From positions 5,568,001-5,632,000 of the forward strand of contig OZ245365.1 of NCBI GenBank assembly GCA_965226495.1: a stretch of DNA of 64,000 bases, given 5' to 3'. Under the pieces are notes generated by a model. The model had not been told where the DNA came from, did not search any database, and saw nothing but the letters and a program-made list of their open reading frames with translations. This document shows positions 1 to 64,000 of the stretch, one piece after another. Every line of letters begins with the position of its first letter. Positions within the stretch are counted from its first letter, which is position 1. Position numbers and translations under genes: made by a program. The DNA comes from Candidatus Marinacidobacterales bacterium. Lineage in GTDB: Bacteria; Acidobacteriota; Vicinamibacteria; Marinacidobacterales; DATDRI01.

Positions 1-107
1 AGGACGCGCTGAGGAAGCTCGGGGTTTCTTCGAAACCACCCTTCAACTAGACCCGAAGTTCGAAGCCGCCCGCGTCCGTCTCGTCCAAATGGGCTCCTGA
101 CCTCCGG

Positions 108-1289
108 TTAGGTCGCTGCCTCCAACGCCTGCGTCAAATCGGCAATGAGATCTTCCGTGTCTTCGATCCCCACCGAGTAACGGACGAGCCCTTCCGGAAT
201 CCCCAATGACTCGCGCTCTTGGGGCGTGAGCTCTACGTGACTCGTCGTCGCGGGAGGGCCGGCAATGGTCTCCACCGAGCCCAAGTGCGCGGCCAAGTGT
301 GCGTATCGGAGCCGCGGTAAGAAACCTCGAACGCTTTCGAACCCTCCCTTCAATTTGAAGCTGACAATGCCACCGAAGCCCGTCATTTGTCGACGCGCAA
401 TCTCATGGTGAGGATCCGACTCGAGCCCAGGATAATAAACCTGATCGATGGTGGGATGTTTTTCGAGGAAGCGTGCGATTTCGAGAGCGCTGGCGTTTTG
501 TTGGCGGATACGGAGGTGCAGCGTCTTCATTCCTCGGAGCAGTAAATAGGCGGCCATCGGATGAAGCGAGGGGCCGGTGATCTCTCGATAGTGTGATATC
601 TGCTGGACGAGATCGTGCCTTCCACAGACCACACCTCCCAACGCGTCGGCGTGTCCACCCAGGAATTTCGTCGCACTGTGAACGACCAGATCTGCGCCGA
701 GCTCGAGAGGTCTCTGGTTCACTGGTGTTGCAAAGGTATTGTCGACAACAACGATGGCACCTGTTTCGTGAGCCGCTTTCGAAAGATGGGCGATATCGAC
801 CAACTTCAGAGTCGGGTTGGTCGGGGTCTCGAGGTATACGATCCGGCATCCCCGAGCGATGGCGGCTTCGATCGCTTCGGGATCGGTGGTTTCACAAAGC
901 GTCGCTTCCATCTTGACGCGCGGAAAAAACTCGAGGAATAGCTTACTCGTCCCACCATAGGTGTCTTTGGTGGAGACGACGCGGTCTCCCGAGGAAAGCA
1001 GGCCAAAAAACGTACTGGTGACGGCCGCCATGCCGGTGGAAAAGCTGGTCGCCGCCTCGGCGCCTTCGAGCGCGCGCACTTTTTCTTCGAAGACCTGGAC
1101 GGTGGGATTCGACTGGCGGCCGTAGATGTGTCCCGACTCCTCGGACTTGGCAACGCGCAGCCATTCGTCCAGATCCGGATAGCCGAACGAAACGCTGTGG
1201 ACAACGGGCACCTGGGTCGCGTGCTGCCACCCCTCGCCGCCTTCGCCCGCCCAAACGGCTTGCGTCCCTATCTTGGGTTTTTTTTCCAT
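108..1289 (-). CDS. Cys/Met metabolism PLP-dependent enzyme (cystathionine gamma-synthase / methionine gamma-lyase family)
   Basis: Motifs YGRQSNPT, FSTGMAA, ETPTNP, DNTFATP and the PLP lysine in HSATKFLGGH; C-terminal RYSVGIED. ATG at 1289 follows a purine-rich RBS (ORF track starts at 1298). Confidence 0.9.
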   Translation of the reverse strand: MEKKPKIGTQAVWAGEGGEGWQHATQVPVVHSVSFGYPDLDEWLRVAKSEESGHIYGRQSNPTVQVFEEKVRALEGAEAATSFSTGMAAVTSTFFGLLSSGDRVVSTKDTYGGTSKLFLEFFPRVKMEATLCETTDPEAIEAAIARGCRIVYLETPTNPTLKLVDIAHLSKAAHETGAIVVVDNTFATPVNQRPLELGADLVVHSATKFLGGHADALGGVVCGRHDLVQQISHYREITGPSLHPMAAYLLLRGMKTLHLRIRQQNASALEIARFLEKHPTIDQVYYPGLESDPHHEIARRQMTGFGGIVSFKLKGGFESVRGFLPRLRYAHLAAHLGSVETIAGPPATTSHVELTPQERESLGIPEGLVRYSVGIEDTEDLIADLTQALEAAT

Positions 1290-1323
1290 GCATGCCACCT
1301 ATTCCTCTCCTAATTCCTCCGAG

Positions 1324-3021
1324 CTATCGGAAGGGGAACGTACCGACGACTCCTAACCCCTCGACCACGAGAGCCAGTTCACCCGCCCGCAGTGGTCCCA
1401 ACGTCTCCTCGCCGGCGCCTGGCCAATAGATACGCGCACTCGGAACCTCGGTCTTGGATCCCAGACCAATGTGTACCACGAGCTCGTTCTGGGATGCATA
1501 GCTCGAGCCGGCGCGGACCTCGGTCGTCATAGGCTCGTCTCCTCCAATGTCCAAGACCAGGCGAGCACCGACCGCGTTGCGGTTGGCGGCCCGTCCGATT
1601 AGCAAAAGACGAAGTGCGTTCCCTGACGATGTCTCGTTTGCAAGCAAGTCCGGCCGGTCACCCGAGTTGGCAAAGAGCAGGTCTAGATCGCCGTCTCCTT
1701 CGAGGTCAGCCACCGCTAGACCGCGGCTGACCTTCACCAGCTCGAAACCCGGGCCGACCTCCAGGACCTCGTTGAATCGACCACTACCTCGATTCCAAAA
1801 GATTTGATTCCGCTGCGGGTAGGACGAACCCTCGGTCAATTCTGAGGTGTTATCCAGAACATGCCCGTTGGCCGCGACGATGTCGAGAAATCCATCATTA
1901 TTCAAATCGGCGAAGGCGGTTCCGAACCCGAGAGAGCGGAGCGAAGGACGACCAACCCCTGCATAAGAAGACACATCGGTAAAGAAACCACCCTGGTCGT
2001 TTCGATACAGCGTGTTGAGCTCACCTTGGAAGTTCGTGACGACGAGATCGAGATCACCGTCCCGATCGTAATCACCTACATCAACACCCATTCCAGCGAG
2101 GGCTCGGCCATCCCCATCGTAGGCCACACCGGATTGGAGAGCCTCTTCCGTGAAGTATAACCCTCCGTGGTTTCGAAAGAGAAAATTGGGAACGGTGTCG
2201 TTGGCCACGTACAGATCGCTGAGACCGTCCCCGTCGTAGTCGAACGCCAGGACGCCGAGACCTTTCCCCGACGGTAGTGCGATGCCCGCTTGCTGACTCA
2301 CATCTTCGAACGTGCCGTCGCCTCGATTACGGAATAGAGCATCGGGCAACCCACGAAAAGCGTCGGGCAGGCAATAGGAGCGAAGAACCTTGCCTCCTTT
2401 ACGCTGTGAACAATCGGGATTGTTGTCGAAGCCGAAGTCCAGGTAGTTCGACACATAGAGGTCCAAGTTGCCGTCGCCATCGAGATCGGACCAACTCGCA
2501 CCGACACTCCAAAGGTGGCTGACGACACCGGCCCACTCCGCCACCTCGGCAAAACTCCCGTCGCCGTTGTTGCGGAAGAGTCGGTTGGGACCAAACTCCG
2601 TGACGTAGAGATCTACGTCACCGTCATTGTCGTAGTCACTCGCGGCGGCACCCATTCCATAGCCTGGGAAAGTCAATCCGGAAAAAGCTGTGACGTTCGA
2701 AAAACGTCCCTGGCCATCGTTCCGGTAAAGGGCACCGGTCACAGACTCTTCCCGTTGGAAGCCGGGAAGCATACCTCCGTTTACCAAGTAGAGGTCCGGG
2801 TCGAGATCTCCGTCGTAGTCGAAGAAGACCACGCCGGCGCCCATCGTCTCGATCATGTACTTCTCCCCCGAGGCTCCGGTGACGTGGGTGAAATCGATTC
2901 CCGCACGTGCAGTAATGTCGACGAATTGGAAGGTCGGGGGTTCCTGTGCGGGAGACAAAGACGGTAGGGCGATTACAATCGCGATGACCGGGACGTGAGA
3001 AAGACGCTCCACGCGCGGCAT
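1324..3021 (-). CDS. CRTAC1-family secreted protein (FG-GAP/VCBS repeats plus ASPIC-UnbV C-terminus)
   Basis: Signal-peptide-like N-terminus, repeated DYDxDGDxDL motifs, C-terminal NRNAVGAR...GSSYASQ...HIGLG. The true start may be the GTG at 3012. Confidence 0.9.
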   Translation of the reverse strand: MPRVERLSHVPVIAIVIALPSLSPAQEPPTFQFVDITARAGIDFTHVTGASGEKYMIETMGAGVVFFDYDGDLDPDLYLVNGGMLPGFQREESVTGALYRNDGQGRFSNVTAFSGLTFPGYGMGAAASDYDNDGDVDLYVTEFGPNRLFRNNGDGSFAEVAEWAGVVSHLWSVGASWSDLDGDGNLDLYVSNYLDFGFDNNPDCSQRKGGKVLRSYCLPDAFRGLPDALFRNRGDGTFEDVSQQAGIALPSGKGLGVLAFDYDGDGLSDLYVANDTVPNFLFRNHGGLYFTEEALQSGVAYDGDGRALAGMGVDVGDYDRDGDLDLVVTNFQGELNTLYRNDQGGFFTDVSSYAGVGRPSLRSLGFGTAFADLNNDGFLDIVAANGHVLDNTSELTEGSSYPQRNQIFWNRGSGRFNEVLEVGPGFELVKVSRGLAVADLEGDGDLDLLFANSGDRPDLLANETSSGNALRLLLIGRAANRNAVGARLVLDIGGDEPMTTEVRAGSSYASQNELVVHIGLGSKTEVPSARIYWPGAGEETLGPLRAGELALVVEGLGVVGTFPFR

Positions 3022-3105
3022 TATAGCGGTAGTCGGCCGGAGTGGCCGGATCCTGACACCCGTCCTATACTACCGCCACCATTCACCGGGAACCCGGGTT
3101 TCATC

Positions 3106-3891
3106 ATGAGCCACAAGAAACCACCTTCTGGAACGCAGGCAGTATTGCGTGCAATCGCGTTACTCAAAGCCTTCACCGGAGACAAGCCGGAGATGGACCT
3201 TCCAGATCTCGCCGATCGGGTGGGCCTTACCAGGACGACGACACACCGCTTGTTGTCCGCTCTGGAAAGTGAGGACCTCGTTGCCAAGGATCCGTTGTCC
3301 CATGGTTACCGCTTGGGGCCGGCCGCGATCGCTCTAGGGTCTCGAGCGTTGCGCACGAACGACTTGCGTAAGATTGCCCGGCCGTACCTTGAATCGCTAG
3401 CCGCTCGCACTCGGGAAACGGCAACACTCGAAGTATTGGTAGATGGCTGGATGTTGATCCTCGATGAAGTGCTGGGGGCGCATTTGGTCGGTACGACTCC
3501 TTCGGTCGGAACGTCCTGGGCCATCCATGCGACCTCCACCGGTAAGGTGTTGCTCGCACACCTGCCGGAAACCGATCGAAAGAAGCTCTTGAAGAAACCT
3601 CTTACTCGCTATACCCCGCGCACCATTACCGACTCGCGAGAGCTGCAAAAAGAATTCGATCAGGCGCGCCAGCGGGGTTACGCGATTGCTGCGGAAGAGC
3701 TCGAGGAGGGTTACGTGGCGGTGGGCGCGACCATCACCGGTCCACTCGGGAACCCAGTCGGAAGTCTGAGCGTCGGAGGTCCCAGTGTTCGTCTCAAGCG
3801 GAACCAGCTTTCCGATCTGGGAAAGCTCGTCACCGCAGCTGCCCGCCAGGTCTCGATACGTCTAGGCTACGAGACCACCGACTTCAAGTGA
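3106..3891 (+). CDS. IclR-family transcriptional regulator
   Basis: HTH (QAVLRAIALL...GLTRTTTHRLL), HATSTGK and RGYA...EELEEG effector-domain motifs; ATG at 3106 is in frame with ORF 2995..3891. Confidence 0.93.
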   Translation: MSHKKPPSGTQAVLRAIALLKAFTGDKPEMDLPDLADRVGLTRTTTHRLLSALESEDLVAKDPLSHGYRLGPAAIALGSRALRTNDLRKIARPYLESLAARTRETATLEVLVDGWMLILDEVLGAHLVGTTPSVGTSWAIHATSTGKVLLAHLPETDRKKLLKKPLTRYTPRTITDSRELQKEFDQARQRGYAIAAEELEEGYVAVGATITGPLGNPVGSLSVGGPSVRLKRNQLSDLGKLVTAAARQVSIRLGYETTDFK

Positions 3892-4195
3892 GACCGCAAC
3901 TCGAAACGAGGAGCAGACAGGTCCTCGCGGCCCTCGATGACCGCGACATCTTCATTGTTGGCGGCGACTCCGAACAACCGAGAGGGGAATTCCCCTCCGC
4001 CAATGCTCTTCTCGCCGCGATCCGGAACTCCAAGCATCAATTCGATGAGATCGAGATGGCTGCCTATCCGGAAGGCCATCCCTTCCTCAGTGACGCAGAG
4101 TTACTCGAAGCTCTTCACGAGAAACAACCCTTCGCCTCCTATATGAGCAATGGCGGAAGAAACTGCTGGCACGGCTCGAAACCATGTTGGCTTGA
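3888..4195 (+). pseudogene. metF: Methylenetetrahydrofolate reductase relic with two internal deletions
   Basis: The middle segment DIFIVGGD...EIEMAAYPEGHPF...ALHEKQPFASY resembles the MetF GD and GYPEGH motifs. A second frame from 4145 gives a MetF-like C-terminus EQWRKKLLARLETMLA* (TGA 4193-4195). The GTG start overlaps the IclR stop. Confidence 0.65.
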
Positions 4196-4243
4196 GGGTA
4201 GGATAGACCGGCCAGGAATGTAAACGGACGAGGAGAACTCGGC

Positions 4244-5476
4244 ATGGAGCTCTATGACTTGGGAGATCGCCCGGCGCTGGGAGAAGTTCCATCGAAGATG
4301 CACGCATTCACCGTACGGCAAGACCGTTTCGGAGAACCGCGCGATGCCTGGAAGCGAGAGGTCATCCCGACGCCCACGATCGGTGATCAAGAGGTTCTTG
4401 TCTACGTCATGGCGACAGGGATCAACTACAACAACGTCTGGGCCGCTCTTGGCAAACCCCTGGACGTGATCGCCGAGCGACAGAAGAAAGGCGAGCCGGA
4501 AGATTTTCACGCCGGCGGGAGCGACTGTTCGGGGATCGTCTGGAAAGTGGGTGAGAAGGTCACGAACGTCAAGCCGGGAGACGAAGTCGTCGTCCATAGC
4601 GGTTGGTGGGAACCGGACGATCCGTGGGTCCTATCGGGCAAGGATCCCATGCTCGCGGAGAGCACGCGGATCTGGGGGTATCAGACCAACTACGGTAGCT
4701 ATTGCCAATTCGCACGGGCGCAATCGCATCAATGCCAACCCAAGCCCAAACATCTGACCTGGGATGCAGCCGGGTGCTACATGCTTTGCGCCTCCACCGC
4801 TTATCGAATGCTGATGGGTTGGTCCCCCAACGTCGTGGAGTCAGGAGACGTGGTACTGGTTTGGGGCGCAGCGGGTGGACTAGGAAGCATTGCCTTACAA
4901 ATCGTCAAAGCCGCGGGAGGGCGGGCCGTCGCGGTCGTCTCCGACGATGCCAAGAAAGAGTTTTGCCTCGAGCACGGAGCGGTAGGGGTCATCAATCGCA
5001 AGAACTTCGACCACTGGGGAGCCATGCCGAACACGGCCAGCCCTGAGTACGGAGCGTGGGCGAAGGGTGCGCGGTCCTTCGGCAAAGCCTTATGGGAGGC
5101 CCTCGGCGAGAGGACGAATCCACGAATCGTTTTCGAGCATCCGGGTGAGGCGACGCTTCCGACTTCGATCTTCGTCGCCGCCACCGGCGGCATGGTCGTT
5201 ATATGCGCCGGGACCACCGGATACACCGCGACCATGGACCTTCGTTATCACTGGATGCGTCAAAAGCGATTTCAAGGAAGCCACTTGTCCAATGACGAAC
5301 AGGCGGCGGCCATCAATCAGCTCGTCATCGATGGCAAAGTTGACCCCTGCCTTTCGAAGACTTTGTCTTTCGACGAGATCGGTGAGGCTCATCAATTGAT
5401 GCATGAGAACCGTCATCCGTACGGAAACATGGCCTGTCTGGTGAACGCGACGGAGCCCGGGCAAGGCGCATCGTAG
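4244..5476 (+). CDS. ccrA: Crotonyl-CoA carboxylase/reductase (enoyl-CoA carboxylase/reductase family)
   Basis: [49 protein letters not shown] and [11 protein letters not shown]; AGGAG RBS upstream. Confidence 0.92.
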
Positions 5477-5495
5477 ATCCCAACCTTGTGAAGAT

Positions 5496-6011
5496 TTGAA
5501 GCTCGATAAAGCTCTCTTCGCACTCGTGCTAGCCCTGTGCGTCTTGGTCGGCGCACTGATGCTCGTTCCCGACCGGTCGGACTACCACGGTATCACCCAC
5601 CCGGACTTCCCGAGCTTGTTGCAAGGCGGCCCCGGCGCGGAGCGGCACGCGCGCGTCATGGGGCTCGGATGGGCCTTCGGTACTCTTCAACTCGTATTCT
5701 TCGCCTGCCTCATCGCCTTCGGAGCTAAAAAGCAGCATGGCTTACGCGGTCTCGGGAAGCCGCTTCTCTTCGGCCTAGCCTTGAATACGGCCGTTTGGAC
5801 ACTCTGTGTTCTTACATACCGTGTTTATTTGACGGAGCCGACTCACATGCTCCTGCTGGGACTTCCGCTATCGACCGCGATCATGGCCTACGGAATGTGG
5901 CTCGCCCCGACCATCTACACTTTTCTCTTCGTGTTCGGCTTCAAGCGTTGGTACCTCTCGGACCAAGATCTCGCAGCTTACGATCGTCTTATGGAAAGCA
6001 AACAGCAATGA
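5496..6011 (+). CDS. Hypothetical 4-TM membrane protein, probable partner of the downstream SSS transporter
   Basis: Four hydrophobic segments; its stop overlaps the SSS start (ATGA). Confidence 0.7.
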   Translation: MKLDKALFALVLALCVLVGALMLVPDRSDYHGITHPDFPSLLQGGPGAERHARVMGLGWAFGTLQLVFFACLIAFGAKKQHGLRGLGKPLLFGLALNTAVWTLCVLTYRVYLTEPTHMLLLGLPLSTAIMAYGMWLAPTIYTFLFVFGFKRWYLSDQDLAAYDRLMESKQQ

Positions 6012-7501
6012 TGGAGTCACTGCGAAACCCGATCGTCCTCGGGAGCGTCGCCCTCTACATGGCTGTGTGCGTCGGCATGGGCATCTGGGCACTCCAACGA
6101 ACGAAGTCGACGCGCGACTTCTTCATGGCCGGTCGCAACCTCGGCATGCTCGTTACCGGGGTGGCTCTTTTCTCCAGCATGATGAGTGGATTCGGTTTCG
6201 TGGGAGGCCCTGGCCTCGTGTACCTCATGGGGATGAGCTCGGTTTGGATGATCGCAACGGTGCCCGCCGGCTGGGCAGTCACCGATTTTCTGGTCGCCAA
6301 ACGTCTACGAGTATTTGCGGGCGTCTTCGACACCATCTCCCTCCCCGACGCGGTGGCGGCCCGATACGGCAGCGAGACAAGCCGCCTTCTTACTGCGGTT
6401 GCTCTCCTCTTGGGTGTCATGGGCTACCTGGCCACACAGATACTCGCCATGGCGATCGTGTTGCAAACGATCCTCCAAAACTCGCTCGGCGAGATCGGAC
6501 TGGTGACCTGCGCGGCGATCGCCTGTACGGTCCTCGTTTTCTACAGTGTCACTGGTGGGATCATCGCATCCGTCTACACCGATATCGTGCAGGGCACGGT
6601 GATGGTCGTGGCGGGTGTGCTCATTTTTTTCACTGCCATCTCTGTATTCGAAGGTGGCGGGAACGCGGCGACGACGATGATCATGAACGATGATCCAGAG
6701 GCGATCGGTCCCTGGGGAACGCTGGGCATGATCGGCTGTCTCTCTTGGTTCTTCATGTTCACCGTGGGCAATGCCGGACAACCTCACATCGTGACCAAAG
6801 GCATGATGATCCGGCGGCTCCAAGACTATCAATACATTCCGCTCATTTCCGTTTTCGGATACACCCTGACCGCACTACTTTGGGTCAGCATCGGACTCGT
6901 GATGCGAGCACTGGTCCTCCAGGGGGCTCACCCCGAGCTCGCTACGGCCGACGCCGCCGCACCGGAGTTTCTCCAACACTACGCCCATCCGATCCTTGCT
7001 GGTTTGGTTTTCGCGGCGCTGTTTGCCGCCATCATGTCGACGGCGGACGTCTTCCTCAATATCGGGGCCGCCGCCGCCGTCCACGACATCCCGCGGGCGA
7101 TCCTCCGCCGTCCCCTCGCGAACGAGCTCTTCTGGGCTCGCGCGGGCACGATTGTCATCGCGGTCGTCGCTCTACTCTTCGCGATGTACTCCTACTATGA
7201 GAACGCTCGTTTTGTCGCGTTGCTGGGCGCTTTCGGATGGGGTACTTTCGGAGCGGCGCTGGTGCCGGTGGTCGCCATCGGGTTCAATTGGAAACGGGCT
7301 ACACCTTTGGCGGCTAACGTCGCCATCGTATCGAGTCTGCTCGTGAACTTTGGTATCGAAGTCTTCGACGTCAGCATCCCTCATAACATTCACGGCGGCA
7401 CGATTTCGTTGCTGGTTTCCTTATTCCTGTTTTTCACAATCTCTTTTGCTTCGACCCCGCCGAAATTGAGTGCCGACGTCGAAGCTGCGATGGACATCTG
7501 A
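6008..7501 (+). CDS. Sodium:solute symporter family transporter (PutP/PanF-like)
   Basis: DFFMAGRNLG, SGFGFVGGPG, GGIIASVYTDIVQG, GQPH and AAIMSTAD; about 13 TM segments. Confidence 0.92.
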   Translation: MMESLRNPIVLGSVALYMAVCVGMGIWALQRTKSTRDFFMAGRNLGMLVTGVALFSSMMSGFGFVGGPGLVYLMGMSSVWMIATVPAGWAVTDFLVAKRLRVFAGVFDTISLPDAVAARYGSETSRLLTAVALLLGVMGYLATQILAMAIVLQTILQNSLGEIGLVTCAAIACTVLVFYSVTGGIIASVYTDIVQGTVMVVAGVLIFFTAISVFEGGGNAATTMIMNDDPEAIGPWGTLGMIGCLSWFFMFTVGNAGQPHIVTKGMMIRRLQDYQYIPLISVFGYTLTALLWVSIGLVMRALVLQGAHPELATADAAAPEFLQHYAHPILAGLVFAALFAAIMSTADVFLNIGAAAAVHDIPRAILRRPLANELFWARAGTIVIAVVALLFAMYSYYENARFVALLGAFGWGTFGAALVPVVAIGFNWKRATPLAANVAIVSSLLVNFGIEVFDVSIPHNIHGGTISLLVSLFLFFTISFASTPPKLSADVEAAMDI

Positions 7502-8776
7502 TGCCGACGAAACTCCTCAACTTCCTTTTGTTGATTCTCCTCGCGGTGCCGTCCTTCCCACAGGGGTTGCCTAGCGCAAAGCCCGAGGATGTCGGCATGT
7601 CGACGGCGCGACTGGAGCGCATCCGCCCGGTCATGCAGGCCTATGTCGATGAGGGAAAGGTGCCCGGCATGATCACCGCCGTGGCACGGCGGGGGAAGCT
7701 GGTCCATGTCGATCAGCTGGGAATGATGGACCTCGAGCCAGGGAAGAAGATGAGATCCGACACCATCTTCCGCATCTACTCCATGACCAAGCCGGTTACC
7801 GCCGTGGCGATGATGATCCTCTATGAGGAGGGGCGGCATCGCTTGAACGAACCGGTCTCGAAGTACCTCCCCGAATTGCAGAACTTGACGGTCTAGCTGG
7901 GGGGGGCTGGGCAAGAATCTGCGCACGGAGCCGGCGAGGCCGATGACGATCAAGCACCTCCTCCTTCACACCTCAGGTTTGATCTATGGAGCCGATGAGC
8001 CCGGAGTCCCCCAACTCTACCGGGACGCCGAGATCTGGGAAGCGGTCAGCCTTGAGGACTTCGTCGACAAGCTTGCGGGGCTTCCGCTTCTCGCCCAACC
8101 GGGAACGGAGTGGAATTATGGCGTATCGACGGACGTTCTCGGTCGATTGGTAGAAGTCCTTTCCGGAGAACGTTTCGAAGAATTCCTGGAAGAGCGCATT
8201 TTTCTGCCCCTCGGGATGGTGGACACGGCCTTCTACGTTCCGGACGAAAAGCTCGACCGCTTCGCAGCCAACTACCAAGCCACACCAGAGGGTGGCTTGA
8301 AGCTCATCGACTCGCCCAAAAACAGCGAGTTCCGAAATCCGAATCCAGTGCCCTACGGCGGTCAAGGCCTGGTCTGCACCGTCGGCGACTTCGTACGTTT
8401 CGCCCAGATGCTCGCCAACGGTGGAGAGCTCGACGGGGTTCGGATCCTCGGACGCAAGACCGTAGACTTCATGATGCTCGACCATTTGGGACCCGAGCTG
8501 GGGCCCGCGCCGCTCGGCGAGGCCGCGGGTTGGTACGGGATGAGCCCCGAAGGCTTGGGCTTCGGACTTGGCGGCTCCGTCGTGCGCAACGTCGCTCAGA
8601 ACTCCTTGATCGGCTCGACCGGCGACTTTTCCTGGGGCGGGGTAGCGAGTACCTACTTCTGGATCGATCGGAGCGAAGCGCTCATCGCCGTGCAGTTCAC
8701 CCAACTCATGCCCTCCGACAAGTATCCGATCCGTGCCGAGATGAAAATCCTCACCAATCAAGCCATCATCGACTGA
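7501..8776 (+). CDS. Beta-lactamase-fold serine hydrolase with signal peptide, split by frameshift(s) near 7894-7912
   Basis: SxxK (YSMTK) lies in 7501..7896; LLLHTSGL, WNYGVSTDVLG and FSWGG lie in 7943..8776. The junction TAGCT-G8 can be read as VYAGGAGKNLRTEPARPMT if indels are corrected. Confidence 0.82.
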
Positions 8777-8794
8777 ACGCAAAAAGCGCAGAAT

Positions 8795-9934
8795 ATGACA
8801 CAAGACGTTTTCGCTCCCCAACTGAGCATCGGACCTCGCGTCCGCAAGTCACCCTACTTCGACGCCACGTTGCGGTGGGGGGTCAAAGCCTTCACGATTT
8901 ACAACCATATGTACATGCCGACCGTCTTTACCGATCCGGTGGACGAGTACTGGAAGCTCGTGAAGAACGTCACGTTATGGGACGTGGCCTGCGAGCGACA
9001 GGTCGAGATCACCGGTCCCGACGCAGCCAGGTTCGTCCAGCTCTTGACACCGCGGAATCTCGCGAAATGCGCGGTAGGTCAGTGCAGGTACGTGATCTTC
9101 ACGACAGAGGACGGCGGGATTCTGAACGACGCGGTCCTGCTACGCCTCGGCGAGAACCAGTTCTGGCTCTCCCCGGGGGACGGCGACGTGCTCCTATGGG
9201 CGCAAGGCGTCGCGGTGAACTCCGGGATGGACGTCACTATCGACGAGCCCGATGCGTCACCACTCCAGCTTCAAGGGCCGAAGGCGCCTCTGGTGGCCCA
9301 AGCCCTTTTCGGTGACCGGGCACTCGACCTCTCCTACTACCACTTACGGGAGACTGAGCTCGACGGGATTCCACTTGTCTTATCTCGCACCGGCTGGAGC
9401 GGCGAGCTCGGCTACGAGCTCTTCTTGAGAGATCGCCGCCAGGGCGATGCCCTTTGGGAAAAAGTCATGACGGCAGGCAAACCATACGGCATCGCCCCCA
9501 TCGCGCCGAATCTCATTCGGAGCGTCGAGGGTGCCATCTTTTCTTACGTCTCCGACATCACGCGCGAAGACAATCCATTCACCATCGGTTTCGATCGCAT
9601 GGTCGATCTCGACCATGACTTCATCGGCCGCCAGGCGCTCACAAAGATCAAAGCAGATGGCGTCAAGCGCCGCTTGGTAGGTGTCGAGATCTCCGGCGAT
9701 CCGTTACCCGGGAACGATCAATTCTGGTATGTAACGGTCGGCGGAAAGAGGGTCGGACGTGTGACTCGATGCGTTCACTCGCCTCGATTGAAGAAGAACA
9801 TCGGCTTCGTCAACGTGCCGACCGAATATTCCGAAGCCGGTTCGAAGCTCACCATCGCCGTGCCTTCAGGCGACGCCGAGGCCACGGTGGTACCGACGCC
9901 GTTCGTCGCGTCTCAGAAGAAGATCCCACGGTAA
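8795..9934 (+). CDS. GcvT-family THF-dependent methyltransferase, DmdA-like clade
   Basis: RVRKSPYF, YNHMYMP, WDVACERQVEITGPDA, LQGPK, RTGWSGELGYE, APNLIRSVE. The YNHM, ERQVEI and PNLI motifs are typical of DmdA and its sister clade rather than true GcvT. Confidence 0.85.
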   Translation: MTQDVFAPQLSIGPRVRKSPYFDATLRWGVKAFTIYNHMYMPTVFTDPVDEYWKLVKNVTLWDVACERQVEITGPDAARFVQLLTPRNLAKCAVGQCRYVIFTTEDGGILNDAVLLRLGENQFWLSPGDGDVLLWAQGVAVNSGMDVTIDEPDASPLQLQGPKAPLVAQALFGDRALDLSYYHLRETELDGIPLVLSRTGWSGELGYELFLRDRRQGDALWEKVMTAGKPYGIAPIAPNLIRSVEGAIFSYVSDITREDNPFTIGFDRMVDLDHDFIGRQALTKIKADGVKRRLVGVEISGDPLPGNDQFWYVTVGGKRVGRVTRCVHSPRLKKNIGFVNVPTEYSEAGSKLTIAVPSGDAEATVVPTPFVASQKKIPR

Positions 9935-9941
9935 CCCGCGC

Positions 9942-11546
9942 TCATTTACCGTCCGCGAACTGCTCTCTGAGCTTCGTTTTCAAGAATTTTCCTGTCGATG
10001 TACGGGGGATCGCTTCCACGAACTCGTAGGCATCGGGGATCCACCACTTGGCGAATTTGGGCGCGAGAAAAGCGCGGAGCTCTTCGGCCGTGGCCTTCGC
10101 TCCTTCTTTGAGAACCACAACGGCGAGAGGGCGTTCTTGCCATTTGGGATCGGGGATCGCGATGACCGCCGCCTCCTGAACCGCTTGGTGACCCATGAGC
10201 GCTCCCTCAAGATCCACGGAGCTGATCCACTCGCCCCCCGATTTGATAAGGTCCTTCGTGCGATCGGTGATCTTGACGTAGCCTTCGGGATCGATCGTCG
10301 CTACGTCTCCCGTACAGAACCACCCGTCTTCGGTCCATCGGTCTCGCTCGGACACCTTGAAGTAGCTTGACGCGACCCAGGGTCCGCGAACCTGAATTTC
10401 TCCCATCGTCTTTCCGTCCCACGGAACTTCACCGTCTTCGGAGACGGCGCGCAGATCCACCAGCGGAGAAGGTATACCTTGCTTCGCGCGGTAGGCGTAT
10501 CGCTCGTCCTCTGAGAGATCCCTCATGCTGGCCTTTACCTTGCTCAACGTCCCCAGGGGTGTCGTCTCGGTCATGCCCCACGCCTGGATGACCTCGATAC
10601 CGTGACGATCGAACGCTCGGATCAATGTTTCTGGGACGGCGGATCCTCCGACCAAGGCCCGCATTCCTGGAGAGAGGGTCCAACGGTCCGGAGTCTTATC
10701 CAGCTCTTGCACCATCCCGAGCCAGATGGTGGGAACGCCCGCGGTGACCGTGACCTTCTCTTTTTCGTATAGATCCAGGAGACTTGGTGGGTCCAAGTGC
10801 GGACCGGGGAACACCAGCTTACAACCGACGAGAGTCACGGTGAATGGAAGCCCCCAGCAATTGACGTGGAACATCGGCACCACCGGCAAGACGACGTCCC
10901 GCTGGGAAAGTCCCATCATGTCTTCGAGTGCACAGGCAAAGGAATGCAGCACGAGAGCGCGATGGGAGTACACGACGCCCTTGGGACGGCCCGTGGTGCC
11001 GGAGGTGTAGCAGAGGCCGGCCGCATCGTTCTCCTCGATCTCCGGTTCCTCGAAATCTCCAGTGGCACGATCCAGTAGCTTTTCGTAGCTTTCACAACCT
11101 TCGGGGATCGCGTCCTCCGAATGAGAGACCACGAAGATACGCTTGAATTTAACGCGGTCGGCGAACTTCTCGAAGAGTGGCAGCAAGACATCATCGACGA
11201 TCAGGAACCGATCTTCGGCGTGCTCGACGATGTAGACCAAGTCGTCGGGGTGAAGGCGGAGATTCAGCGTGTGGACGACCCCACCGGCAGCCGGAATCCC
11301 AAAGTAGGCCTCCAGGTGTGCGTGATGATTCCACATGAACGTCGCCACGCGGTCGCCGCGATTGAGACCCGCTTTGAGCAACCCCTCGCTCAGAGCTCGA
11401 GACCGGCGTTCGATGTCCGCATACGTGTGCCGCCGGAGCGACTTGTCGGGTTCCTGCGAAACGATCTCGACTCGAGCGAAGAGCTTCGCAGCCCGCCGGA
11501 GGAGGTGGGTCAACGTGAGAGGGTAGTTCATCATGTTCCCTTGCAT
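9942..11546 (-). CDS. Acyl-CoA synthetase (AlkK/DmdB-like medium/long-chain fatty acid-CoA ligase)
   Basis: YTSGTTGRPKG, VPMFHVNCWG, QAWGMTE, TGD, DLIKSGGEWISS, TSTGKF; GGAGG RBS before the ATG at 11546. Confidence 0.92.
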   Translation of the reverse strand: MQGNMMNYPLTLTHLLRRAAKLFARVEIVSQEPDKSLRRHTYADIERRSRALSEGLLKAGLNRGDRVATFMWNHHAHLEAYFGIPAAGGVVHTLNLRLHPDDLVYIVEHAEDRFLIVDDVLLPLFEKFADRVKFKRIFVVSHSEDAIPEGCESYEKLLDRATGDFEEPEIEENDAAGLCYTSGTTGRPKGVVYSHRALVLHSFACALEDMMGLSQRDVVLPVVPMFHVNCWGLPFTVTLVGCKLVFPGPHLDPPSLLDLYEKEKVTVTAGVPTIWLGMVQELDKTPDRWTLSPGMRALVGGSAVPETLIRAFDRHGIEVIQAWGMTETTPLGTLSKVKASMRDLSEDERYAYRAKQGIPSPLVDLRAVSEDGEVPWDGKTMGEIQVRGPWVASSYFKVSERDRWTEDGWFCTGDVATIDPEGYVKITDRTKDLIKSGGEWISSVDLEGALMGHQAVQEAAVIAIPDPKWQERPLAVVVLKEGAKATAEELRAFLAPKFAKWWIPDAYEFVEAIPRTSTGKFLKTKLREQFADGK

Positions 11547-11597
11547 GCATCCCTCCATCGGTGAATCAGTGCGCGCTCACTCTTCCATTCGTGGCGC

Positions 11598-11754
11598 GGG
11601 GCCCCACCCCCACGCCTCTCGCTTCGCTGGCGCTGCGCTCGGGCTGAGGGCTCCGCTCGGGCCGGGCTCGCTCCTTCATCAACGCGGCGGGGCCCCACCC
11701 CGGCCGCCGTCGCTTCGCCGGCAAGCGGCTTCGCGACAGCTGACGGCTCCTCGC
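11598..11754. repeat. Two tandem copies of a GC-rich palindromic (REP-like) unit
   Basis: GGGGCCCCACCCC...CGCTTCGC(T/C)GGC at 11598 and 11689; a related inverted copy lies at about 22174-22246. Confidence 0.7.
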
Positions 11755-11786
11755 AGAGGGTGCAGTGAATCCGTAGGCACCCTCTG
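11754..11786. other. 10-bp perfect hairpin CAGAGGGTGC/GCACCCTCTG
   Basis: Inverted repeat 11754-11763 / 11777-11786 downstream of the MFS gene; no clear U-tract, so a terminator role is uncertain. Confidence 0.45.
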
Positions 11787-11836
11787 GTGACTCAATGGTG
11801 CTTCTACTACTACTTTGACTTGCTGGCAAGTCGACA

Positions 11837-13118
11837 TCACCGGTCTTGAAACGTTTCGTCGGAGCGGATCCCGAGCCAGAGAAGAGCGGCGATCCAACTC
11901 ACCACAGCGGCGCTTCCCAAGGCGAAAGACCAGCCGAACCAACTAACCAGCAAAGGGACCAAGGGTGTACAGATGACGCCACCCAAGTTGGTCCACATGT
12001 TCATCACTCCGCTTGCCGAGCCCGCATGGCGCCCCGAGACGTCCACGATGGACGACCAGTAGGCGCCCTCGGTGAGCTCACCGAATCCGAAACACGACGA
12101 AAGCGCGAGGACCGCGTGCCCGGTATTGGCACCGATCACGAGTGTAATGCCGGATAGCGTCATCCCGATGAGGCCCACCCACCTTCTACCCCAACGTCGT
12201 CCGATGCGAATCGACAAGCGGTCGGTAATGTGTCCCCCGACCGGCGCCGCGATCCCGCCCACGATGAAGGGCATGCTCGCGAAGAAACCGCTTTCCAGTA
12301 TCGTGAACCCTCGCACGTCGATCAGATACAAGAAAACCAGAATACGAAATATAGAAGACGTAGCCGTAGCAGAAGTAGCTTATCGAAAGGAGGAAAACGT
12401 TCTTGTTCCTGAACAATAGCCACGGATTCGCTGCGGTGGGCGTCGAAACGGTGGTTTCTTCTCCACCTTGGGAAATGATCGCTAGCTCTCCGCGCGTCAC
12501 GGCGCGGTGATCCTCCGGTCGCTCGGTGGCGTACCAGCGGTACAACACGGCGATCAAGAAGGCGAAACCGGCGGCCACGTAGAACGCGTTACGCCACCCT
12601 ACTGTCACCATCAACGACGAAATCACGGGCGGCGTAAAGGCGGAACCGATCGATAGCCCGCCGATCAAAAGAGCGAGCGGGAAAGCTCGCCCGTTCGAAG
12701 GAAACCAGTTTGCTACCGCCCGGGCCGCTACCGGATAAGTGGGTGCTTCCACGACGACCCCCAGGAGGAAGCGCAACACGAGCAAAGAAACTAGCGCGGC
12801 GAACCCGCCGGGAACGAGCAGACCGGGAACCAACCCGCTCAAGACGGTGAAGATTCCCCAGAAGAAGGCCGCTCCCCATAGAACCCGCCACGCCCCGAAA
12901 CGGTCCCCAATCCAACCGGCCGGAATCTGGCAGATGGTATAGCCGATCATGAAGCTGCTGAAGACCCAACCCATCTGCTGTTCAGACAGGTCGAGCTCGG
13001 GCATCATGAACGCCGAGGCAACGGAGATGTTCATCCGCTGCAGATAGCTGACGAAGCTAAACCCGACCAAGAGGGCCAGGATCTTCCACCGAACTCTGGA
13101 AGCCCTGGAAGGGGACAT
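11837..13118 (-). CDS. MFS transporter (anion:cation symporter, GudP/DgoT-like), frameshifted near 12335-12350
   Basis: SYLQRMNISVA, GWIGDRFG, EAPTYP, ANWFP in the 5' ORF; GSASGVMNMWTNLGG in the 3' ORF. Adding one T to each of two T-runs restores YIFVFWFFLYLI. Confidence 0.85.
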
Positions 13119-13158
13119 TGTGGAGGATAGGCGGCGGGAAGACGGTCGATCCGTCTTG

Positions 13159-13782
13159 CTACGGACCGACCCATTCGACGTGTGCGTACTCGCCGCTCTT
13201 GCCGGACAGGTCCCAGTTCCGCCCCCAGTCGCGAAAGCGGCTCTTGGTCCCGGTGCACACGACGACGTCCGGAGACATCCAGTAGCTCGTGTTCTTTATC
13301 TCGGTGACGCCTAGGCCACCGGCTCCGACGATGGGCTCGATTAAGCCGTCGATCGTCTTCGGGATGGTCACTTGCCATCCTCTGCCCTTTTTCTCGAAGC
13401 TGATGGGCACTTGCTTGCTGCCGAGAAAGTTGGCGATCATGATCCGGAACCAACCGACCGGGCCACCAGCCTGACCGGAAAGGATGTCGGTCATGGCCTT
13501 GGCGGCGGCGGGACTCGCCTGGTCGTCGATGTAGAGAGCGAAGGTCCAGCCACCTTCGGCGAGAGGACCGGGCACCTCCATCAGCACCGCCGCCTTCAGG
13601 CCGTCCAGCTTCTCGTCACCCGCATGCCCCTTGTGGATGTTGAGCCCCCACCAAGTCTGACAAACACCGTGGCTGGGCTTCGCCTTACCGAGGGAAACAA
13701 CGCAGGGACAAAAAACCTCGCAGTTGCAACTGAGTGCCAGCTCTCCTTTGATCTTCCAAGGTGCCACTTCTTCCTTCTTCAC
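13159..13782 (-). CDS. DUF1326 family protein (Cys-rich N-terminus)
   Basis: WxIKGE...SCNCEVFCPC...C motif, then LDGL, PGPLAEGGW and WDLSGK. Confidence 0.85.
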   Translation of the reverse strand: MKKEEVAPWKIKGELALSCNCEVFCPCVVSLGKAKPSHGVCQTWWGLNIHKGHAGDEKLDGLKAAVLMEVPGPLAEGGWTFALYIDDQASPAAAKAMTDILSGQAGGPVGWFRIMIANFLGSKQVPISFEKKGRGWQVTIPKTIDGLIEPIVGAGGLGVTEIKNTSYWMSPDVVVCTGTKSRFRDWGRNWDLSGKSGEYAHVEWVGP

Positions 13783-13810
13783 GTTCGTTCCTTTCGCCGT
13801 TACGTTGTCG

Positions 13811-14626
13811 CTAGTTCATCAGGCCCAACCTCAACAAGTACAGCCCCCAAACTACGAACAACACGCCCGCCCCGCGTCCGATCTGGTGCCCCGATGGGGC
13901 CAGTTTCTCAACCAGAACCAAGCCAGCGATCGCCGCCAGCCATAGAAGGTTCATGACCCCGGCGACGAACATCAGAGCCATCAACGCCCAGCAGCAACCT
14001 ACGCAGAACGCCCCATGCTCGAGCCCCATCACCAGTGCCCCCGACCTACCAGGCCGCCAAGACGTCATGAAGAAGGCGAGAGGAGACCGACAGTGAGTCA
14101 GACATGCGTTCTTCAGTCGACTCCATTGAAAGAGGCCGGCCACCACCAAGACGAGTCCGCCGAAGATCACATTGGTGCTCACGCCCGCCGCCGAAACGAG
14201 TGCCGCATGGTGAAGGCCCCATTGAGCCACCGCGCCAAGCGCGCTGAAACCGGTCCACACGACGATGTAGCCGAGCAAGAACGCCGCCGTGGGGGAGAAG
14301 GGTTCACGATCGGGATCTGTTTGTTGTTTCCGGTTGATCTTCGCAAAAGTCAAAATCATCTGAGAGGCCGAAGGAACCATCATCGCGATCATCATGACCG
14401 TCCACATCACGAACAGAAACAGGAAGTCCCGGACGCTCCACGCCTCGATGTGCGGATGGGTGATGCTCGTGCCAACAAATGTATGCGCGGGGTTTGTCGC
14501 CAGGTAGGCAGTGTAGGTCCAGGCGAGGAGCGACACACCGATGAGGCCACTCATCACGACCGCGCGGTCGCGACTCAATACCGACTCCAGGGCGGTAACT
14601 CCTTCATGCGTATGATGCGTCACCAT
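13811..14626 (-). CDS. DUF2182 family putative metal-binding integral membrane protein
   Basis: MWTVMMIAMMVPS, FLLGY, KNACLTHCRSP, CVGCCWALM, GVMN, EK; adjacent to DUF1326. Confidence 0.9.
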   Translation of the reverse strand: MVTHHTHEGVTALESVLSRDRAVVMSGLIGVSLLAWTYTAYLATNPAHTFVGTSITHPHIEAWSVRDFLFLFVMWTVMMIAMMVPSASQMILTFAKINRKQQTDPDREPFSPTAAFLLGYIVVWTGFSALGAVAQWGLHHAALVSAAGVSTNVIFGGLVLVVAGLFQWSRLKNACLTHCRSPLAFFMTSWRPGRSGALVMGLEHGAFCVGCCWALMALMFVAGVMNLLWLAAIAGLVLVEKLAPSGHQIGRGAGVLFVVWGLYLLRLGLMN

Positions 14627-14682
14627 TTGCTTTTCGATGAGTACTCTTTCCCAGTTTGTGTGTCAACTTGCAGGCTAAGTGA

Positions 14683-15953
14683 CTAATCGCCGTCTTTCTC
14701 GAAACGGGACAGCGAAAAGAATGGGTCGGGGGTCCGCTTTTCTAGCACGAGCTCGGCAACCTGTTCGCCAACCGCGGGGCCGTGTTTAAACCCGTGTCCG
14801 GAGCCTCCACCAACCAGCCACACGTTCTCTAAACGTGGATGGCGATCGAGTATGAAGTGTGAGTCGGGACTGTTCTCGTACTGACACACGCGCGCCTCGA
14901 GAAGGGGAGCCCCCTTGAGGCCGGGGAATCGGAACTCGACATAGTCACGTGCCGCCGATAGTGCGGTCGGCGAGTAGGTTCTTTCACCGTCAGTAGGATC
15001 GAACGGCTCGCCTCGACCATCGTCTGCGATTTTGAATCCCCGCCACTCGCTTCCTGGAATGCCATAGAAGAGACGCTCGCCGTTATCGATCCATACCGGA
15101 AGGGTGTGGCCCGAGTAGCGAGAGTCTCCAGGCGGCGTGCCAAAGTAAAAGATTTCCTGTCGCGTCGGGCGGATGCGATCTCCTAGGACATCGGGGAAAA
15201 GCCTGCCGAGCCAAGGACCGCAGGCGAAAACGAACTGGTCGCCGGAAACGAGGGACCCATCCGGGAGCAGGACCCCTCCCAACTTTCCGTTCTCATCGGG
15301 TCTCGGTTTAGCCGCACTCTGAAGGTACTGACCTCCTTCGGCGAGGAAGCCTTCGAGAACAGCGGCGCAAGCCCGACGCGCCAGCAAGTAGCCCGCGTCT
15401 TGTTCCTGGATCGCCCAACGGACGCCCTCGAAATGGATCTGGGGAAACCGTCGTCGCGCCTCTGCCACATCGAGCTCCTCGAACCGGAGTCCGACGTCGC
15501 GCAATATGGGTAGAGATGCTTTTTCGTAGCCGTCGTTCTCCCCAACCATCCATAAGGCGCCGGTCGGTCGGTAAAGCGGACGGTTCCAGAGTTTCTCGTT
15601 CTCTTTCCAGAGCGCGAGCGAACGGGCCACCATCTCGGCGTAGATCCGATCCGGACCGTAGGTTCCCCGAATGACCCGCGACTCGCCCCCCGAGCTTGCC
15701 CGGGAGTTCCCGGTCCCCAGGTGTCGAGGAGAGTCACCTTGGCACCGCTCCTCGAGAGATGAAGCGCAGTCCAACCCCCGAAGGCTCCGGCGCCTACCAC
15801 AACCACTCGCGGTCCTTGGCGCGTCGCGACCTTAGCCGGCTTCCCCTGCGAGCCGAATCCCGGAATCATTGCCACTGCGGCACTCGCCTTCAAAAGCGAG
15901 CGGCGTGAAACGCCGCCTTCCTTTCGGCTAGGACCACCCCCCTTTTTCGCCAT
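14683..15953 (-). CDS. FAD-dependent amine oxidase (monomeric sarcosine oxidase/SolA-like) with Tat signal, frameshifted near 15713
   Basis: SRRSLLK twin-arginine motif and GAGAFG in one frame; SSGGESRVIR, VCQYEN and GHGFKHGP in the next. One missing G in CCGGGAAC joins them (WGPGNSR). Confidence 0.85.
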
Positions 15954-16027
15954 CAGACCTCCTCGGTCCCGCAAAGCCTCTGCACGGTTGAACTTGTCGT
16001 CCAGCCCCCCGCCGCGAGGCCTAACGG

Positions 16028-16067
16028 TTTGACCATAATATGGTAAAATCCATCACGATATGGTCAA
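16028..16067. promoter_or_regulatory. Candidate operator in the oxidase/Rieske divergent promoter
   Basis: Palindrome TTTGACCATA-A-TATGGTAAAA (16028-16048) and a 10/13 matching copy 20 bp downstream that overlaps the Rieske start codon. Confidence 0.55.
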
Positions 16068-17202
16068 GACCCGTGCTCCGGTTGTGGGCTCACTCGGCGC
16101 CAAGGGGACGCGCCGGCCATTCGAGCAAGCCTCTCCGCTTCCAGGCGATTTCTTCCATTCTTCAGAGGTCCTTTCCGCAGAGCTCGACCGAATCTTCGCA
16201 AGAACGTGGATCGTCGTCGGCCGCGAGGAAGACATTTCCGAGCCCGGGAGCTATTTCACTCGTGAGATCGGTAAGGAGTCCATCGTATTGCTCCGTGGTA
16301 CCGGCGGTGAACCCAGAGCGTTCTTCAACGTCTGCCGCCACCGAGGTGCCAAGCTCTTAGAGAGCTGTGACGGAGCCAAGCTCAAGAAGATCCAATGCCC
16401 TTATCATGCCTGGACCTACGATCTCGACGGGCGACTCGCCGCCGCTCCGCTCATGGAGTCGACGCCCGGCTTCTCGAGGGAGGATTATCCACTAGTTCCT
16501 GTAAGGGTCGAAACATGGGAAGGTTTCCTTTTCGTGAACTTGGATGACGATGTTGAGCCTCTCGAGCCGCAACTCGCAGGCTTCCCCAACGTCTCGCGCT
16601 TCCAGCTTCCCAACCTGCGCCGGGGCGGGCGCGTCGCCTACGATGTGGCCGCCAACTGGAAGCTCATCGGCGAGAACTACAACGAGTGCTACCACTGCGC
16701 TCTCGTTCATCCTCAACTTCATCGCATCAGCCACTATCAAAGTGGCGGGAGAATAGAATCGGGGATGAATTTCACCGGAGGTCCCATGACCCTCAACGAG
16801 GGGTTTACGACCATGACCATGAGCGGGAGGAGCACACGCCCTCCCATTCCTGATCTCGTTCCAGAGGATCATCGGACCGTTCACTATTTCCACCTCTACC
16901 CAGGCTTTCTGCTCAGCCTCCATCCTGACTACGTCTTGACGCACACCGTTTGGCCGGTCGACACATCCCACAGCCGCGTGATTTGTGAATGGCTCTTTAC
17001 GCAAGATGCCATGGCCCGGGAAGACTTCGACCCCAGCGATGCTATTGAGTTTTGGGACGTCACCAACCGGCAAGACTGGGAACTTTGCGAGATCGCTCAG
17101 AAAGGAGTCCGATCTCGAGGCTACCGGCCCGGCCGCTATCAAGCGGGCGAGAGCTCGGTCCACGCCTTCGACAACTGGTGCCTCGATCAACTGGAGAGCT
17201 AA
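16060..17202 (+). CDS. Rieske non-heme iron oxygenase alpha subunit (choline monooxygenase/GbcA/Stc2-like group)
   Basis: NVCRHRG...CPYHAW Rieske ligands; NWK...ENYNECYHC..VHP and QDW mononuclear iron ligands. Confidence 0.9.
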   Translation: MVKTRAPVVGSLGAKGTRRPFEQASPLPGDFFHSSEVLSAELDRIFARTWIVVGREEDISEPGSYFTREIGKESIVLLRGTGGEPRAFFNVCRHRGAKLLESCDGAKLKKIQCPYHAWTYDLDGRLAAAPLMESTPGFSREDYPLVPVRVETWEGFLFVNLDDDVEPLEPQLAGFPNVSRFQLPNLRRGGRVAYDVAANWKLIGENYNECYHCALVHPQLHRISHYQSGGRIESGMNFTGGPMTLNEGFTTMTMSGRSTRPPIPDLVPEDHRTVHYFHLYPGFLLSLHPDYVLTHTVWPVDTSHSRVICEWLFTQDAMAREDFDPSDAIEFWDVTNRQDWELCEIAQKGVRSRGYRPGRYQAGESSVHAFDNWCLDQLES

Positions 17203-17358
17203 CTAACCGACCGCTCTCGGTGCTGGCATCGAAGCTCCTACCTGTGGTACTCAACTCCGCCGGGGGCGATCGTTCAGAGGTCAGCCACGATCGTGCCCAC
17301 GCGCTTAAATCGTAATCATCCAAACCCACTGTGCTGCTAGCCGAGGAGATCCAAACCC

Positions 17359-19035
17359 ATGCCCAAGTCTGCCATCCCTCCCGACATAGAGATCGCGCAA
17401 TCGGCCAAGATCCGACCCATCGTGGACGTAGCCTCTGAGCTAGGACTGGCGCCCGAAGACATCGAACCTTACGGCCACTACAAGGCCAAGGTGCGTCTCG
17501 AGGTGTTGGATCGAGCCAAGAAGAAAGCTCGTTTGGTCTTGGTGACCGCTACCAGCCCCACTACAGCGGGGGAGGGGAAAACCACCATGACCGTCGGGCT
17601 GGCTCAAGCGCTCAGGCGGCTGGGTCACAAGGCGGCGCCGTGCATCCGTGAGCCGAGTCTCGGTCCGCTCTTTGGTATGAAGGGCGGGGCGGCAGGAGGC
17701 GGTTACTCTCAAGTCATCCCGATGGAAGACATCAATCTGCATTTCACCGGTGACTTTCATGCCATTACTTCTGCGCACATGCTCCTTTCCGCCACCATCG
17801 ACAACCATCTTCACCAAGGGAACACACTGGGACTGGACCCCCGCCGGATCCCATGGACTCGATGCTTGGACATGAACGACCGAGCCCTGAGACAGGTCGT
17901 GGTTGGGTTGGGCGGCCCGACCGGAGGTGTTCCACGGCAAGAAGAGTATGTCATCACCGCCGCGAGCGAGATCATGGCGATCCTTTGTTTGTCGACGGAC
18001 CTTGCCGATCTAGAAAAGAGGCTCGGGAACATCCTCGTGGGCTACAACCAGGAGCGAAAGCCGGTCCGGGCGCGCGAGCTCGAGGTCCAAGGCGCGATGA
18101 CGATCCTTCTCAAAGATGCCTTGAAGCCCAACCTGGTACAAACGCTCGAAGGAGGACCCGCCTTTATTCACGGCGGACCCTTCGGGAATATCGCGCATGG
18201 ATGTAACTCTATCCTGGGAACTCGAATGGCCATGGCTTTGTCCGACATCGTCGTCACCGAGGCCGGTTTCGGAAGTGATCTGGGAGCCGAGAAGTTCTGC
18301 GATATCAAGTGTCGCGCGGCGGGTCTCACTCCCGACGCTGCGGTCATCGTGACTACGGTAAGAGCACTCAGGTACAACGGTGGTCAACCGAAGGGTGAGA
18401 CCGGGGAGAATTCAAAAGCGCTCGAGGCTGGCTTCGCCAACTTGGATAAGCATATCGAAAACGTCGCTACGTTCGGCTTGCCTGCTATCGTCGCGGTGAA
18501 TCGCTTCCCCACGGACACCGACGCCGAAATTGAACAAGTGATTACCCACTGCGAGAAGGTCGGCGCCGCCGCGGCAGATGCCGATATCTTCTCGAGAGGG
18601 GGAGAAGGGGGAGAAGCCTTGGCCGAGGCGGTGGTCGAGGTGCTGGAAACTAAGAAGTCCGAATTCCGGTTCGCCTACGAAGTCGACGAGCCGATCAAAG
18701 ACAAGGTCCACGCGGTGGCCACCAAGATGTACGGTGCCGACGGTGTCGACTACACCGCCAAAGCGGAGAAAGCGATCGCCGCTTTAGAGCGAAACAGTCT
18801 TTCCAATCTTCCCGTCTGTATCGCCAAGACGCAGTATTCACTCAGCGACGAGCCGACCAGGCTCGGGCGCCCACGAGGTTTCCGGATCCAAGTGCAAGAC
18901 GTGATCGCCTCCGCCGGAGCAGGATTCCTAGTCGTGTTGGCAGGGTCGGTGATGAGAATGCCGGGGCTTCCTCGCGTTCCGGCCGCTACTCAGATGCACA
19001 TCGGCCCCGATGGAAAAACGGTGGGACTCTCGTAA
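17359..19035 (+). CDS. fhs: Formate--tetrahydrofolate ligase
   Basis: DIEIAQ, GEGKTT, REPSLGP, KGGAAGGGYSQ, INLHFTGD, HGGPFGNIAHGCNS, TEAGFG, AKTQYS, MPGLP; GAGGAG RBS. Confidence 0.97.
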   Translation: MPKSAIPPDIEIAQSAKIRPIVDVASELGLAPEDIEPYGHYKAKVRLEVLDRAKKKARLVLVTATSPTTAGEGKTTMTVGLAQALRRLGHKAAPCIREPSLGPLFGMKGGAAGGGYSQVIPMEDINLHFTGDFHAITSAHMLLSATIDNHLHQGNTLGLDPRRIPWTRCLDMNDRALRQVVVGLGGPTGGVPRQEEYVITAASEIMAILCLSTDLADLEKRLGNILVGYNQERKPVRARELEVQGAMTILLKDALKPNLVQTLEGGPAFIHGGPFGNIAHGCNSILGTRMAMALSDIVVTEAGFGSDLGAEKFCDIKCRAAGLTPDAAVIVTTVRALRYNGGQPKGETGENSKALEAGFANLDKHIENVATFGLPAIVAVNRFPTDTDAEIEQVITHCEKVGAAAADADIFSRGGEGGEALAEAVVEVLETKKSEFRFAYEVDEPIKDKVHAVATKMYGADGVDYTAKAEKAIAALERNSLSNLPVCIAKTQYSLSDEPTRLGRPRGFRIQVQDVIASAGAGFLVVLAGSVMRMPGLPRVPAATQMHIGPDGKTVGLS

Positions 19036-19061
19036 GAATGAAAGTAGCCTGGGGTCCCGTA

Positions 19062-20270
19062 TCACACACTAGGTCTCTTCAGAACGCTCCGCTTTCTTTC
19101 CGGATCGAAAAAGGGAAGCGGTGCGACTTTGGCAGCCACACGCTTGCGCGCGTACTCAATGGTCATCTCGAGTTCGACGCGCGTGCCCGGCTTAGCGTGC
19201 TCGGACCTGACGCTCGCAAGCGCGATGAACTTCTTCAGAAGCTTTGACCAACAGCTACTGGTTGCCCGACCGACCTGCCGATCGTCGACGTAAACGGGAA
19301 CCGGTTCCCGCGAAGCAACGTTCGACAGTTGCGGGAGCAAACCCACTTCCTCGTGGAGCTTCTCTAGCTCCTCCCACTTGATTTCAAGCCCCACGAAGGC
19401 GTATGTCGAGCCCTTCTCCTTCTCTTTCTCGAGCGCCTCGCGACCGATGAAGTAGGGCTTGTTGAAATTCACCGCCCATCCCAGTCCTATTTCGTAAGGA
19501 GAAGACTTTTGCGACTCGATGAGAGCCTTCTCGGCGCTAATGAAGTCCACCTCGATGAGCGGATACCCGGCTTCGATGCGAGCCAGATCCAACGCAAGCA
19601 TGCCGGCCGGAGTGATACCCCGACCCTTCCCGGCTTCCATCAAGAGATCCCATACCTGCTCGGCGTGATCCCGCGAAACCCAAACCTCGTACCCCAAATC
19701 GCCCGTGAAGCCGGTTCGGCTTACCCAGGTTGGAATGTTTCCCAAATTGGTGCGCGTGATCCAGAAGTACTTTAGATCGGACAAATCGGAGCTCGAGAGC
19801 TCCATTAAGATCTCTCGCGAGCGCGGCCCTTGAAGAGCGAGCGCGCCCACTTGCTCGGAGAGATCTTCTATCTCCACTTCCATTCCTTCGGCGTTCAGCT
19901 CGAACCACCGAAGCGTGGGGTCGGCAGCGGTGGCTCGAAAGGTGGTCTCGCCGAGACGCTGAAACGTGCCGTCTTGGATGACTTTGCCTTCTCGATCACA
20001 CCAAGGCACATAAAGGACCTGCCCTACTTTAGCCTTCGCCGCGTTCCTCGTGACGACACGGTTGACAAGCTTTGCCGCATCCCGGCCACGGATTTCGTAT
20101 TTGAAGAGCGGAGAGACATCGATGAGGCCCGCGCCGTTCCGCATTGCGTGGTACTCCGGGTCATGAAAATCGTCGTAAGAGCTGGGAGCGAAGTACCCGG
20201 ACCAATGACGCCAGTTCATACTGGTGCAGAGCACGGAAGTCCGAGAATGAAAGGGCGTTCCTACGGCCAT
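19062..20270 (-). CDS. GcvT-like aminomethyltransferase family protein
   Basis: TPFH, DVSPLFKY, LQGPRS, SRTGFTGDLGYE, ARIEAG, PFFDP; no gcvH/gcvP nearby. Confidence 0.9.
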   Translation of the reverse strand: MAVGTPFHSRTSVLCTSMNWRHWSGYFAPSSYDDFHDPEYHAMRNGAGLIDVSPLFKYEIRGRDAAKLVNRVVTRNAAKAKVGQVLYVPWCDREGKVIQDGTFQRLGETTFRATAADPTLRWFELNAEGMEVEIEDLSEQVGALALQGPRSREILMELSSSDLSDLKYFWITRTNLGNIPTWVSRTGFTGDLGYEVWVSRDHAEQVWDLLMEAGKGRGITPAGMLALDLARIEAGYPLIEVDFISAEKALIESQKSSPYEIGLGWAVNFNKPYFIGREALEKEKEKGSTYAFVGLEIKWEELEKLHEEVGLLPQLSNVASREPVPVYVDDRQVGRATSSCWSKLLKKFIALASVRSEHAKPGTRVELEMTIEYARKRVAAKVAPLPFFDPERKRSVLKRPSV

Positions 20271-20393
20271 GATGCCCTGGCTTGGAAGGTGGTCATAGAA
20301 AACTCCTCGTGGTCGGCAGTCTAGGTAGCCGCTTTTTTCGCGTCAACTCTACTACCTTATTACTATTGCCCATGCTATTCTCTTGGACCGCGT

Positions 20394-20426
20394 ACCACAA
20401 TGCAACCAGCGGTTCCATAATGTGGT
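20394..20426. promoter_or_regulatory. Candidate operator in the GcvT-like/flavoprotein divergent promoter
   Basis: TCCATAATGTGGT (20414-20426) matches ACCATAATATGGT at 16032-16044; a weaker copy ACCACAATG lies 20 bp upstream. Confidence 0.45.
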
Positions 20427-20441
20427 TCGGATCGACCGGGT

Positions 20442-22028
20442 ATGGCAAAAAGCTACGACGTCATCGTCATCGGTGCGGGACACAACGGCTTGGTGCACGC
20501 GGCCTATCTCGCAAAAGCCGGCAAGAAAGTTCTGGTGTTGGAACGTCGGCATCTCGTCGGCGGCGCCACCGTCACCGAGGAGATCTACCCCGGTTTCAAG
20601 TACTCGGTTTGCTCCTACGTCGTGAGCCTTCTCCGACCGGAAATCATCGAAGACCTGGACCTTGCTAGCCACGGACTTCAGCTTCTTTCTCTCGACGGCA
20701 CCTTCACTCCTCTTCCTAACGGCGACTACCTCGCCCGTTGGGGTGATCATGATAAGACGCGCCAAGAGCTGATCCGTCACTCCCGAAAGGACGCCGAGGC
20801 TTACGACCAGTTCGGAACGTTGATGTACCACCTTTCGCGGGCAGTTCGGTCCATGCTTTCCACGGTGCCTCCCGATCCCACCTCTTTCAAACCGTCCGAT
20901 CTCGCCGGACTTGCACGAATCGGACATCAATTTCACGGCCTGGGAGAGGAGCGTCTCTACGATCTCACCAAGCTCATGACGATGAGCTCCGTCGATTTCC
21001 TCGACGAATGGTTCGAGTACGAGCCGTTGAAGGCGACTATGGCTGCGAGCGGTATCATCGGTACGTTTCTCGGTCCCCGCTCGCCGGGAACGGCCTACGT
21101 CCTCCTCCATCACTACATGGGGGAGATCGACGGTGTCTTTCGTTCTTGGGGATTTCCGCGGGGGGGCATGGGTTCGGTCGCCGAGTCCATCGCTTCGTCG
21201 GCGAGAAGCCTCGGCGCTGAAGTTCGCACCGAAGCTCCCATCGCTCGTCTCCTCGTCAAGAATGGCAAGGCAGAAGGCGTGGTGCTCGAAAGCGGTGAGG
21301 AGATCCGTGCGCGAGCCGTCGCCTCGAGCCTGGATCCCAAGCGGACCTTCTTGAAACTGATCGAACCGAGCGATCTTGACTCCGATTTCGCGGAATCCGT
21401 ACGTCGCTTCAAGATTCGTGGCTCTTCTGGAAAAGTGAACCTGGCGCTCGACGAGCTTCCCAACTTCACCTGTTTGCCTGGCGACGGCCCGCATCTCCGC
21501 GGATCGATCTCCATCAGTCCGAGCATCGACTACTTAGAGGAAGCCTACGACGACGCCAAGTACGGAGATTTTTCGAGAAAACCGTACATGGACATCCTCA
21601 TTCCCTCTGTAATCGATCCATCGATGGCCCCACCGGGAAAGCATGTGATGTCGATCTTCGTGCAATACGCCCCCTACCATTTGAAGGAAGGTACTTGGGA
21701 GGAAAAACGCGAAGCGTTCGGTGACGCCGTCGTGAATACGCTCAGTGAGTACGCGCCTAATCTAAAGAACTCCATTCTTCATCGACAAGTGCTCACGCCT
21801 TGGGATCTCGAGCAGAAGATCGGGCTCACCGAAGGGAATATCTTTCATGGCGAGTTGACTATGGATCAACTCTTTTTCCTCCGACCCGTCCCCGGTTGGG
21901 CGAAGTATCGCACCCCTATTCGCAACTTCTATCTCTGCGGATCGGGAGCTCACCCAGGTGGGGGCGTGATGGGCTCACCGGGTAAGCTCGCCGCCCAAGA
22001 ATTGCTAAAGGATTGGGAAAGCCTGTAG
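20442..22028 (+). CDS. Phytoene dehydrogenase-like (PYROXD2-type) FAD oxidoreductase, paralog A
   Basis: GAGHNGL, GGA.VTEE, SLLRP, GGMG, GNIFHG, CGSGAHPGGGV. Confidence 0.9.
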   Translation: MAKSYDVIVIGAGHNGLVHAAYLAKAGKKVLVLERRHLVGGATVTEEIYPGFKYSVCSYVVSLLRPEIIEDLDLASHGLQLLSLDGTFTPLPNGDYLARWGDHDKTRQELIRHSRKDAEAYDQFGTLMYHLSRAVRSMLSTVPPDPTSFKPSDLAGLARIGHQFHGLGEERLYDLTKLMTMSSVDFLDEWFEYEPLKATMAASGIIGTFLGPRSPGTAYVLLHHYMGEIDGVFRSWGFPRGGMGSVAESIASSARSLGAEVRTEAPIARLLVKNGKAEGVVLESGEEIRARAVASSLDPKRTFLKLIEPSDLDSDFAESVRRFKIRGSSGKVNLALDELPNFTCLPGDGPHLRGSISISPSIDYLEEAYDDAKYGDFSRKPYMDILIPSVIDPSMAPPGKHVMSIFVQYAPYHLKEGTWEEKREAFGDAVVNTLSEYAPNLKNSILHRQVLTPWDLEQKIGLTEGNIFHGELTMDQLFFLRPVPGWAKYRTPIRNFYLCGSGAHPGGGVMGSPGKLAAQELLKDWESL

Positions 22029-22281
22029 CAACTATGTGTGTTGATCGCCCCAGGGTCCCAGTGAACTACCGTCCCCGCCGGAGGGCAACGTGGCCAAGAC
22101 GGCCCGGCAGGGCCGCCGGCCGGGAGGAATTGACTCATGAATTACACGGTCAAGGGAACCGGCCGGGTTTTTCGCCCGAGCGAAGCCTTGAAACGATGTC
22201 GTAGTCGCGAAGTCGACGGAGCATCAAGGCTTGGGGGTGGGGCCCCACTCGCATTAATCAAAGATTGGGAAGGCCTGTAGC
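22008..22281. mobile_element. About 230-bp structured insert flanked by 22-bp direct repeats (MITE/REP-like)
   Basis: AAGGATTGGGAAAGCCTGTAGC (22008-22029) versus AAAGATTGGGAAGGCCTGTAGC (22260-22281), 20/22 identical; internal stems AAGCCTTGA/TCAAGGCTT and TTGAC/GTCAA. Confidence 0.55.
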
Positions 22282-22282
22282 C

Positions 22283-23890
22283 GTGAGCACGAACCACGAT
22301 GTCATTATTATCGGCGCAGGACACAACGGCCTCGTCACCGCGGCCTACCTAGCCAAGGCCGGCAAGAAGGTCCTGGTCCTCGAGCGACGAGACATTGTCG
22401 GCGGTTCGGTGGTCACCGAGAAGTTCGCGCCCGGCTTCAAGGCCTCCCCGACGACGGACCTGTGTGGTCTTCTTCTTCCCCAGGTTGTCCGTGAGTTGGA
22501 TCTAAAGAGTCACGGTCTCGAGCTTCTTCCCGTGAACCCCGCAGTTTTTCTACCTCTTGAAGACGGTAGTCATCTCACGATCTGGCGCGAACGAGAGAAG
22601 ACGCTCCGCGAGATCGAGCGTCACTCGTCTGCCGATGCGAAGGCGTATCCGCGTTTCGCCAAGCTCGTTCAGAGCCTCACGTCGTTCATGCGACCCCAGC
22701 TTTCGCGCCCCGCGCCGAAACCCGGCAGCGGGAGCCCAGGTGACCTCTTGGAGTTATTGAGGCTCGGATGGGGTATGCGAAGTCTGGGTGCCAACGACAT
22801 GCATCAACTTCTCCGCGTCCTGCCGATGTCGGTAGCGGACTGGGTCAATGAGTGGTTCGAAGGAGATGGCTTGAAGGCAGCGTTGGTAGCACGCGGCATC
22901 GGCGGCGTGTTTCTGAGCCCCCGAGACGCGGGCAGCGCCGCCGTCTTCCTCTACCACCATCTGGGACGACCGGATTGGCCTCTCGTGTCTTGGGGATTTC
23001 CTCGTGGCGGCATGGGCGGCGTGACCCAGGCGCTTGCAAGGGCTGCTAAAGCGGCGGGCGTCGAGGTTCGCACCGGCACCTCTGTCGCCCACGTCATCTT
23101 GAAGAACGGTCGAGCCACCGGCGTCGCCCTCGATAACGGAGATGAGCTCACGTCTAGACTCGTCGTTTCCAATGCCGATCCGCACACCACGTTCCTGAAA
23201 CTCGTCGAGCCCCATGAGCTCGAAACCGAGTTCATCGGTCGTGTCAAGGCCATTCGTTACCGAGGCGTCGTCGCCAAGATCAACATGGCCGTTTCCGAGC
23301 TCCCTAATTTCTCTTGTCTTCCGGGCAAGGAGCCTGCCGCTCATCATCAAGGCCTGATCCAGATCGGAGCCGAGATCGATTACTTGGAGCGCGCTTTCGA
23401 CGACGCGAAGTACGGTCGCTTCTCGTCCAAGCCCTTCCTTCAGGCAACGATACCGTCATTGACTGATCCCAATCTAGCCCCTTCCGGACAGCACGTCGTG
23501 TCGGTTCTCATGCAGTACGCTCCCTACCATCTCCGTGAAGGGACCTGGGACAATCGAAGAGAAGAGCTAGGTGACGTGGTGGTCGACACACTGAACGCGT
23601 ACGCTCCGAACTTGAGGCAATCGATTCTCCATCGTGAGGTACTGACGCCGCTGGACTTCGAAACAAGGTTTGGATTGACAGAAGGTAATCTCCATCAAGG
23701 AGATCTCGCTCTCGACCAATTTCTTTTCATGAGGCCGGTGCCCGGCTGGGCACGCTACCGGACTCCCGTTCCCAACCTCTACCTCTGCGGTGCTGCAACT
23801 CACCCCGGCGGTGGCGTCAGCGGTGCCCCCGGCTACAATGCTAGCCGTCAGATCTTGAAAGACTGGGGAACGATCGAAGCGAACCGCTGA
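22283..23890 (+). CDS. Phytoene dehydrogenase-like (PYROXD2-type) FAD oxidoreductase, paralog B
   Basis: GAGHNGL, GGMG, GNLHQG, CGAATHPGGGVSG; GTG start at 22283 is in frame with ORF 22265..23890. Confidence 0.9.
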   Translation: MSTNHDVIIIGAGHNGLVTAAYLAKAGKKVLVLERRDIVGGSVVTEKFAPGFKASPTTDLCGLLLPQVVRELDLKSHGLELLPVNPAVFLPLEDGSHLTIWREREKTLREIERHSSADAKAYPRFAKLVQSLTSFMRPQLSRPAPKPGSGSPGDLLELLRLGWGMRSLGANDMHQLLRVLPMSVADWVNEWFEGDGLKAALVARGIGGVFLSPRDAGSAAVFLYHHLGRPDWPLVSWGFPRGGMGGVTQALARAAKAAGVEVRTGTSVAHVILKNGRATGVALDNGDELTSRLVVSNADPHTTFLKLVEPHELETEFIGRVKAIRYRGVVAKINMAVSELPNFSCLPGKEPAAHHQGLIQIGAEIDYLERAFDDAKYGRFSSKPFLQATIPSLTDPNLAPSGQHVVSVLMQYAPYHLREGTWDNRREELGDVVVDTLNAYAPNLRQSILHREVLTPLDFETRFGLTEGNLHQGDLALDQFLFMRPVPGWARYRTPVPNLYLCGAATHPGGGVSGAPGYNASRQILKDWGTIEANR

Positions 23891-23900
23891 GGTCCTGAAC

Positions 23901-24590
23901 ATGCGTAAGCTTCTACTCGCCTTTCTCTTTCGGCGATGGTCGCGTACGCTCAGGAATACGATTCGAGCCTTCCTACTCCCGAGTCGGTGCTTGGATCTCG
24001 GCTCGGTGCCCAGGTCACCGACCACGCCGGCATGGAGCGGTACCTGGCCGCGCTCGCCCAAGCCTCACCGCGTATCGTCTACGGCGCCTACGGATCGGAT
24101 TACGAAAACCGAGAGCTTCGCTACCTCGTCGTCTCGAGCGAAGAGAACATAGGACGCCTGGACGACATCAAATCTGCGAACAACCGCCTGACCGACCCCA
24201 GAACACTTTCCGTCGGAGATGCTTCGTCTCTCATCGAGAAGACACCGGTAACGGTGTGGCTCAACTGCAGCACGGATGGAAACGAGACCGCAGGTTTGGA
24301 ATCGGCGCTCATGATGGCCTACTACCTCGCATCGGCGACGGACATCGAGACGAAGAACCTGCTCGAAGGGGCGGTGGTCGTTCTCACTCCCCTCATGAAC
24401 CCGAGCTCCCGCGGGCCCCACCGGTAATCCCGATGCACAATCCTCCGTGGGGCATCCTGACCAACAATAACCATTACCTCGTCGACCTCAATCGAGAATC
24501 GATCCGGGCAACACAGAAAGAATCGGCAGCGCTCCGCGACTTTTACTACGAATGGAACCCGATGGTCTTCATCGACCTCCACGGGCTCCT
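23901..24590 (+). pseudogene. M14 zinc-carboxypeptidase-like gene fragment
   Basis: Signal peptide (frameshift near 23930), PTPESVLG, YG...ENREL, STDGNE, PLMNP, then NHYLVDLNR and P.VFIDLH in another frame; truncated. Confidence 0.7.
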
Positions 24591-25966
24591 CCATGGGTCG
24601 TCGACCGCCTTCAATTCAAGCAAGACTACATCGGCTACCTGGATCGTCGCCGTACGCATCTCTACGTTTTGAACGTCGACACCGGAAAGCAAACGCAGCT
24701 TACCTTCGGCGACTACGACGACTCGCAGCCTGCCTGGTCGCCCGACGGCCAGCGGATCGCGTTTGTGAGCAACCGCACCGAAGAACCCGACATCAACTAC
24801 AACACCGACATATGGGTCGTGGATGTCGACCGCCCGGCCGAGCCTGCCAAGCCTGCTAAAGAAGGCAAGCTCACCCAGATCACAACCAACCCCGGACCCG
24901 ATCGCTCGCCGGCTTGGAGCCCCGATGGCCAGTCCATCTATTTTCTTCTCGAGGATAGTGGCGAATTGAACCTGGCGAGCATTTCGGCCGGTGGAGGTTC
25001 GGTGGCGCGTATCGTCCAATGACCTCGCGTCGTCAACACGTACTCTCTAGGGGCGAGGCGGGGCAGTCGTCGCGCTCGTCAGCGAGACTCATTTCACACC
25101 AGAGGTGTTCACACTCAAGGACGGGAAACTCGAGCAGATCACCCACGCCAACCGCGACCTTTTGGCCGAAGTTCGCCTTGGCGAAACCGAGAACATCCAC
25201 TTCAAGAGCAAAGACGGTACCCACATCGAGGGCTTTATTACCAAACCTCCCGACTTTCAGCAGGGCACGCGTTATCCCACACTTCTTCGCATCCACGGGG
25301 GGCCGATTTCGCAATACGATTTTGGATTCAGTTTCGACGCACAGCTCTTCGCGGCCAACGGCTATGTCGTGGTCCGAACCAATCCGCGAGGGATCCTCGG
25401 GCTATGGTCAGACCTTCTCGCTCGGAATCTGGCAGAGCTGGGGGGAGAAAGATTCTGAGGATGTGCTAGCAGGTGTTGACTACGCGATCGAGCAGGGCTA
25501 CGCCGATCCTGAACGGCTCGGTGTCGGGGGTTGGTCGTACGGCGGCATTCTGACCAACCACGTCATTACCCGAACCGATCGGTGCAAGACGGCGATCACC
25601 GGAGCCAGCGAGACCCTTTACATCGTCAACTACGGGCACGACATTTATCAGCGGTGGTGGGAGCGCGAGCTAGGACTTCCTTGAAAGAACCGGGAACTGT
25701 GGGAGAAGATGTCTCCGTTCAACAACGTCGAGAAAATCGTCACCCCCACCCTCATCATGGGCGGCGAGAAGGACTGGAACGTGCCCATCAACAACTCCGA
25801 GCTTCTCTACCAAGCGCTGCGCCGACTCGGCCGCACCACGGAACTCGTGGTCTATCCGAATCAGTACCACGGCCTGAGCGTACCGTCGTACCAGAAGGAT
25901 CGATTCGAACGTTACCTGAATTGGTACGGCAAGTACGTAAAAGGAGAAGACGAAGCTACCAACTAG
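24585..25966 (+). pseudogene. S9 prolyl-oligopeptidase-family peptidase relic
   Basis: PAWSPDG PD40 repeats, IHGGP, NPRG, GWSYGG nucleophile, GEKDWNVP and YPNQYH are spread over several frames; in-frame TGA at 25682-25684; N-terminus absent. Confidence 0.8.
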
Positions 25967-25981
25967 GAATGGAAAAAATAG

Positions 25982-26014
25982 AGGGGAGCATCCTGAGCGG
26001 ATGCTCCCCTTTTC
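25982..26014. terminator. Rho-independent, probably bidirectional terminator
   Basis: 12-bp stem AGGGGAGCATCC/GGATGCTCCCCT with a 5-nt loop, a T-run after and an A-run before, between convergent genes. Confidence 0.8.
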
Positions 26015-26026
26015 TGTCTTGCTAGA

Positions 26027-26515
26027 CTATTCTTCTTCAGTACTCGGCGGAACCATCGGTATTCGACTAAGACCGGCCTCGTACAGCCACTCGCCGTCTT
26101 TCTTCCCCAAGACTACGGTGTACAAACCCTCCATCGGTGGTCCTCCTTCAGCGTCCGGAAGACCACTCATCGTCCATACACCATCGCCAATAGCAACGTT
26201 GGGTCGGATGAAGCGAATGGAGAGCTGCTCGAATTCGAGTTGAGCGCCTTCGGGCAAGTCGGCAAACGCTTTTGCTTCCTCTTCCTCGATCGCCATACGC
26301 CCGCTGATGATCTCGCCCGTGACACTAACGCCAGAGGCATCCTCTGTATAGAGTGCACCGATGGACTTCGCATCGCGGTTGCTCCAGGCTTCCCGGTAGC
26401 GGTCATCCAACTGGGCAATGGCTTCCTCGTCCGCTGCGGTGTCCTGAGCAACAATAACACTACCCAACGACACGAGGAGCCCCAAGACTGTTATCACTGA
26501 AAAGAAAATGCGCAT
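26027..26515 (-). CDS. Secreted SnoaL/NTF2-like protein (SgcJ/EcaC, DUF4440-like)
   Basis: Signal peptide; AW...DA..I.ALYTEDA...G....GR.AI; IRFIRPNVAI; GEW. Confidence 0.8.
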   Translation of the reverse strand: MRIFFSVITVLGLLVSLGSVIVAQDTAADEEAIAQLDDRYREAWSNRDAKSIGALYTEDASGVSVTGEIISGRMAIEEEEAKAFADLPEGAQLEFEQLSIRFIRPNVAIGDGVWTMSGLPDAEGGPPMEGLYTVVLGKKDGEWLYEAGLSRIPMVPPSTEEE

Positions 26516-26558
26516 CGCTATCCCTCCTTAAATGGGATCTATTCTTAGAAATCGAGAC

Positions 26559-27080
26559 TTATGTCGTGCCGGGAGCCTTGACCGGGAACCAGGAGCGGAG
26601 ACTGGTGATGAGCCACTGGTCTCCTTCTTGGACGAGGATATTGGTGTACAAGCCTTTTTGCGCTGGCATCTCCTCACCCTCGGCGCCCGCAATACCCGAG
26701 ACCTCGAAACTACCGTGGACAAGGGCAACGCCCTCATCCAACTCGCGGAGGTTAGTCGTATGGATCGAGACGGTAGTCCCCGAGTAGATGGTCTCGAACA
26801 ACATGGCGTACCGTTTAGCTATCTCCTCACGACCGGAGTACATCTCACCGTCCGGCCCGGAACTGTCAGCATCTGCGGTGTACTGAGCCGCGACTGCGGC
26901 GGCGTCCCCGGCGTTCCATGCAACCTCGAAAGCCTCAATGATCGCCTGCTGGCCCGCTTCGACGGAAGACTCCATCGATTCTTTGGCTGGGGCCTCCTCG
27001 GTGGCCTGCTCTGCCGCCGGCTGGCAGCCTATCAAAACGGCGACGGCCGCAAAAGTGACGAAAAAGAATAGTTTATGCAT
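26559..27080 (-). CDS. Lipoprotein with SnoaL/NTF2-like domain, paralog of the neighbouring gene
   Basis: Lipobox-like LIGC; AWNAGDA...YTADA...GREEI; GLYT...QWLI; GGAGG RBS. Confidence 0.8.
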   Translation of the reverse strand: MHKLFFFVTFAAVAVLIGCQPAAEQATEEAPAKESMESSVEAGQQAIIEAFEVAWNAGDAAAVAAQYTADADSSGPDGEMYSGREEIAKRYAMLFETIYSGTTVSIHTTNLRELDEGVALVHGSFEVSGIAGAEGEEMPAQKGLYTNILVQEGDQWLITSLRSWFPVKAPGTT

Positions 27081-27604
27081 AGTCCCTCCTTCTTTGGGGG
27101 CGAAACGTCCCCCTAACCCCGCATTGGCGGGTTGACTCTATGCCCCCGTCACCTCCAAGTCAACTGCCTGAGATCACGGAAAAGAACCTTGATGAGCATG
27201 GATGTGCAGATTTTCACGGAAACGCCGCGAAATACCCAGCTCAGCCGATAGCCCGCGAGCGCACCGACAGGCGCTCTCATCTATAACAGTTCGCCCCCAT
27301 GCCGGTCGAAGCCGAGCTCGCCGGTTCGAGCTTCGGGGGTCATTTCCTCAAGGTGAAATGGATCGGCGTCAACATGCGGATGGAACTTCAGATCGAAGGG
27401 CAATTCATCGTCACGCCGCCAGTCCGCTCCGTCGAGATCGACTCCAGCCTTCCGGGCCCGTTTTAGTTTCCCGCCGGAATCTCGAAGCTGTCTCCCTGCT
27501 TGGGCGAGATACAATCCCGGCAATCCGACACTTCTTCACTCGGCTGGTGGTGGTAGATCACTTTTCTATCACCGGGCAACTGCCTTCCCGCCCGCATCGT
27601 CTCA

Positions 27605-28366
27605 TCAGCATTTCGCCAGAACACCGCCATCGGCGACGAGATCGATTCCAGTGATAAAGCTAGCTTGATCGGCAAGCAGAAACAGAGTCGCAAAGGAAAT
27701 ATCTTCGGGTTGGCCGACCCGACCCAATGGTGTCCGGGACGCCATGGCCTCGATTCTCTCGGGATCTCGATAGATCTCATCGGTCATGGGGGTTTGCACA
27801 GCACCCGGACAGACCGTGTTGGATCGAATCTTATAGGGCGCATACTGAATGGCCAAGGACCGGCTCAGAGAAATGAGTGCCGCCTTGGACATCTGGTAGG
27901 CATCCAAAGCGCCGCCTTCGGAAATATTCTCCATATTATGAAGACCGGTGATGCTGGCGATATGAACCATCGCCCCTCCATACTTCAACATGTGTGGAAG
28001 ACACGCCTTTGTAGAAAGGATGGCACCAAAAAGATTGACCTGCAGCGTACGTTTCAACACTTCCATGTCGCGTCCCAAAATACCGCCATCGCGATCGAGA
28101 AGGGCCACCCCGGCAGCGTTCACTAGGTAGCGCGGCGGGCCGAGTGCGTCGGTGACTTGCTGAACCGAGTCGGCGACGAAGTTGGCATCTGTGATGTCAC
28201 CACGGTAATAGTGTCGTCCTTCGTTAGTCTCGGCGAATGGATGCGGCTTCTTGTCCAGTATCGCGACCGACACACTCGACCGACGCAGATCGGTGGCGAT
28301 GCAACAGCCGATTCCTCCCGCGCCGCCGGTGACGACGGCGACTTTGCCGGAAAATGTTGGTTTCAC
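27605..28366 (-). CDS. Short-chain dehydrogenase/reductase
   Basis: TGGAGGIG, VNAAG, YQMSK catalytic motif, IRSNTVCPG, TPLGRVGQPED, DGG; AGGAG before the GTG at 28366. Confidence 0.92.
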   Translation of the reverse strand: MKPTFSGKVAVVTGGAGGIGCCIATDLRRSSVSVAILDKKPHPFAETNEGRHYYRGDITDANFVADSVQQVTDALGPPRYLVNAAGVALLDRDGGILGRDMEVLKRTLQVNLFGAILSTKACLPHMLKYGGAMVHIASITGLHNMENISEGGALDAYQMSKAALISLSRSLAIQYAPYKIRSNTVCPGAVQTPMTDEIYRDPERIEAMASRTPLGRVGQPEDISFATLFLLADQASFITGIDLVADGGVLAKC

Positions 28367-28388
28367 GTCATCGGCTCCTACGTTCACT

Positions 28389-29249
28389 CTACTCTTCCAC
28401 GTCACCGGAAACGAGAGTCGCGAACGCGGCACGCAGCAAATGTTGGCGGTCCTCCGGCACCAAGGTGGATAATCGGAGGGGTTGATCCGGTCTCCGAACG
28501 CGCAGGTGGGAAGACTCTTCTAGGCTCGTCGTTCCGTCGAGACACTCCGCTACGACCCGCACCGCATCGGCAGGATCCGCGAAACGCGATCGCAAAGCCG
28601 GGTCCTGCTTCCACTGGTGAAGAAACTCCGTCCAACGTTCTTCCACGAAGCGCGTCTCGCTCTCTCCTAGAAGTGCAAAGAGCCGGGCAGCTTGCCTTTC
28701 GAACCTACCAAGCGCCTTGTACGGAAGAGTTCGCCCTAAGATCCGAGAGTAACCACCGAGTAACGCCTCGATGGACGCTACCTTCAGCGGAACGAGCCAG
28801 GAATCCATGACTCGCTTTAGCTTCGCCTGCCGATCGTGGTCAACTAGCTCCGACAGGGGTGGCTCTCCATCCGGCTCGTAGCTCAGAAAAGTGTGGCTCC
28901 CCAACGCCTCGATCACGTCGGAGAGAAAATCCGACGGCCGATAGTATTTGTTGGTCAGACAGAGATTCACGCTGGAGTTGGCGATAGCCTCGAGCTCGGC
29001 GGTCTCGGCGGCATTGCCCAAGTTGAACAACCGGTCCAACTGGGAGCGGAACGAGCCCGCATCGGCGTACGATTGGCGCACCTCGGCGTCCTGACCCGTT
29101 CCATGCCGGTAGTGACGGAGGCTCCGTTGAATCTCCCGCTGGTGGTACCACTGTCGCGTCTTCGCGGCGAGCTTCTGGACAATCTTCAAAGACCTGACTT
29201 TCGCCCTTCTACCAACCGAACTATAGTAGGCAGCCTCGTCGAGAAACAA
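28389..29249 (-). CDS. Hypothetical protein
   Basis: 286-aa ORF with protein-like composition filling the gap upstream of the SDR; no motif recognised; start uncertain. Confidence 0.55.
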   Translation of the reverse strand: MFLDEAAYYSSVGRRAKVRSLKIVQKLAAKTRQWYHQREIQRSLRHYRHGTGQDAEVRQSYADAGSFRSQLDRLFNLGNAAETAELEAIANSSVNLCLTNKYYRPSDFLSDVIEALGSHTFLSYEPDGEPPLSELVDHDRQAKLKRVMDSWLVPLKVASIEALLGGYSRILGRTLPYKALGRFERQAARLFALLGESETRFVEERWTEFLHQWKQDPALRSRFADPADAVRVVAECLDGTTSLEESSHLRVRRPDQPLRLSTLVPEDRQHLLRAAFATLVSGDVEE

Positions 29250-29276
29250 GCGAGGGATTAAATAGGGAGGAAGGTC

Positions 29277-30107
29277 ATGAAATCAGCTCTTGTGTCCTTG
29301 CTTTTCTTGCTCGCTTCTTCGACGCTCGGGCCCAACTCATCGGAGCAAAGAAGGGCCCCGTCGCCATGGGCCACCATCATTTCTTCGTGACCGACGTCGA
29401 TGCCCACCTGAAACTGTGGACGGAGCTTCTCGGCGCAGAGCCGGTCAAGCTGGCCGAGTACAATGTCTTGAGGCTCCCGAATCTCATCATTTTTATCACC
29501 GAGAACCCACCCGCGGGCGGCACCAAGGGCACCATCGTGAACCACATAGGATTGCAGGTGCGAGAGCTCCGGCCGCTGATCGCGAAGCTGAAGGCGGCCG
29601 GTGCCGATGTAGCGACCAAGAGAGAGGTCCCTGCGGCCGAAGACGACGTCTTCTATTTCGAGGATACCGACTCCTACCTCGCCTTCGTGATGGGCCCGGA
29701 CCACACGAAGGTGGAGCTCGTCGAGAACCGGGCGCTCGACGCCCCCATCGCCAATCACCACATTCACTTCTCCACCCCCGAGGTGGACGAGATGAAGGAC
29801 TGGTACGTCCGGCTCTTCGGTGCAACACCCGGCAAACGCGGTAAGTGGGAGGCTGCCGATCTACCCGGCGTCAACCTAACATTCACCGCCACGAAAGAAC
29901 CGGTGGTGGGCATTCAGGGCCGCGTACTCAATCACATCGGCTTCGAGGTTCAGAACCTCGAGTCTTTTTGTAAGAAGCTAGAGAGCATGGGCGTGAAGTT
30001 CGATCGTCCCTACCGCGAGATCCCCGAGCTGGGCGTCGGCTTGGCCTTCTTGACCGACCCTTGGGGGAACATACATCGAGCTTACTGAAGGGCTCGACGA
30101 ACTCTAG
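29277..30107 (+). CDS. Secreted VOC/glyoxalase-family protein, frameshifted at both ends
   Basis: GGAGG RBS and signal peptide from 29277; MGHHHF, NHIGL, HHIHF, NHIGFEV. Removing one G at 30062-30067 gives DPWGTYIELTEGLDEL*. Confidence 0.82.
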
Positions 30108-30116
30108 GGTATCGTC

Positions 30117-31613
30117 ATGTCAATCCAAACATCGGTCGCCTTCTTTGGAATTCTCTTCGCCCTTGGTCCAGGAGGCAGCTCGCAAATAGCCAAACACCTC
30201 CCGCCTTTCATCCCAGCCAGCCAGAGCTCTTTCTCGAGCCGGGGGCCCTGACCAATGCCGACTTCGACGGAGACGGCGACCTCGACCTCTTCGTCGGCTT
30301 CCGCATCGGTCACGTCAATCGCATGTATCGGAATGACGGCGGTCGCTTCGACGATGTCGCCGCCGAGATCGGTCTCAACGATGTCGCCGAGAGCCGTGCT
30401 GCCGCCTGGGGAGACTACGACGGTGACGGTCACCTCGATCTCTTCGTCGGCTTCGCGCGCGGAACGACTAGCAAGAACCGGCTCTATCGCAACGAGGGTA
30501 ACGGGAAGCGCTTCACCGATGTCGCCCCCACGTTGGGGTTAGACCTCGTCGGAACGACTCGCCAGGTCACTTGGGTGGACTTCGACAACGACGGCGATGT
30601 CGATCTATTCATCGCCTTCCGTGATCTTCCGAACGTATTGATGAGAAACGATGGGGGTCGGTTCACGGATATCTCCAAGGAGCTCGGGATCGACGACCCG
30701 AGGAAAACGGTCGGCGCTGTTTGGTTCGATTTCGACGAGGACGGGGACCTCGATCTTTTCGTCGCCAACATGGATGGCACCGCCAACGCTCTGTTCCGCA
30801 ACGAAGGGACGCATTTCGAGGATCGCGCCGCCGAGCTCGGCCTGGCCGGTGGTGGCCGGCCGCTGGGCCAAGCCGAGTACGGAAGCGTCCGGGCCTGCGT
30901 GGTCGACTTCGATACCGACGGGGATCTGGATCTTTTCGTCGCCAACTACGGCCCCAACGCGCTCTATCGAAATGAGGGCGGCGGCAACTTCGTCAACGTC
31001 GCACCGGAGATGGGGTTGGCCATCGACAGTCGCTACGACTCTTGTGCCTGGGGCGACTACGACAACGACGGGCGGCCCGATCTCTATGCCAACGGAACGG
31101 TGAGCCGGTTATTGAACTATCGGGACTACCTATTTCACAACCAGGGGGATTTCTTCGTCAACGTAACTCCCCCAATCGTTCTACACCAAGAATCGGATCA
31201 CGGTGTCCAATGGGCGGATGTCGATGGTGACGGTGACCTCGATCTCGCCATTACCGGCGCCAACCACTACCTGTTACTCAATCTGTTACGACCGGATAGG
31301 GCGCGCCGATCCATGCAGGTTCTGGTGACGATGCCGAAGGCCACTATACGCGCGCCGGCGCGGAGGTGCGCATTTATGGATCGCGGAACGGCAAGCTACT
31401 GGGCACCGGAATAATGGACACCGGCTCAGGGTATAACTCGCAAAACGCGATGCCCCTTCATTTCGGTTTGTCGGAAGGCGGGCCAGTCGACGTCGAGATC
31501 GCATCGATGACCCGCGACGGGAGGACGATCGATCGAGTGAAGGATGTGGACCGGAAGCTCTCGCCAACCGCCCTCTGGTGGTGAAAGTCGGACTAGACGG
31601 TCACCTCCGCTAA
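30117..31613 (+). CDS. CRTAC1-family FG-GAP/ASPIC-UnbV protein, several frameshifts
   Basis: Many DFDxDGDLDLFV repeats; GSGYNSQN...HFGL in ORF 31366..31584; the N- and C-termini lie in other frames. Confidence 0.8.
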
Positions 31614-34073
31614 TTATTCGATGCGCAGCGCGACCAGCGGGTCCACGCGAGAAGCGCGGTACGCCGGAGCGTAGCACGCGACGAGTGCGATCAGCGTTAA
31701 CAAGGCGGCGGCCCCTGCAAAGCTCAACGGGTCGGCCGGACTCACTTCGTAGAGAAGCGTTCCGAGTGACCTCGCCAAGACAAGTGACATGGCGAGCCCT
31801 GCCACCGCACCCACCACGACTAGCTTCATTCCCTGCGCCAGCACCCTCGCCCGAACTTGGCCGGGTCCTTCACCAAGCGCCATTCGAATCCCGATTTCTC
31901 GCGTCTGCCGGCCGACGTAATAGGAAATGACGCCGAAGATGCCGAGCGAGGTGAGGAGCAGCGCCGCGGCCCCAAAAATTCCCATCAGGGCGAGAGAGAA
32001 TCGGGATTGAGCGAGCGCCTCCTCCACGTAGGTAGCCATCGGCGCCAGATCGTTGACTGGCAGGTCGGGATCGAGCGACGCGACTTCGTTCCGAATGAGC
32101 GGTGTTAAATGAGCAAGACGGGCGGGATCACCCTCTGCGCGTAGGACAACCGAAAAACTACGATCCAACGAACCGGGGAAGTAGATCTGCGGCCGCACAT
32201 CCACTCGAAGATCAAGGAGGCGAACATGCTCGACCACCCCGACGACTTCGGCGAACGGTTCGTCGCTGCCGGTGGGCCCGATCTGAAGCCGCTCTCCGAC
32301 CGCGTTGCCTCCCGGCCATACGCGTGCCGCCAGGCTCGTATCGATGACGATGACCTGGCGATCGTTCTCCGCGTCCTGCTCGGTAAAAAAACGCCCGGCG
32401 ATCAGGCGCGTACCTAGGCTTGGAAAGAAATCCGGCGACACTTCTCTGTCGTCTGCCGTCACACTCTCCCAATTGCGTGCCGTCTCTTCATCGTAAGCGT
32501 ACGGCTGAAGAGATCCACTCCCCGTCAATGGTAGCTGGGAGGTCGCACCCACCGAGACGACTCCCGGCAAACCCAGCAGATTGTCTTTCAGCTCGCGATA
32601 AAAAACTTTGCGAGCCGCTTCCTCCTCGTATTTCGAGCCGGGGAGAGACAGATTGAACGTGATCAACCCTTCTGGCTCGAAACCGGGCCGCACCTGCTGG
32701 AGCGAGGCGAAGCTACGGATCATGAGCCCTGCGCCAATCAAGAGCATCAGCGAAAGAGCGACTTCGGCGACGACCAATACGTTCCTCAACCGGTTGTGAC
32801 CACCGAACTCTGTCCCCCGTCCCCCTTCCTTCAGGCTGCTCACCAGATCAACTCTGGCACCTTGAAGCGCGGGGACGAGTCCGAAAACGACCGCGGTAAG
32901 AAGGCTCAGTGTCGCAGCGAAGAACAAGACCGACTCATCGATGCCAATCTCAGCTAGTCGTGGGAGATTCGCGGGGCCAAGCACCGTCAGTGCCGCGAGC
33001 CCGGCGTGGGTAATCGCCAATCCAAGCGCACCCCCACCGAGTGCCAACAAGAGGCTCTCCATCAAGAGTCTTCCGGTCATCCGAAATCGGCTCGCGCCCA
33101 GGGCGGACTGAATCGCGAACTCCTTCTCTCTCGCTGTGCCGCGCGCCAAGAGCAAGTTCGCCACGTTGGCACAAACGATGAGCAACACGAACCCCACCGC
33201 CCCGAGAAGCGCAACGAGCACCGGTTGTGCGTTCTTGACGACGTCGTAGTGAAGAGGCACCACACGGATCATGAGGTTCGACGACTCGTGTACGGCGTGC
33301 TCGGCCCTAAGATCGGCTGCGATTCCGTCCATCTCCGCTTGCGCCTGCTCGAAGGTAACTCCTGGCTTCAGCCGACCGAAGACTGAGAAAAACGTGTAGT
33401 TTCTCGGCGGCATTTGGCCGTAGTCGACCTGGAGCGGGATCCAGACGTCGGAATGTTTGAGCATGAAAGCCTCAGCGGGAAGGAGGAGCCTGAATCCATC
33501 GGGCAGAATCCCGACCACGGTATGGTCGACGTGGTCAATCTGGATGGTGCGACCCACGAGCTCGGAATCGCCTCCGAACCTTCGCTGCCAGAGGCCGTGG
33601 CTGATCATCGCAACTTTCGGGCCGTTGGAAATCTCTTCCCCCGGCTCGAAGTGCCGCCCGAGCATCGGGTCGACACCGAAGAGAGGAAAGAAGTTTGCAC
33701 TAACCGGTGAGAGGTCGATCCTTTCCGGCTCGCCTTCTCCTGTCAAAACGCCGGTGAGCCCAGTGATGCGGTCACCCGAGGCGGCGGCGAATTCCTCGAA
33801 GAGTTGGCTCTTCTCTTGGTAGTCGCGGTAATCGAGGGGGTGGACCGCCGGCAAGGACTGAGCGCCTTGGCCGAGATCATTCCAAATGACCGCCAGCCGG
33901 TCGGGTGCGGCGTAGGGGAGCGGTTGCATCAACACACCGTGAACAACACTAAAGATGGTAGTGTTGGCGCCGATCCCGAGGGCAAGCGTGATGATGACCA
34001 GGATCGAGAAGCCCGCGTTTTTTCTCAAGGCTCGGGCGGCGTACTTCAAATCGCTGAAGATCGATTCCAACAT
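31614..34073 (-). CDS. Duplicated MacB/FtsX ABC permease (acidobacterial ADOP type)
   Basis: DLKYAARALRK.GF...LALGIGANT, LLIVCANVANLLLAR, REIGIRMALG, PA.RASRVDP..ALR.E. Confidence 0.93.
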   Translation of the reverse strand: MLESIFSDLKYAARALRKNAGFSILVIITLALGIGANTTIFSVVHGVLMQPLPYAAPDRLAVIWNDLGQGAQSLPAVHPLDYRDYQEKSQLFEEFAAASGDRITGLTGVLTGEGEPERIDLSPVSANFFPLFGVDPMLGRHFEPGEEISNGPKVAMISHGLWQRRFGGDSELVGRTIQIDHVDHTVVGILPDGFRLLLPAEAFMLKHSDVWIPLQVDYGQMPPRNYTFFSVFGRLKPGVTFEQAQAEMDGIAADLRAEHAVHESSNLMIRVVPLHYDVVKNAQPVLVALLGAVGFVLLIVCANVANLLLARGTAREKEFAIQSALGASRFRMTGRLLMESLLLALGGGALGLAITHAGLAALTVLGPANLPRLAEIGIDESVLFFAATLSLLTAVVFGLVPALQGARVDLVSSLKEGGRGTEFGGHNRLRNVLVVAEVALSLMLLIGAGLMIRSFASLQQVRPGFEPEGLITFNLSLPGSKYEEEAARKVFYRELKDNLLGLPGVVSVGATSQLPLTGSGSLQPYAYDEETARNWESVTADDREVSPDFFPSLGTRLIAGRFFTEQDAENDRQVIVIDTSLAARVWPGGNAVGERLQIGPTGSDEPFAEVVGVVEHVRLLDLRVDVRPQIYFPGSLDRSFSVVLRAEGDPARLAHLTPLIRNEVASLDPDLPVNDLAPMATYVEEALAQSRFSLALMGIFGAAALLLTSLGIFGVISYYVGRQTREIGIRMALGEGPGQVRARVLAQGMKLVVVGAVAGLAMSLVLARSLGTLLYEVSPADPLSFAGAAALLTLIALVACYAPAYRASRVDPLVALRIE

Positions 34074-34221
34074 GGTGCTCTCCAAGAGGTTTTAGAGTGA
34101 TTCTCGCCAGATTGCTCCCTGTACGATAATACGTGAAGCCGAGCCGGAAGTTTCACGGGAACTCACAAATTTCCCAAGGCCTTGATTCAAAAGGGAGTGA
34201 ATTGCTGGCTGGAGCTCGTCA

Positions 34222-36057
34222 TCACTTCGTTGGGAGAGTCACCACAAAAGTCGTCCCTTTGCCCAACTCGCTGGCGACGCGGATCTCTCCGCCCAGCTCT
34301 TGAATGACCTGCCGGGCTGTAAAGAGACTCCAGTTTCCAGCCGAGATACGGCCATCGGCGATCTGAAAGGCGGGATCAAAGAGGCGCCCAACCTCGTCGG
34401 GTGCCAGCCCGTTCCCATTGTTTTGGATCCGAACCTCGATCCGCTCACCCGAAGCCTCGGTCGAGACGGCGACCTTACCGGCACCTTCGGTTTGCCGACA
34501 TGCCTCACTCGCGTACCGGAGCAGACTGGAAAAGCTGGCGCTCAACGATAGTCGGTGGCAATGCACCAACGGAAGCTCGCTGGTCGTCAAATGAATTTCG
34601 ACGGATGGCTCCTCCGCGAGCGCCACCACGTCGGAAAGCAACTCGTTGAGATCGACGGCCTGAACCTCCGCGCGATCCAGATTCGTGAAACGTTGGATGC
34701 GCGCAATGACTTGCTCCATGCGCTCCAAGGAAGCGTCCAGCGACTTCTTCAGATCGGCCTGTACTGCTTCCAGGCGCGCCTGCTCCTCGGGCGGCGCCGA
34801 GCCTCTTCTGACCGCTGCACGCACTAGAGTATCGACCGTGCTTTTCAAGGTTCCGAGGGGAGTGTTGAACTCGTGGCTCAAGGCGGCCGCCAACCGGCCA
34901 AGACTCTCGACGTTCTCGGCGACCAACATCCGCCGTTGCATCTCCCATCGTTCGCGCTCGATCCGAATGCCGGCCACGTTCGCCATGGCGGTCAGAAGGT
35001 TCAGATCGTCGCCGTTGAATTCCCGTCGCCGATCAACGGAATCCAGGTACATCAGTCCGATGACCCGATCTTCCGTTTGGAGAGGGACCGCGATCAACGA
35101 ATGCACTCCCTGATCGACGACGGTACGGCTCCCCTTCAGGAGCTGGTCCTCTAACACGTCGCGGACTAAAAGGGAGGTCTTTTCCTTCAGCACTTTGTCT
35201 CGCACGGTGGTACTGATTCGAAGCTCGGTACCGCGCGAGGCTTGTACCACCAACCGGTCCGCCTCGTCGAGCGTCAGCAGCACCCCACGCTCGGCGCCGA
35301 CCGCCTCCAACGATAGATCAAGCGTGATGTGGAACAGTTCTGGCAGCGGCCGCCGCACTGCTAGCTCCCGACCGGCGCGCACGAATGCCCAGAGTGCGCC
35401 GACCTGAGGGCCCCGAGCAGCGTCGGCAATGATTTGGCTGTCGGAACGTCCGGATGACAGGATTTCTTTCAGAGACGTGCTTTCCGCACTCAGCGGCGTG
35501 GCGTCCGTCGGCGGCTCGAATCTCACACTGCGGCGACTGGCGCTCGGTCCCGTGAACGTCATCGTCACGTAGCTGGCGACGATGGTATCGCCCGGCTCGA
35601 GATAGTGCCGACTCCCCACAACCGCACCGTTCACAAACGTGCCATTCTTGCTCGCCAGGTTCTTCACGAACCATTGATCTCCTTCTTTCTCGAGGGTCAG
35701 GTGCCGGCGAGAGAGACCGTCATCATCCGGGAAGGAAAGCGTGTTGGTGGCCGACCTCCCGACAGAGATCGTACTGTCCTCGAGGCGAATCGAGGTAGCT
35801 CGGCCGGACGGTGCGTCTACGAGAAGCACCGGCACGAGGTCCACTCCCTCGCGAGCCACGGTCCTGGCTTCTGTGCCCGGAGTCGAGCCTTCGAGAGACT
35901 CCCGAGAAGGACCGTGATTTCCGAGAAACGATTCCACTTCCTTGCGGAGCTCGTCGTCTCCGGCACAGGCTTCGTCTAGAAACTTCGCACGCTCGGGGCC
36001 GCCTTTTCTCAGCGCGGACAGGTAAAGATCCTCGACTCGCTTCTGTCGCTCCGTCAC
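34222..36057 (-). CDS. FHA-GAF-histidine-kinase-like signalling protein
   Basis: FHA (VGRS, LSRRH, SKNGTFVNG), GAF (AVPL...VIGLMYLD...DDLNLL), H-box SHEFNTPL and a degenerate HATPase. GTG at 36057 follows GGAG (ORF track starts at 36090). Confidence 0.88.
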   Translation of the reverse strand: MTERQKRVEDLYLSALRKGGPERAKFLDEACAGDDELRKEVESFLGNHGPSRESLEGSTPGTEARTVAREGVDLVPVLLVDAPSGRATSIRLEDSTISVGRSATNTLSFPDDDGLSRRHLTLEKEGDQWFVKNLASKNGTFVNGAVVGSRHYLEPGDTIVASYVTMTFTGPSASRRSVRFEPPTDATPLSAESTSLKEILSSGRSDSQIIADAARGPQVGALWAFVRAGRELAVRRPLPELFHITLDLSLEAVGAERGVLLTLDEADRLVVQASRGTELRISTTVRDKVLKEKTSLLVRDVLEDQLLKGSRTVVDQGVHSLIAVPLQTEDRVIGLMYLDSVDRRREFNGDDLNLLTAMANVAGIRIERERWEMQRRMLVAENVESLGRLAAALSHEFNTPLGTLKSTVDTLVRAAVRRGSAPPEEQARLEAVQADLKKSLDASLERMEQVIARIQRFTNLDRAEVQAVDLNELLSDVVALAEEPSVEIHLTTSELPLVHCHRLSLSASFSSLLRYASEACRQTEGAGKVAVSTEASGERIEVRIQNNGNGLAPDEVGRLFDPAFQIADGRISAGNWSLFTARQVIQELGGEIRVASELGKGTTFVVTLPTK

Positions 36058-36211
36058 ACCATGCTCCGAGTCGGCGGTAGCTCCTGCCATTCTGGGGGAG
36101 CCGCGGAAGAAGGGGAATTCATGAAGGCATCCTTAATAGGGAAGTCGGGCGGACCCATTATAGATTTGGGGTCAGTTTTTCGGCAATCAAACGCCGGCAA
36201 GAAAACCACCC

Positions 36212-37963
36212 TCAAACGATCAGCCGCACACCACCTAGCTCCGCCAGCCCGTACAAGAAGTGGCCTCCGGGAGAGCCGATGAACATGAAATTCGTCGGAA
36301 CGTTCCACTCCTTAGACAGTTTCTGGATGAGCTTCGGGCCGAACTTACCGTGCTGCACCACGAACTCGATATCGATTTCAGGGTAGGCCTCGTCGAGGAA
36401 CTTGAGGTCTTTCTTGAGCCGCGGAGGAACCTCGCTTTCGTCCTGAACCACGGTGACGACCTTGATCCGGTTGGTGTGCTCGTTGTTCCGGACGTAGAGC
36501 ATCGCTTCGTTGAGGTTGTGGAGCTTCTCACCACGGGTGAAGAAAACAACCTGCTGTGAATTGATCTCCTCGATCTTGATGCGGATGGCCTGAGAAAGGG
36601 TGGTGGTGGTGTCGCCGATACTTTGGCTGATGCGCCTCAATATGAAAAGACACGCCTTGAGCAGCCCAATGCGTCCGAGCATGGCGAAGACCACCAGTAC
36701 CGTAGGTATGAAATAAATTAGGAACACGCGGAAGTAGGCCGGGTTGGCCAAGAGGTTCCCGGCCAGCCCTGCCAGTACCGCGAGGATTCCCACGATGAGA
36801 GCGAGCCAAGAAGCCCTCGATGGACGGGGAAGACGAGCTCTCTTGACCTTCAAGAGGATATTGCCGATGCCGAAAAGCACCATGACGGCGAGGAACGAGA
36901 TGGTATAGACGCCGGCGAGCTTGGTCAGTTCACCTTCGGTAATGTAGATGACGGAGGCGCTGATTAGGAAAAAACTAATAATGATGAAATGGCTCGTCCC
37001 CCGGCGATTAGTTTTGAGAAAGAACTGAGGAAGCCCTCGGTCCAGAGTCATGCGCCTCAACAAACCGGTGACACCAACATAGGACGTCAAGACCGCCCCG
37101 CTCAGAACGAGTCCCGCATCGACGGAAATTAGCCAGGAGAACCAAGCACCACCCGCGATACCGCCCATATGAGATAGGAGCGCCTCCTTGTGTGGCCCGA
37201 CCTCGGGAATGGGCACCAGCGCCAGCGCCAGAAAGGCCATGGCTGGATTGAAGATGCTCACCGCGATCCACATGTTCCGAAGCGTGCGGGGGAAGACATT
37301 CTCCGCCTGTTCCTCCACGAAGTTGGCAGAGCTTTCGAAGCCCGAGATGCCGAGCATTGCCGCTGCAAACCCGAAGAACAAGGCGCGGGGGAGGCTCGCC
37401 GTCGGTGTCTGGAAATTCGAGACCAGCACATCCAGACCATTGTTGGCAAGAAAGATGCCCCCGACCACTAGGAGTAACGTCAGTGTCACCAAGTGAGTGA
37501 TGAAAATGACGACCGCAACCTTCGCCGATTCGGTGATCCCGATAATGGTGAGCACCATGAAGACGGCGAGCAAAGCGACCGTGGCGGGAATGACGGGAAT
37601 CCCGTGCCACAAAGATTGAATGTAGTGCATGGCCTCGCTCGCCGAGATCACCGCAGTGGCCATATACGACAAAACGGTCAGGCATGCGGCCAGCGACGCC
37701 ATGCGTTTGCTGGTCGTGTTGAGAAGCGCGTTATAGGCGCCACCGTTTAGTGGTAGGGCGCCTACGACCTCGGCATAAATTCCACGAAAGAGATAGAGGA
37801 CCGCGGCAACGAAGAGCAGGACGAGCCCCGCCCATTTTCCCGCGGCCATGATCGCAAGCGCGGAAACGTAGAGGCACGACGAAGTGATGTCGTTACCGCA
37901 AATAGCGGTCGCCGGGAGCTCGCCCAGGCCTCCATGTTTTCTCTCGGTGACGTGCTCGGCCAC
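36212..37963 (-). CDS. APC-superfamily amino acid permease with C-terminal soluble domain
   Basis: AICGNDITSSCLY, LPLNGGAY, GISGFESSA; about 12-14 TM segments. Confidence 0.88.
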   Translation of the reverse strand: MAEHVTERKHGGLGELPATAICGNDITSSCLYVSALAIMAAGKWAGLVLLFVAAVLYLFRGIYAEVVGALPLNGGAYNALLNTTSKRMASLAACLTVLSYMATAVISASEAMHYIQSLWHGIPVIPATVALLAVFMVLTIIGITESAKVAVVIFITHLVTLTLLLVVGGIFLANNGLDVLVSNFQTPTASLPRALFFGFAAAMLGISGFESSANFVEEQAENVFPRTLRNMWIAVSIFNPAMAFLALALVPIPEVGPHKEALLSHMGGIAGGAWFSWLISVDAGLVLSGAVLTSYVGVTGLLRRMTLDRGLPQFFLKTNRRGTSHFIIISFFLISASVIYITEGELTKLAGVYTISFLAVMVLFGIGNILLKVKRARLPRPSRASWLALIVGILAVLAGLAGNLLANPAYFRVFLIYFIPTVLVVFAMLGRIGLLKACLFILRRISQSIGDTTTTLSQAIRIKIEEINSQQVVFFTRGEKLHNLNEAMLYVRNNEHTNRIKVVTVVQDESEVPPRLKKDLKFLDEAYPEIDIEFVVQHGKFGPKLIQKLSKEWNVPTNFMFIGSPGGHFLYGLAELGGVRLIV

Positions 37964-37990
37964 GTTATTACAGAGAGCTGTGACGAAGCA

Positions 37991-38608
37991 CTATTGGGGT
38001 TGGCGAAATGCGAAGACGATGTAGACGAAACCCGGAGCCGGGCGTCCCTCGTGACTCGCAGCGCTGAAGGTCCACGCCCTGGCCGCCTGCAGTGCCGCAC
38101 CGTCGAATCCGGAAGACTCGGTTATGGTCTTAGCGGACATCACCGAGCCGGTGTCTCCGACTTCGACCTCGACCAGCACGTAGGCGCTGCCGATGGCATT
38201 CGGCGGATAGTTGGGGACTTCGAGGGAGGTTGGAAAGGGAACCTCGTCGGAAGGCTGCGCGTCGACTTCCCTTGGCGCGTCGGGTTTGGGAAACATCAGC
38301 ATGGCGGGCCGGAAGACTCCCGCTACCAATACATGAGTGTCCACCCGTTGACCTCCGCCGCGGGCGGGATTGAAGGTCCAGCGACTAGCAGATGTCCGAA
38401 GGACTTCGGTAAAGGGCTCGACATCCACGAGGTCGCGTACATTGGTCACCGACCCGCGCGCGTCGACCGTTAGCTCCACGCCGACTACCGCCGCGGCCGC
38501 CGTCCGATAAGGTATTTCTCCTACTTGTGCGCTCGCGACGCGGGCCGGCTCGAACCTCTGCACTACCGTCAACGTCATCGCAAAAAAGAAGATCGCCGTT
38601 CTCAACAT
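37991..38608 (-). CDS. Protein with two TonB C-terminal-like domains
   Basis: Signal/anchor, then two repeats of V.V...G.V....A..WTF.PA...G; GGAGG RBS. Confidence 0.75.
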   Translation of the reverse strand: MLRTAIFFFAMTLTVVQRFEPARVASAQVGEIPYRTAAAAVVGVELTVDARGSVTNVRDLVDVEPFTEVLRTSASRWTFNPARGGGQRVDTHVLVAGVFRPAMLMFPKPDAPREVDAQPSDEVPFPTSLEVPNYPPNAIGSAYVLVEVEVGDTGSVMSAKTITESSGFDGAALQAARAWTFSAASHEGRPAPGFVYIVFAFRQPQ

Positions 38609-38686
38609 ACATTGCCTCCGAGTGTTTAGAACAAGGTATCAGAATCTGGCAGAGGTGTAAAAGTTGAACGTATCCTGAGCCCTCTG

Positions 38687-38721
38687 CCCCTCACCCTACC
38701 CTCACCCCAAAGGGAAGAGGG
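38687..38721. repeat. CCCTCACCC...GAGGG-type palindromic repeat
   Basis: CCCCTCACCCTACCCTCACCCCAAAGGGAAGAGGG; related to the element at 50608-50660. Confidence 0.45.
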
Positions 38722-38843
38722 AATAATAATTGCCGCCCGGGTGCACTGATTTGAACAAGAGAAACGATGGCTTCGATCTCGGCCGGGTCTCTGTGTTACC
38801 TTTGGTCGGTGCGTCGACGCCTATAGAATATCGGAGACATCCC

Positions 38844-40226
38844 ATGAACCGAATCCGACTCAAGTCACAGTCCGTTCTCGCCTTCCTCTTAGGCATCGGT
38901 TTCGCCAACCTCGCACCGGCACAAGATGCCCATTATTGGACGGATCAGTTCGGTAACCGCGCACGGCTTCTAGGCGGTGCGGTTGTCGGCAGCGTGAGAG
39001 ATCTCAGTGCCACCTACTACAACCCGGGGAGCTTGGCCTTGGTGCCGACTGCCGAGCTTCTTCTGGCCGGCAACGTCCTCAGCTACACACGTTACGACGC
39101 GACGACGGGTCCCCAACAGCAGAAGCTGTCCTCTTCGACCTTTGGCCTGAGCCCCTCGTTGTTCGCGGGTGAGGTTCCGAAAAAAGTCGTGGGCGACAAC
39201 CGACTCGCCTACTCTTTCATGACCCGCCAGGAAACCGAATTCCGACTGCAGGGTCGAGGCAGCCTTAGTGGATCCGATTTCGATGTCCCTAACCTCAATG
39301 TTGTCGCCGACAATCTCCAGGTCGAGCAGGACATGAGCGAGCATTGGTTCGGAGTTAGTTATTCGAGAAGGGCCACTGCACACGTGGGCGTCGGGGTCAC
39401 GACCTATCTCGCGGTTCGCAATCAGGCGATGCAAACCCTGAACTTCGCAACCGCACTCGGGAACGGAAACCGCGCGGGGGTTGCCATCCAGAACCGTCAG
39501 TTCAAATACCAAAACTGGGCCTTGCTCTGGAAGATCGGTGTTGCGACCCAGTTCGAAGGTTGGGACCTAGGCGCCACCGTGACAACACCAAGAGTAGGAT
39601 TCGCGGGAAGCGGCGGCACCGGGTACGACTCGACGGCGGTCGGTCAGGACATCAACCAGAGCGGCGACGCCCTGACCGAGGTTGCAACCAACACTCAGAC
39701 GGGTATCTCCTCGGACTACGAGACCCCGTTCTCGATCGCCGTCGGGGGTGCCTACCGTATAGGCGCTACGAAACTGCACGTGACCGGTGAATGGTTCGCT
39801 CCGATCGACGAGTTCGTGGTACTCGCCAGCCAGCCGTTCGTCGGACAGACCTCGGGTGAGCTCATAGACACGCAAGTAACGCGCTCCCTGACGGACGTTT
39901 TCAACGTTGCGGTGGGTGTCGAGCATGAGCTCAGCGAGAAGACGACGGTGTATGGAAGCTTCCGCACCGACTACAGCGGCGTCGATCCGGACTCCGCGGC
40001 TTCCGTGCCGGTCGCGGACTGGGATATCTACCACATCGCCGGTGGCGCGACGCTGAACGTCGGACGCTCCGAGTTCACCGTCGGAGCTATTTTGGCGAGA
40101 GGCGACTCTACCGCGAGTCGAATATTTGATCCGATCGGGGAAACCTCGCTACCTGGTCAAAATGAGGCCACGCTCGAGTACTTTAGGCTCTCCTTCATCC
40201 TCGGCTTTAACTTCGCATTTAACTGA
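38844..40226 (+). CDS. Outer-membrane beta-barrel protein (FadL/OmpP1-like)
   Basis: Signal peptide, LGGA...D.SATYYNPG.LA, alternating beta-strands and a C-terminal Phe. Confidence 0.75.
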   Translation: MNRIRLKSQSVLAFLLGIGFANLAPAQDAHYWTDQFGNRARLLGGAVVGSVRDLSATYYNPGSLALVPTAELLLAGNVLSYTRYDATTGPQQQKLSSSTFGLSPSLFAGEVPKKVVGDNRLAYSFMTRQETEFRLQGRGSLSGSDFDVPNLNVVADNLQVEQDMSEHWFGVSYSRRATAHVGVGVTTYLAVRNQAMQTLNFATALGNGNRAGVAIQNRQFKYQNWALLWKIGVATQFEGWDLGATVTTPRVGFAGSGGTGYDSTAVGQDINQSGDALTEVATNTQTGISSDYETPFSIAVGGAYRIGATKLHVTGEWFAPIDEFVVLASQPFVGQTSGELIDTQVTRSLTDVFNVAVGVEHELSEKTTVYGSFRTDYSGVDPDSAASVPVADWDIYHIAGGATLNVGRSEFTVGAILARGDSTASRIFDPIGETSLPGQNEATLEYFRLSFILGFNFAFN

Positions 40227-40262
40227 TCCGTCGCAACGGTTCTCTGACGACCGGGAACGACC

Positions 40263-41405
40263 ATGCATTCGAGCTACCGTAAATCTCTGTTCATATTGCT
40301 CGGCCTACTTTTCTTTCTCTCCATCTATCTCATTCGAATTCGCGGAGATATGGTCGACTTCCGAGTGAACTACGAGGCGGGGAGTCGGTTCCTGCAAGGA
40401 GAAAGCCTCTACCGGACCGACGACGGTCACTTCATGTTCAAGTACCTTCCGTTCTCGGCGTTGCTGTACGCCCCCCTGTCTCTCCTGCCGCTCGAGCTCG
40501 CGAAGGCCATCTGGTACGTCGCGCTCGTTCTATGCGCGGTCGGCATTTTCTACTTGTCGTATAAGATGGCCTCCGCCAACCGGGAAGTGACGACCGCGAT
40601 GATCGTTTTTCCTCCTCTGATCCTCGCCAAGTTCTTCTTCCGGGAGATGAAGCTGGGTCAGATCAACATCATCGTGGCTTTGATCCTGCTGTTCATGGTG
40701 TGGTCATTGATTTCCAAACGGCCGGTGCGGTCGGGGTTTTTCTGGGGGCTGGCGACATCCCTAAAACCCTACGGCATGATCTTCTTTCCGTATTTTGTCG
40801 TGAAAAAGCAGTGGACTGCTTTGGCGAGCGGGGTAGGCGTCATTTTCTTCGCACTTCTGGTTCCCTCGGTCTTCTACGGTATCCGAGGAAACTTCCACTT
40901 GCTCCGTGAGTGGGCGTCGACCCTCTCTCAATCGACACCCACGCTTCTTACCACGCACGATAACATCTCCATCGTCGCGTTCTGGTCGAAGTGGACTCAC
41001 AACGCAGTCCTCTCAAGCCTTTCCTTATGGGTCGCTGGTGCGATGCTGGCTGGGCTCGCCGCTTTGGTTTTGACGATGATTTCGAAGGGCAAAAAACTGG
41101 AGGAGCCGGTCGCCCTCGAGTGCGGCCTTCTACTCATGCTCATCCCTCTTGTCTCTCCACTCGGTTGGGATTACCAACTGCTGATGTCGGTCCTCGCCGT
41201 CACCATCCTCGTGTATCATTTCTTCGACTACTCCCGACCCTGGAGAACCCTTCTTGTGGTCAATTTCTGTACCATTTCCCTTTCCATTTACGACGTGATG
41301 GGGCGAAGTCTCTACCAGTCGTTCATGGCTTGGTCGGTTCTCACCGTCAACTTTCTGATTCTGGCCGGCTATTTGGGCTACCTCCGGCTCAGAAAATATG
41401 CCTAG
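40263..41405 (+). CDS. GT87/DUF2029-like membrane glycosyltransferase (GT-C)
   Basis: DF.V.Y.AG...G.SLY, F.YLP, GQIN, KP, SPLGW; polytopic. Confidence 0.82.
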   Translation: MHSSYRKSLFILLGLLFFLSIYLIRIRGDMVDFRVNYEAGSRFLQGESLYRTDDGHFMFKYLPFSALLYAPLSLLPLELAKAIWYVALVLCAVGIFYLSYKMASANREVTTAMIVFPPLILAKFFFREMKLGQINIIVALILLFMVWSLISKRPVRSGFFWGLATSLKPYGMIFFPYFVVKKQWTALASGVGVIFFALLVPSVFYGIRGNFHLLREWASTLSQSTPTLLTTHDNISIVAFWSKWTHNAVLSSLSLWVAGAMLAGLAALVLTMISKGKKLEEPVALECGLLLMLIPLVSPLGWDYQLLMSVLAVTILVYHFFDYSRPWRTLLVVNFCTISLSIYDVMGRSLYQSFMAWSVLTVNFLILAGYLGYLRLRKYA

Positions 41406-41492
41406 ACATTCATCGACCGCCCTCATCGTTTGCGGAAATCCTCCCCGTCGAATAACATCTCGGCATCTTTGAAGATAGGAACTAGTGAGCTA

Positions 41493-42227
41493 ATGAGTGA
41501 AGAAACGACACAGTCAGTCGACGACCATGTGCTGGCCCTCGAGCGCGACGGTTACGCCGTCGTACCCGAGGCCCTAGATGCGGACCTTCTCGCCGACCTC
41601 GTAAGCACCGTCGAATCCGTAAAGGAGGGAGCCGGAGTCCGCTCCCGAAACGGAATCTACGCCATCCGAAATCTGCTGCATCTCGCGCCGGGCGTAAAGC
41701 GGGCCCTCGAGTCCACGGTCGTCAAGGGCATCGTTGAATCGACACTGGGAGCCAAGGCCTTCTTGGCGGGCGGGCTTTACTTCGACAAGCATCCGGACGC
41801 CAACTGGAAGGTCCCCTGGAACCAGGACTCCACCATCACTGTCCGAGAGAAGGCCGACGTGACCGGATTCGGCCCCTGGACAATGAAGGCGGGCATCCAG
41901 CATGTACAGGCTCCACCCTTCGTGCTCTACGATTTGCTCACCTTGAGACTCCACCTCGATGGTTGTGACGAAGGACAAGGCGCACTGCGCGTGATTCCGG
42001 CTTCTCACAACTTCGGAAGGCTACCAACCGATAGCATTCCCCAGTTCACGCGAGGCGCTCACGAGACTTGCTGCGTTCCGAAAGGTGGCCTGCTGGCCAT
42101 GAAGCCGCTCCTCCTTCGTTCTTCTCCCGCCTCGGTCAATGGCGGATATCGGCGAGTCATCCACTTGGGTTTCGGCGCACGTGCGCTGCCCGCTCCTTTG
42201 GAGTGGCACGAACAGTACCGCTGGTAG
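41493..42227 (+). CDS. Phytanoyl-CoA dioxygenase (PhyH) family protein lacking both iron-binding His
   Basis: DGYAVV, FDK..ANWKVPW[N]QD, RLHLD, GALRVIPASH, MKPLLL[R]SS, RRVIH. Confidence 0.75.
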   Translation: MSEETTQSVDDHVLALERDGYAVVPEALDADLLADLVSTVESVKEGAGVRSRNGIYAIRNLLHLAPGVKRALESTVVKGIVESTLGAKAFLAGGLYFDKHPDANWKVPWNQDSTITVREKADVTGFGPWTMKAGIQHVQAPPFVLYDLLTLRLHLDGCDEGQGALRVIPASHNFGRLPTDSIPQFTRGAHETCCVPKGGLLAMKPLLLRSSPASVNGGYRRVIHLGFGARALPAPLEWHEQYRW

Positions 42228-42267
42228 GTCCACGGTTCTAGTGCCCTAGCGCCGCGCACTCCGGTCC

Positions 42268-43359
42268 ATGGACCCCATCGCGCACACCCTCGTCGGAGCG
42301 GCGCTCGCTCAGACCGGGCTAGGGCGCAAGACCGCCTGTGGAACGGCCGCTCTAGTTATTGGCGCCAACCTACCCGACATCGACGGCTTATCGTTGCTCG
42401 CCGGGCTCGATCCTTCACTGCTCTTCCGCCGGGGTTGGACGCACGGCGTACTGGCGCTCGTCTTGCTCCCGTTGGTGCTCACGGGAGTCCTCGTTTTCTG
42501 GAATCGTTTGAAGACATTCCCATCCGACGGGCCGCCTCTTCGAACTGGCGTGCTCCTCAGCTTGTCCTACTTCGCGATCGCCACGCACTCAACCCTCGAC
42601 TGGCTGAACAACTACGGCATGCGTTGGCTCATGCCCTTCGAGGGTCGGTGGTACTACGGCGACACGCTTTTCATCACCGACCCTTGGATCTGGCTCATGC
42701 TGGGTGGTGCGGTCTTTCTATTCCGCTCGCGCCGCGTCGCGAGCCTAGCCGCTTGGGCGACTCTCGCTGGGCTCTGGCTGCTGCTTCTATTCGGCGTGCC
42801 GGAGCTGTGGTCGGCGAAGGTCCTTTGGTGCATCGGACTCATCGTCTTCATCGTGCTGCGCGTCTGGCGCGTCGGCAGCGGGGAACGTGCTGCGAATCGC
42901 CTCGCCGCCGGTGCTACCGCCATCGTCTTCTTGTATATCGTTGCCATGTACGGCACGGCGCGGTACGCCCGCTTGGCGACAGAGAAGGATCTCGCCGACC
43001 GCGGAGTTCAGGTGGAGAGGATCATGATGGGACCGGTGCCGGTTACGCCCTTCGTCAAAGACGTCGTCGCCCAAACGCCCGAAGGCTATCGGTACGGCAA
43101 GGCGCGGCTTTTTCCCCGATTCGAGCTCGAGTTGGCCCCCAAACCGCTCCCTCTGCTCGAGGAGTCACCAGTAGTACAAAAGGCAATCGCATCACCGAGC
43201 GTTCGTGGCTTCATGAACTGGGCTCGTTTTCCTTTCGCGGACGTCGAGGAAAGCACATCGGCCTTCACCGTCTACCTATTGGATGCCAGATACACGCGCT
43301 CGAGGACGCAGGGTTTCGGAACGGCTCGCGTCGAGCTCTCGAAAGACCAGCTCGAATGA
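42268..43359 (+). CDS. Membrane-bound metal-dependent hydrolase (YdjM/DUF457-like)
   Basis: MDPIAH, ANLPDID, RRGWTH, H..LD..N.YG, D.LFI.DP. Confidence 0.85.
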   Translation: MDPIAHTLVGAALAQTGLGRKTACGTAALVIGANLPDIDGLSLLAGLDPSLLFRRGWTHGVLALVLLPLVLTGVLVFWNRLKTFPSDGPPLRTGVLLSLSYFAIATHSTLDWLNNYGMRWLMPFEGRWYYGDTLFITDPWIWLMLGGAVFLFRSRRVASLAAWATLAGLWLLLLFGVPELWSAKVLWCIGLIVFIVLRVWRVGSGERAANRLAAGATAIVFLYIVAMYGTARYARLATEKDLADRGVQVERIMMGPVPVTPFVKDVVAQTPEGYRYGKARLFPRFELELAPKPLPLLEESPVVQKAIASPSVRGFMNWARFPFADVEESTSAFTVYLLDARYTRSRTQGFGTARVELSKDQLE

Positions 43360-43519
43360 AGCAGTAGCTCACAGGAGAAGCGAAACCCCGCTTCGTCCAC
43401 TCGCGAAATCCCTTGCGCTCGGCATTTCGACGCAGAGACCGAACCTCCTCCGACCGCCGTACGTTTTGTGGAATTTCGCCCCAATTTGCCGAACGGGGCT
43501 AGGCATTTAGGGGGTTTTT

Positions 43520-44803
43520 ATGGTAGAAACGGTCATGCCGCCAACCAAAAAAGCAGCTACTCGTCCATCTCGTAAACCTAAATCCAAGGCCCGGACCAAG
43601 AAAAAAGGCGTTAAGCGGAGGACCGCGACGAAACGCAAGGCAAAGGCCCCGGCCCGCAAGAAGGCCGTCAAGAAGGCGGTGAAGTCCAAGAAAAAGGCAA
43701 CGTCCAAGAAGGTGACAAAGCGCAAGAAGATCACCAAGAAGAAGGCCCGGAAAAGGAAAGGCAAGAAGAAGGCGACGGCGTCGAGCGGAGTACCTCAATA
43801 CCTACTTTCCGTCGACGTCGAGAACATTCGTTGCTTTGGACCGACGCAGACGCTGCAACTTTCCGGCGATCGATCAACCCCCTATGCCTGGACCGTGATT
43901 TTTGGCGACAACGGCGTAGGCAAGACGACACTCCTCCAGGCGGTCTGCAGCATCGCGTCGACGCTCCAGGACCGAAAGGAAGTGCCGTCGTTCATCCGAT
44001 ACAACTGGCAGCCTCAAAGACGGACTACCCAGACGGCTCAGGTTACGGCGCGGGTGCTTCTCCGTCCACGGGAGGCCGCCCCGTTTACCGTGCGTTACGC
44101 ACCGCAACGACGGCGGACCAGTCCCCCGCCGCGGTGGGATTTCGACCGTGATGGTGCGATGAACTACTGCGGCTACGGTGCGTCTCGCCGGCATGGGCAA
44201 GCCGCGGATTCCGGACGTAAGCCGCTGGAGTCGTCCGGGGACGAAAGCCTGTTCATCGACGACGCGCAGCTTCTCAACGCCGAAGAGTGGTTCGTACAAA
44301 TGAGCCACTTCGGCCCCGCCCGTCGCCAGCTTCGGGAAGCTCGCGCGGCAAAGAAAGTTCGCGACCTGCTCGCGTCCATCCTCCTCGACGTCTCCGACAT
44401 TCGCATCGCGTCGCGGCAAGGCCGCGCCGGCGTCGAGTTCAAGACACACTTCGGCTGGGTGCCCTTGAAAGGGCTCAGCATGGGCTACCGCACGCTTATC
44501 GCGTGGATCGTCGACTATGCCCGCCGCCTCTACGTCTTGAATCCGCGGAGCTCGAACCCCCTCGCGGCCCCCGCCGTCGTCTGTGTCGATGAAATCGATC
44601 TCCACTTGCACCAACGGTGGCAGCGTAATCTGATGACGTTCCTAACGGAGACCTTTCCGAAGACACAGTTCATCTGTACGGCACACAATCGTACCGTGGC
44701 ACAGGCCGTCCCCCGCGATGCCAACCTCGTTCTATTGCGGCGCAAAGGAGACCACGTCGAGATTCATAACCATGCTGCGGAACTCTTGGAAGGCGTACGT
44801 TGA
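43520..44803 (+). CDS. ABC-type (AAA_21/PtuA-like) ATPase with histone H1-like Lys-rich N-terminus
   Basis: VENIRCF, Walker A GDNGVGKT, YGASR, signature LSMGY, Walker B VDEIDLHLH..WQ, QFICTAH; a basic tail of about 80 aa precedes the ATPase in the same frame. Confidence 0.85.
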   Translation: MVETVMPPTKKAATRPSRKPKSKARTKKKGVKRRTATKRKAKAPARKKAVKKAVKSKKKATSKKVTKRKKITKKKARKRKGKKKATASSGVPQYLLSVDVENIRCFGPTQTLQLSGDRSTPYAWTVIFGDNGVGKTTLLQAVCSIASTLQDRKEVPSFIRYNWQPQRRTTQTAQVTARVLLRPREAAPFTVRYAPQRRRTSPPPRWDFDRDGAMNYCGYGASRRHGQAADSGRKPLESSGDESLFIDDAQLLNAEEWFVQMSHFGPARRQLREARAAKKVRDLLASILLDVSDIRIASRQGRAGVEFKTHFGWVPLKGLSMGYRTLIAWIVDYARRLYVLNPRSSNPLAAPAVVCVDEIDLHLHQRWQRNLMTFLTETFPKTQFICTAHNRTVAQAVPRDANLVLLRRKGDHVEIHNHAAELLEGVR

Positions 44804-44828
44804 TCGGGCTCGAAGTCGAAGACAAGTA

Positions 44829-44847
44829 GCCTGAACAATCGTTGGGC
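44829..44847 (-). other. Possible truncated attC half-site (R''-L'')
   Basis: Minus strand GCCCAAC-GATT-GTTCAGGC fits RYYYAAC plus an L''-like box; no matching right half found. Confidence 0.3.
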
Positions 44848-44961
44848 GGCCCTCCCACCTAGGCCTCGGGTCGCAAGAACGGCGCCACGTCTCTGCGTGG
44901 AACCGCAACTATCATCCCACCGGACCTCGCGAGAAGTAGGGCACGTTTACCGGATCGGATC

Positions 44962-45600
44962 TTAGGCGCTCCCTGTCGAAGTCGTCGCATTCGTTTGATC
45001 GATCGGCGACTCTGGCTCCCGAGGATCCTCAAGAGGAGGGCCTGATCGGCACAACGGACAATCGCTTGGTTTCCACAGGTCGAACCTGCGGCGATGCAGC
45101 GTCTCCACGGGTACGCCCTGATCGGCGAAGTGGATCAGGGCCGCGTCGCCAAGGACTAGGAGCGCACCGACGACAATGGTCGATGCACCTGCGGCTGCGA
45201 GGGCCACGGCAGTGGCTCGCGCGGACGACCCGGCGCTGATGACGTCGTCAACCACGGCGATCGATTGGCCGCGAACCAGCCGCTTCAACGCGCGCGGCAA
45301 CTGATACTCCGCGGTGAACAGTGAAGAGTCGCCAGGCGCGACGAGCTCTGTGTAACAGAAACGAGAGCCGAGTGACGTCGCGATGGCCTGAGCGAGAAAC
45401 GCGCCCCCGAGCAACGGTCCGCACACCGCCGCGGCCGCGTGAGGTCGCAGCCGGTCGGCCAGGGCGGCAACCAGGGGTGCGACAGTCGCCGGGTCGGCAA
45501 AGAGCCCGTCGAGCGTGAGCCAGATGTCGGAGTGGTAACCAGATTCCAGGAGAAAGTGACCCCGGCGAGCCGGCAACGCTTCCAAGATGTCTCCGGTCAT
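44962..45600 (-). CDS. Orotate phosphoribosyltransferase-like PRTase
   Basis: GHFLLESGYHS, GPLLGG and the PRPP-binding VVDDVISAGSS; C-terminal CPLC. Confidence 0.82.
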   Translation of the reverse strand: MTGDILEALPARRGHFLLESGYHSDIWLTLDGLFADPATVAPLVAALADRLRPHAAAAVCGPLLGGAFLAQAIATSLGSRFCYTELVAPGDSSLFTAEYQLPRALKRLVRGQSIAVVDDVISAGSSARATAVALAAAGASTIVVGALLVLGDAALIHFADQGVPVETLHRRRFDLWKPSDCPLCRSGPPLEDPREPESPIDQTNATTSTGSA

Positions 45601-45629
45601 CGCTCTCTCTGGTAGCCAGATGCTCCTAG

Positions 45630-46040
45630 TCAGTCCTTCTCACTGCTTATGAAACGATAGATGGCCGCGCCCAGCACAGCACCCACAATGGGGGCCACCC
45701 AGAAAAGCCACAACTGCGAAACAGCCCAATCGCCAACAAACACTGCTACGCCCGTGCTGCGTGCAGGATTCACGGAGGTATTCGTAACTGGAATACTGAT
45801 CAAGTGAATCAGTGTGAGCCCAAACCCAATTGCAATGGGCGCAAAACCTTGCGGTGCAAGCTTGTCGGTCGCACCGAGAATTATGAGCAAGAACATCAGG
45901 TCATGACAACTTCGGTGACCAGCGCTGCCAGCAAGGAGTATCCGCCCGGCGAATGTTCGCCATAGCCATTTGAAGCAAAACCCGCCGAAACTTCAAAGCC
46001 GGCCTTTCCACTGGCGATGAGTTGCACCATAACGCTTCAT
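45630..46040 (-). pseudogene. aqpZ: Aquaporin Z with large internal deletion and frameshift
   Basis: GGAGG RBS and MKRYGA join directly to LIASGKAGF...[15 protein letters not shown]...EVVMT, then GFAPIAIG...NTSVNPARS...LWLFWVAP. The first NPA half is missing and the DNA is visibly more AT-rich than the flanks. Confidence 0.88.
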
Positions 46041-46071
46041 GCTCTCCTCCCCTTGTTTGTCGATGAAGACC

Positions 46072-46090
46072 GCCTAACAGCCGGTTAGGG
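46072..46090 (-). other. attI-like integron simple site
   Basis: Minus strand CCCTAAC-CGGCT-GTTAGGC (L box, 5-bp spacer, GTTRRRY R box), 31 bp before the aqpZ ATG. Confidence 0.45.
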
Positions 46091-46293
46091 GCTGCGCAAG
46101 GGGTCGATGTCATCGACGTTTTGTTAGCTAGGTTACCGGTTGCTCAATCAACCGCCCATTTTCTTTTCGTAGCTGCGTCGGTATGCGGACAGCCTGTTTC
46201 GGTACAGGAAAAGGCTGACCCCGTACCCGATCCCGTCGAACACCAATGAGACAATTTGGAACCAAGCGGTAGCGAAACTTTGAAGGAAGGAAT

Positions 46294-46370
46294 TGGCGCG
46301 CCCTGGGCGATTCGAACACCCGACCTACTGATTCGTAGTCAGTCACTCTATCCAGCTGAGCTAAGGGCGC
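46294..46370 (-). tRNA. tRNA-Arg(ACG)
   Basis: GCGCCCT acceptor, TAGCTCAGCTGGATAGAG D arm, ACTGA-CTACGAA-TCAGT anticodon arm, GTTCGAAT T loop, encoded CCA; 77 nt. Confidence 0.97.
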
Positions 46371-46412
46371 GCCCTGGTGAGAACCGAATGCTAACAAAGG
46401 TTCCGCGGGTGA

Positions 46413-47339
46413 TCAAATCCCCACCGACGGCTCGCTCATTCCATCGGTAAGGTGGGCATGCGCCATGTGGGGTGTGTTGAAAGCAAATCCCAGACTTCCA
46501 TCGGGTGAAGTAATAATGATGCCACCTCGTCCGTCGGTGCGCATCTCGAGGAAACCGATGGCTCGGCGGGCAGCCTCCGGAGCGGGAACGCCGGAGCCCA
46601 AAAACTCTACGGCTCGCCGCGCCATCAACACGCGGATAATCCCTTCACCCCATCCCGTCGAGGTAGCGGCACCGAGCCGATCATCCGCATAAAGGCCGGA
46701 GCCGACGAGCGGGGAGTCTCCCACCCGACCGGGAAGCTTCAGGAGCGACCCCCCGGTGGAGCTTGCCGCGGCAAGATGCCCGTGCGAGTCCCGCGCCACG
46801 GCCCCCACGGTGTCGCCCGGCCCGAAGCTAATCGGATACTCCTTTTGCCTCTTCTGTTCACTAAGTTCCTTGGCCTTTTCCCAACGCGCGCGTTCACGTT
46901 CGACGATTAGAGTGGACGGCGCGCAGGTGGCAACTCCCTGAGAACGAGCGAACGCGACGGCGCCTGCTCCGACGAGGAAGACGTGAGGCGAACGATCCAT
47001 GACGCGCCTTGCCAATTCCAAAGGATGTTCGATGCCTTGTACTGCCGCCACCGCTCCGACCCCGAGGTTGGCCCCTTCCATGATCGCGGCGTCGAGCTCT
47101 ACTTCTCCAGCCTGGTTCAAAACCGCGCCGCGACCGGCGTTGAAAGTAGCATCATCCTCCATGAGTCGGACCGCTTCCCCCACCGCGTCCACCGAGGAGC
47201 CGCCACTCTCCAGCACTTCGAACCCCGCACGCGCTGCCCGGGCAACCCCTTCGCGATGTGGTTCTACCTCGTTTGCCGGAGTCGCCCATGCGCCTCCATG
47301 GACCAAGATGGCTCTTCTCGATGACACGTTGTTTCCCAT
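46413..47339 (-). CDS. iaaA: Isoaspartyl peptidase/L-asparaginase (Ntn hydrolase)
   Basis: VHGGA, FNAGRGA, ELDAAIM, DTVGAVA nucleophile Thr, STGG, GRVGDSP, TGWGE. Confidence 0.92.
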   Translation of the reverse strand: MGNNVSSRRAILVHGGAWATPANEVEPHREGVARAARAGFEVLESGGSSVDAVGEAVRLMEDDATFNAGRGAVLNQAGEVELDAAIMEGANLGVGAVAAVQGIEHPLELARRVMDRSPHVFLVGAGAVAFARSQGVATCAPSTLIVERERARWEKAKELSEQKRQKEYPISFGPGDTVGAVARDSHGHLAAASSTGGSLLKLPGRVGDSPLVGSGLYADDRLGAATSTGWGEGIIRVLMARRAVEFLGSGVPAPEAARRAIGFLEMRTDGRGGIIITSPDGSLGFAFNTPHMAHAHLTDGMSEPSVGI

Positions 47340-47416
47340 TTCGAGTTCGGGATTGTTGCCCAGCAGAAGGTCCCGGCGCAAGCCGAACCGCTGCCGGCAT
47401 CAGGAAAAGGAGGATG

Positions 47417-47491
47417 TGGTAGCGCTACGGGGAATCGAACCCCGGTTTGATGGCTGAGAACCACCCGTCCTAACCCCTAGACGATAGCGCC
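47417..47491 (-). tRNA. tRNA-Glu(CTC)
   Basis: GGCGCTA acceptor, GTCTAGGGGTTAGGAC D arm, GGTGG-TTCTCAG-CCATC anticodon arm, GGTTCGATTCC, encoded CCA; 75 nt. Confidence 0.96.
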
Positions 47492-47679
47492 ACCAAGGAA
47501 GCTCGGATGAGCCGAGCAATCGAGGCTAACACAGGGTGCGGACCACTGTCAAAATAACCGCATATCCGAGGTCTAAGTTGGTGAGGCCCTCTGACGTATG
47601 CTAAAATGTTCTGTAACTCCTGACAATTTAGTGGCTTTTTCCGTCCATCGAGGCGGTTTTCGAGCGAGAAAACCGGGCA

Positions 47680-50571
47680 ATGCTAGGCCGTCTTAAGAAG
47701 CGGATCGAAAACTTGATGGGTGACACCTCCGCCGCGACGGCGGAGCCTACCCCCGAAACGTCCGACCCCTCGTTCGTTAAAGCGCCCCGGCAACGGCCCC
47801 AATGGCAGCACGATCCCGAGGTGGCCAAGAAATTGGCCCGCCGGGAGGCTCAGCGACGGGAGGTGAGGCTCCTCCTGAAGGAACGGATTCACAATCGCTG
47901 CGTCGTTCTAATGAGTGAGGTTCGGAACCACCTTCTTTCCGAGATCCATAACTCCCTTGAAGAGCATAGTGGCCCGAGAACGCTCAAAGGCATTCTCGAG
48001 ATCACCTTGGATCCGAATTTTATTCGAACTCTCGACAACAAGATCGACAGTCTCGCTTTCAAGCTCATCGAAAGACTGAAGAGCGAGTTCCGAAAAGAAA
48101 AAGAAATCGATCCGCTCTTGCCAATGTCGTCGACCCTCGTCGAGGAGCTCAGGACGTACCGCGACCAAATCGTTCGGACTCACATACTCGACCAAGTAGA
48201 GGTCTTCGCTTTGCCGCAACTCGGAGAGGTCTTTCCCGAGGGTGGCGCGTCACCCGAGCAACTGAAGCAGGGCATCACGAGTTATTGGAAGACTTGCCAC
48301 GAGGCGATCGACCTCTTCTTTCACGCCGTCGAGATGTCGCTCCTGAACGGAACCAGAGAAGGCCTTCGAATTGACGCCGCCGTCATCCGAGAACGACTCC
48401 TCGCAGCGCAGTATCGCAATGGCTATCGCGCTCTCGGAATTCGCCTAACCGAGGAGTATGGACAAGTAGCTCAGCTTCAAATGTCGAAAGGTAATCGCCT
48501 CGATAAGATGCGTCCTCAAATCGACCGCCAAGTCGTGGAGGGGATCATCGTGCCCCTGGCCTTCTTCATCCGCGACCGTGTAGAACCGGAGCCCCTGGAA
48601 GCGCTGCGAAGTCGAGCCGAACTCTTTCGTGACATCGTAGACAAGATGATCACTAGCGGGGATCCCTTCAGCCGAACCGCGGAAGCCCTGAAGCCCCTCT
48701 TGAGAAGAAGCATTGAACAAGCGCGCCCCATCGTGCTGGAGGCTTTTTCCTACCTTGCCGCTCCCATCGAAAGTCTCAAACCGACGGAAGTGCATCGCGC
48801 CACCGCTCTTCTTCATATGTTCGAGACACTCCTGAAACCCGAACTCGATGAGAAGGCCCTCCAGGCCGTCGAACAGAACGTCCGACTCAACAAAAATCAG
48901 TACTACATCTATACGCACATTGACCGGACCTACCCGAGATTGCTGCCCCTATTGCATCCACTGGACCGCGTCCAACCTTTGGACGCGGACTTCTTCCTGA
49001 AGTTCCTCCAAGGGTTCGAGCCCTCCGCGGAAGCCATCGAGACCATGGCCCGCCGACTCGGCTACTTGCCACCGGACGATCCCTCTCCCAACGATTCCTT
49101 GGGCCTGATTCGAGCGATCGCCGTCCTCGCCCTACCCCGACGAGAGCTCACTTCCTGGCAGTTTCTGTACAGCCCCACTCCGCCGACCCCAAAGGAGCTC
49201 GCGGTTCTCGCCAAGACCGTAACTCAGCAGTTTCGACCGACCGGCATCGGGGCCTACGACCGTCAGCAGTCCATCGGCGCCCATCCAGTGCCCGTCGACC
49301 TGCCCACCGCCCTCGGCGCAATCGACTTCCAGCCGGACAAAAAGAATCGACTCGAAGCCTTTACAAAAGAAGTTCGTGAGCTCATCGAGGCGGGCAAGGC
49401 GTCGGATCTACGCGAGGCACTCGACCACCTCCGGCGTTTTCGCCGAGCCGTCGAAGAACAACGCATCAAACGAGGTTTGGTGGACACCGAGACATCCCCT
49501 TACGTCGGCGAAATTTGGTTGAAGGAGTCCGGAGAGATGGTCGGCATTCTTTCTTACGATGGTCCAGGGTTCGGCGAAATTCCCATCGAGCAGATGGTTC
49601 GTAAGCCGGCCGGAGGAAACCATGCCGAGGTGGAACGGGCACTCCGCCGGCAGCTCACGAATCAGGCGCTGATCTACAAGGCCTTCCACAATCTGTTCAC
49701 CGGCGAAAAAGACGTTGCGCTCTCCCACCGTCGAACCCTTCCCACCTATCTCAAGACTACTTACGAGAAGATCGAAACGAAGAGAAACGCGTTGCTCATA
49801 CACCTCCGCAACGCCCGCTTGCTCCTCAGGCGTATGGAGGAGTTCGCGGCGATGATTCTGGAGTCTCACCCCTCTACCAAGAACGATACCGCAACCGTTG
49901 CCCAAATACTTACCGGTCTGAGCCGCAAAATCGATCAGTTCCTGGCTGGAGTGGACAAGTCCTCATCGCCGAAAGATCTTGCTCGCTTTGCCCGAGAGCA
50001 CGAACGCATACTCAAGTACTTGAACACCGCCATCCTGCATTCCGTCAATCCCTGGCTCGAGCGTCAGACCCGGAACCTCGGAACGGAATTCGAGTTCCGC
50101 GAGGAAGAGGTGGTGGAAGCCATTCGTGTAGCGGTCTTGGCGAACAAGATGGATTGGAATGAGGTCACCAGGTGTAAGGTCAATCCAATCCGAGGCACAC
50201 TGGGATGTCGAGCGCTACTCGAGCTCCGGGACGGCGCTTCCAAGGTGGTGCTTTGCGAGTTCGATCGCCGTTACCAACGTTGGAAGGTCAACCACATCGC
50301 ACCACTCGTCATGGACGTGGTCCGAGCGGAATTGGTTCGCCTAGGTCACACCCTTCCTCAGAAGTACGATGAGAAATTCGAGCAAGCAACGTTCAGTCTC
50401 GACGAACCGGCTTGCCGCTTTATGCTGAGGAAGGACGGCGTAGCGCGAGTCGAAGCGACCCTGGTTCTCAAAACCCACCCGACCGGCCACGAGTGGCATG
50501 TCGTTTACCTCAAGTGGGACGACGACGTTCTTATCGATCGCGCCAATCCTCTCGCCGAACAAGCCGAGTAG
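47680..50571 (+). CDS. Large hypothetical cytoplasmic protein (963 aa)
   Basis: Uninterrupted ORF, charged and helical-looking, with no TM segment or signal peptide and no recognised motif. Confidence 0.8.
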   Translation: MLGRLKKRIENLMGDTSAATAEPTPETSDPSFVKAPRQRPQWQHDPEVAKKLARREAQRREVRLLLKERIHNRCVVLMSEVRNHLLSEIHNSLEEHSGPRTLKGILEITLDPNFIRTLDNKIDSLAFKLIERLKSEFRKEKEIDPLLPMSSTLVEELRTYRDQIVRTHILDQVEVFALPQLGEVFPEGGASPEQLKQGITSYWKTCHEAIDLFFHAVEMSLLNGTREGLRIDAAVIRERLLAAQYRNGYRALGIRLTEEYGQVAQLQMSKGNRLDKMRPQIDRQVVEGIIVPLAFFIRDRVEPEPLEALRSRAELFRDIVDKMITSGDPFSRTAEALKPLLRRSIEQARPIVLEAFSYLAAPIESLKPTEVHRATALLHMFETLLKPELDEKALQAVEQNVRLNKNQYYIYTHIDRTYPRLLPLLHPLDRVQPLDADFFLKFLQGFEPSAEAIETMARRLGYLPPDDPSPNDSLGLIRAIAVLALPRRELTSWQFLYSPTPPTPKELAVLAKTVTQQFRPTGIGAYDRQQSIGAHPVPVDLPTALGAIDFQPDKKNRLEAFTKEVRELIEAGKASDLREALDHLRRFRRAVEEQRIKRGLVDTETSPYVGEIWLKESGEMVGILSYDGPGFGEIPIEQMVRKPAGGNHAEVERALRRQLTNQALIYKAFHNLFTGEKDVALSHRRTLPTYLKTTYEKIETKRNALLIHLRNARLLLRRMEEFAAMILESHPSTKNDTATVAQILTGLSRKIDQFLAGVDKSSSPKDLARFAREHERILKYLNTAILHSVNPWLERQTRNLGTEFEFREEEVVEAIRVAVLANKMDWNEVTRCKVNPIRGTLGCRALLELRDGASKVVLCEFDRRYQRWKVNHIAPLVMDVVRAELVRLGHTLPQKYDEKFEQATFSLDEPACRFMLRKDGVARVEATLVLKTHPTGHEWHVVYLKWDDDVLIDRANPLAEQAE

Positions 50572-50607
50572 TAGGCTGTACCAACGAAGTTGGTACCACC
50601 TCTTTTA

Positions 50608-50660
50608 CCTCTCCCCCGACCGCGGGGGAGAGGTCGTCCGCCGAAGGCGGGCGGGTGAGG
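50608..50660. repeat. Double-hairpin palindromic repeat (REP-like)
   Basis: ACCTCTCCCCCG-AC-CGCGGGGGAGAGGT followed by GTCCGCC-GAA-GGCGGGC and GGGTGAGG. Confidence 0.6.
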
Positions 50661-50766
50661 AGGTCGTGGATAGCGGCGATGAAGTCTAGTATCGATTTCA
50701 TTGTTTCAAGACCATAGCTTCCTCGTTCTTGATTGATTGCCCTTCTTTTTCACCGTATGATGCGGG

Positions 50767-53421
50767 GTGTCCCACCAATCGTCTCCGGCGTCTCCTCTTG
50801 GACATAGTGGCCGGCTTCTCCTCCTCCTTGCCTTCTTCCTAAGCGGTGTCGCGGCTTTAATCTTCGAGCTTATCTGGACTCGCCTCGTTCTCCTTTCCCT
50901 CGGGGCAACGTCGGCGGCGGTGGGTGCCGTCCTCGGTGCCTTCATGGGCGGCATGGCGATCGGAAGCGCTCTTGCCGGGCGTAGTCAATTCGCTCGCCGT
51001 GACCCCATCATCACCTTTGCGTTGTTAGAAGGATGGGTGGGACTCTATGGACTCGCTTCGCCCTATGTGCTCCGTCTGGTGGGCTTCGTGCCTGCCGGGT
51101 TCCAATTTCCGCTCGCTCTCATCTTGCTGCTGCCGGCAACGATCGCAATGGGTGCGTCGCTTCCCGTCCTCTCTCGCGCGTTCGGGCAGGGCAACGATTG
51201 GCCAGCGACGGAAGTCGGGCGTCTCTATACGGTCAATACCGCGGGTGCCGTCCTCGGACCGTTACTCGCTGTGTTTGCGTTCTTTCCATTGGTCGGACTC
51301 ACGAGGACGCTCTACCTCGCAGCGGCAGCCGATCTCTTGGTGTTCGTCGGCATTTTTCTCGGACGAAAAGCCCTGTCGAGATTGTCGAGCTTTTCGAGCC
51401 TGTCGAGCATGACCGCAACGGCACCAACCGAACTCCTACCCGAACACGACCGTCCGCCGTTCATCCTTCTCGCTGCCCTCGCGGTCTCGGGAGCCTCCGC
51501 CATGGTTTACGAAGTCGCCTGGGCCCGAACGCTCTCTTTGGTCTATGGCTCATCGATCTATGGCGTCTCGATTATGCTGTCTACGTTTCTCTTCGGGATC
51601 GCCAGCGGTGCTGGTCTGGCATCCTTGCTTCTGAGAGGAAGAACGAAGCCGGTTCCCTATAGGGTCACGACGTGGCTCTTGGTCGGCTCGGCGGGCGGCG
51701 CCTTCCTGAGCTTGTTGGTGACTCGCAACCTCCCATTTATCTTTCTCAACCTGTACCGCTCGGCGCCGGACCGAGATCTCACTCTCTTCGCGACGCAGTT
51801 CGTGGTTGCGGCCGCGCTGATGCTTCCGTCAACGCTGTGCTTAGGAGCCATGTTGCCTGCGGTGATCGGCGCCATGCCCGCGTCAAAGACTGATCTAGGC
51901 CGGCGGGTTTCGTGGCTCTACACCGCGAACCTCGTCGGCTCTGCAGCCGGCGCCATCCTGGCCGCGGGCGTGTTACTGGGAAGCTTCGGCATCGAGCTGT
52001 CGGTCCGGGTCGCGTCCGTTGCGGCACTGTTCGTTGCGGCGGTGTTGGCGGTGAGCTCTGACGGAAAGCGCTCCACAGCCCCGCTGGCGGTTTCGATGGC
52101 GGCATGTTTGATCATTCTCTCTTTCGACCCGACTGGAGAGCTCTTGATCAAGAGCTTCGGTCTCTACATCGAACCGAAAAACCCTTCGCGCGATGCTTCT
52201 TCACTCCGTGAGCTGGTCAATTCACACCGGCTTCTGTACTACCGTGATGGTCCTACCGCTACGGTCGCGGTGCAGAAGGTGGACCGCTTTCTACTTCTCA
52301 AGATCAACGGCAAGACCGACGCGTCAAACGGTCCAGGAGACATTACCACCCAACTGTTACTCGGACACCTTCCTTTCATGGTCTCCGACGCGAACCGGGT
52401 CGCCGTCATCGGTTGGGGAAGCGGCATGACCGCGGGAGCCGTCCTGACTCATCCGGTCGAGTCGGTGGATGCCTTCGAGATCGAGCCCGCGGTGATCGAG
52501 GGCTCCCGATATTTCGAACCTTCCAAGTACTTCAAGCCCGGCAACGGGCGTCCTTTGGACGACAAACGCCTCAACTTAATCATGGGAGATGCGCGCAGCA
52601 GGCTACAGCGGTCTTCAACAATCTACGATCTGATCATCTCCGAGCCCTCGAACCCTTGGATCACGGGAGTTTCCAATCTCTTCACTCAGGATTTCTTCGA
52701 GATCGCCTCCTCGAAATTGAAAGCCGATGGAATACTGTGCCAGTGGTTTCACCTCTACGGTATGTCGGAAGAATCCACACGGTCGCTGCTAGCCACGTTT
52801 CGTAGCGTGTTCCCACACACTTTGGTTTTCAAGGATCGTGATCTCATTCTTCTCGGCTCTAGGAACCCGATTCGTTTTTCCATGTCGCGTATGCGTGATC
52901 TCTTCGCGAAGAAGGCCACTAGGGACAGTCTTGCGCGCGCTGAGATCAACTACCCAACCGACGTCCTGGCGGCGCTCCGTCTGGACGAGGGCGGCGTCGA
53001 GGAGTTCTCTCGGAATGCACTCTTCAACACCGATGACAATCTGCGGCTCGAGCTTGCGGCGCCGCGGAGCCTCTACCGCGATCGAACCGAGGCGATCCGC
53101 GCGGAATTGAATCGTTACCCTCCTTCCGCAATAGACGTGCTTTCCGATTACGATTCGGAAGTCGACGTCCTGCTCGAGCTGGCCGCCTCGTATTTCACCG
53201 ACGGGAGGAAAGATCAAGCACTCGAGGTCTGCGAACGCGCGCTGGCGATCCGCGACTCCTTCGAGGGACAGAAACTACGGGGTCAGACACTGCAGAGCAT
53301 GGGACGGACCGACGAGGCCCGGCGGGCATTGCAGAAGGCCTTGCGTCACGAAGACGGGGACGCGCAGGGGAGGAAGTTCGTCCAAGCTCTCTTACGTTCC
53401 CTAGACACGACTTCCGAATAG
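50767..53421 (+). CDS. Fused membrane domain / spermidine-synthase-like protein with C-terminal TPR
   Basis: FLSG.AALIFE..W.R and MGASLP...LY.VNT.GA TM repeats; INGKTDAS, IGWGSGMT, EIEP, GDAR, ISEPSNPW; TPR-like tail. Confidence 0.88.
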   Translation: MSHQSSPASPLGHSGRLLLLLAFFLSGVAALIFELIWTRLVLLSLGATSAAVGAVLGAFMGGMAIGSALAGRSQFARRDPIITFALLEGWVGLYGLASPYVLRLVGFVPAGFQFPLALILLLPATIAMGASLPVLSRAFGQGNDWPATEVGRLYTVNTAGAVLGPLLAVFAFFPLVGLTRTLYLAAAADLLVFVGIFLGRKALSRLSSFSSLSSMTATAPTELLPEHDRPPFILLAALAVSGASAMVYEVAWARTLSLVYGSSIYGVSIMLSTFLFGIASGAGLASLLLRGRTKPVPYRVTTWLLVGSAGGAFLSLLVTRNLPFIFLNLYRSAPDRDLTLFATQFVVAAALMLPSTLCLGAMLPAVIGAMPASKTDLGRRVSWLYTANLVGSAAGAILAAGVLLGSFGIELSVRVASVAALFVAAVLAVSSDGKRSTAPLAVSMAACLIILSFDPTGELLIKSFGLYIEPKNPSRDASSLRELVNSHRLLYYRDGPTATVAVQKVDRFLLLKINGKTDASNGPGDITTQLLLGHLPFMVSDANRVAVIGWGSGMTAGAVLTHPVESVDAFEIEPAVIEGSRYFEPSKYFKPGNGRPLDDKRLNLIMGDARSRLQRSSTIYDLIISEPSNPWITGVSNLFTQDFFEIASSKLKADGILCQWFHLYGMSEESTRSLLATFRSVFPHTLVFKDRDLILLGSRNPIRFSMSRMRDLFAKKATRDSLARAEINYPTDVLAALRLDEGGVEEFSRNALFNTDDNLRLELAAPRSLYRDRTEAIRAELNRYPPSAIDVLSDYDSEVDVLLELAASYFTDGRKDQALEVCERALAIRDSFEGQKLRGQTLQSMGRTDEARRALQKALRHEDGDAQGRKFVQALLRSLDTTSE

Positions 53422-53486
53422 GACGACTTCCGACAAACAACCGGACACGCCGGACGCACCGGACAACGTCGGACGCGCCAGACAAG
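53407..53486. repeat. Short direct repeat plus degenerate 9-bp tandem repeat
   Basis: ACGACTTCCGA at 53407 and 53423; five CCGGACnnn-like units over 53441-53486. Confidence 0.55.
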
Positions 53487-53487
53487 G

Positions 53488-54636
53488 ATGATGAGAACTT
53501 TCTGCTGGCTGATCACTCTGGCGTTTTTTGTGCAGGGAGATCAAGATCTCACGATTCGCAGCCGATGGATCTTTGGAAGCAAAGGCCAGCCTCACGACTA
53601 CTCTTGTGATGCGCTCCGCTTTGGCCTCCAGCCATCTGGGCTCGCGTGGGATGGCGAGCTCCTCTGGGTGGTGAGCGACCAGAGCTCGAGCTGTCCGGGA
53701 TGCCTCTTTTCCCTCAGTCCAGGCTCAGAAGGATCCAATCAAGACCCCCTGCTCCTCGAAGAAGATGGGCTTCCTGTCGTGCACCAAGGTCGGGCGCTCG
53801 TCGTCGACGCCGAGGGGATCGCTCTGTTGGACGATTCCCCCGGGGATAAAGACGAGCTCGTTTTCGCAGTGGTCATGGAGGACGGTTTCGAACGGCACCT
53901 CGGCTGGGCAACCGACGACCGAAGCCCCGGTGCGGCGTTGGTGATCCGAGTGAACCGGGTTTCGCGAGCAGCAACCGTGTCCGCGATCTGGCGGTTCGAG
54001 CTCCCGGCGGAGAAGACGGTCCGTCCCTACAAGGGAGATAGGAACCGACGGTTCGAAGGCATTGCAGTCGACCGAAGCTCGGGGCGAGGTTACTTGGCCT
54101 ATGAGCAAGACGAGAACGGATCGCCCCGCCTCTTCACGTTCGAGCTCCCGACGAGCCAGCCTTCTCCGGGCACGGAAGAGCTTTCGGTCTTGCTCGAAGA
54201 GGTGAGTTTCGACATCGATTCCATCACTCTTGGAGCGCCGGGTCTCGCAAAAAACTTCAACGACCTCGCCTTTCAGTCGCCAAATCGACTTCTCGTTCTG
54301 TGTCGTGATCGCGAGTTGCTATTAGTCTTGGACCTCATCGATCCGAAGACCGCCAGGCTCGCGTCCCAAATGCCCTTGGACCTGCGCTCTCCTTTGAATC
54401 AAGCGATCGAGTGGACGAGCCCGGAAGGGATCGCCGTCGCCGAGGAAACGAACACCTTCTTCATCGTCAGCGATCCGGATCCGAGGTGCGGCGGAAATTG
54501 GAAAGCGGCGGCGGCGAGTGAGCTCGATACGCGGCAACGACTGGCTGAAGCGTATCTCTTTTCCCAGTTCGTGCCGCTTCTGTTCGAGCTCGAGCTATCT
54601 GCGCTGGGCGAGAATTTCCCTGTAAAGGTCCAATAG
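53488..54636 (+). CDS. Secreted beta-propeller protein (phytase-like/SdiA-regulated-like)
   Basis: Signal peptide; blade motifs PSGLAWD, LWVVSD, DAEGIA, FEGIA, PEGIA, IVSD. Confidence 0.65.
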   Translation: MMRTFCWLITLAFFVQGDQDLTIRSRWIFGSKGQPHDYSCDALRFGLQPSGLAWDGELLWVVSDQSSSCPGCLFSLSPGSEGSNQDPLLLEEDGLPVVHQGRALVVDAEGIALLDDSPGDKDELVFAVVMEDGFERHLGWATDDRSPGAALVIRVNRVSRAATVSAIWRFELPAEKTVRPYKGDRNRRFEGIAVDRSSGRGYLAYEQDENGSPRLFTFELPTSQPSPGTEELSVLLEEVSFDIDSITLGAPGLAKNFNDLAFQSPNRLLVLCRDRELLLVLDLIDPKTARLASQMPLDLRSPLNQAIEWTSPEGIAVAEETNTFFIVSDPDPRCGGNWKAAAASELDTRQRLAEAYLFSQFVPLLFELELSALGENFPVKVQ

Positions 54637-55803
54637 ACTCGCGATTCTTTCCGACCAACTGAAGTCGGATTCCACGCGGAGCCTTCCCGCCTTCCCGAAC
54701 GAAACCAATCCCTCCCCAAGAGACAGGGCACGAACCACTGCCTCCCCCAACGCCTCGACCTCGCCAGGCGGAACGAGAAAACCGCTCTTACCTTCTTTGA
54801 CCTTGTCCGGGATGCCACCCGCGGTGGTCGCCACCACCGGTTTTCCGTGCGCCATGGCCTCGAGAGTCACTAAGGAGCTTCCTTCAAACAGCGTCGGATG
54901 AACGAAGAGGTCCGCACGTTCGTAGAGGGCCGAGAGCTCTTCGTCGGAGACTCGTCCAGCAAAACGGGTGCGATCGGTAAGCCCCTGTTTTTCGATCCGT
55001 CCTCGCAAACCGGATTCGGTCGGGCCCGAGCCGACTAGGACCCAGATCCAATCATCCGGGAGTCTTTCTCTGACACGCGCCAAGGCATCCGCGAGCACCG
55101 AGAATCCTTTGTTGGACTCGAGCCGCCCAACCGAGAGCAAAACGGTCATGGAGGGTTTGAGACCCAAACGCCGGTAAAGTGCCTCGATCGTCTCGTGTGA
55201 GGCCGGACGATCGATTTCCTGTAGGTCGACCGGTGTCGGCAGGATGGCTGCCTGAGCAGGATCGATACCAAGGTACCCGCGAACTTCCTCCATCATCACG
55301 CGGTCCGGCACGATCACTCTCTCGGCACGGCGGGCCGCATAGCGCGCACCTGCCCGTAAAGGGAAATATCCGACTCGTTTCAGCCCGCTAGCCTTGAACT
55401 CTTCCATGCCCACCGGATGTACCACCATGGGCGGATCGTTGCTTCTTCGCGAGAACGCGTAGCCGAAACCGGCCGCTCCTTCCACCTGAACAATGTCAGG
55501 CATCCTTGCCGGATCGGCCATCAGGCGGCGCGCCACGCGAACACTCCACGCCAGATAGTTGGTGCTCCGATCCGCGATCACGAAACCGGATCGGCGAGGC
55601 CAAGGAACGATTCGGTAAGGTACGAACCGGACCTGCGCGCCCTCGAGAAGTTTTTCTCCTTTCGAAGACGTACTTGGTGACGTATAGAGCGTCACATCCG
55701 CGCCGTTGCGGACCAAATGCCGAACCATCGCGCCCACGTGCCGTTCGAATCCTCCCACCCCATGAAGAGGGTGAGCGACGCGAGAGATGATGGCGACTTT
55801 CAT
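54595..55803 (-). CDS. GT4 glycosyltransferase
   Basis: GGFERH, VGRLESNKG, EGSSLVTLEAMAHG (EX7E). Confidence 0.92.
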   Translation of the reverse strand: MKVAIISRVAHPLHGVGGFERHVGAMVRHLVRNGADVTLYTSPSTSSKGEKLLEGAQVRFVPYRIVPWPRRSGFVIADRSTNYLAWSVRVARRLMADPARMPDIVQVEGAAGFGYAFSRRSNDPPMVVHPVGMEEFKASGLKRVGYFPLRAGARYAARRAERVIVPDRVMMEEVRGYLGIDPAQAAILPTPVDLQEIDRPASHETIEALYRRLGLKPSMTVLLSVGRLESNKGFSVLADALARVRERLPDDWIWVLVGSGPTESGLRGRIEKQGLTDRTRFAGRVSDEELSALYERADLFVHPTLFEGSSLVTLEAMAHGKPVVATTAGGIPDKVKEGKSGFLVPPGEVEALGEAVVRALSLGEGLVSFGKAGRLRVESDFSWSERIASLLDLYREILAQRR

Positions 55804-57002
55804 CGATCGTCGATGACCCGACGGTAAAGCTCTTCGAGGCGAGGAAGAACGATTTTCTCGGAGAACCGCTCCCGCGCCCTATGGGCCGCTCCCTCGCGCA
55901 GGCGCGCAGCGAGGCCGGGGTCGTCGAGAACGCGATGGAGCGCGCCGGCCAGTTCGGAAACCGTGTGGCCCAGGAGTCCGCTCTCTTGGTCAACGACGAT
56001 TTCGCGGCTGCCTCCAGTAGGCTCCAGGATCAGAACCGCGCCGACACCGAGACCCTCGAGCAACACGCGCGAAAGGGGCTCCTCCCATCTGGACGGGAAG
56101 AGGACGGCGGTTGCCCGTTTCATGAGCAGAAGAACCATGTCCTCGCTCACCCAGCCGAGAAAACGCGCGTCGACCCCTAATCTCTTCGCTTCTTCATGCA
56201 AAGAGCGGTCGAGGCGACCGCTCCCGGCGATCAGTAGAGGCAATTTCACACCAGACTCGTGCATGATCGAGAGAGCACGATCCGGCGCCTTATTCGGCTC
56301 CAGCTTGCCAACGAAGAGCACGAATTCCTCCGGAAGCATGGGCGATGACTTCGCGAGCGATTGCTCCACCATCTCGAGGTCGATCACATTCGGAATCACG
56401 GACGCGTTTTCCAGCGGAAGCAGCGTCTGCACGTGAACGCTCACCGCAACCACGGCAGCCGCCTTTCGGAGGGTCTCCTGTCGTCGAGCGATCTCGGTGC
56501 CCACTTTGGTAGGAAGCAAGGGTGCCACCGGCCAGAGAAGTGGATAGCGTCGTCCGACACAGACGACCCGCTTGGCGTAGCTGCAACCCGGACAGCGGTC
56601 TCCACCGGAAAGCATCGTGGACCAGATGCACACCGGCCAATAGTCGCGTACGGTGACGACGACGGGTAAGCCGGTTTTGCGGCTAGCGCGGACCGTCGCA
56701 CCCGCAGAGAGCCAGTGCTGCGCATGTGCTAGATCGAATCGTTCATCCCACCCTTCCAAGAAGGAAGCCAATCGGGCCTCCCGGCGGGAAGCACTCCCGA
56801 ATGTTGCCGTTCCCACACCGACCTCGATGACCTTCGTTCCATGCCATTCTTTCTCTTCCTTCCTCAGGCGATCCCATGGTTGGCTGACCACGACCGTCAC
56901 GTCATGCCCTCGACGAGCAAGCGCCCGTGTCAGTACCGCTGTGGACTGACCGCTTCCTCCCGCTCCAGGAGGAAATGCGTCGGTTGTGATGAGGATCTTC
57001 AC
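55800..57002 (-). CDS. GT4 glycosyltransferase with Cys-rich insert
   Basis: FPPGAGG, RDYWPVC...CPGC...C, FVGKLEPNK, EPLSRVLLE; GTG start overlaps the upstream TGA. Confidence 0.9.
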   Translation of the reverse strand: MKILITTDAFPPGAGGSGQSTAVLTRALARRGHDVTVVVSQPWDRLRKEEKEWHGTKVIEVGVGTATFGSASRREARLASFLEGWDERFDLAHAQHWLSAGATVRASRKTGLPVVVTVRDYWPVCIWSTMLSGGDRCPGCSYAKRVVCVGRRYPLLWPVAPLLPTKVGTEIARRQETLRKAAAVVAVSVHVQTLLPLENASVIPNVIDLEMVEQSLAKSSPMLPEEFVLFVGKLEPNKAPDRALSIMHESGVKLPLLIAGSGRLDRSLHEEAKRLGVDARFLGWVSEDMVLLLMKRATAVLFPSRWEEPLSRVLLEGLGVGAVLILEPTGGSREIVVDQESGLLGHTVSELAGALHRVLDDPGLAARLREGAAHRARERFSEKIVLPRLEELYRRVIDDR

Positions 57003-58180
57003 GCCCCGGCGCCCTCGGCAACTCCTGCGAGGACGCGCTCGAGCGCTTCGCAATGCACCTGCCAACTGTAGAGGGAAACGATCCGCTGCCGCGCTGACTG
57101 ACCCATGGCCCTGGCGCGCTCGGGCGAGCTCACCAGTTCGGCGATCGCCTCGGCAAGGCGCTCGGTGTGGTTTTCCGGGAACAGTAGGCCCTCCAGTCCC
57201 GGCCGTACGATCTCTCGCAACGGCTCGATGTCGAGCGTTACCACCGGAAGCCCGCTGGCCATGTACTCGAATATTTTGAGCGGCGACCAGTAAAACCCGA
57301 GCTGAAGTTGTCCGTGAAGGGACGGTTGATAGGGAGCGACGCCGACGTGGGCACGCGCCAGGTAACGAGGCATCTCTTCATACGGCACCGCGCCGGTACA
57401 GTGAATGCGAGACGACACTCCGAGCTCCTCGACATGCTGTTTTACTCTAGCAAGCATCGGCCCCGCGCCAAGTAGTAAGAAGAACGCGTTGGGGGCGCGT
57501 TCGAGGACTCTTGCCGCGGCTCTCACCAAGAGCTCCGCTCCGTGCCACGGACGAAAGCTACTCGAAAAAACGACCACGCTAGCGTCACCCGGGATAGGGA
57601 GCTCCTTGGCCGAACCGGAGACCGTCACACCGGGGTGGAAGATGTCCACGTTCGCTCCCCAATGAACCGGATGGATTTTCTCTCGAGGCACCGATCGTGG
57701 GATGATCGTAGGAAGAGGAGTCACGAGTGCCGAAGCCTTCTGACATAGATCTTCCCGCAGGGCTTTCATAGAACTGAAGAGCACGAAACGGTCGAGCCAT
57801 GACTTGAATGAGCCCGGGTGATCCATGACCGGAGAGTTCACTTCGAGCACCGACGGCACACTGCGACGATATGCCGCCCGAACACCCTCGCCGCCGAAGT
57901 TGTAATACCGCTCCAAGACAACCTCGATCCCAAATCGATCGATCAGCTGTCCGACCATTTTCTCCGTGGTCCAGCGGAAGAAACGATGAGGCAAGAACGG
58001 TCGTGCCAGATGAAGCGTGAACTCCGATTTAGCACTAGGGGACGATCGGTCGCCCGGTCGAGCCACGACATGCACCTCGTGACCCCGACTGGCCAGCCCG
58101 CGTGCTACCTCCAACACATGGACCGATCCACCGGTCGATCCAGGAATCGATTGGTCCGTGGCCACGTAGAGAAGTTTCAC
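56999..58180 (-). CDS. GT4 glycosyltransferase
   Basis: GGSVH, ERY, LEVNSP, FRPWHG, SPLKIFEYMASG. Confidence 0.92.
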   Translation of the reverse strand: MKLLYVATDQSIPGSTGGSVHVLEVARGLASRGHEVHVVARPGDRSSPSAKSEFTLHLARPFLPHRFFRWTTEKMVGQLIDRFGIEVVLERYYNFGGEGVRAAYRRSVPSVLEVNSPVMDHPGSFKSWLDRFVLFSSMKALREDLCQKASALVTPLPTIIPRSVPREKIHPVHWGANVDIFHPGVTVSGSAKELPIPGDASVVVFSSSFRPWHGAELLVRAAARVLERAPNAFFLLLGAGPMLARVKQHVEELGVSSRIHCTGAVPYEEMPRYLARAHVGVAPYQPSLHGQLQLGFYWSPLKIFEYMASGLPVVTLDIEPLREIVRPGLEGLLFPENHTERLAEAIAELVSSPERARAMGQSARQRIVSLYSWQVHCEALERVLAGVAEGAGA

Positions 58181-58192
58181 AATTTCACAATT

Positions 58193-59371
58193 TCAAAGGG
58201 CACGGACAAGCAGAAAGAAAGGACCGGTGCGGACCCGCCCAAAAAGAGCAACATCGAGCCTAAGCAGTGCAGTCGCCAAGGCGAGGGGCGCGTGGGTCCA
58301 ACGTCCCACGTTCGGCCTCTCTCCGCTCGTCTCGTCCGCCTCGCCCATGCTACCGGATGACGGTCCTCTCGCTTTCTGACCGCGCCGCCACAGGTTGTGC
58401 TCCACGAGCGGAAGGAAGAGATCTTCGATCACGGCCTTCATCACGACGTTGTAGTATTGGATACTCTCGATACGAAACCCGGACTCGGCAAGGAGGCTCT
58501 CGAGCTGCTCGTAGCTCTTGAGCGCGTTCACGTGATCGGACTTCCGGTCGCGCTCCGGCTTATTGTCCACCAGCCCACGTTGGTCGAGCCACGCGACGAG
58601 ACGATTCACCCCGCGCTGAAACCCAGCCAGGCGCGAGCTCATCATGACGTGAGAGTAGACGAAAAAGAGACCGCCGGGACGTAGAATGCGACGCGTCTCG
58701 GCGAGCATGGCGCGCACGCCGTCCTCCGGCAAGTGCTCCATCACGTCGAGCGAGTAAGCTTTGTCGAAGCTACCGGTGGCGAATGGCAGGCGGCGAATGT
58801 CTCCGCGCGTTAGATCGACCGTGGCCGCCGCTTCAGCGGCGAAGTGCTCTCCCGCATCGATCCCTACCACCTGCGCGCAGCTCGCTCTCTTGAAGAACAC
58901 GACACGACCGTTCCCGCAACCGACATCGACCACGCGGTCCTTCGTCGAAAGTCGGAGCATGCGGGTCATCATATCGGTCTTGATGCGGGCAGACAGAAAG
59001 AGCGGGCGCAGCGGTCCGGGACGATGATGAAACTCTTCTTCGGCATACTGCGTGAGATCCGAAAAGGTCCCCTCCGGCGGCCGCATATCGAGGAAGCCTT
59101 TTTCTTTCGAGAAGGGATACAAGGAGCCGCAACACGCGCAACGCCCGCCGCCCTCTTCGAGTGTCAGGTTCCTCTTCGACACGATACCGTCGGGACATTT
59201 CCAGACCGCAGGATAGTGCGCCAAACATAGAGCGTGGTCAGGCACTTCAAGGACTCGTAAAGCCTCTACCGCCTCGCGGCACGAGCCCCCCATATCGGAT
59301 GACGTGGTGTGTGACGACGCCTCGATGCAAACCGGGCATCGCGCCACCGAGAGTAGGTACTCTGAGATCAT
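58193..59371 (-). CDS. Class I SAM-dependent methyltransferase with Cys-rich N-terminus
   Basis: VDVGCGNG, GD..RLPF...SFD, VMEH, LRPGG; N-terminal CPVC...CACC. Confidence 0.88.
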   Translation of the reverse strand: MISEYLLSVARCPVCIEASSHTTSSDMGGSCREAVEALRVLEVPDHALCLAHYPAVWKCPDGIVSKRNLTLEEGGGRCACCGSLYPFSKEKGFLDMRPPEGTFSDLTQYAEEEFHHRPGPLRPLFLSARIKTDMMTRMLRLSTKDRVVDVGCGNGRVVFFKRASCAQVVGIDAGEHFAAEAAATVDLTRGDIRRLPFATGSFDKAYSLDVMEHLPEDGVRAMLAETRRILRPGGLFFVYSHVMMSSRLAGFQRGVNRLVAWLDQRGLVDNKPERDRKSDHVNALKSYEQLESLLAESGFRIESIQYYNVVMKAVIEDLFLPLVEHNLWRRGQKARGPSSGSMGEADETSGERPNVGRWTHAPLALATALLRLDVALFGRVRTGPFFLLVRAL

Positions 59372-60738
59372 GGCTCTTCCCGCCCACCGCCGGAGAGCTC
59401 TTCCCGCTCCGTGAAGTACCGACCGATTACCGAGACGATGCGGGCGGGCACTTCGTAGACATGGTTATGGAGTACTTCTCTCCAAACGATACGGTCACGA
59501 TTCATTAGCCCGAGTCCAAACTGAATCATCAGCGAGAGGTTCCACACGATGAACAGTCCCACCGCGGCATAGGTGCCAGCTCGCCTGAGAAAAGGACGGA
59601 GAGACTCCATCACGAGCGCACCCCAAACCGCGAAGATGACCGTCGTAGCGACGAAACGGCGGGCGCCGAAAGCTCCCGCCATAGTCCAGGAATCCACCGC
59701 TCCCGAGATGTAAACCTGCGACAGGAAGCTCACCGCAAGCACGAGGCCCGCGCCCACTTCGCGTCGAAAAAGGAGCACCGCCCCCGCGAAAAAAAGCACC
59801 AGCAACGGGCTCCAAAACAAAAGGCCGTGCTCGGTCGAGAACAGCACCTCGAAGAAATGCGGCGAGCTCCAATACATCTTGTTTGCAACGTGCGGCGATG
59901 GAGCGGGACGACCATAAAGGACCTGGTACACGAGTAGCTGCGGCAAGAAAACGAGAAACGCAGAGGCACCGAACGCCAAGACCCTCTTTGCACGGCCAGA
60001 TAAATCCGTCTCGAGGCCCGGCGACAGTGCCGCTACCAACGCTGACACCGCGAACAAACCGTCCTGCTCGCGAACCAATGCCATGAGTCCGGCCGAAACA
60101 CCCCAAAGTGCCCACCGTCCTAACGAACCCTCCGTTGCCCACGGCCATAGGACGAAGAAAAGTGCGACCGCAAAGAGCGACGCCGCATGGCTCATGCCCG
60201 GAGCGATGTACATGTAGAATGCCACGGGAGTCGCCCACCACAATCCCACCACTGCCAGGAAACAAGCTTCCGCATCCGCGTAGCGACGTGCCAACCGGAA
60301 GGAAAGGAGGAGACCTATCGAACCATAGATCGCCGACGCCAATGTCACCGCCCATCGATAAGGACGTGAAAGACCATCGGGCTCGGCCTCGACGCCGAAC
60401 GTGTGTGCCACCGAGGTCCCCACATGAGCCACCAGATAGAACGGCGCCCAAAGCAATGCCGTGCCGATGGGCCCGAAATTGTTTTTGAGCCCGGTGGGGG
60501 TTTCTCGATCGAGAAACGTCTCCTTGAAACCTTCGCGACCTTCGGGATCCTCTAGATAGAAGTATGTGTACTCGTTCGTGAAATCGAGATCCTGATCGAA
60601 GAGGATCGAATGCAGGTAGGAGAAATACTCCACCGCGTCCGATTCCGCGATGCGGGGTGTTACCAGCACCAACGATGCCAGCAGCAAGAGAGCCAGCAGG
60701 ATCTCGGCTTTTTCTTGGAAGGGTCCGAAGGACTTCAA
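59368..60738 (-). CDS. Polytopic GT-C-like glycosyltransferase (ArnT/PMT-like)
   Basis: SD..EY..YL.S..FD.DLDF.NE, G.ALLW.PF, MSH, LVR.Q, GLLFWSP, FGARRF. Confidence 0.72.
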   Translation of the reverse strand: MKSFGPFQEKAEILLALLLLASLVLVTPRIAESDAVEYFSYLHSILFDQDLDFTNEYTYFYLEDPEGREGFKETFLDRETPTGLKNNFGPIGTALLWAPFYLVAHVGTSVAHTFGVEAEPDGLSRPYRWAVTLASAIYGSIGLLLSFRLARRYADAEACFLAVVGLWWATPVAFYMYIAPGMSHAASLFAVALFFVLWPWATEGSLGRWALWGVSAGLMALVREQDGLFAVSALVAALSPGLETDLSGRAKRVLAFGASAFLVFLPQLLVYQVLYGRPAPSPHVANKMYWSSPHFFEVLFSTEHGLLFWSPLLVLFFAGAVLLFRREVGAGLVLAVSFLSQVYISGAVDSWTMAGAFGARRFVATTVIFAVWGALVMESLRPFLRRAGTYAAVGLFIVWNLSLMIQFGLGLMNRDRIVWREVLHNHVYEVPARIVSVIGRYFTEREELSGGGREEP

Positions 60739-60754
60739 GACTCGTGTTTGAACC

Positions 60755-61885
60755 TCAGCCGCCAGCTGCCTGTTTGTAGAGACTCAAATATGTTTCCAAC
60801 GCGGCCTCGGGACGGAATCGCTCCTCGATATGGTGCAAGGTTTCCGCGGTGCAGCGGCGTGGTGCGGAAACAGCGGCCAGGACCTCGCGTGCCAAAGCGC
60901 CCGGGTCGCGCAGCGGAACGAGTTGCACGTCGTCAGGGAACAGCTCCTTCAACTCCGTGCCACCGGGATGCTCCGCGGAAACCACCGGCGTACCGGAGGC
61001 GAGAGATTCCGCTGCCACAGTGGGGAAAGCTTCGAGAACGGACGGCAACACAAAGAGATCCGCCGCCGTGTAATACGCAGGCAACCTTCGATTGTCCACC
61101 TGTCCCAGAAGCTTGACCGCCCGAGCCAACCCTTTCTCCGCGATGAGAGCTTCCAGGTCGGCGCGCGACTCACCCTCGCCGGCAATCCACAGCTGCGCGG
61201 AAGGAAACTTTTTCAGTATCTCCGGCATCCCCTCGATTATGTAACGCTGACCGGCCAGGGGATGGAGTCTCTTGACATTCAAGATCAGAGGACCGGAGTC
61301 GACACCCAGCTCGCGCCGCGTTTTCTCGCGCTCTTCCGTCTCGACAACGCGAAACGCTCGATCCACCGGCGGATAGACTACCGACCGCCTTTCGGGCTCC
61401 ACTCCCAATTCGATTGACCGCTCCAATAGGCGCCGGCTGTAGTAAGTCACATGTGCCGCGTGTCGATTCATCCAAAGGAACGGATCAACCGGCCGCTTCC
61501 GGCGGAAATGCCAGATTTCGGTCCCATAGTGCGTGAGGATAAACGGCCGTCCGCGCCGCGAAGCCAAGGCTGCCGAGACCTGGTTCATGAACGTGTTGCT
61601 ATGCACGTGAACCACGTCTGCCCGCGAGATGGGTTTCCGCGCCTTGAAAAACACTTCCACCGCGGTCGATAGCTGCGAAAGCTTGAGGTTCTTGCTCCAA
61701 CCGTGAGCGGCGGGCCGGTCGATATAGACGACGTCCGAGTTCACCGGCTCTCCGTGTCGAGGTCTAAAAGCCACAAAGCTCACTTGGTGCCCGCGTGCAA
61801 CCAAGCCGTCCCCGAGCAACTGGGGGAGAAGCGCGTTGGCGGCAAGATCAGGTGGCAAGTGGGGCGTCACCATACAGACTCTCAA
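60755..61885 (-). CDS. GT4 glycosyltransferase
   Basis: HVH, THYG.E, NVKRL, EAFPTVAAE; TTG start overlaps the upstream TGA. Confidence 0.9.
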   Translation of the reverse strand: MRVCMVTPHLPPDLAANALLPQLLGDGLVARGHQVSFVAFRPRHGEPVNSDVVYIDRPAAHGWSKNLKLSQLSTAVEVFFKARKPISRADVVHVHSNTFMNQVSAALASRRGRPFILTHYGTEIWHFRRKRPVDPFLWMNRHAAHVTYYSRRLLERSIELGVEPERRSVVYPPVDRAFRVVETEEREKTRRELGVDSGPLILNVKRLHPLAGQRYIIEGMPEILKKFPSAQLWIAGEGESRADLEALIAEKGLARAVKLLGQVDNRRLPAYYTAADLFVLPSVLEAFPTVAAESLASGTPVVSAEHPGGTELKELFPDDVQLVPLRDPGALAREVLAAVSAPRRCTAETLHHIEERFRPEAALETYLSLYKQAAGG

Positions 61886-62835
61886 GCCCGCCCTCCGGCT
61901 ACCCACTCCTGTTGAAACTCCCGGAAGGTCCTTCCCTCGGCGCCCTTCTCGGCTAGAAAACGGAGAAGTGTCGATAGATTCTCATAGAACGTCTCGACGT
62001 CATCTTTCGTGCTGTTGTACGGGCTTCCCCCCGGGATCAATTCACTGGAGTGGAAAATGATATTCGCCACCGGCATCCTGGCTTTCAGAAGGTGATCGGC
62101 GAGCCACAACATGTCCTCGGTCTTCGAATAGGACGGTCGCAGCCATATCGGCCGGACGATACGCAGAAGTCGTAACACTCGACGGAAGGTATAGGCGGGA
62201 GTAAAGTCCGCGTAGGCCGCTTCCAGCCGACGCGGCAGCCTTCGATTGAGAGCACTGGTGATCGGTATCTCTAGGAGCCGACTCGCGCCCGCACGACGCG
62301 GATCCTCACCGCTGACAAAGTAAGGCTCGAGCTGAGCGCCGGCGAACGAGGGACCTCCTTTCGTCCGCTCGTTGAAGAACGGATCGACGCTCGAGTCCAC
62401 CGAATACCCTTCCGCCTCCAGGGCCTCGACGTGGGATCCTGCAAAGCCGTTGCGGCCCGAGCGGTAGGACACCGGAGGCTCGCCCGCCACTTCCCCAACC
62501 GCTTCGGTCAAGGCGCGAAGCTGAGAACGAAATTGCTTGAGATTCAGATTGAGCGGAAAGAGATGGCCGTCGCTTGGCGGGGGTGTCGTCCATGGGTGGT
62601 GGTGAGAGCCGATCTCGCATCGCCCTTCATTGGCAAGGCCCCGCAGAATGGAACAGCTTTCCGGATCCCTGGCCACTTCATAGGTGACGAGATAGGTTGG
62701 TCGAACCCCATACTGATCGCACAATTTCTGTAGCCGCGGAAGCTCGACAATGTTGCGAAGTGTGATGTTGTCACGTCCTGCCGCGCTCCATTGGTCATCG
62801 GCCTCGGTGTCGACGCCGAGCAGAACCCGCGTCAT
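61882..62835 (-). CDS. Polysaccharide deacetylase (WalW-like)
   Basis: VDTE, PTYLV, EIGSHHHPWTTPP, SYRSGR, DSS, FHSSE..PGGSPY. Confidence 0.85.
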   Translation of the reverse strand: MTRVLLGVDTEADDQWSAAGRDNITLRNIVELPRLQKLCDQYGVRPTYLVTYEVARDPESCSILRGLANEGRCEIGSHHHPWTTPPPSDGHLFPLNLNLKQFRSQLRALTEAVGEVAGEPPVSYRSGRNGFAGSHVEALEAEGYSVDSSVDPFFNERTKGGPSFAGAQLEPYFVSGEDPRRAGASRLLEIPITSALNRRLPRRLEAAYADFTPAYTFRRVLRLLRIVRPIWLRPSYSKTEDMLWLADHLLKARMPVANIIFHSSELIPGGSPYNSTKDDVETFYENLSTLLRFLAEKGAEGRTFREFQQEWVAGGRA

Positions 62836-63944
62836 TGGTGTCGATCCTGATCAGAATCCCCGAACACCACATGCCAACGAGAGGTGTCGCGGAAAAAGGA
62901 CTCGCCCGCGTACTGCTTGCGAATCCGCAAACAGAATTGCATGGGGCTCCCGATCTCGAAAAACCCTTTGTAACGAAGTCGCCGCGAAAGCCGTTGATCG
63001 AAAGTGAACGCCTGAAGCCGCGCCACCCGATTCTTTCGTCCCCACTCCGCGGCACGATCGAGTAGTGTGTCCAGCACCGCCCGGTCTTCAGGGTGCGCGA
63101 ACAAGTCTACGACCAGCCCCAGTCGAACACCGCCCGTCTCGGCGGCGCGAAGAACGATGAAGCCCGCTACCTCCCCGTCCCGCAGTGCTTGAAAGATCTC
63201 GTAAGACACATGGGGAGCACGATGGTACTTCCATTCCAGGTAAGTCGCCTTCCGCTCGGCGACGAAATCGAAGCCAGGGGAAGCTTTTTCCCACAGGCGG
63301 TCGAATCCGTCGCCAAACGCCCCTTCGAGCGGCTGCACATCGACCGGCGCTATGGTGGATCGGGAACCGCGAGCCGGAAACGTGGCTCCCAAAAGGGTCT
63401 TGGCAAACGGTGAAACGAGGCGGGCCGGTATGGATCCGATCCGTCGCGCGAGGAGCCTGGCGGGATCGAGAATACGTGTGTAGCAAGGTACAGGACCCAC
63501 GTCATGCCATTGGAGCTTTTGGAAAAGAGTGTAAGACGCGAGCGATAACCCGAGTCCCAAGGACGCTTCGACGTTTTGGTCCCAGTACAAAAACAACCGG
63601 GAGCCCACTCCCTTTCTTTGCAGCGAAGACCGCACCATCACGTCCATGCCCCAGGATGCACGCACGATTTGGTCTTTGACCTTGAGACGGACCGGCATGG
63701 ATGCGTACTGCCCCAGAACCTCTCCACCCTCCTTGCCCTCCTTGGCCACCCAGATCTCGGGCCCCTCGGCTGGGCAATGCGGGTTCTCGTGGTATTGCCA
63801 CTGCCAGCGGCTGCGGTTGAGTCGAGCGGCCTCGGCGCCAAAGACCTCTGCATACATGCGCTCCAGCGCTTCCTCGTCTTCGGGTTGTCGCCGGCCGATG
63901 ACGATCTCGTCGCGAGCGCGGGTAGATCCGTTGCCTGAGCTCAT
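62832..63944 (-). CDS. GNAT-family N-acyltransferase
   Basis: W.WQY.ENP, MDVMV...QRKGVG acetyl-CoA motif, R...YLEWKY, GDSD; ATG at 63944 (ORF track starts at 63968). Confidence 0.8.
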   Translation of the reverse strand: MSSGNGSTRARDEIVIGRRQPEDEEALERMYAEVFGAEAARLNRSRWQWQYHENPHCPAEGPEIWVAKEGKEGGEVLGQYASMPVRLKVKDQIVRASWGMDVMVRSSLQRKGVGSRLFLYWDQNVEASLGLGLSLASYTLFQKLQWHDVGPVPCYTRILDPARLLARRIGSIPARLVSPFAKTLLGATFPARGSRSTIAPVDVQPLEGAFGDGFDRLWEKASPGFDFVAERKATYLEWKYHRAPHVSYEIFQALRDGEVAGFIVLRAAETGGVRLGLVVDLFAHPEDRAVLDTLLDRAAEWGRKNRVARLQAFTFDQRLSRRLRYKGFFEIGSPMQFCLRIRKQYAGESFFRDTSRWHVVFGDSDQDRHQ

Positions 63945-64000
63945 GGTTGAAACAGTGGATGTTAGCACAGCGACCAGAGAGGCCGCATGTAAGCCATGCT

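Follow-up and report, generated by a model that had tools for sequence, protein, structure and literature searches.

A 24-kb locus in a marine acidobacterium that may couple two osmolyte-demethylation units to folate, and its recent erosion

A 24-kb set of genes in the genome of a marine acidobacterium, lying within the window (the 64,000-nucleotide stretch of DNA analyzed here), is apparently devoted to transferring methyl groups to folate from osmolytes resembling DMSP and betaine. We judge it an even call, from sequence comparisons, that this locus joins two osmolyte-demethylation units, both feeding one-carbon units into folate, that were under purifying selection until recently and are now eroding. 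Functions in the proposed scheme are inferred from homology and gene neighborhood. All components named in the initial annotation were found in place by ORF, Pfam and NCBIfam analyses, and its assignment to an Acidobacteria-like lineage agrees with the RpoB comparison: the genome belongs to Acidobacteriota, and all three taxon-labeled sequences among the 120 RpoB matches listed are Vicinamibacterales (75–76% identity). Its gene list needed amendment, since the MFS carrier and the oxidase each occupy two frames and an esterase, an FG-GAP/UnbV protein and a small membrane ORF had been left out. More substantially, it envisioned a single integrated pathway. Instead, an order-wide module (GcvT2 and two PYROXD2-like flavoproteins, with or without a Rieske oxygenase) is joined to a genus-specific one whose Ccr gene only 2 of 40 relatives share; four of the genes are broken in this genome, and relatives lack other parts.

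Do these genes share a pathway at all? They could be C1 and amino-acid housekeeping genes (Fhs, the GcvT paralogues and a PLP enzyme) that happen to lie beside unrelated acyl-CoA genes; Fhs is single copy in the genome, most relatives have the order-wide unit B without unit A, the flanks of unit B vary among relatives, and a scan for promoters and terminators gave chance-level results. We nonetheless regard such an accident as very improbable. Six of the genes lying within these 24 kb (Ccr, the DmdA-like gene, DUF1326, the Rieske gene, Fhs and IclR) have one copy apiece in the 6.34-Mb genome, as judged by tblastn. Synteny, which had been proposed as a check, holds in a same-genus genome (G002) that is collinear with the locus at 80–91% nucleotide identity and keeps its gene order (blastn). 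Subsets of the genes also recur across unrelated phyla, in an independent Acidobacteriota MAG (L009) and in Rhodobacteraceae and Actinomycetota loci.

Unit A (about positions 2995–14626) is plausibly a genus-specific DMSP-type demethylation set, comprising an IclR-family regulator, a metF-like gene, Ccr, an SSS carrier, an esterase, a DmdA-family methyltransferase, a DmdB-like ligase, an MFS carrier, and DUF1326 and DUF2182 proteins. Before it in the window lie a Cys/Met PLP enzyme of the cystathionine gamma-synthase family (108–1298, minus strand; PF01053, 448 bits; NF006097, 656.5 against a cut-off of 600) and the FG-GAP/UnbV protein (1324–3021). It is possible that the PLP enzyme is a methanethiol-assimilating sulfhydrylase; of 80 loci with DmdA-like genes, 19 have a homologue no more than 10 kb away, and a scrap of the gene adjoins Ccr in a second genus member, G001. 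The regulator (2995–3891, plus strand; HTH_IclR and IclR_C domains), which may control unit A, probably starts later than 2995. It is 91% identical in G002 and falls below the BhcR model (174 against 350). Substrate would be imported by the sodium:solute symporter (SSS; about 6008–7501, plus strand; PF00474, 166.7 bits; PutP-like, below the cut-off; dN/dS 0.079 against G002) together with a small subunit, the membrane ORF at 5496–6011 (plus strand). This ORF has no Pfam match, is 85% identical in G002 and G001 and 39% in L012, and adjoins the SSS gene in all three. The MFS carrier, of the anion:cation symporter type (11837–13118, minus strand), may also have served in import and is now broken.

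The methyltransferase DmdA1 (8795–9934, plus strand) is intact and carries the GcvT fold, with a folate-binding domain (PF01571, 129.2 bits) and a C-terminal barrel (PF08669, 62.9 bits). It scores 359.7 against the NCBIfam DmdA equivalog NF009133, for which the cut-off is 410; as 27 of the 28 homologues scanned fail this threshold, including Rhodobacterales and SAR92-cluster MAG copies, the cut-off discriminates poorly. Among solved structures, P. ubique DmdA (3tfh, 255.9 bits) is its closest match, followed by GcvT (147.4). It is also 56% identical to a gammaproteobacterial copy that is followed by ECH and AMP-ligase genes, matching the published order dmdA, ECH, ligase for the complementation-verified dmdA of SAR92 (PMC10746254). 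Of the P. ubique DmdA residues W197, E204 and Y206 (W171, E178 and Y180 in PMC7487153), DmdA1 retains the first two as W201 and E208 and has Phe at position 210 in place of the folate-site Tyr. Phe occupies this position in 32 of 94 aligned DmdA-like rows, and in the dmdEF-linked Roseobacter copies a Tyr replaces the Trp. An intact MTHFR-family gene lies directly upstream in 7 of 34 DmdA1-clade loci and in 0 of 46 other loci, which fits 5-methyl-THF as the product.

DmdA1 falls within a clade, supported at 97%, that includes the Roseobacter dmdEF-linked and the ECH/ligase-linked types. Its own sub-clade (19–35 rows) contains no protein tied to an assay, its position relative to those two types shifts with the rooting between trees, and an AU test, in which the group tested had been named after the tree was seen, was neutral (p = 0.48). 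As HTCC2080 has three DmdA-like copies, the published HTCC2080 reference is not assignable to one of them. The clade might consist of THF methyltransferases for another onium compound, for example one whose choline-, betaine- or sulfonium-type head group the neighboring secreted esterase releases, with the rest of the locus processing that backbone. Besides the lack of an assayed member or a secure place among verified DmdAs, 12 of the 34 loci of the clade, as against 1 of 46 others, have a secreted esterase no more than 3 kb away, so the substrate may be freed from an ester; the clade esterases belong to two unrelated folds (10 COesterases of the cholinesterase family and 2 of the beta-lactamase fold). 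The DmdA1 motif RTGWSGE is closer to that of ordinary GcvT than to the RSG[YW]SKQGG of the Roseobacter and P. ubique enzymes, and basal relatives (a second paralogue in G002 and actinobacterial copies) adjoin Rieske and PYROXD2-like genes. However, RTGWS[GS]E is common to the ECH/ligase-linked gammaproteobacterial type, SAR86 clade members have ECH, ACAD and ligase genes 4–8 kb away, and DmdE/F homologues, a DmdB-like ligase and an acryloyl-CoA-type enzyme are adjacent here, as in Roseobacters. We consider another onium substrate rather unlikely.

If DmdA1 acts on DMSP or a close sulfonium compound, it would pass a methyl group to THF, yielding 5-methyl-THF and methylthiopropionate. The latter would be converted to its CoA thioester by the DmdB-like ligase (9942–11558, minus strand), which is intact and passes NF004837 (594.9 against 476) but not NF005426 (665.8 against 822). 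The ligase matches the DmdB structure 6IHK over its full length at 515.6 bits, with a Thermus long-chain ligase, 1ult, higher at 582.6. From their sequences, the DUF1326 protein (13159–13782, minus strand; PF07040, 153 bits) and the DUF2182/PpoB2 membrane protein (13811–14626, minus strand; PF09948, 225.1 bits) are homologues of DmdF and DmdE. They are 41–47% and 38–49% identical, respectively, to Rhodobacteraceae copies, which for DUF1326 lie beside dmdA, and their genes are mutually adjacent (13159–14626) and 3.2 kb from DmdA1, the DmdE/DmdF arrangement. In Roseobacters this step depends on DmdE and DmdF for an accessory or peroxide-protecting function, which these proteins may supply here.

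How would the acyl backbone be handled? Ccr (4244–5476, plus strand; TIGR01751, 549.6 against 378.55; PDB matches AntE, 529.8 bits, and Ccr, 484.7 bits) had been described as serving the ethylmalonyl-CoA pathway and also acting on acrylyl-CoA. The former role is not supported here: a search for the mutase step of that pathway found no ethylmalonyl-CoA mutase in the genome, where PF01642 matches only a split methylmalonyl-CoA mutase (TIGR00641) and IcmF. Since Ccr is the only copy in the genome and this mutase was not found, Ccr probably stands in for AcuI as an acryloyl-CoA sink. It would convert toxic acryloyl-CoA, or another enoyl-CoA, to methylmalonyl-CoA by reductive carboxylation, and the product would enter the genome's methylmalonyl-CoA mutase, the role that AcuI fills beside dmdA in Roseobacters. 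Searches elsewhere in the genome turned up neither a PF12806 domain of the DmdC type (the best ACAD is only 27% identical) nor an SBP56 methanethiol oxidase or a DMSP lyase of the cupin kind. A DMSP-type S-demethylation module is plausible and, with the DmdE/F homologues and the 6IHK match, better founded than before.

Unit B (14683–23890), which is ancestral in the order, is probably an oxidative N-demethylase. Its core consists of the stand-alone GcvT-family THF protein GcvT2 (19062–20270, minus strand; PF01571 and PF08669) and two paralogous CrtO/PYROXD2-like flavoproteins (20442–22028 and 22265–23890, both plus strand; Amino_oxidase/DAO domains), 52% identical to each other. GcvT2 resembles the C-terminal domain of TMAO demethylase (PDB Tdm, 179.3 bits). 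Of 40 relatives, 33 have GcvT2 and 33 the first flavoprotein; the two genes are no more than 10 kb apart in 27 of those 33, or in 26 of 32 when the unpublished G007 is left out. The flavoproteins score 351.9 against the CrtO model (cut-off 1000), and the PYROXD2 label rests on cluster names, the nearest Atlas clusters having been auto-named PYROXD2-type (score 0.99) or phytoene desaturase family. The Rieske non-heme-iron oxygenase (16060–17202, plus strand; PF00355 and PF00848) is shared with 19 relatives, 13 of which have its gene no more than 3 kb from GcvT2. The mention of GbcA/Stc2-type enzymes is in line with its top PDB matches, CntA (186 bits) and Stc2 (177.4 bits); against the GbcA model it scores 223.8, below 670. 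No reductase partner was detected by Pfam among the 23 locus ORFs scanned. The oxygenase may attack a quaternary methylamine, after which the two flavoproteins and GcvT2 would move further methyl groups onto THF, with Fhs and FolD completing oxidation to formate. FolD is indeed encoded elsewhere in the genome, as is a housekeeping metF. Fhs (formate-tetrahydrofolate ligase; 17359–19035, plus strand; NF010030, 858.1 against 652) is present as annotated, but as it is the sole genomic copy (one tblastn match), there is no need to assume that it works for this locus alone.

We tentatively propose that GcvT2 and the two PYROXD2-like flavoproteins, perhaps with the CntA-type Rieske enzyme, form an undescribed split N-methyl demethylase in which CrtI-fold flavoproteins would oxidize tertiary and secondary methylamines and pass the C1 unit to a separate GcvT. 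Human PYROXD2 variants are reportedly linked with dimethylamine and trimethylamine levels. If true, the split demethylase would assign a biochemical role to the PYROXD2 family, and the conserved pairing of GcvT with PYROXD2-like genes offers a testable way into the function of this orphan flavoprotein family. A bolder variant makes the Rieske enzyme an oxidative demethylase of DMSP or methylthiopropionate.

What looks like a recently working pathway is now decaying, as several genes are broken here and the closest relatives have lost other parts. The metF-like relic (3888–4223, plus strand; 111 aa; MTHFR E = 0.0012, 18.7 bits, cut-off 24) has two internal deletions, with about 225 and 316 bp missing relative to G002 (blastn). 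Its earlier designation as a relic is upheld by G002, which keeps an intact 286-aa ORF (MTHFR, 44.4 bits). This dedicated enzyme may formerly have re-oxidized 5-methyl-THF. The esterase, a secreted serine hydrolase of the beta-lactamase fold with a signal peptide (7501–8776, plus strand), is split, with PF00144 positions 4–87 in one frame and 94–320 in the other and a G8 run at 7899–7906; the L009 esterase is a single open frame. The MFS carrier is frameshifted near 12331 (TIGR00893 positions 4–233 in one ORF and 241–396 in the other). The sarcosine-oxidase-like (MSOX/MTOX) FAD oxidase, with a Tat-like signal (14683–15974, minus strand), is frameshifted near 15690 (DAO profile positions 1–39 and 37–353 in different frames), and the G002 ORF is intact at 423 aa. 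The three frameshifts are identical in contigs from four runs of four studies, one of which may be the source sample. Since dN/dS against G002 is 0.07–0.22 for 10 cluster genes (0.28–0.73 for 4 flanking ORFs), the decay is recent.

Taken further, the same lesions could mean that the locus is already a dead relic in this strain, carrying no flux, its intact genes simply not yet decayed. The four broken genes, the reproducible frameshifts, the metF deletions and the loss of the second paralogue all point that way, as do fragmented peptidase genes downstream and the independent loss of other parts in G002 and G001. Yet DmdA1, the DmdB-like ligase, DmdE/F, Ccr, the SSS carrier, the Rieske oxygenase, GcvT2, both flavoproteins and Fhs are full length against their profiles, the dN/dS values are low, the housekeeping metF and FolD are available elsewhere, and Fhs, as the sole copy, would have to be expressed. 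A dead locus is thus improbable, and we favor a pathway in the course of erosion. The reciprocal losses in three genus members amount to a dated natural experiment in pathway decay.

DMSP demethylation is credited chiefly to Alpha- and Gammaproteobacteria in a 2026 review (PMC13360808), and no description of an acidobacterial dmdA locus was found in that review or among the papers listed that pair dmdA with Acidobacteriota or Acidobacteria. A dmdA-dmdEF linkage in this phylum would enlarge the set of sediment and host-associated bacteria possibly making methanethiol from DMSP. According to PMC12992908, DUF2182 and DUF1326, which received the names DmdE and DmdF in 2026, are needed for DMSP demethylation in Roseobacters and belong to the experimentally defined operon dmdE(DUF2182)-dmdF(DUF1326)-dinB-dmdA-acuI in Ruegeria lacuscaerulensis and R. 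pomeroyi, with DmdF a peroxidase in R. lacuscaerulensis. Of 10 Rhodobacteraceae regions examined, 7 showed this order. The paper also states that, beyond the Alphaproteobacteria, dmdEF-like genes do not lie close to DMSP genes, which the acidobacterial linkage contradicts. L009 also has DmdA-DUF1326-DUF2182 linkage, with a Ccr at 84% identity that is the sole TIGR01751-passing gene in its genome and lies at the dmdEF/dmdA locus, and the contig of L001 holds a DmdA-DUF1326 pair and part of a DUF2182 gene. Shared with the Roseobacter divergon are a DmdA-family gene, the DUF2182 and DUF1326 pair, an acryloyl-CoA-consuming MDR-superfamily enzyme and a divergent regulator nearby. The acidobacterial host, however, has an IclR regulator in place of the FadR/GntR-type DmdR and the carboxylating reductase Ccr in place of AcuI; no dinB was seen in its locus, and DmdA1 is 36–40% identical to dmdEF-linked Roseobacter DmdA.

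In the SAR92 cluster dmdA-acuH-dmdB-dmdC (PMC10746254), dmdA likewise adjoins a CoA ligase gene, and the gammaproteobacterial copy that is 56% identical to DmdA1 has that order. The acidobacterial locus differs in having no ECH or ACAD; elsewhere in the genome the closest ECH reaches 44% identity and the closest ACAD 27%, and the ligase is only 33% identical. In Sphingobium SYK-6, ligM-metF-ligH encodes a GcvT-fold THF methyltransferase with a MetF and a formate-THF ligase that oxidize the methyl-THF made. The acidobacterial locus has the same design, but the SYK-6 substrate is an aryl methyl ether, and here metF is a relic and Fhs the sole genomic copy. Betaines are N-demethylated by GbcAB, CntAB and Stc2 Rieske oxygenases, followed by dimethylglycine and sarcosine dehydrogenases or oxidases with a fused GcvT-like THF domain. 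Unit B differs in that no reductase gene is adjacent, every NCBIfam equivalog cut-off failed, and the flavoproteins have the CrtI/PYROXD2 rather than the DAO fold. It resembles these systems in its Rieske enzyme nearest CntA and Stc2, its MSOX-like oxidase and its GcvT2, which matches the THF domains of Tdm, DMGO, DMGDH and SoxA and is here a separate protein, such that the proposed split demethylase would be a two-polypeptide counterpart of dimethylglycine/sarcosine dehydrogenase.

The gene cluster is confirmed. When long ORFs of window positions 1-24000 were scanned against Pfam and NCBIfam, every component named in the initial annotation was recovered, together with three genes absent from its list: an FG-GAP/UnbV protein (1324-3021), a small membrane ORF preceding the SSS carrier (5496-6011) and a secreted beta-lactamase-fold hydrolase (7501-8776). 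Ccr (549.6; TIGR01751 cut-off 378.55), Fhs (858.1; curated NCBIfam cut-off 652) and the PLP enzyme (656.5; NF006097 cut-off 600) pass their models, and the acyl-CoA ligase passes NF004837 as a subfamily member (594.9; cut-off 476). Below their cut-offs fall the DmdA-family methyltransferase DmdA1 (8795-9934, + strand; DmdA model, 359.7 < 410), the ligase with the DmdB model (665.8 < 822), the Rieske enzyme with the GbcA model (223.8 < 670) and the MSOX-like oxidase (14683-15974) with the MTOX model (190 < 257), while GcvT2, a stand-alone second GcvT protein (19062-20270, - strand), fails both the Tdm and the GcvT models. We discarded the NF009133 cut-off as a criterion for DmdA; nearly all homologues fall below it. 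The oxidase N terminus (15809-15974) carries a twin-arginine-type signal, SRRSLLKAS, also found in the same-genus genome G002 and unusual for the family. GC content is flat across the profile (0.56-0.62) and without an island signature, the promoter and terminator scan gave matches at chance level, and no tRNA was found within window positions 1-32000. Farther along lie an AAA_21 (AbiEii-like) ATPase (43520-44803) and, at 54595-63968, a run of GT4 glycosyltransferases with a methyltransferase and a PMT_2-type protein, suggestive of an exopolysaccharide or glycan cluster.

The window sits in a single-contig 6.34-Mb genome whose "Acidobacteria-like" character was borne out: among the 120 RpoB matches listed, all three with a taxon name are Vicinamibacterales (75-76% identity). 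Among titled relatives, those nearest to the DmdA-like protein come from marine MAGs of Acidobacteriota, Polarisedimenticolia, Woeseiaceae, Halieaceae, SAR86 and SAR92.

Is the cluster a single integrated pathway, as first proposed? Its parts differ in age and distribution among 40 relatives ranging from genus to order, and this proposal was not upheld. Ccr has a match in two relatives, both of the same genus, the DmdA-like protein in six (E <= 1e-60; best identity 58-59%) and DUF1326 in four, whereas GcvT2 and Pyrox1, one of two PYROXD2-like flavoproteins (20442-23890, + strand), each match in 33, and the Rieske enzyme in 19. A Pyrox gene lies within 10 kb of GcvT2 in 27 of the 33 relatives having GcvT2 (26/32 without the unpublished G007), in 13/19 relatives with a Rieske gene that gene is no more than 3 kb from GcvT2, and in four relatives annotated in detail this gene set alone is conserved and the flanks vary. 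Because of these counts, this proximity and the varying flanks, we distinguish two units: GcvT2, two PYROXD2-like proteins and often a Rieske enzyme are an ancestral module of the order (here 14683-23890), and the Ccr/DmdA/DmdB/DmdEF set (~2995-14626) is an addition at genus level. Pyrox1 and GcvT2 orthologues are apparently split or truncated in two more relatives (G005:C34:85545-87109 and G010:C2:49342-53156).

The ancestral module is most economically read as a putative split demethylase. GcvT2 is similar to the THF domains of Tdm, DMGO, DMGDH and SoxA, and the nearest relatives of the Rieske enzyme are CntA, a carnitine monooxygenase, and Stc2, a stachydrine demethylase. The flavoproteins belong to Atlas clusters named after PYROXD2 and, among solved structures, match only CrtI, and weakly. 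Complex prediction for Pyrox1 with GcvT2 gave 0.06 against a mark of 0.32, which from alignments of 23 rows each is evidence neither way. This conserved orphan module merits functional testing.

The locus is eroding. The hydrolase, the MFS carrier and the oxidase are each split over two frames, with a single family profile spanning both and a G8 run at the hydrolase break. Contigs from four public runs (four studies), one of which may be the source sample, cover the three frameshift sites and show no inserted or missing letters; the frameshifts are therefore real in the DNA and not assembly slips. The putative metF relic also held up: a 111-aa ORF (3888-4223) has a sub-threshold MTHFR match (E = 0.0012, 18.7 bits), and G002 retains an intact 286-aa MTHFR-family gene there, between IclR and Ccr. 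There is no full-length metF in the window, and the sole full copy of the genome lies at 4138375-4139202. Beyond the cluster, 23936-26025 holds short peptidase-gene fragments (M14, 163 aa; PD40 repeats, 156 aa; S9, 221 aa), which we count as further broken genes because the G002 ORFs at the matching place are longer. Coding density in 20-kb bins, a proxy for pseudogene load, was uninformative, the window bins being unremarkable. Window positions 7400-16400 are near-identical (0-2 differing letters over 9 kb) in runs X11, X13, X14 and X15, which come from four studies and bear four different organism labels, a pattern suggesting one widespread clone, or a recurrent associate or contaminant. Word share in the runs not used for these comparisons was 0.12-0.18 for sponge metagenomes and 0.23-0.39 for seawater and marine-sediment runs.

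Synteny in same-genus genomes holds in part: G002 is collinear from IclR to past 30 kb at 80-91% nucleotide identity, but losses are reciprocal and G001 keeps few pieces. G002 retains an intact oxidase and a second DmdA-like paralogue, absent from the window, between the Rieske gene and Fhs. Its hydrolase, however, is without the N-terminal part and its ligase without the C-terminal part, DmdA1 and the MFS carrier are gone, almost nothing is left of either flavoprotein gene, and the Rieske N terminus is scrambled. G001 retains only a PLP scrap, frameshifted Ccr and SSS carrier genes, the small ORF, and hydrolase and MFS scraps, with similarity picking up again at window position 26536. For ten cluster genes, among them segments that are by now disrupted in this genome or in G002, and excluding IclR, dN/dS between the two genomes is 0.07-0.22 (dS 0.39-0.70). 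The cluster genes were under purifying selection through most of this divergence, and the inactivations are therefore recent.

Does DmdA1 demethylate DMSP? Three observations speak for it. Its closest solved relative is P. ubique DmdA; it shares 56% identity with a copy that has ECH and ligase genes downstream, the order that PMC10746254 gives for a SAR92 dmdA verified by complementation; and a MTHFR-family gene lies directly upstream of DmdA in 7/34 loci of the DmdA1 clade. Depending on where the tree is rooted, this clade (SH-aLRT 100), to which no assayed member is tied, either is the sister group of the other types or falls among them; the AU test is neutral, and position 210 of DmdA1 is Phe, a folate-site Tyr in P. 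ubique. Esterases of two unrelated folds (ten COesterase, two beta-lactamase-fold) flank the clade in 12/34 loci, compared with 1/46 other loci. They lie ~1 kb upstream of DmdA in L002, L003, L013, L018 and L024 and ~0.3 kb upstream in L038 and L041-L044, and occur also in L001, L009 and the window (7501-8776). Since secreted esterases of two folds are enriched beside the clade, its substrate may be freed from an ester-bound precursor. The initial annotation had suggested looking for dmdC elsewhere; the genome, scored 94.8% complete, yielded no match to PF12806 (DmdC-type), to SBP56 or to the cupin DMSP lyase family, and these negative results and the esterase neighbors count against DmdA1 as a DMSP demethylase.

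As anchors for verified DmdA, the SAR92 SAG loci L038 and L041 were rejected, their context being COesterase-dmdA-ABC and not dmdA-acuH-dmdB, and HTCC2080 (G045) was dropped for its three DmdA-family copies. These (C7:24396, C22:263515 and C25:343676; 58, 56 and 42% identity to the window copy) fall in three sub-clades, and all three recur in Luminiphilus G138. Single-reference dmdA surveys may merge different functions. In Actinomycetota MAGs (L020, L022, L026, L029) and in G002 (L081:19554-L082:699), PYROXD2-like and Rieske genes are the immediate neighbors of a basal DmdA-like sub-family, which may act on a substrate other than DMSP.

Cys/Met-family PLP enzymes recur within 10 kb of DmdA-like genes in 19/80 loci (window copy, 108-1298), and in L023, L025 and L027 the gene lies 47-58 bp after DmdA; such an enzyme may capture methanethiol directly into methionine. 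Ccr, a single-copy gene, had been linked to the ethylmalonyl-CoA pathway, a role that is unlikely because, of acyl-CoA mutases, the genome has only IcmF and a split methylmalonyl-CoA mutase. Ccr enzymes in general accept acryloyl-CoA, and our best guess for the window copy is an AcuI-like role in which acryloyl-CoA would be reduced and carboxylated.

The remainder of the genus-level set resembles that of Rhodobacteraceae. The ligase matches the solved R. lacuscaerulensis DmdB (6IHK) over its full length. According to a 2026 EMBO J study of DmdR (PMC12992908), DmdE (DUF2182) and DmdF (DUF1326, a peroxidase) are both required for DMSP demethylation in Ruegeria lacuscaerulensis, their genes share an operon with dinB, dmdA and acuI, and beyond Alphaproteobacteria no DMSP genes lie in the vicinity of dmdEF-like genes. 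The window DUF1326 matches 43/81 Rhodobacteraceae genomes, and the order DUF2182, DUF1326, gap, DmdA occurs in seven of the ten Rhodobacteraceae regions fetched. Among 80 loci around DmdA1 relatives, this linkage appears in two Acidobacteriota MAGs only: L009, with both genes and a Ccr at 84% identity, and L001, with DUF1326 and the portion of DUF2182 that the contig holds. What stands of the earlier interpretation is the presence of DMSP-type and betaine-type modules in Acidobacteriota, neither integrated into one pathway nor tied to ethylmalonyl-CoA, and the locus is the known DMSP-demethylation gene set in altered form.

Follow-up and report, generated by a model that had tools for sequence, protein, structure and literature searches.

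The 64,000-nt stretch of DNA analysed here (the window) carries on its forward strand a 427-aa ORF, running from an ATG to a TGA at 44801-44803 (43520..44803), that encodes a PtuA-like ATPase preceded by a polybasic tail and is present in one copy in the 6.34-Mb genome. The gene lies between an upstream gene for a YdjM-family membrane protein and a convergent downstream gene for a phosphoribosyltransferase. Collinearity with a same-genus genome (G002) ends at 44958, about 155 nt past the stop codon, as determined by blastn of window positions 36000-52000 against L021, and this synteny break is close to a tRNA-Arg gene; the sequence-only reading that preceded our analysis had likewise placed the gene at the edge of a tRNA-proximal variable region.

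Residues 6-90 (43535..43789, forward strand) make up the tail, which is rich in Lys, Arg, Ala, Thr, Ser and Pro and predicted to be disordered (pLDDT < 50 at residues 1-70 and 72-88). The 80 residues from MPPTKK onwards (residue 6, nt 43535) hold 33 Lys and 10 Arg and no Asp or Glu, exactly as had been counted by hand, and the net charge is +42 for residues 1-88 and +13 for the core (residues 89-427). No Pfam model matched residues 1-85 at E <= 1. The polybasic stretch is far from chance: when ORFs of at least 60 aa were searched for a 50-aa segment with at least 15 Lys, at least 20 Lys plus Arg and at most 2 acidic residues, only 4 of the 34,045 ORFs in the genome were recovered, the tailed ATPase included, and one of the three others is a DNA enzyme, topoisomerase VI subunit B.

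We consider it extremely unlikely that the gene is a functionless, decaying remnant of a Septu operon, or that its tail is untranslated or was created during assembly or annotation. The reading frame of the tail bears a coding signature, with a GC3 of 0.72 as compared with 0.39 and 0.54 in the other two frames, and an AAG share among its Lys codons of 0.70 versus 0.67 genome-wide. The tail-ATPase fusion is not an artefact. No stop or frame change separates the two parts, as the sequence-only reading had held, and 43300-45000 is covered without a single difference or gap by contigs from two runs of two studies (X4 and X10), although the window itself may derive from either of them. In addition, contigs from RNA libraries (X17 and X18, one study) match 43622-43845, 44022-44214, 44196-44414 and 44544-44797 with 0 differences, the first of them crossing the tail-core junction; these are no proof of transcription because DNA carry-over is possible, and the stretches they leave uncovered (gaps inside the ORF, and the flanks 43300-43621 and 44798-45000) are uninformative.

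At the very start of the ORF, 5-6 nt upstream of the ATG of "MP...", we observed a nucleotide motif, (A/G)TG-R-TA-V-AA-M (43520..43529, forward strand), that recurs at 12 of 13 orthologous loci, being absent from L007 (read by eye; all A at would-be third codon positions). The motif is either a set of five additional codons at the N-terminus or a -10-like/initiation element. As an explanation for it we considered leaderless mRNA made from an extended -10 promoter, but a simple sigma-70 scan gave no promoter.

The rest of the protein (residues 89-427; 43784..44800, forward strand) is an ABC-type ATPase core with the PtuA fold, which ends at ELLEGVR without an extension. All the motifs from Walker A to the H-loop are present on the same strand: Walker A, GDNGVGKTT (residues 129-137; 43904..43930), matched by regular expression in 57/57 members of the clade described below; the ABC signature, LSMGYRT (residues 319-325; 44474..44494), in 56/57; the Walker B and D-loop segment, VVCVDEIDLHLH (residues 353-364; 44576..44611), whose DEIDLHLH occurs in 57/57; and the H-loop, CTAHNR (residues 386-391; 44675..44692), for which partnered relatives have TAHSP. 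The third signature residue of the tailed ATPase is Met, as against Gln in retron PtuA and Leu in Septu-type relatives, and its motif DEIDLHLHQRWQ has Q where partnered relatives carry P.

Profile and structure searches agreed with the PtuA-type assignment that had been proposed from the motifs. The PADLOC PtuA model PDLC00304 matched at E = 3.5e-93, with profile positions 358-444 unmatched; Pfam AAA_21 (PF13304) matched at E = 3.3e-17 (63.9 bits, above the gathering cut-off of 27), and the NCBIfam PtuA model NF041760 at 130.4 bits, below its equivalog cut-off of 500 bits. All 16 Pfam matches at E <= 1 belonged to P-loop ATPase families, with SMC_N and AAA_23 weak, and none of the 16 was a TOPRIM or other nuclease domain inside the protein, as found in OLD/Gabija-type fusions. 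Twelve PDB sequence matches were obtained at E <= 0.001, to chains named PtuA or retron Ec78/Ec83 ATPase and to others named "AAA family ATPase"; a protein Atlas search returned generic AAA_21 clusters only. The structural model aligned by VIA-align to Septu and retron PtuA chains with Z of 26-27 and rmsd of 2.9-3.5 A over 306-326 residues, and by Foldseek to solved PtuA at E of 1e-17 to 3e-20. After PtuA, the next structural matches were SMC and Rad50 heads (Z 17.6-19.1, 13-17% sequence identity).

An ATP-sandwich homodimer was predicted with a score of 0.79, as compared with 0.00 for the best of 3 controls, with three runs sharing at least 88% of contacts and a partner pLDDT of at least 83; the mark applied to this score is reached by 20/30 proteins solved as pairs and 1/23 solved as single chains. 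In the predicted dimer, Walker A touches the signature motif of the second copy across the interface, although resemblance to PtuA or SMC dimers of solved structure may account for the high score. Stand-alone PtuA proteins have been reported to bind ATP and not to hydrolyse it (PMC12819146; PMC13376987), and an ATP "motor" can therefore not be assumed.

A basic core that lacks PtuB and its docking extension

In 59 of the 72 nearest tail-less relatives, the ATPase gene is directly followed by a tightly coupled ORF of at least 200 aa, and all four such partner ORFs tested encode PtuB (E 3e-79 to 4e-102). The sequence-only reading had stated that no HNH, TOPRIM or RT gene follows the tailed ATPase gene, and we found none there; a domain scan of flanking ORFs likewise gave neither RT nor HNH. 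The statement extends to the whole genome for PtuB-type HNH genes: a home-made PtuB profile, built from the 59 partner ORFs and recovering 19/19 in a leave-out control, gave no match at E <= 10 among the 34,045 ORFs. The PADLOC PtuB model PDLC00339 also gave no match in this genome, but its control was silent in all 14 genomes, and no weight is placed on this result. A 274-aa ORF situated 11 nt downstream of the L034 orthologue is Arg/Ser/Gly-rich, carries no HNH motif and was judged spurious by eye. These comparisons show that the ptuB gene was lost in the tail clade.

The surface on which PtuB docks has disappeared as well. No residues extend beyond the C-terminus of the window protein in 18/18 clade rows, as compared with a median of 82 in 71 relatives, and model residues 93-427 align to residues 1-400 of the 465-aa PtuA chain 8eea_D and to residues 11-477 of the 550-residue Ec78 PtuA. 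(A regular expression for a motif of the extension matched 43/150 representatives, but the expression was too strict for this figure to serve as a count.) According to PMC12819146 and PMC13376987, PtuA's C-terminal part (Ec78 residues 457-550) sandwiches PtuB and is required for toxicity. The tail clade is thereby shown to have lost the C-terminal extension of roughly 65-85 aa to which PtuB, the HNH nuclease, docks.

A second change affected charge. Tails carry +13 to +53 in 18/18 clade rows, and the cores in the same rows carry +8 to +14 (pI 9.7) versus a median of -6 (pI 5.8) in the 71 relatives, with 16 clade-specific Lys/Arg positions and 6 acidic positions lost, showing that the ATPase head went from acidic to strongly basic.

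RNA, ribosomes, polyphosphate or acidic membranes could serve a polybasic tail as ligands just as well as DNA, and a reading in which the polycation binds one of these targets, or tRNA, and the ATPase regulates translation or RNA metabolism appears to us improbable. Disordered tails rich in Lys and Arg are a typical feature of ribosomal and RNA-binding proteins as well, and an NCBIfam ABC-F ribosomal protection model matches residues 17-158 weakly (E = 1.4e-7, 30.8 bits); this match is, however, far under its cut-off of 380 and covers only the low-complexity tail and the P-loop. The final step of Septu and retron PtuAB systems is reported to be the cleavage of tRNA-Tyr, which gives the family an RNA connection, but in PtuAB it is PtuB that cuts RNA or DNA, and PtuB is missing here. 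The nearest structural kin after PtuA are the DNA-binding heads of SMC and Rad50, and the topoisomerase subunit among the three other Lys-rich ORFs of the genome is a DNA protein, both arguing against a target other than DNA.

Distribution, phylogeny and constraint

Intact copies of the gene were found in 12 of 40 relatives, comprising 10/17 genomes of family f2, 2/7 of f1 and 0/16 of f3, and four further f2 genomes hold broken or fragmentary copies, with stops in G008, frame breaks in G022 and G026 and a 50-aa remnant in G038. (G007, with a RecA match and no ATPase match, enters the tallies only.) A survey of 300 further genomes from the phylum gave no orthologue. Weak matches in f3 (E 1e-18 to 1e-22, with 36-49% identity across some 90-135 aa) and two matches elsewhere in the phylum (E 1e-43 and 1e-50, in open frames 475-485 aa long) were rejected as orthologues, being other AAA_21/PtuA-type ATPases.

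In a phylogenetic tree, the tail clade forms one branch (support 100, stem length 1.23) nested among partnered PtuAs (support 96), with inner branches of about 0.01-0.34 (0.01-0.14 in the 13-row orthologue subclade). The tree leaves out L054 and L067 (no ORF called), L108 (a fragment) and L034-L039 (largely duplicates of orthologues already entered under genome handles), and of the P-proteins it includes P0047-P0050 and P0052 only. In a library clustered at 50% identity, full-length representatives show a drop in score from 514 to 259 bits, with a 206-aa clade fragment at 310. The tail clade is thus shown to be of single origin and, among the genomes sampled, confined to the window's order of Acidobacteriota.

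The basic tail, 29-122 aa long, is open in 12/12 intact orthologues at the DNA level and present in 46 of 58 close database homologues, so that the fusion persists among homologues, the point on which the sequence-only reading had staked its claim. Nine of the 58 are annotated without a tail, and these, along with the broken copies in four relatives, are what could be cited for a remnant or an annotation artefact. All nine, however, start at or inside the first conserved core strand (e.g., ...VPLYLLS, VRCFGP) and 7/9 print V or L, rather than the residue of an ATG, as their first letter, and they therefore look miscalled or cut at the start. Decay is further contradicted by a core dN/dS of 0.04-0.11 and by Walker A and Walker B motifs intact in 57/57. 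The tail itself retains its composition while its sequence drifts (dN/dS 0.3-1.2).

In the 11 orthologues outside the genus, the core is 82.5-84.3% identical to that of the window protein, versus 77-88% for RecA (a comparison made without G032 and G024). As for RecA, dS is saturated in most between-genus pairs; within genera it is comparable to that of RecA in 3/4 pairs and lower for G018-G016. These values show that purifying selection on the core is about as strong as on RecA, with the ATP-binding motifs all retained. For G034 and G003, core dS is 0.30 and RecA dS 1.51, which indicates at least one transfer between families.

The position of the gene is not conserved outside the genus, and no conserved neighbour was seen at the tail-clade loci examined; RecA, by contrast, retains its neighbours across families. 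Being patchy, non-syntenic and sometimes pseudogenised, the ATPase gene behaves as an accessory gene. Neither the window nor the 12 orthologous loci contain a defence island, the neighbourhoods consisting of metabolic and regulatory genes. Among the 71 neighbour ORFs of these 12 loci (of 78 listed; the six rows of L031 and an antisense ORF of L023 were omitted), PADLOC matches were generic only (kinase, sigma-54 activator and helicase domains), and three were transposases.

These observations bear on a one-protein immune defence, an alternative that we regard as possible but unlikely. According to this alternative, a polycationic PtuA derivative would sit on DNA or on incoming phage DNA and, on sensing infection through a trigger such as a phage protein or the ATP drop proposed for Septu, would oligomerise and coat or condense the DNA so as to block its replication or transcription, with binding in place of nuclease cleavage as the effector step. 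Direct descent from Septu PtuA, patchiness, broken copies, variable position, the inferred transfer, the nearby transposases and the synteny break near a tRNA gene also fit a defence gene, as does the Septu activation model given in PMC12819146. On the other hand, the lack of a defence island and the generic character of the PADLOC neighbour matches argue against it, as do the single copy per genome and the RecA-like constraint with saturated dS, which is unusual for fast-turnover immune genes. The lost extension, the basic core, this constraint and the lack of a defence island make an exapted cellular role more likely, and a defence protein less so, than before, but do not decide the matter.

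A proposed role on DNA

The tailed ATPase, a descendant of a Septu anti-phage ATPase, is encoded by a genuine single gene that is conserved within one order of Acidobacteriota, and we infer that the protein binds DNA and now probably acts on it alone. Our preferred reading, to which we give about an even chance, is that of a stand-alone, effector-less PtuA exapted to a nucleoid or DNA-maintenance role, with predicted nucleic-acid binding by the tail and the basic head and with ATP-dependent dimerisation. In this model, tail and head would tether the protein to nucleic acid irrespective of sequence, chromosomal DNA being the likeliest target, and ATP would drive canonical head-to-head dimerisation and possibly the formation of higher, PtuA-like oligomers. 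Since a DNA-held protein would thereby dimerise in response to ATP, we propose that DNA may be bridged, clamped or coated, as by heads of the SMC, Rad50 and RecF type, without a nuclease output. Rather than a nuclease module of the Septu kind, the protein would then be a conserved but dispensable nucleoid or DNA-maintenance factor that arose from an immune scaffold. A bolder and decidedly tentative version makes it a domesticated chromatin protein, a "histone-tailed mini-SMC head" that would bridge or compact nucleoid DNA in an ATP-dependent manner and that would have been kept throughout family divergence and occasionally passed between families.

Parts of defence systems are usually studied as fast-evolving, operon-bound modules. 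Here, a Septu ATPase shed its nuclease and the docking surface for it, had its whole surface recharged, and then remained as constrained as RecA within a large soil and sediment lineage that has been little studied. If DNA binding and bridging hold true, this would be a clear natural case in which an immune ATPase was exapted for work on the chromosome; the alternative would be immunity that operates without any enzyme effector. The protein would also provide a minimal PtuA, free of partners, with which the sensing and the activity of the ATPase itself could be addressed, and the small set of Lys-rich ORFs flags polybasic tails as a rare, putative DNA-affinity tag in this organism.

Comparison with known systems

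The fold of the E. coli Septu PtuA (PDB 8EE4, 8EEA and 8SUX) is shared with the tailed ATPase (Z 26.0, rmsd 2.9-3.1 A, 306-311 residues), as are its motifs, DEIDLHLH among them, and, by prediction, the ATP-sandwich dimer; the non-Gln signature residue is as in Septu-type proteins. Septu PtuA starts at model residue 93, and the tailed ATPase adds an N-terminal polybasic tail of about 85 aa. Septu PtuA has a PtuB-docking extension and an accompanying ptuB gene, whereas the tailed ATPase has neither, and where Septu-type relatives have an acidic core with HLHP and TAHSP, the tailed ATPase has a basic core with HLHQ and TAHNR.

The best structural matches were to PtuA of type I-A retrons (Ec78/Eco7 and Ec83; PDB 9NNB, 9KJZ, 9E90 and 9N69), with Z of up to 27.1. 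In PMC12819146, retron PtuA is described as able to gain N-terminal extensions and positively charged loops that grip msDNA. The N-terminal extension of retron PtuA is helical, however, and contacts the RT, whereas that of the tailed ATPase is a predicted disordered polycation; and where the type I-A operon includes RT, ncRNA and PtuB, no RT or PtuB gene lies near the tailed ATPase, whose C-terminal extension is missing. Our search of the literature, which was partly noisy, found no tailed or partner-less PtuA, and the phylogeny of 6,295 PtuA/PtuB sequences in PMC12819146 may include members of the clade.

The heads of SMC, Rad50 and RecF share the head fold with the tailed ATPase, at the lower Z of 17.6-19.1. 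These proteins carry a long coiled-coil insertion, in contrast to the 338-aa core of the tailed ATPase, in which the longest predicted helix has 20 residues, and unlike SMC/Rad50-type ATPases it lacks an Mre11-like or kleisin partner.

Tails rich in Lys, Ala and Pro that resemble histone H1 occur on several bacterial DNA-binding proteins, including Hc1/Hc2, HupB, AlgP and PhaF. The tail described here is like them in its K, A, R, T, S and P composition, its lack of acidic residues and its predicted disorder; it differs in having no sequence-family match and in being joined to an immune-type ATPase.

The basic tail and its fusion to the ATPase

The ORF at 43520-44803 (+) encodes 427 aa, of which residues 1-88 form a basic tail with a net charge of +42. 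The sequence-only reading had counted, by hand, 33 Lys and 10 Arg with no acidic residue in the 80 residues from MPPTKK, and a recount agrees. The tail is in frame, as that reading had it, with a complete ABC-type ATPase in which all four motifs are present: the Walker A (GDNGVGKTT), the signature (LSMGYRT), the Walker B/D-loop (VVCVDEIDLHLH) and the H-loop (CTAHNR). The ATP-binding motifs are intact. The tail is predicted to be disordered (AlphaFold2 pLDDT <50 at residues 1-70 and 72-88), and its frame carries the coding signature of the genome, with a GC3 of 0.72 (the other frames have 0.39 and 0.54) and an AAG fraction of Lys codons of 0.70 as compared with 0.67 across 1,935 long ORFs.

The gene is single-copy in its genome (one contig, 6.34 Mb), where Lys-rich stretches are very rare: only 4 of the 34,045 ORFs of at least 60 aa contain a 50-aa window with at least 15 Lys, at least 20 Lys plus Arg and at most 2 Asp plus Glu. 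The other three all lie outside the window and encode topoisomerase VI subunit B, extended at its N-terminus by a basic stretch (G000:C1:67784-69670, -), a protein of the glyoxalase/bleomycin-resistance family whose N-terminus is basic (G000:C1 2044030-2044620, +), and a nearly all-basic 212-aa product with no Pfam match (G000:C1 5077929-5078567, -), a candidate H1-like nucleoid protein. At 43520-43529, 5-6 nt ahead of the ATG of the 'MP...' start, we observed a nucleotide motif, (A/G)TG-R-TA-V-AA-M, that occupies the same place in the orthologous loci L002-L013 and is present in 12 of 13 orthologous loci when the printed sequences are read by eye. Read as codons, it would have A at every third position despite the GC-rich genome, which suggests a nucleotide-level signal rather than conserved residues; a simple promoter scan gave no sigma-70 match there.

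Intact orthologues were found in 12 of 40 related genomes, comprising 10/17, 2/7 and 0/16 members of the families f2, f1 and f3, respectively. All 12, read as DNA, keep the fusion in the form of an open basic N-terminal extension of 58-98 aa, counted from the conserved 'MP' start (the longest ORFs reach further upstream), and all share the C-terminal end ...EL[LM]EGVR. The closest 58 proteins in the database show 59-90% identity; tails of 29-122 aa with 35-53% K+R occur in 46 of them, and three are fragments. The remaining nine look like entries with miscalled or cut starts, because their printed sequences open at, or within, the ATPase's first conserved strand, in seven cases with a V or L that marks a non-ATG start. 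In four f2 genomes the copy is broken or only a fragment: one has in-frame stops (L014 in G008; two TGA and one TAA), two have matches split over two frames (L015 in G022 and L016 in G026), and one is reduced to a 50-aa C-terminal remnant (L017 in G038).

Contigs from two runs of two studies, either of which may be the source of the window, span 43300-45000 without a difference. A metatranscriptome-library contig crosses the tail-core junction (43622-43845), compatible with transcription of the gene but no proof of it. The fusion is real and conserved, and we consider it most improbable that the protein is a remnant or an artefact.

Loss of PtuB and gain of positive charge

The best family match was the PADLOC PtuA model (PDLC00304, E 3.5e-93), in which residues 85-420 cover positions 8-357 of the 444-position profile. 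The Pfam match was AAA_21, and the NCBIfam retron-type PtuA equivalog, whose cut-off is 500 bits, gave only 130. Of 12 PDB sequence matches at E<=0.001, some are named PtuA or retron Ec78/Ec83 ATPase and the rest 'AAA family ATPase'. The modelled core (residues 89-427) superposed on Septu and retron PtuA with Z 26-27 (rmsd 2.9-3.5 A over 306-326 residues), with SMC, cohesin, condensin and Rad50 heads next at Z about 18-19.

The nearest tail-less PtuA-type ATPases (40-46% identity, 440-490 aa) overrun the last residue of the tailed ATPase by a median of 82 aa, a stretch that holds a conserved GWRxDQxLTSxLFGLE...LPTGET segment; no residue extends beyond the C-terminus of the window protein in any of the 18 rows of the tail clade (the tailed ATPase and its tailed homologues). 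In the structural model, residues 93-427 align to E. coli Septu PtuA (465 aa) at residues 1-400 and to Ec78 PtuA (550 aa) at residues 11-477. As described in two structural reports, PtuB, an HNH nuclease, has its C-terminal domain sandwiched by PtuA C-terminal extensions (Ec78 residues 457-550), one per dimer subunit, and the extension is critical for toxicity (PMC12819146; PMC13376987).

A directly downstream ORF of at least 200 aa occurs at a distance of no more than 40 nt, in most cases overlapping by 4 nt, in 59 of the 72 tail-less relatives with a callable ORF, and the four such ORFs tested were all PtuB (PDLC00339, E 3e-79 to 4e-102). On either side of the tailed ATPase lie instead a membrane protein of the YdjM family and a phosphoribosyltransferase in convergent orientation, bearing out the earlier remark that no HNH, TOPRIM or RT partner gene follows it. 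A profile built from the 59 partner ORFs found no PtuB at E<=10 among the 34,045 ORFs of its own genome, and a 40-sequence version recovered 19/19 left-out PtuBs. Both the PtuB interface and PtuB itself have been lost.

The tail is new; Septu PtuA begins at model residue 93. The core has a net charge of +8 to +14 (pI 9.7) in 18/18 clade rows, as compared with a median of -6 (pI 5.8) in 71 relatives. In the clade, 16 positions are specifically K/R, roughly half of which fall within residues 153-198, and six acidic positions have been lost. Positive charge was gained on tail and head alike. Adjoining the catalytic motifs, HLHP changed to HLHQ and TAHSP to TAHNR.

Descent, constraint and transfer

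A maximum-likelihood tree was built from 89 cores after the columns of the tail and C-terminus had been removed, and was rooted at the midpoint only. The 18 tailed proteins form one branch in it (SH-aLRT 100), nested (support 96) among partnered PtuAs of Acidobacteriota, Armatimonadota and Bacteroidota, and the protein is of PtuA ancestry. The stem of the clade is long (1.23 changes per site); its internal branches measure about 0.01-0.34, and 0.01-0.14 inside the 13-row orthologue subclade. In a library of 1.84 billion proteins at 50% identity, the clade is represented by fragments and a single full-length protein (514 bits), after which the best full-length score is 259 bits, and the only strongly basic N-terminus among the best 150 representatives is the clade's own. 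A search of 300 further genomes, drawn evenly across the phylum, did not find the tailed ATPase; its two matches proved to be partner-type PtuAs.

The tailed ATPase is under strong constraint, the core dN/dS being 0.04-0.11 in seven close pairs, indicative of strong selection; in the tail (0.3-1.2), sequence is free and composition fixed. The 11 orthologues from other genera have cores 82.5-84.3% identical to that of the window protein (for RecA of these genomes the figure is 77-88%), and dS is saturated (about 1-2) in most between-genus pairs, as for RecA. Within genera, dS is close to that of RecA in 3/4 pairs (0.25-0.33 vs 0.25-0.42), which points to long vertical maintenance; in the pair G018-G016 it is lower (0.20 vs 0.27). 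In three pairs dS falls far below that of RecA (G034-G003, 0.30 vs 1.51; G010-G003, 0.47 vs 1.10; G034-G010, 0.63 vs 1.15), which indicates at least one between-family transfer. These values also indicate that single-gene transfer among the loci L003 (G034), L005 (G010) and L006 (G003) was fairly recent. No recognisable mobile element is attached to the gene at these three loci.

The flanks are shared with the same-genus genome G002 only, collinear over 41933-44958 and ending about 155 nt past the stop. At all other loci the neighbours are unrelated within +/-10 kb, in contrast to RecA, for which one of two neighbour arrangements is kept across families within +/-1.5 kb. The window and G002 are collinear over 36212-39484 as well, and the roughly 2.4 kb at 39485-41932 (a GT87 glycosyltransferase and part of a PhyH gene) has no counterpart in the compared 20-kb G002 stretch. 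Elsewhere in the window, an aquaporin (MIP) gene remnant at 45630-46030 (-) adjoins tRNA-Arg (46294-46370, -). It comprises an 88-aa ORF on Pfam MIP positions 149-222 of 222 and, just upstream in a different frame, a 44-aa ORF (45896-46030) that by eye looks like a further part of it; the gene lacks its N-terminal half, gone where the tRNA begins. For two large ORFs, at 38730-40226 (+; 498 aa) and 47680-50571 (+; 963 aa), the Pfam scan gave nothing at E<=0.001.

Proposed role and relation to known systems

The tailed ATPase is predicted to form a canonical ATP-sandwich homodimer (score 0.79; best of three controls, 0.00), with at least 88% contact agreement over three runs, a partner pLDDT of at least 83, and the Walker A (129-136) of one copy in contact with signature residues 318-323 of its partner. 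The mark used was reached by 20/30 proteins solved as pairs and 1/23 solved as single chains, and the pass may reflect mere likeness to solved PtuA and SMC dimers. Tail and basic head together would hold DNA without sequence preference, and DNA-bound molecules would then bridge, clamp or coat it through ATP-dependent head engagement. Stand-alone PtuA oligomers are organised by ATP binding and not by hydrolysis, according to two reports (PMC12819146; PMC13376987), and for this reason the protein is more likely a switch than a motor.

Such a DNA-bound, effector-less ATPase could well serve in the nucleoid or in DNA maintenance, as a factor that is conserved yet dispensable. Its basic surfaces might target a polyanion other than DNA, which strikes us as improbable. 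The sequence-only reading had also entertained defence, and a one-protein phage defence with the same biochemistry is conceivable for a PtuA descendant, if rather doubtful. The window genes around the tailed ATPase encode ordinary envelope, metabolic and signalling proteins; the 71 neighbour ORFs at the 12 orthologous loci include PQQ dehydrogenases, amidohydrolases, GAF/PAS sensors, kinases and three transposase ORFs, and no coherent defence system is found among them.

Literature searches, covering texts outside supplements, found no description of such a tailed, partner-less PtuA-type protein. The tailed ATPase descends from PtuA and works like it, but it falls short in three features that define a Septu or retron PtuA: it has neither the C-terminal extension nor a PtuB partner, and its equivalog score is below the cut-off. 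For this reason it should not be classified among the Septu systems. With the H1-like tails of bacteria, its own tail shares composition alone.
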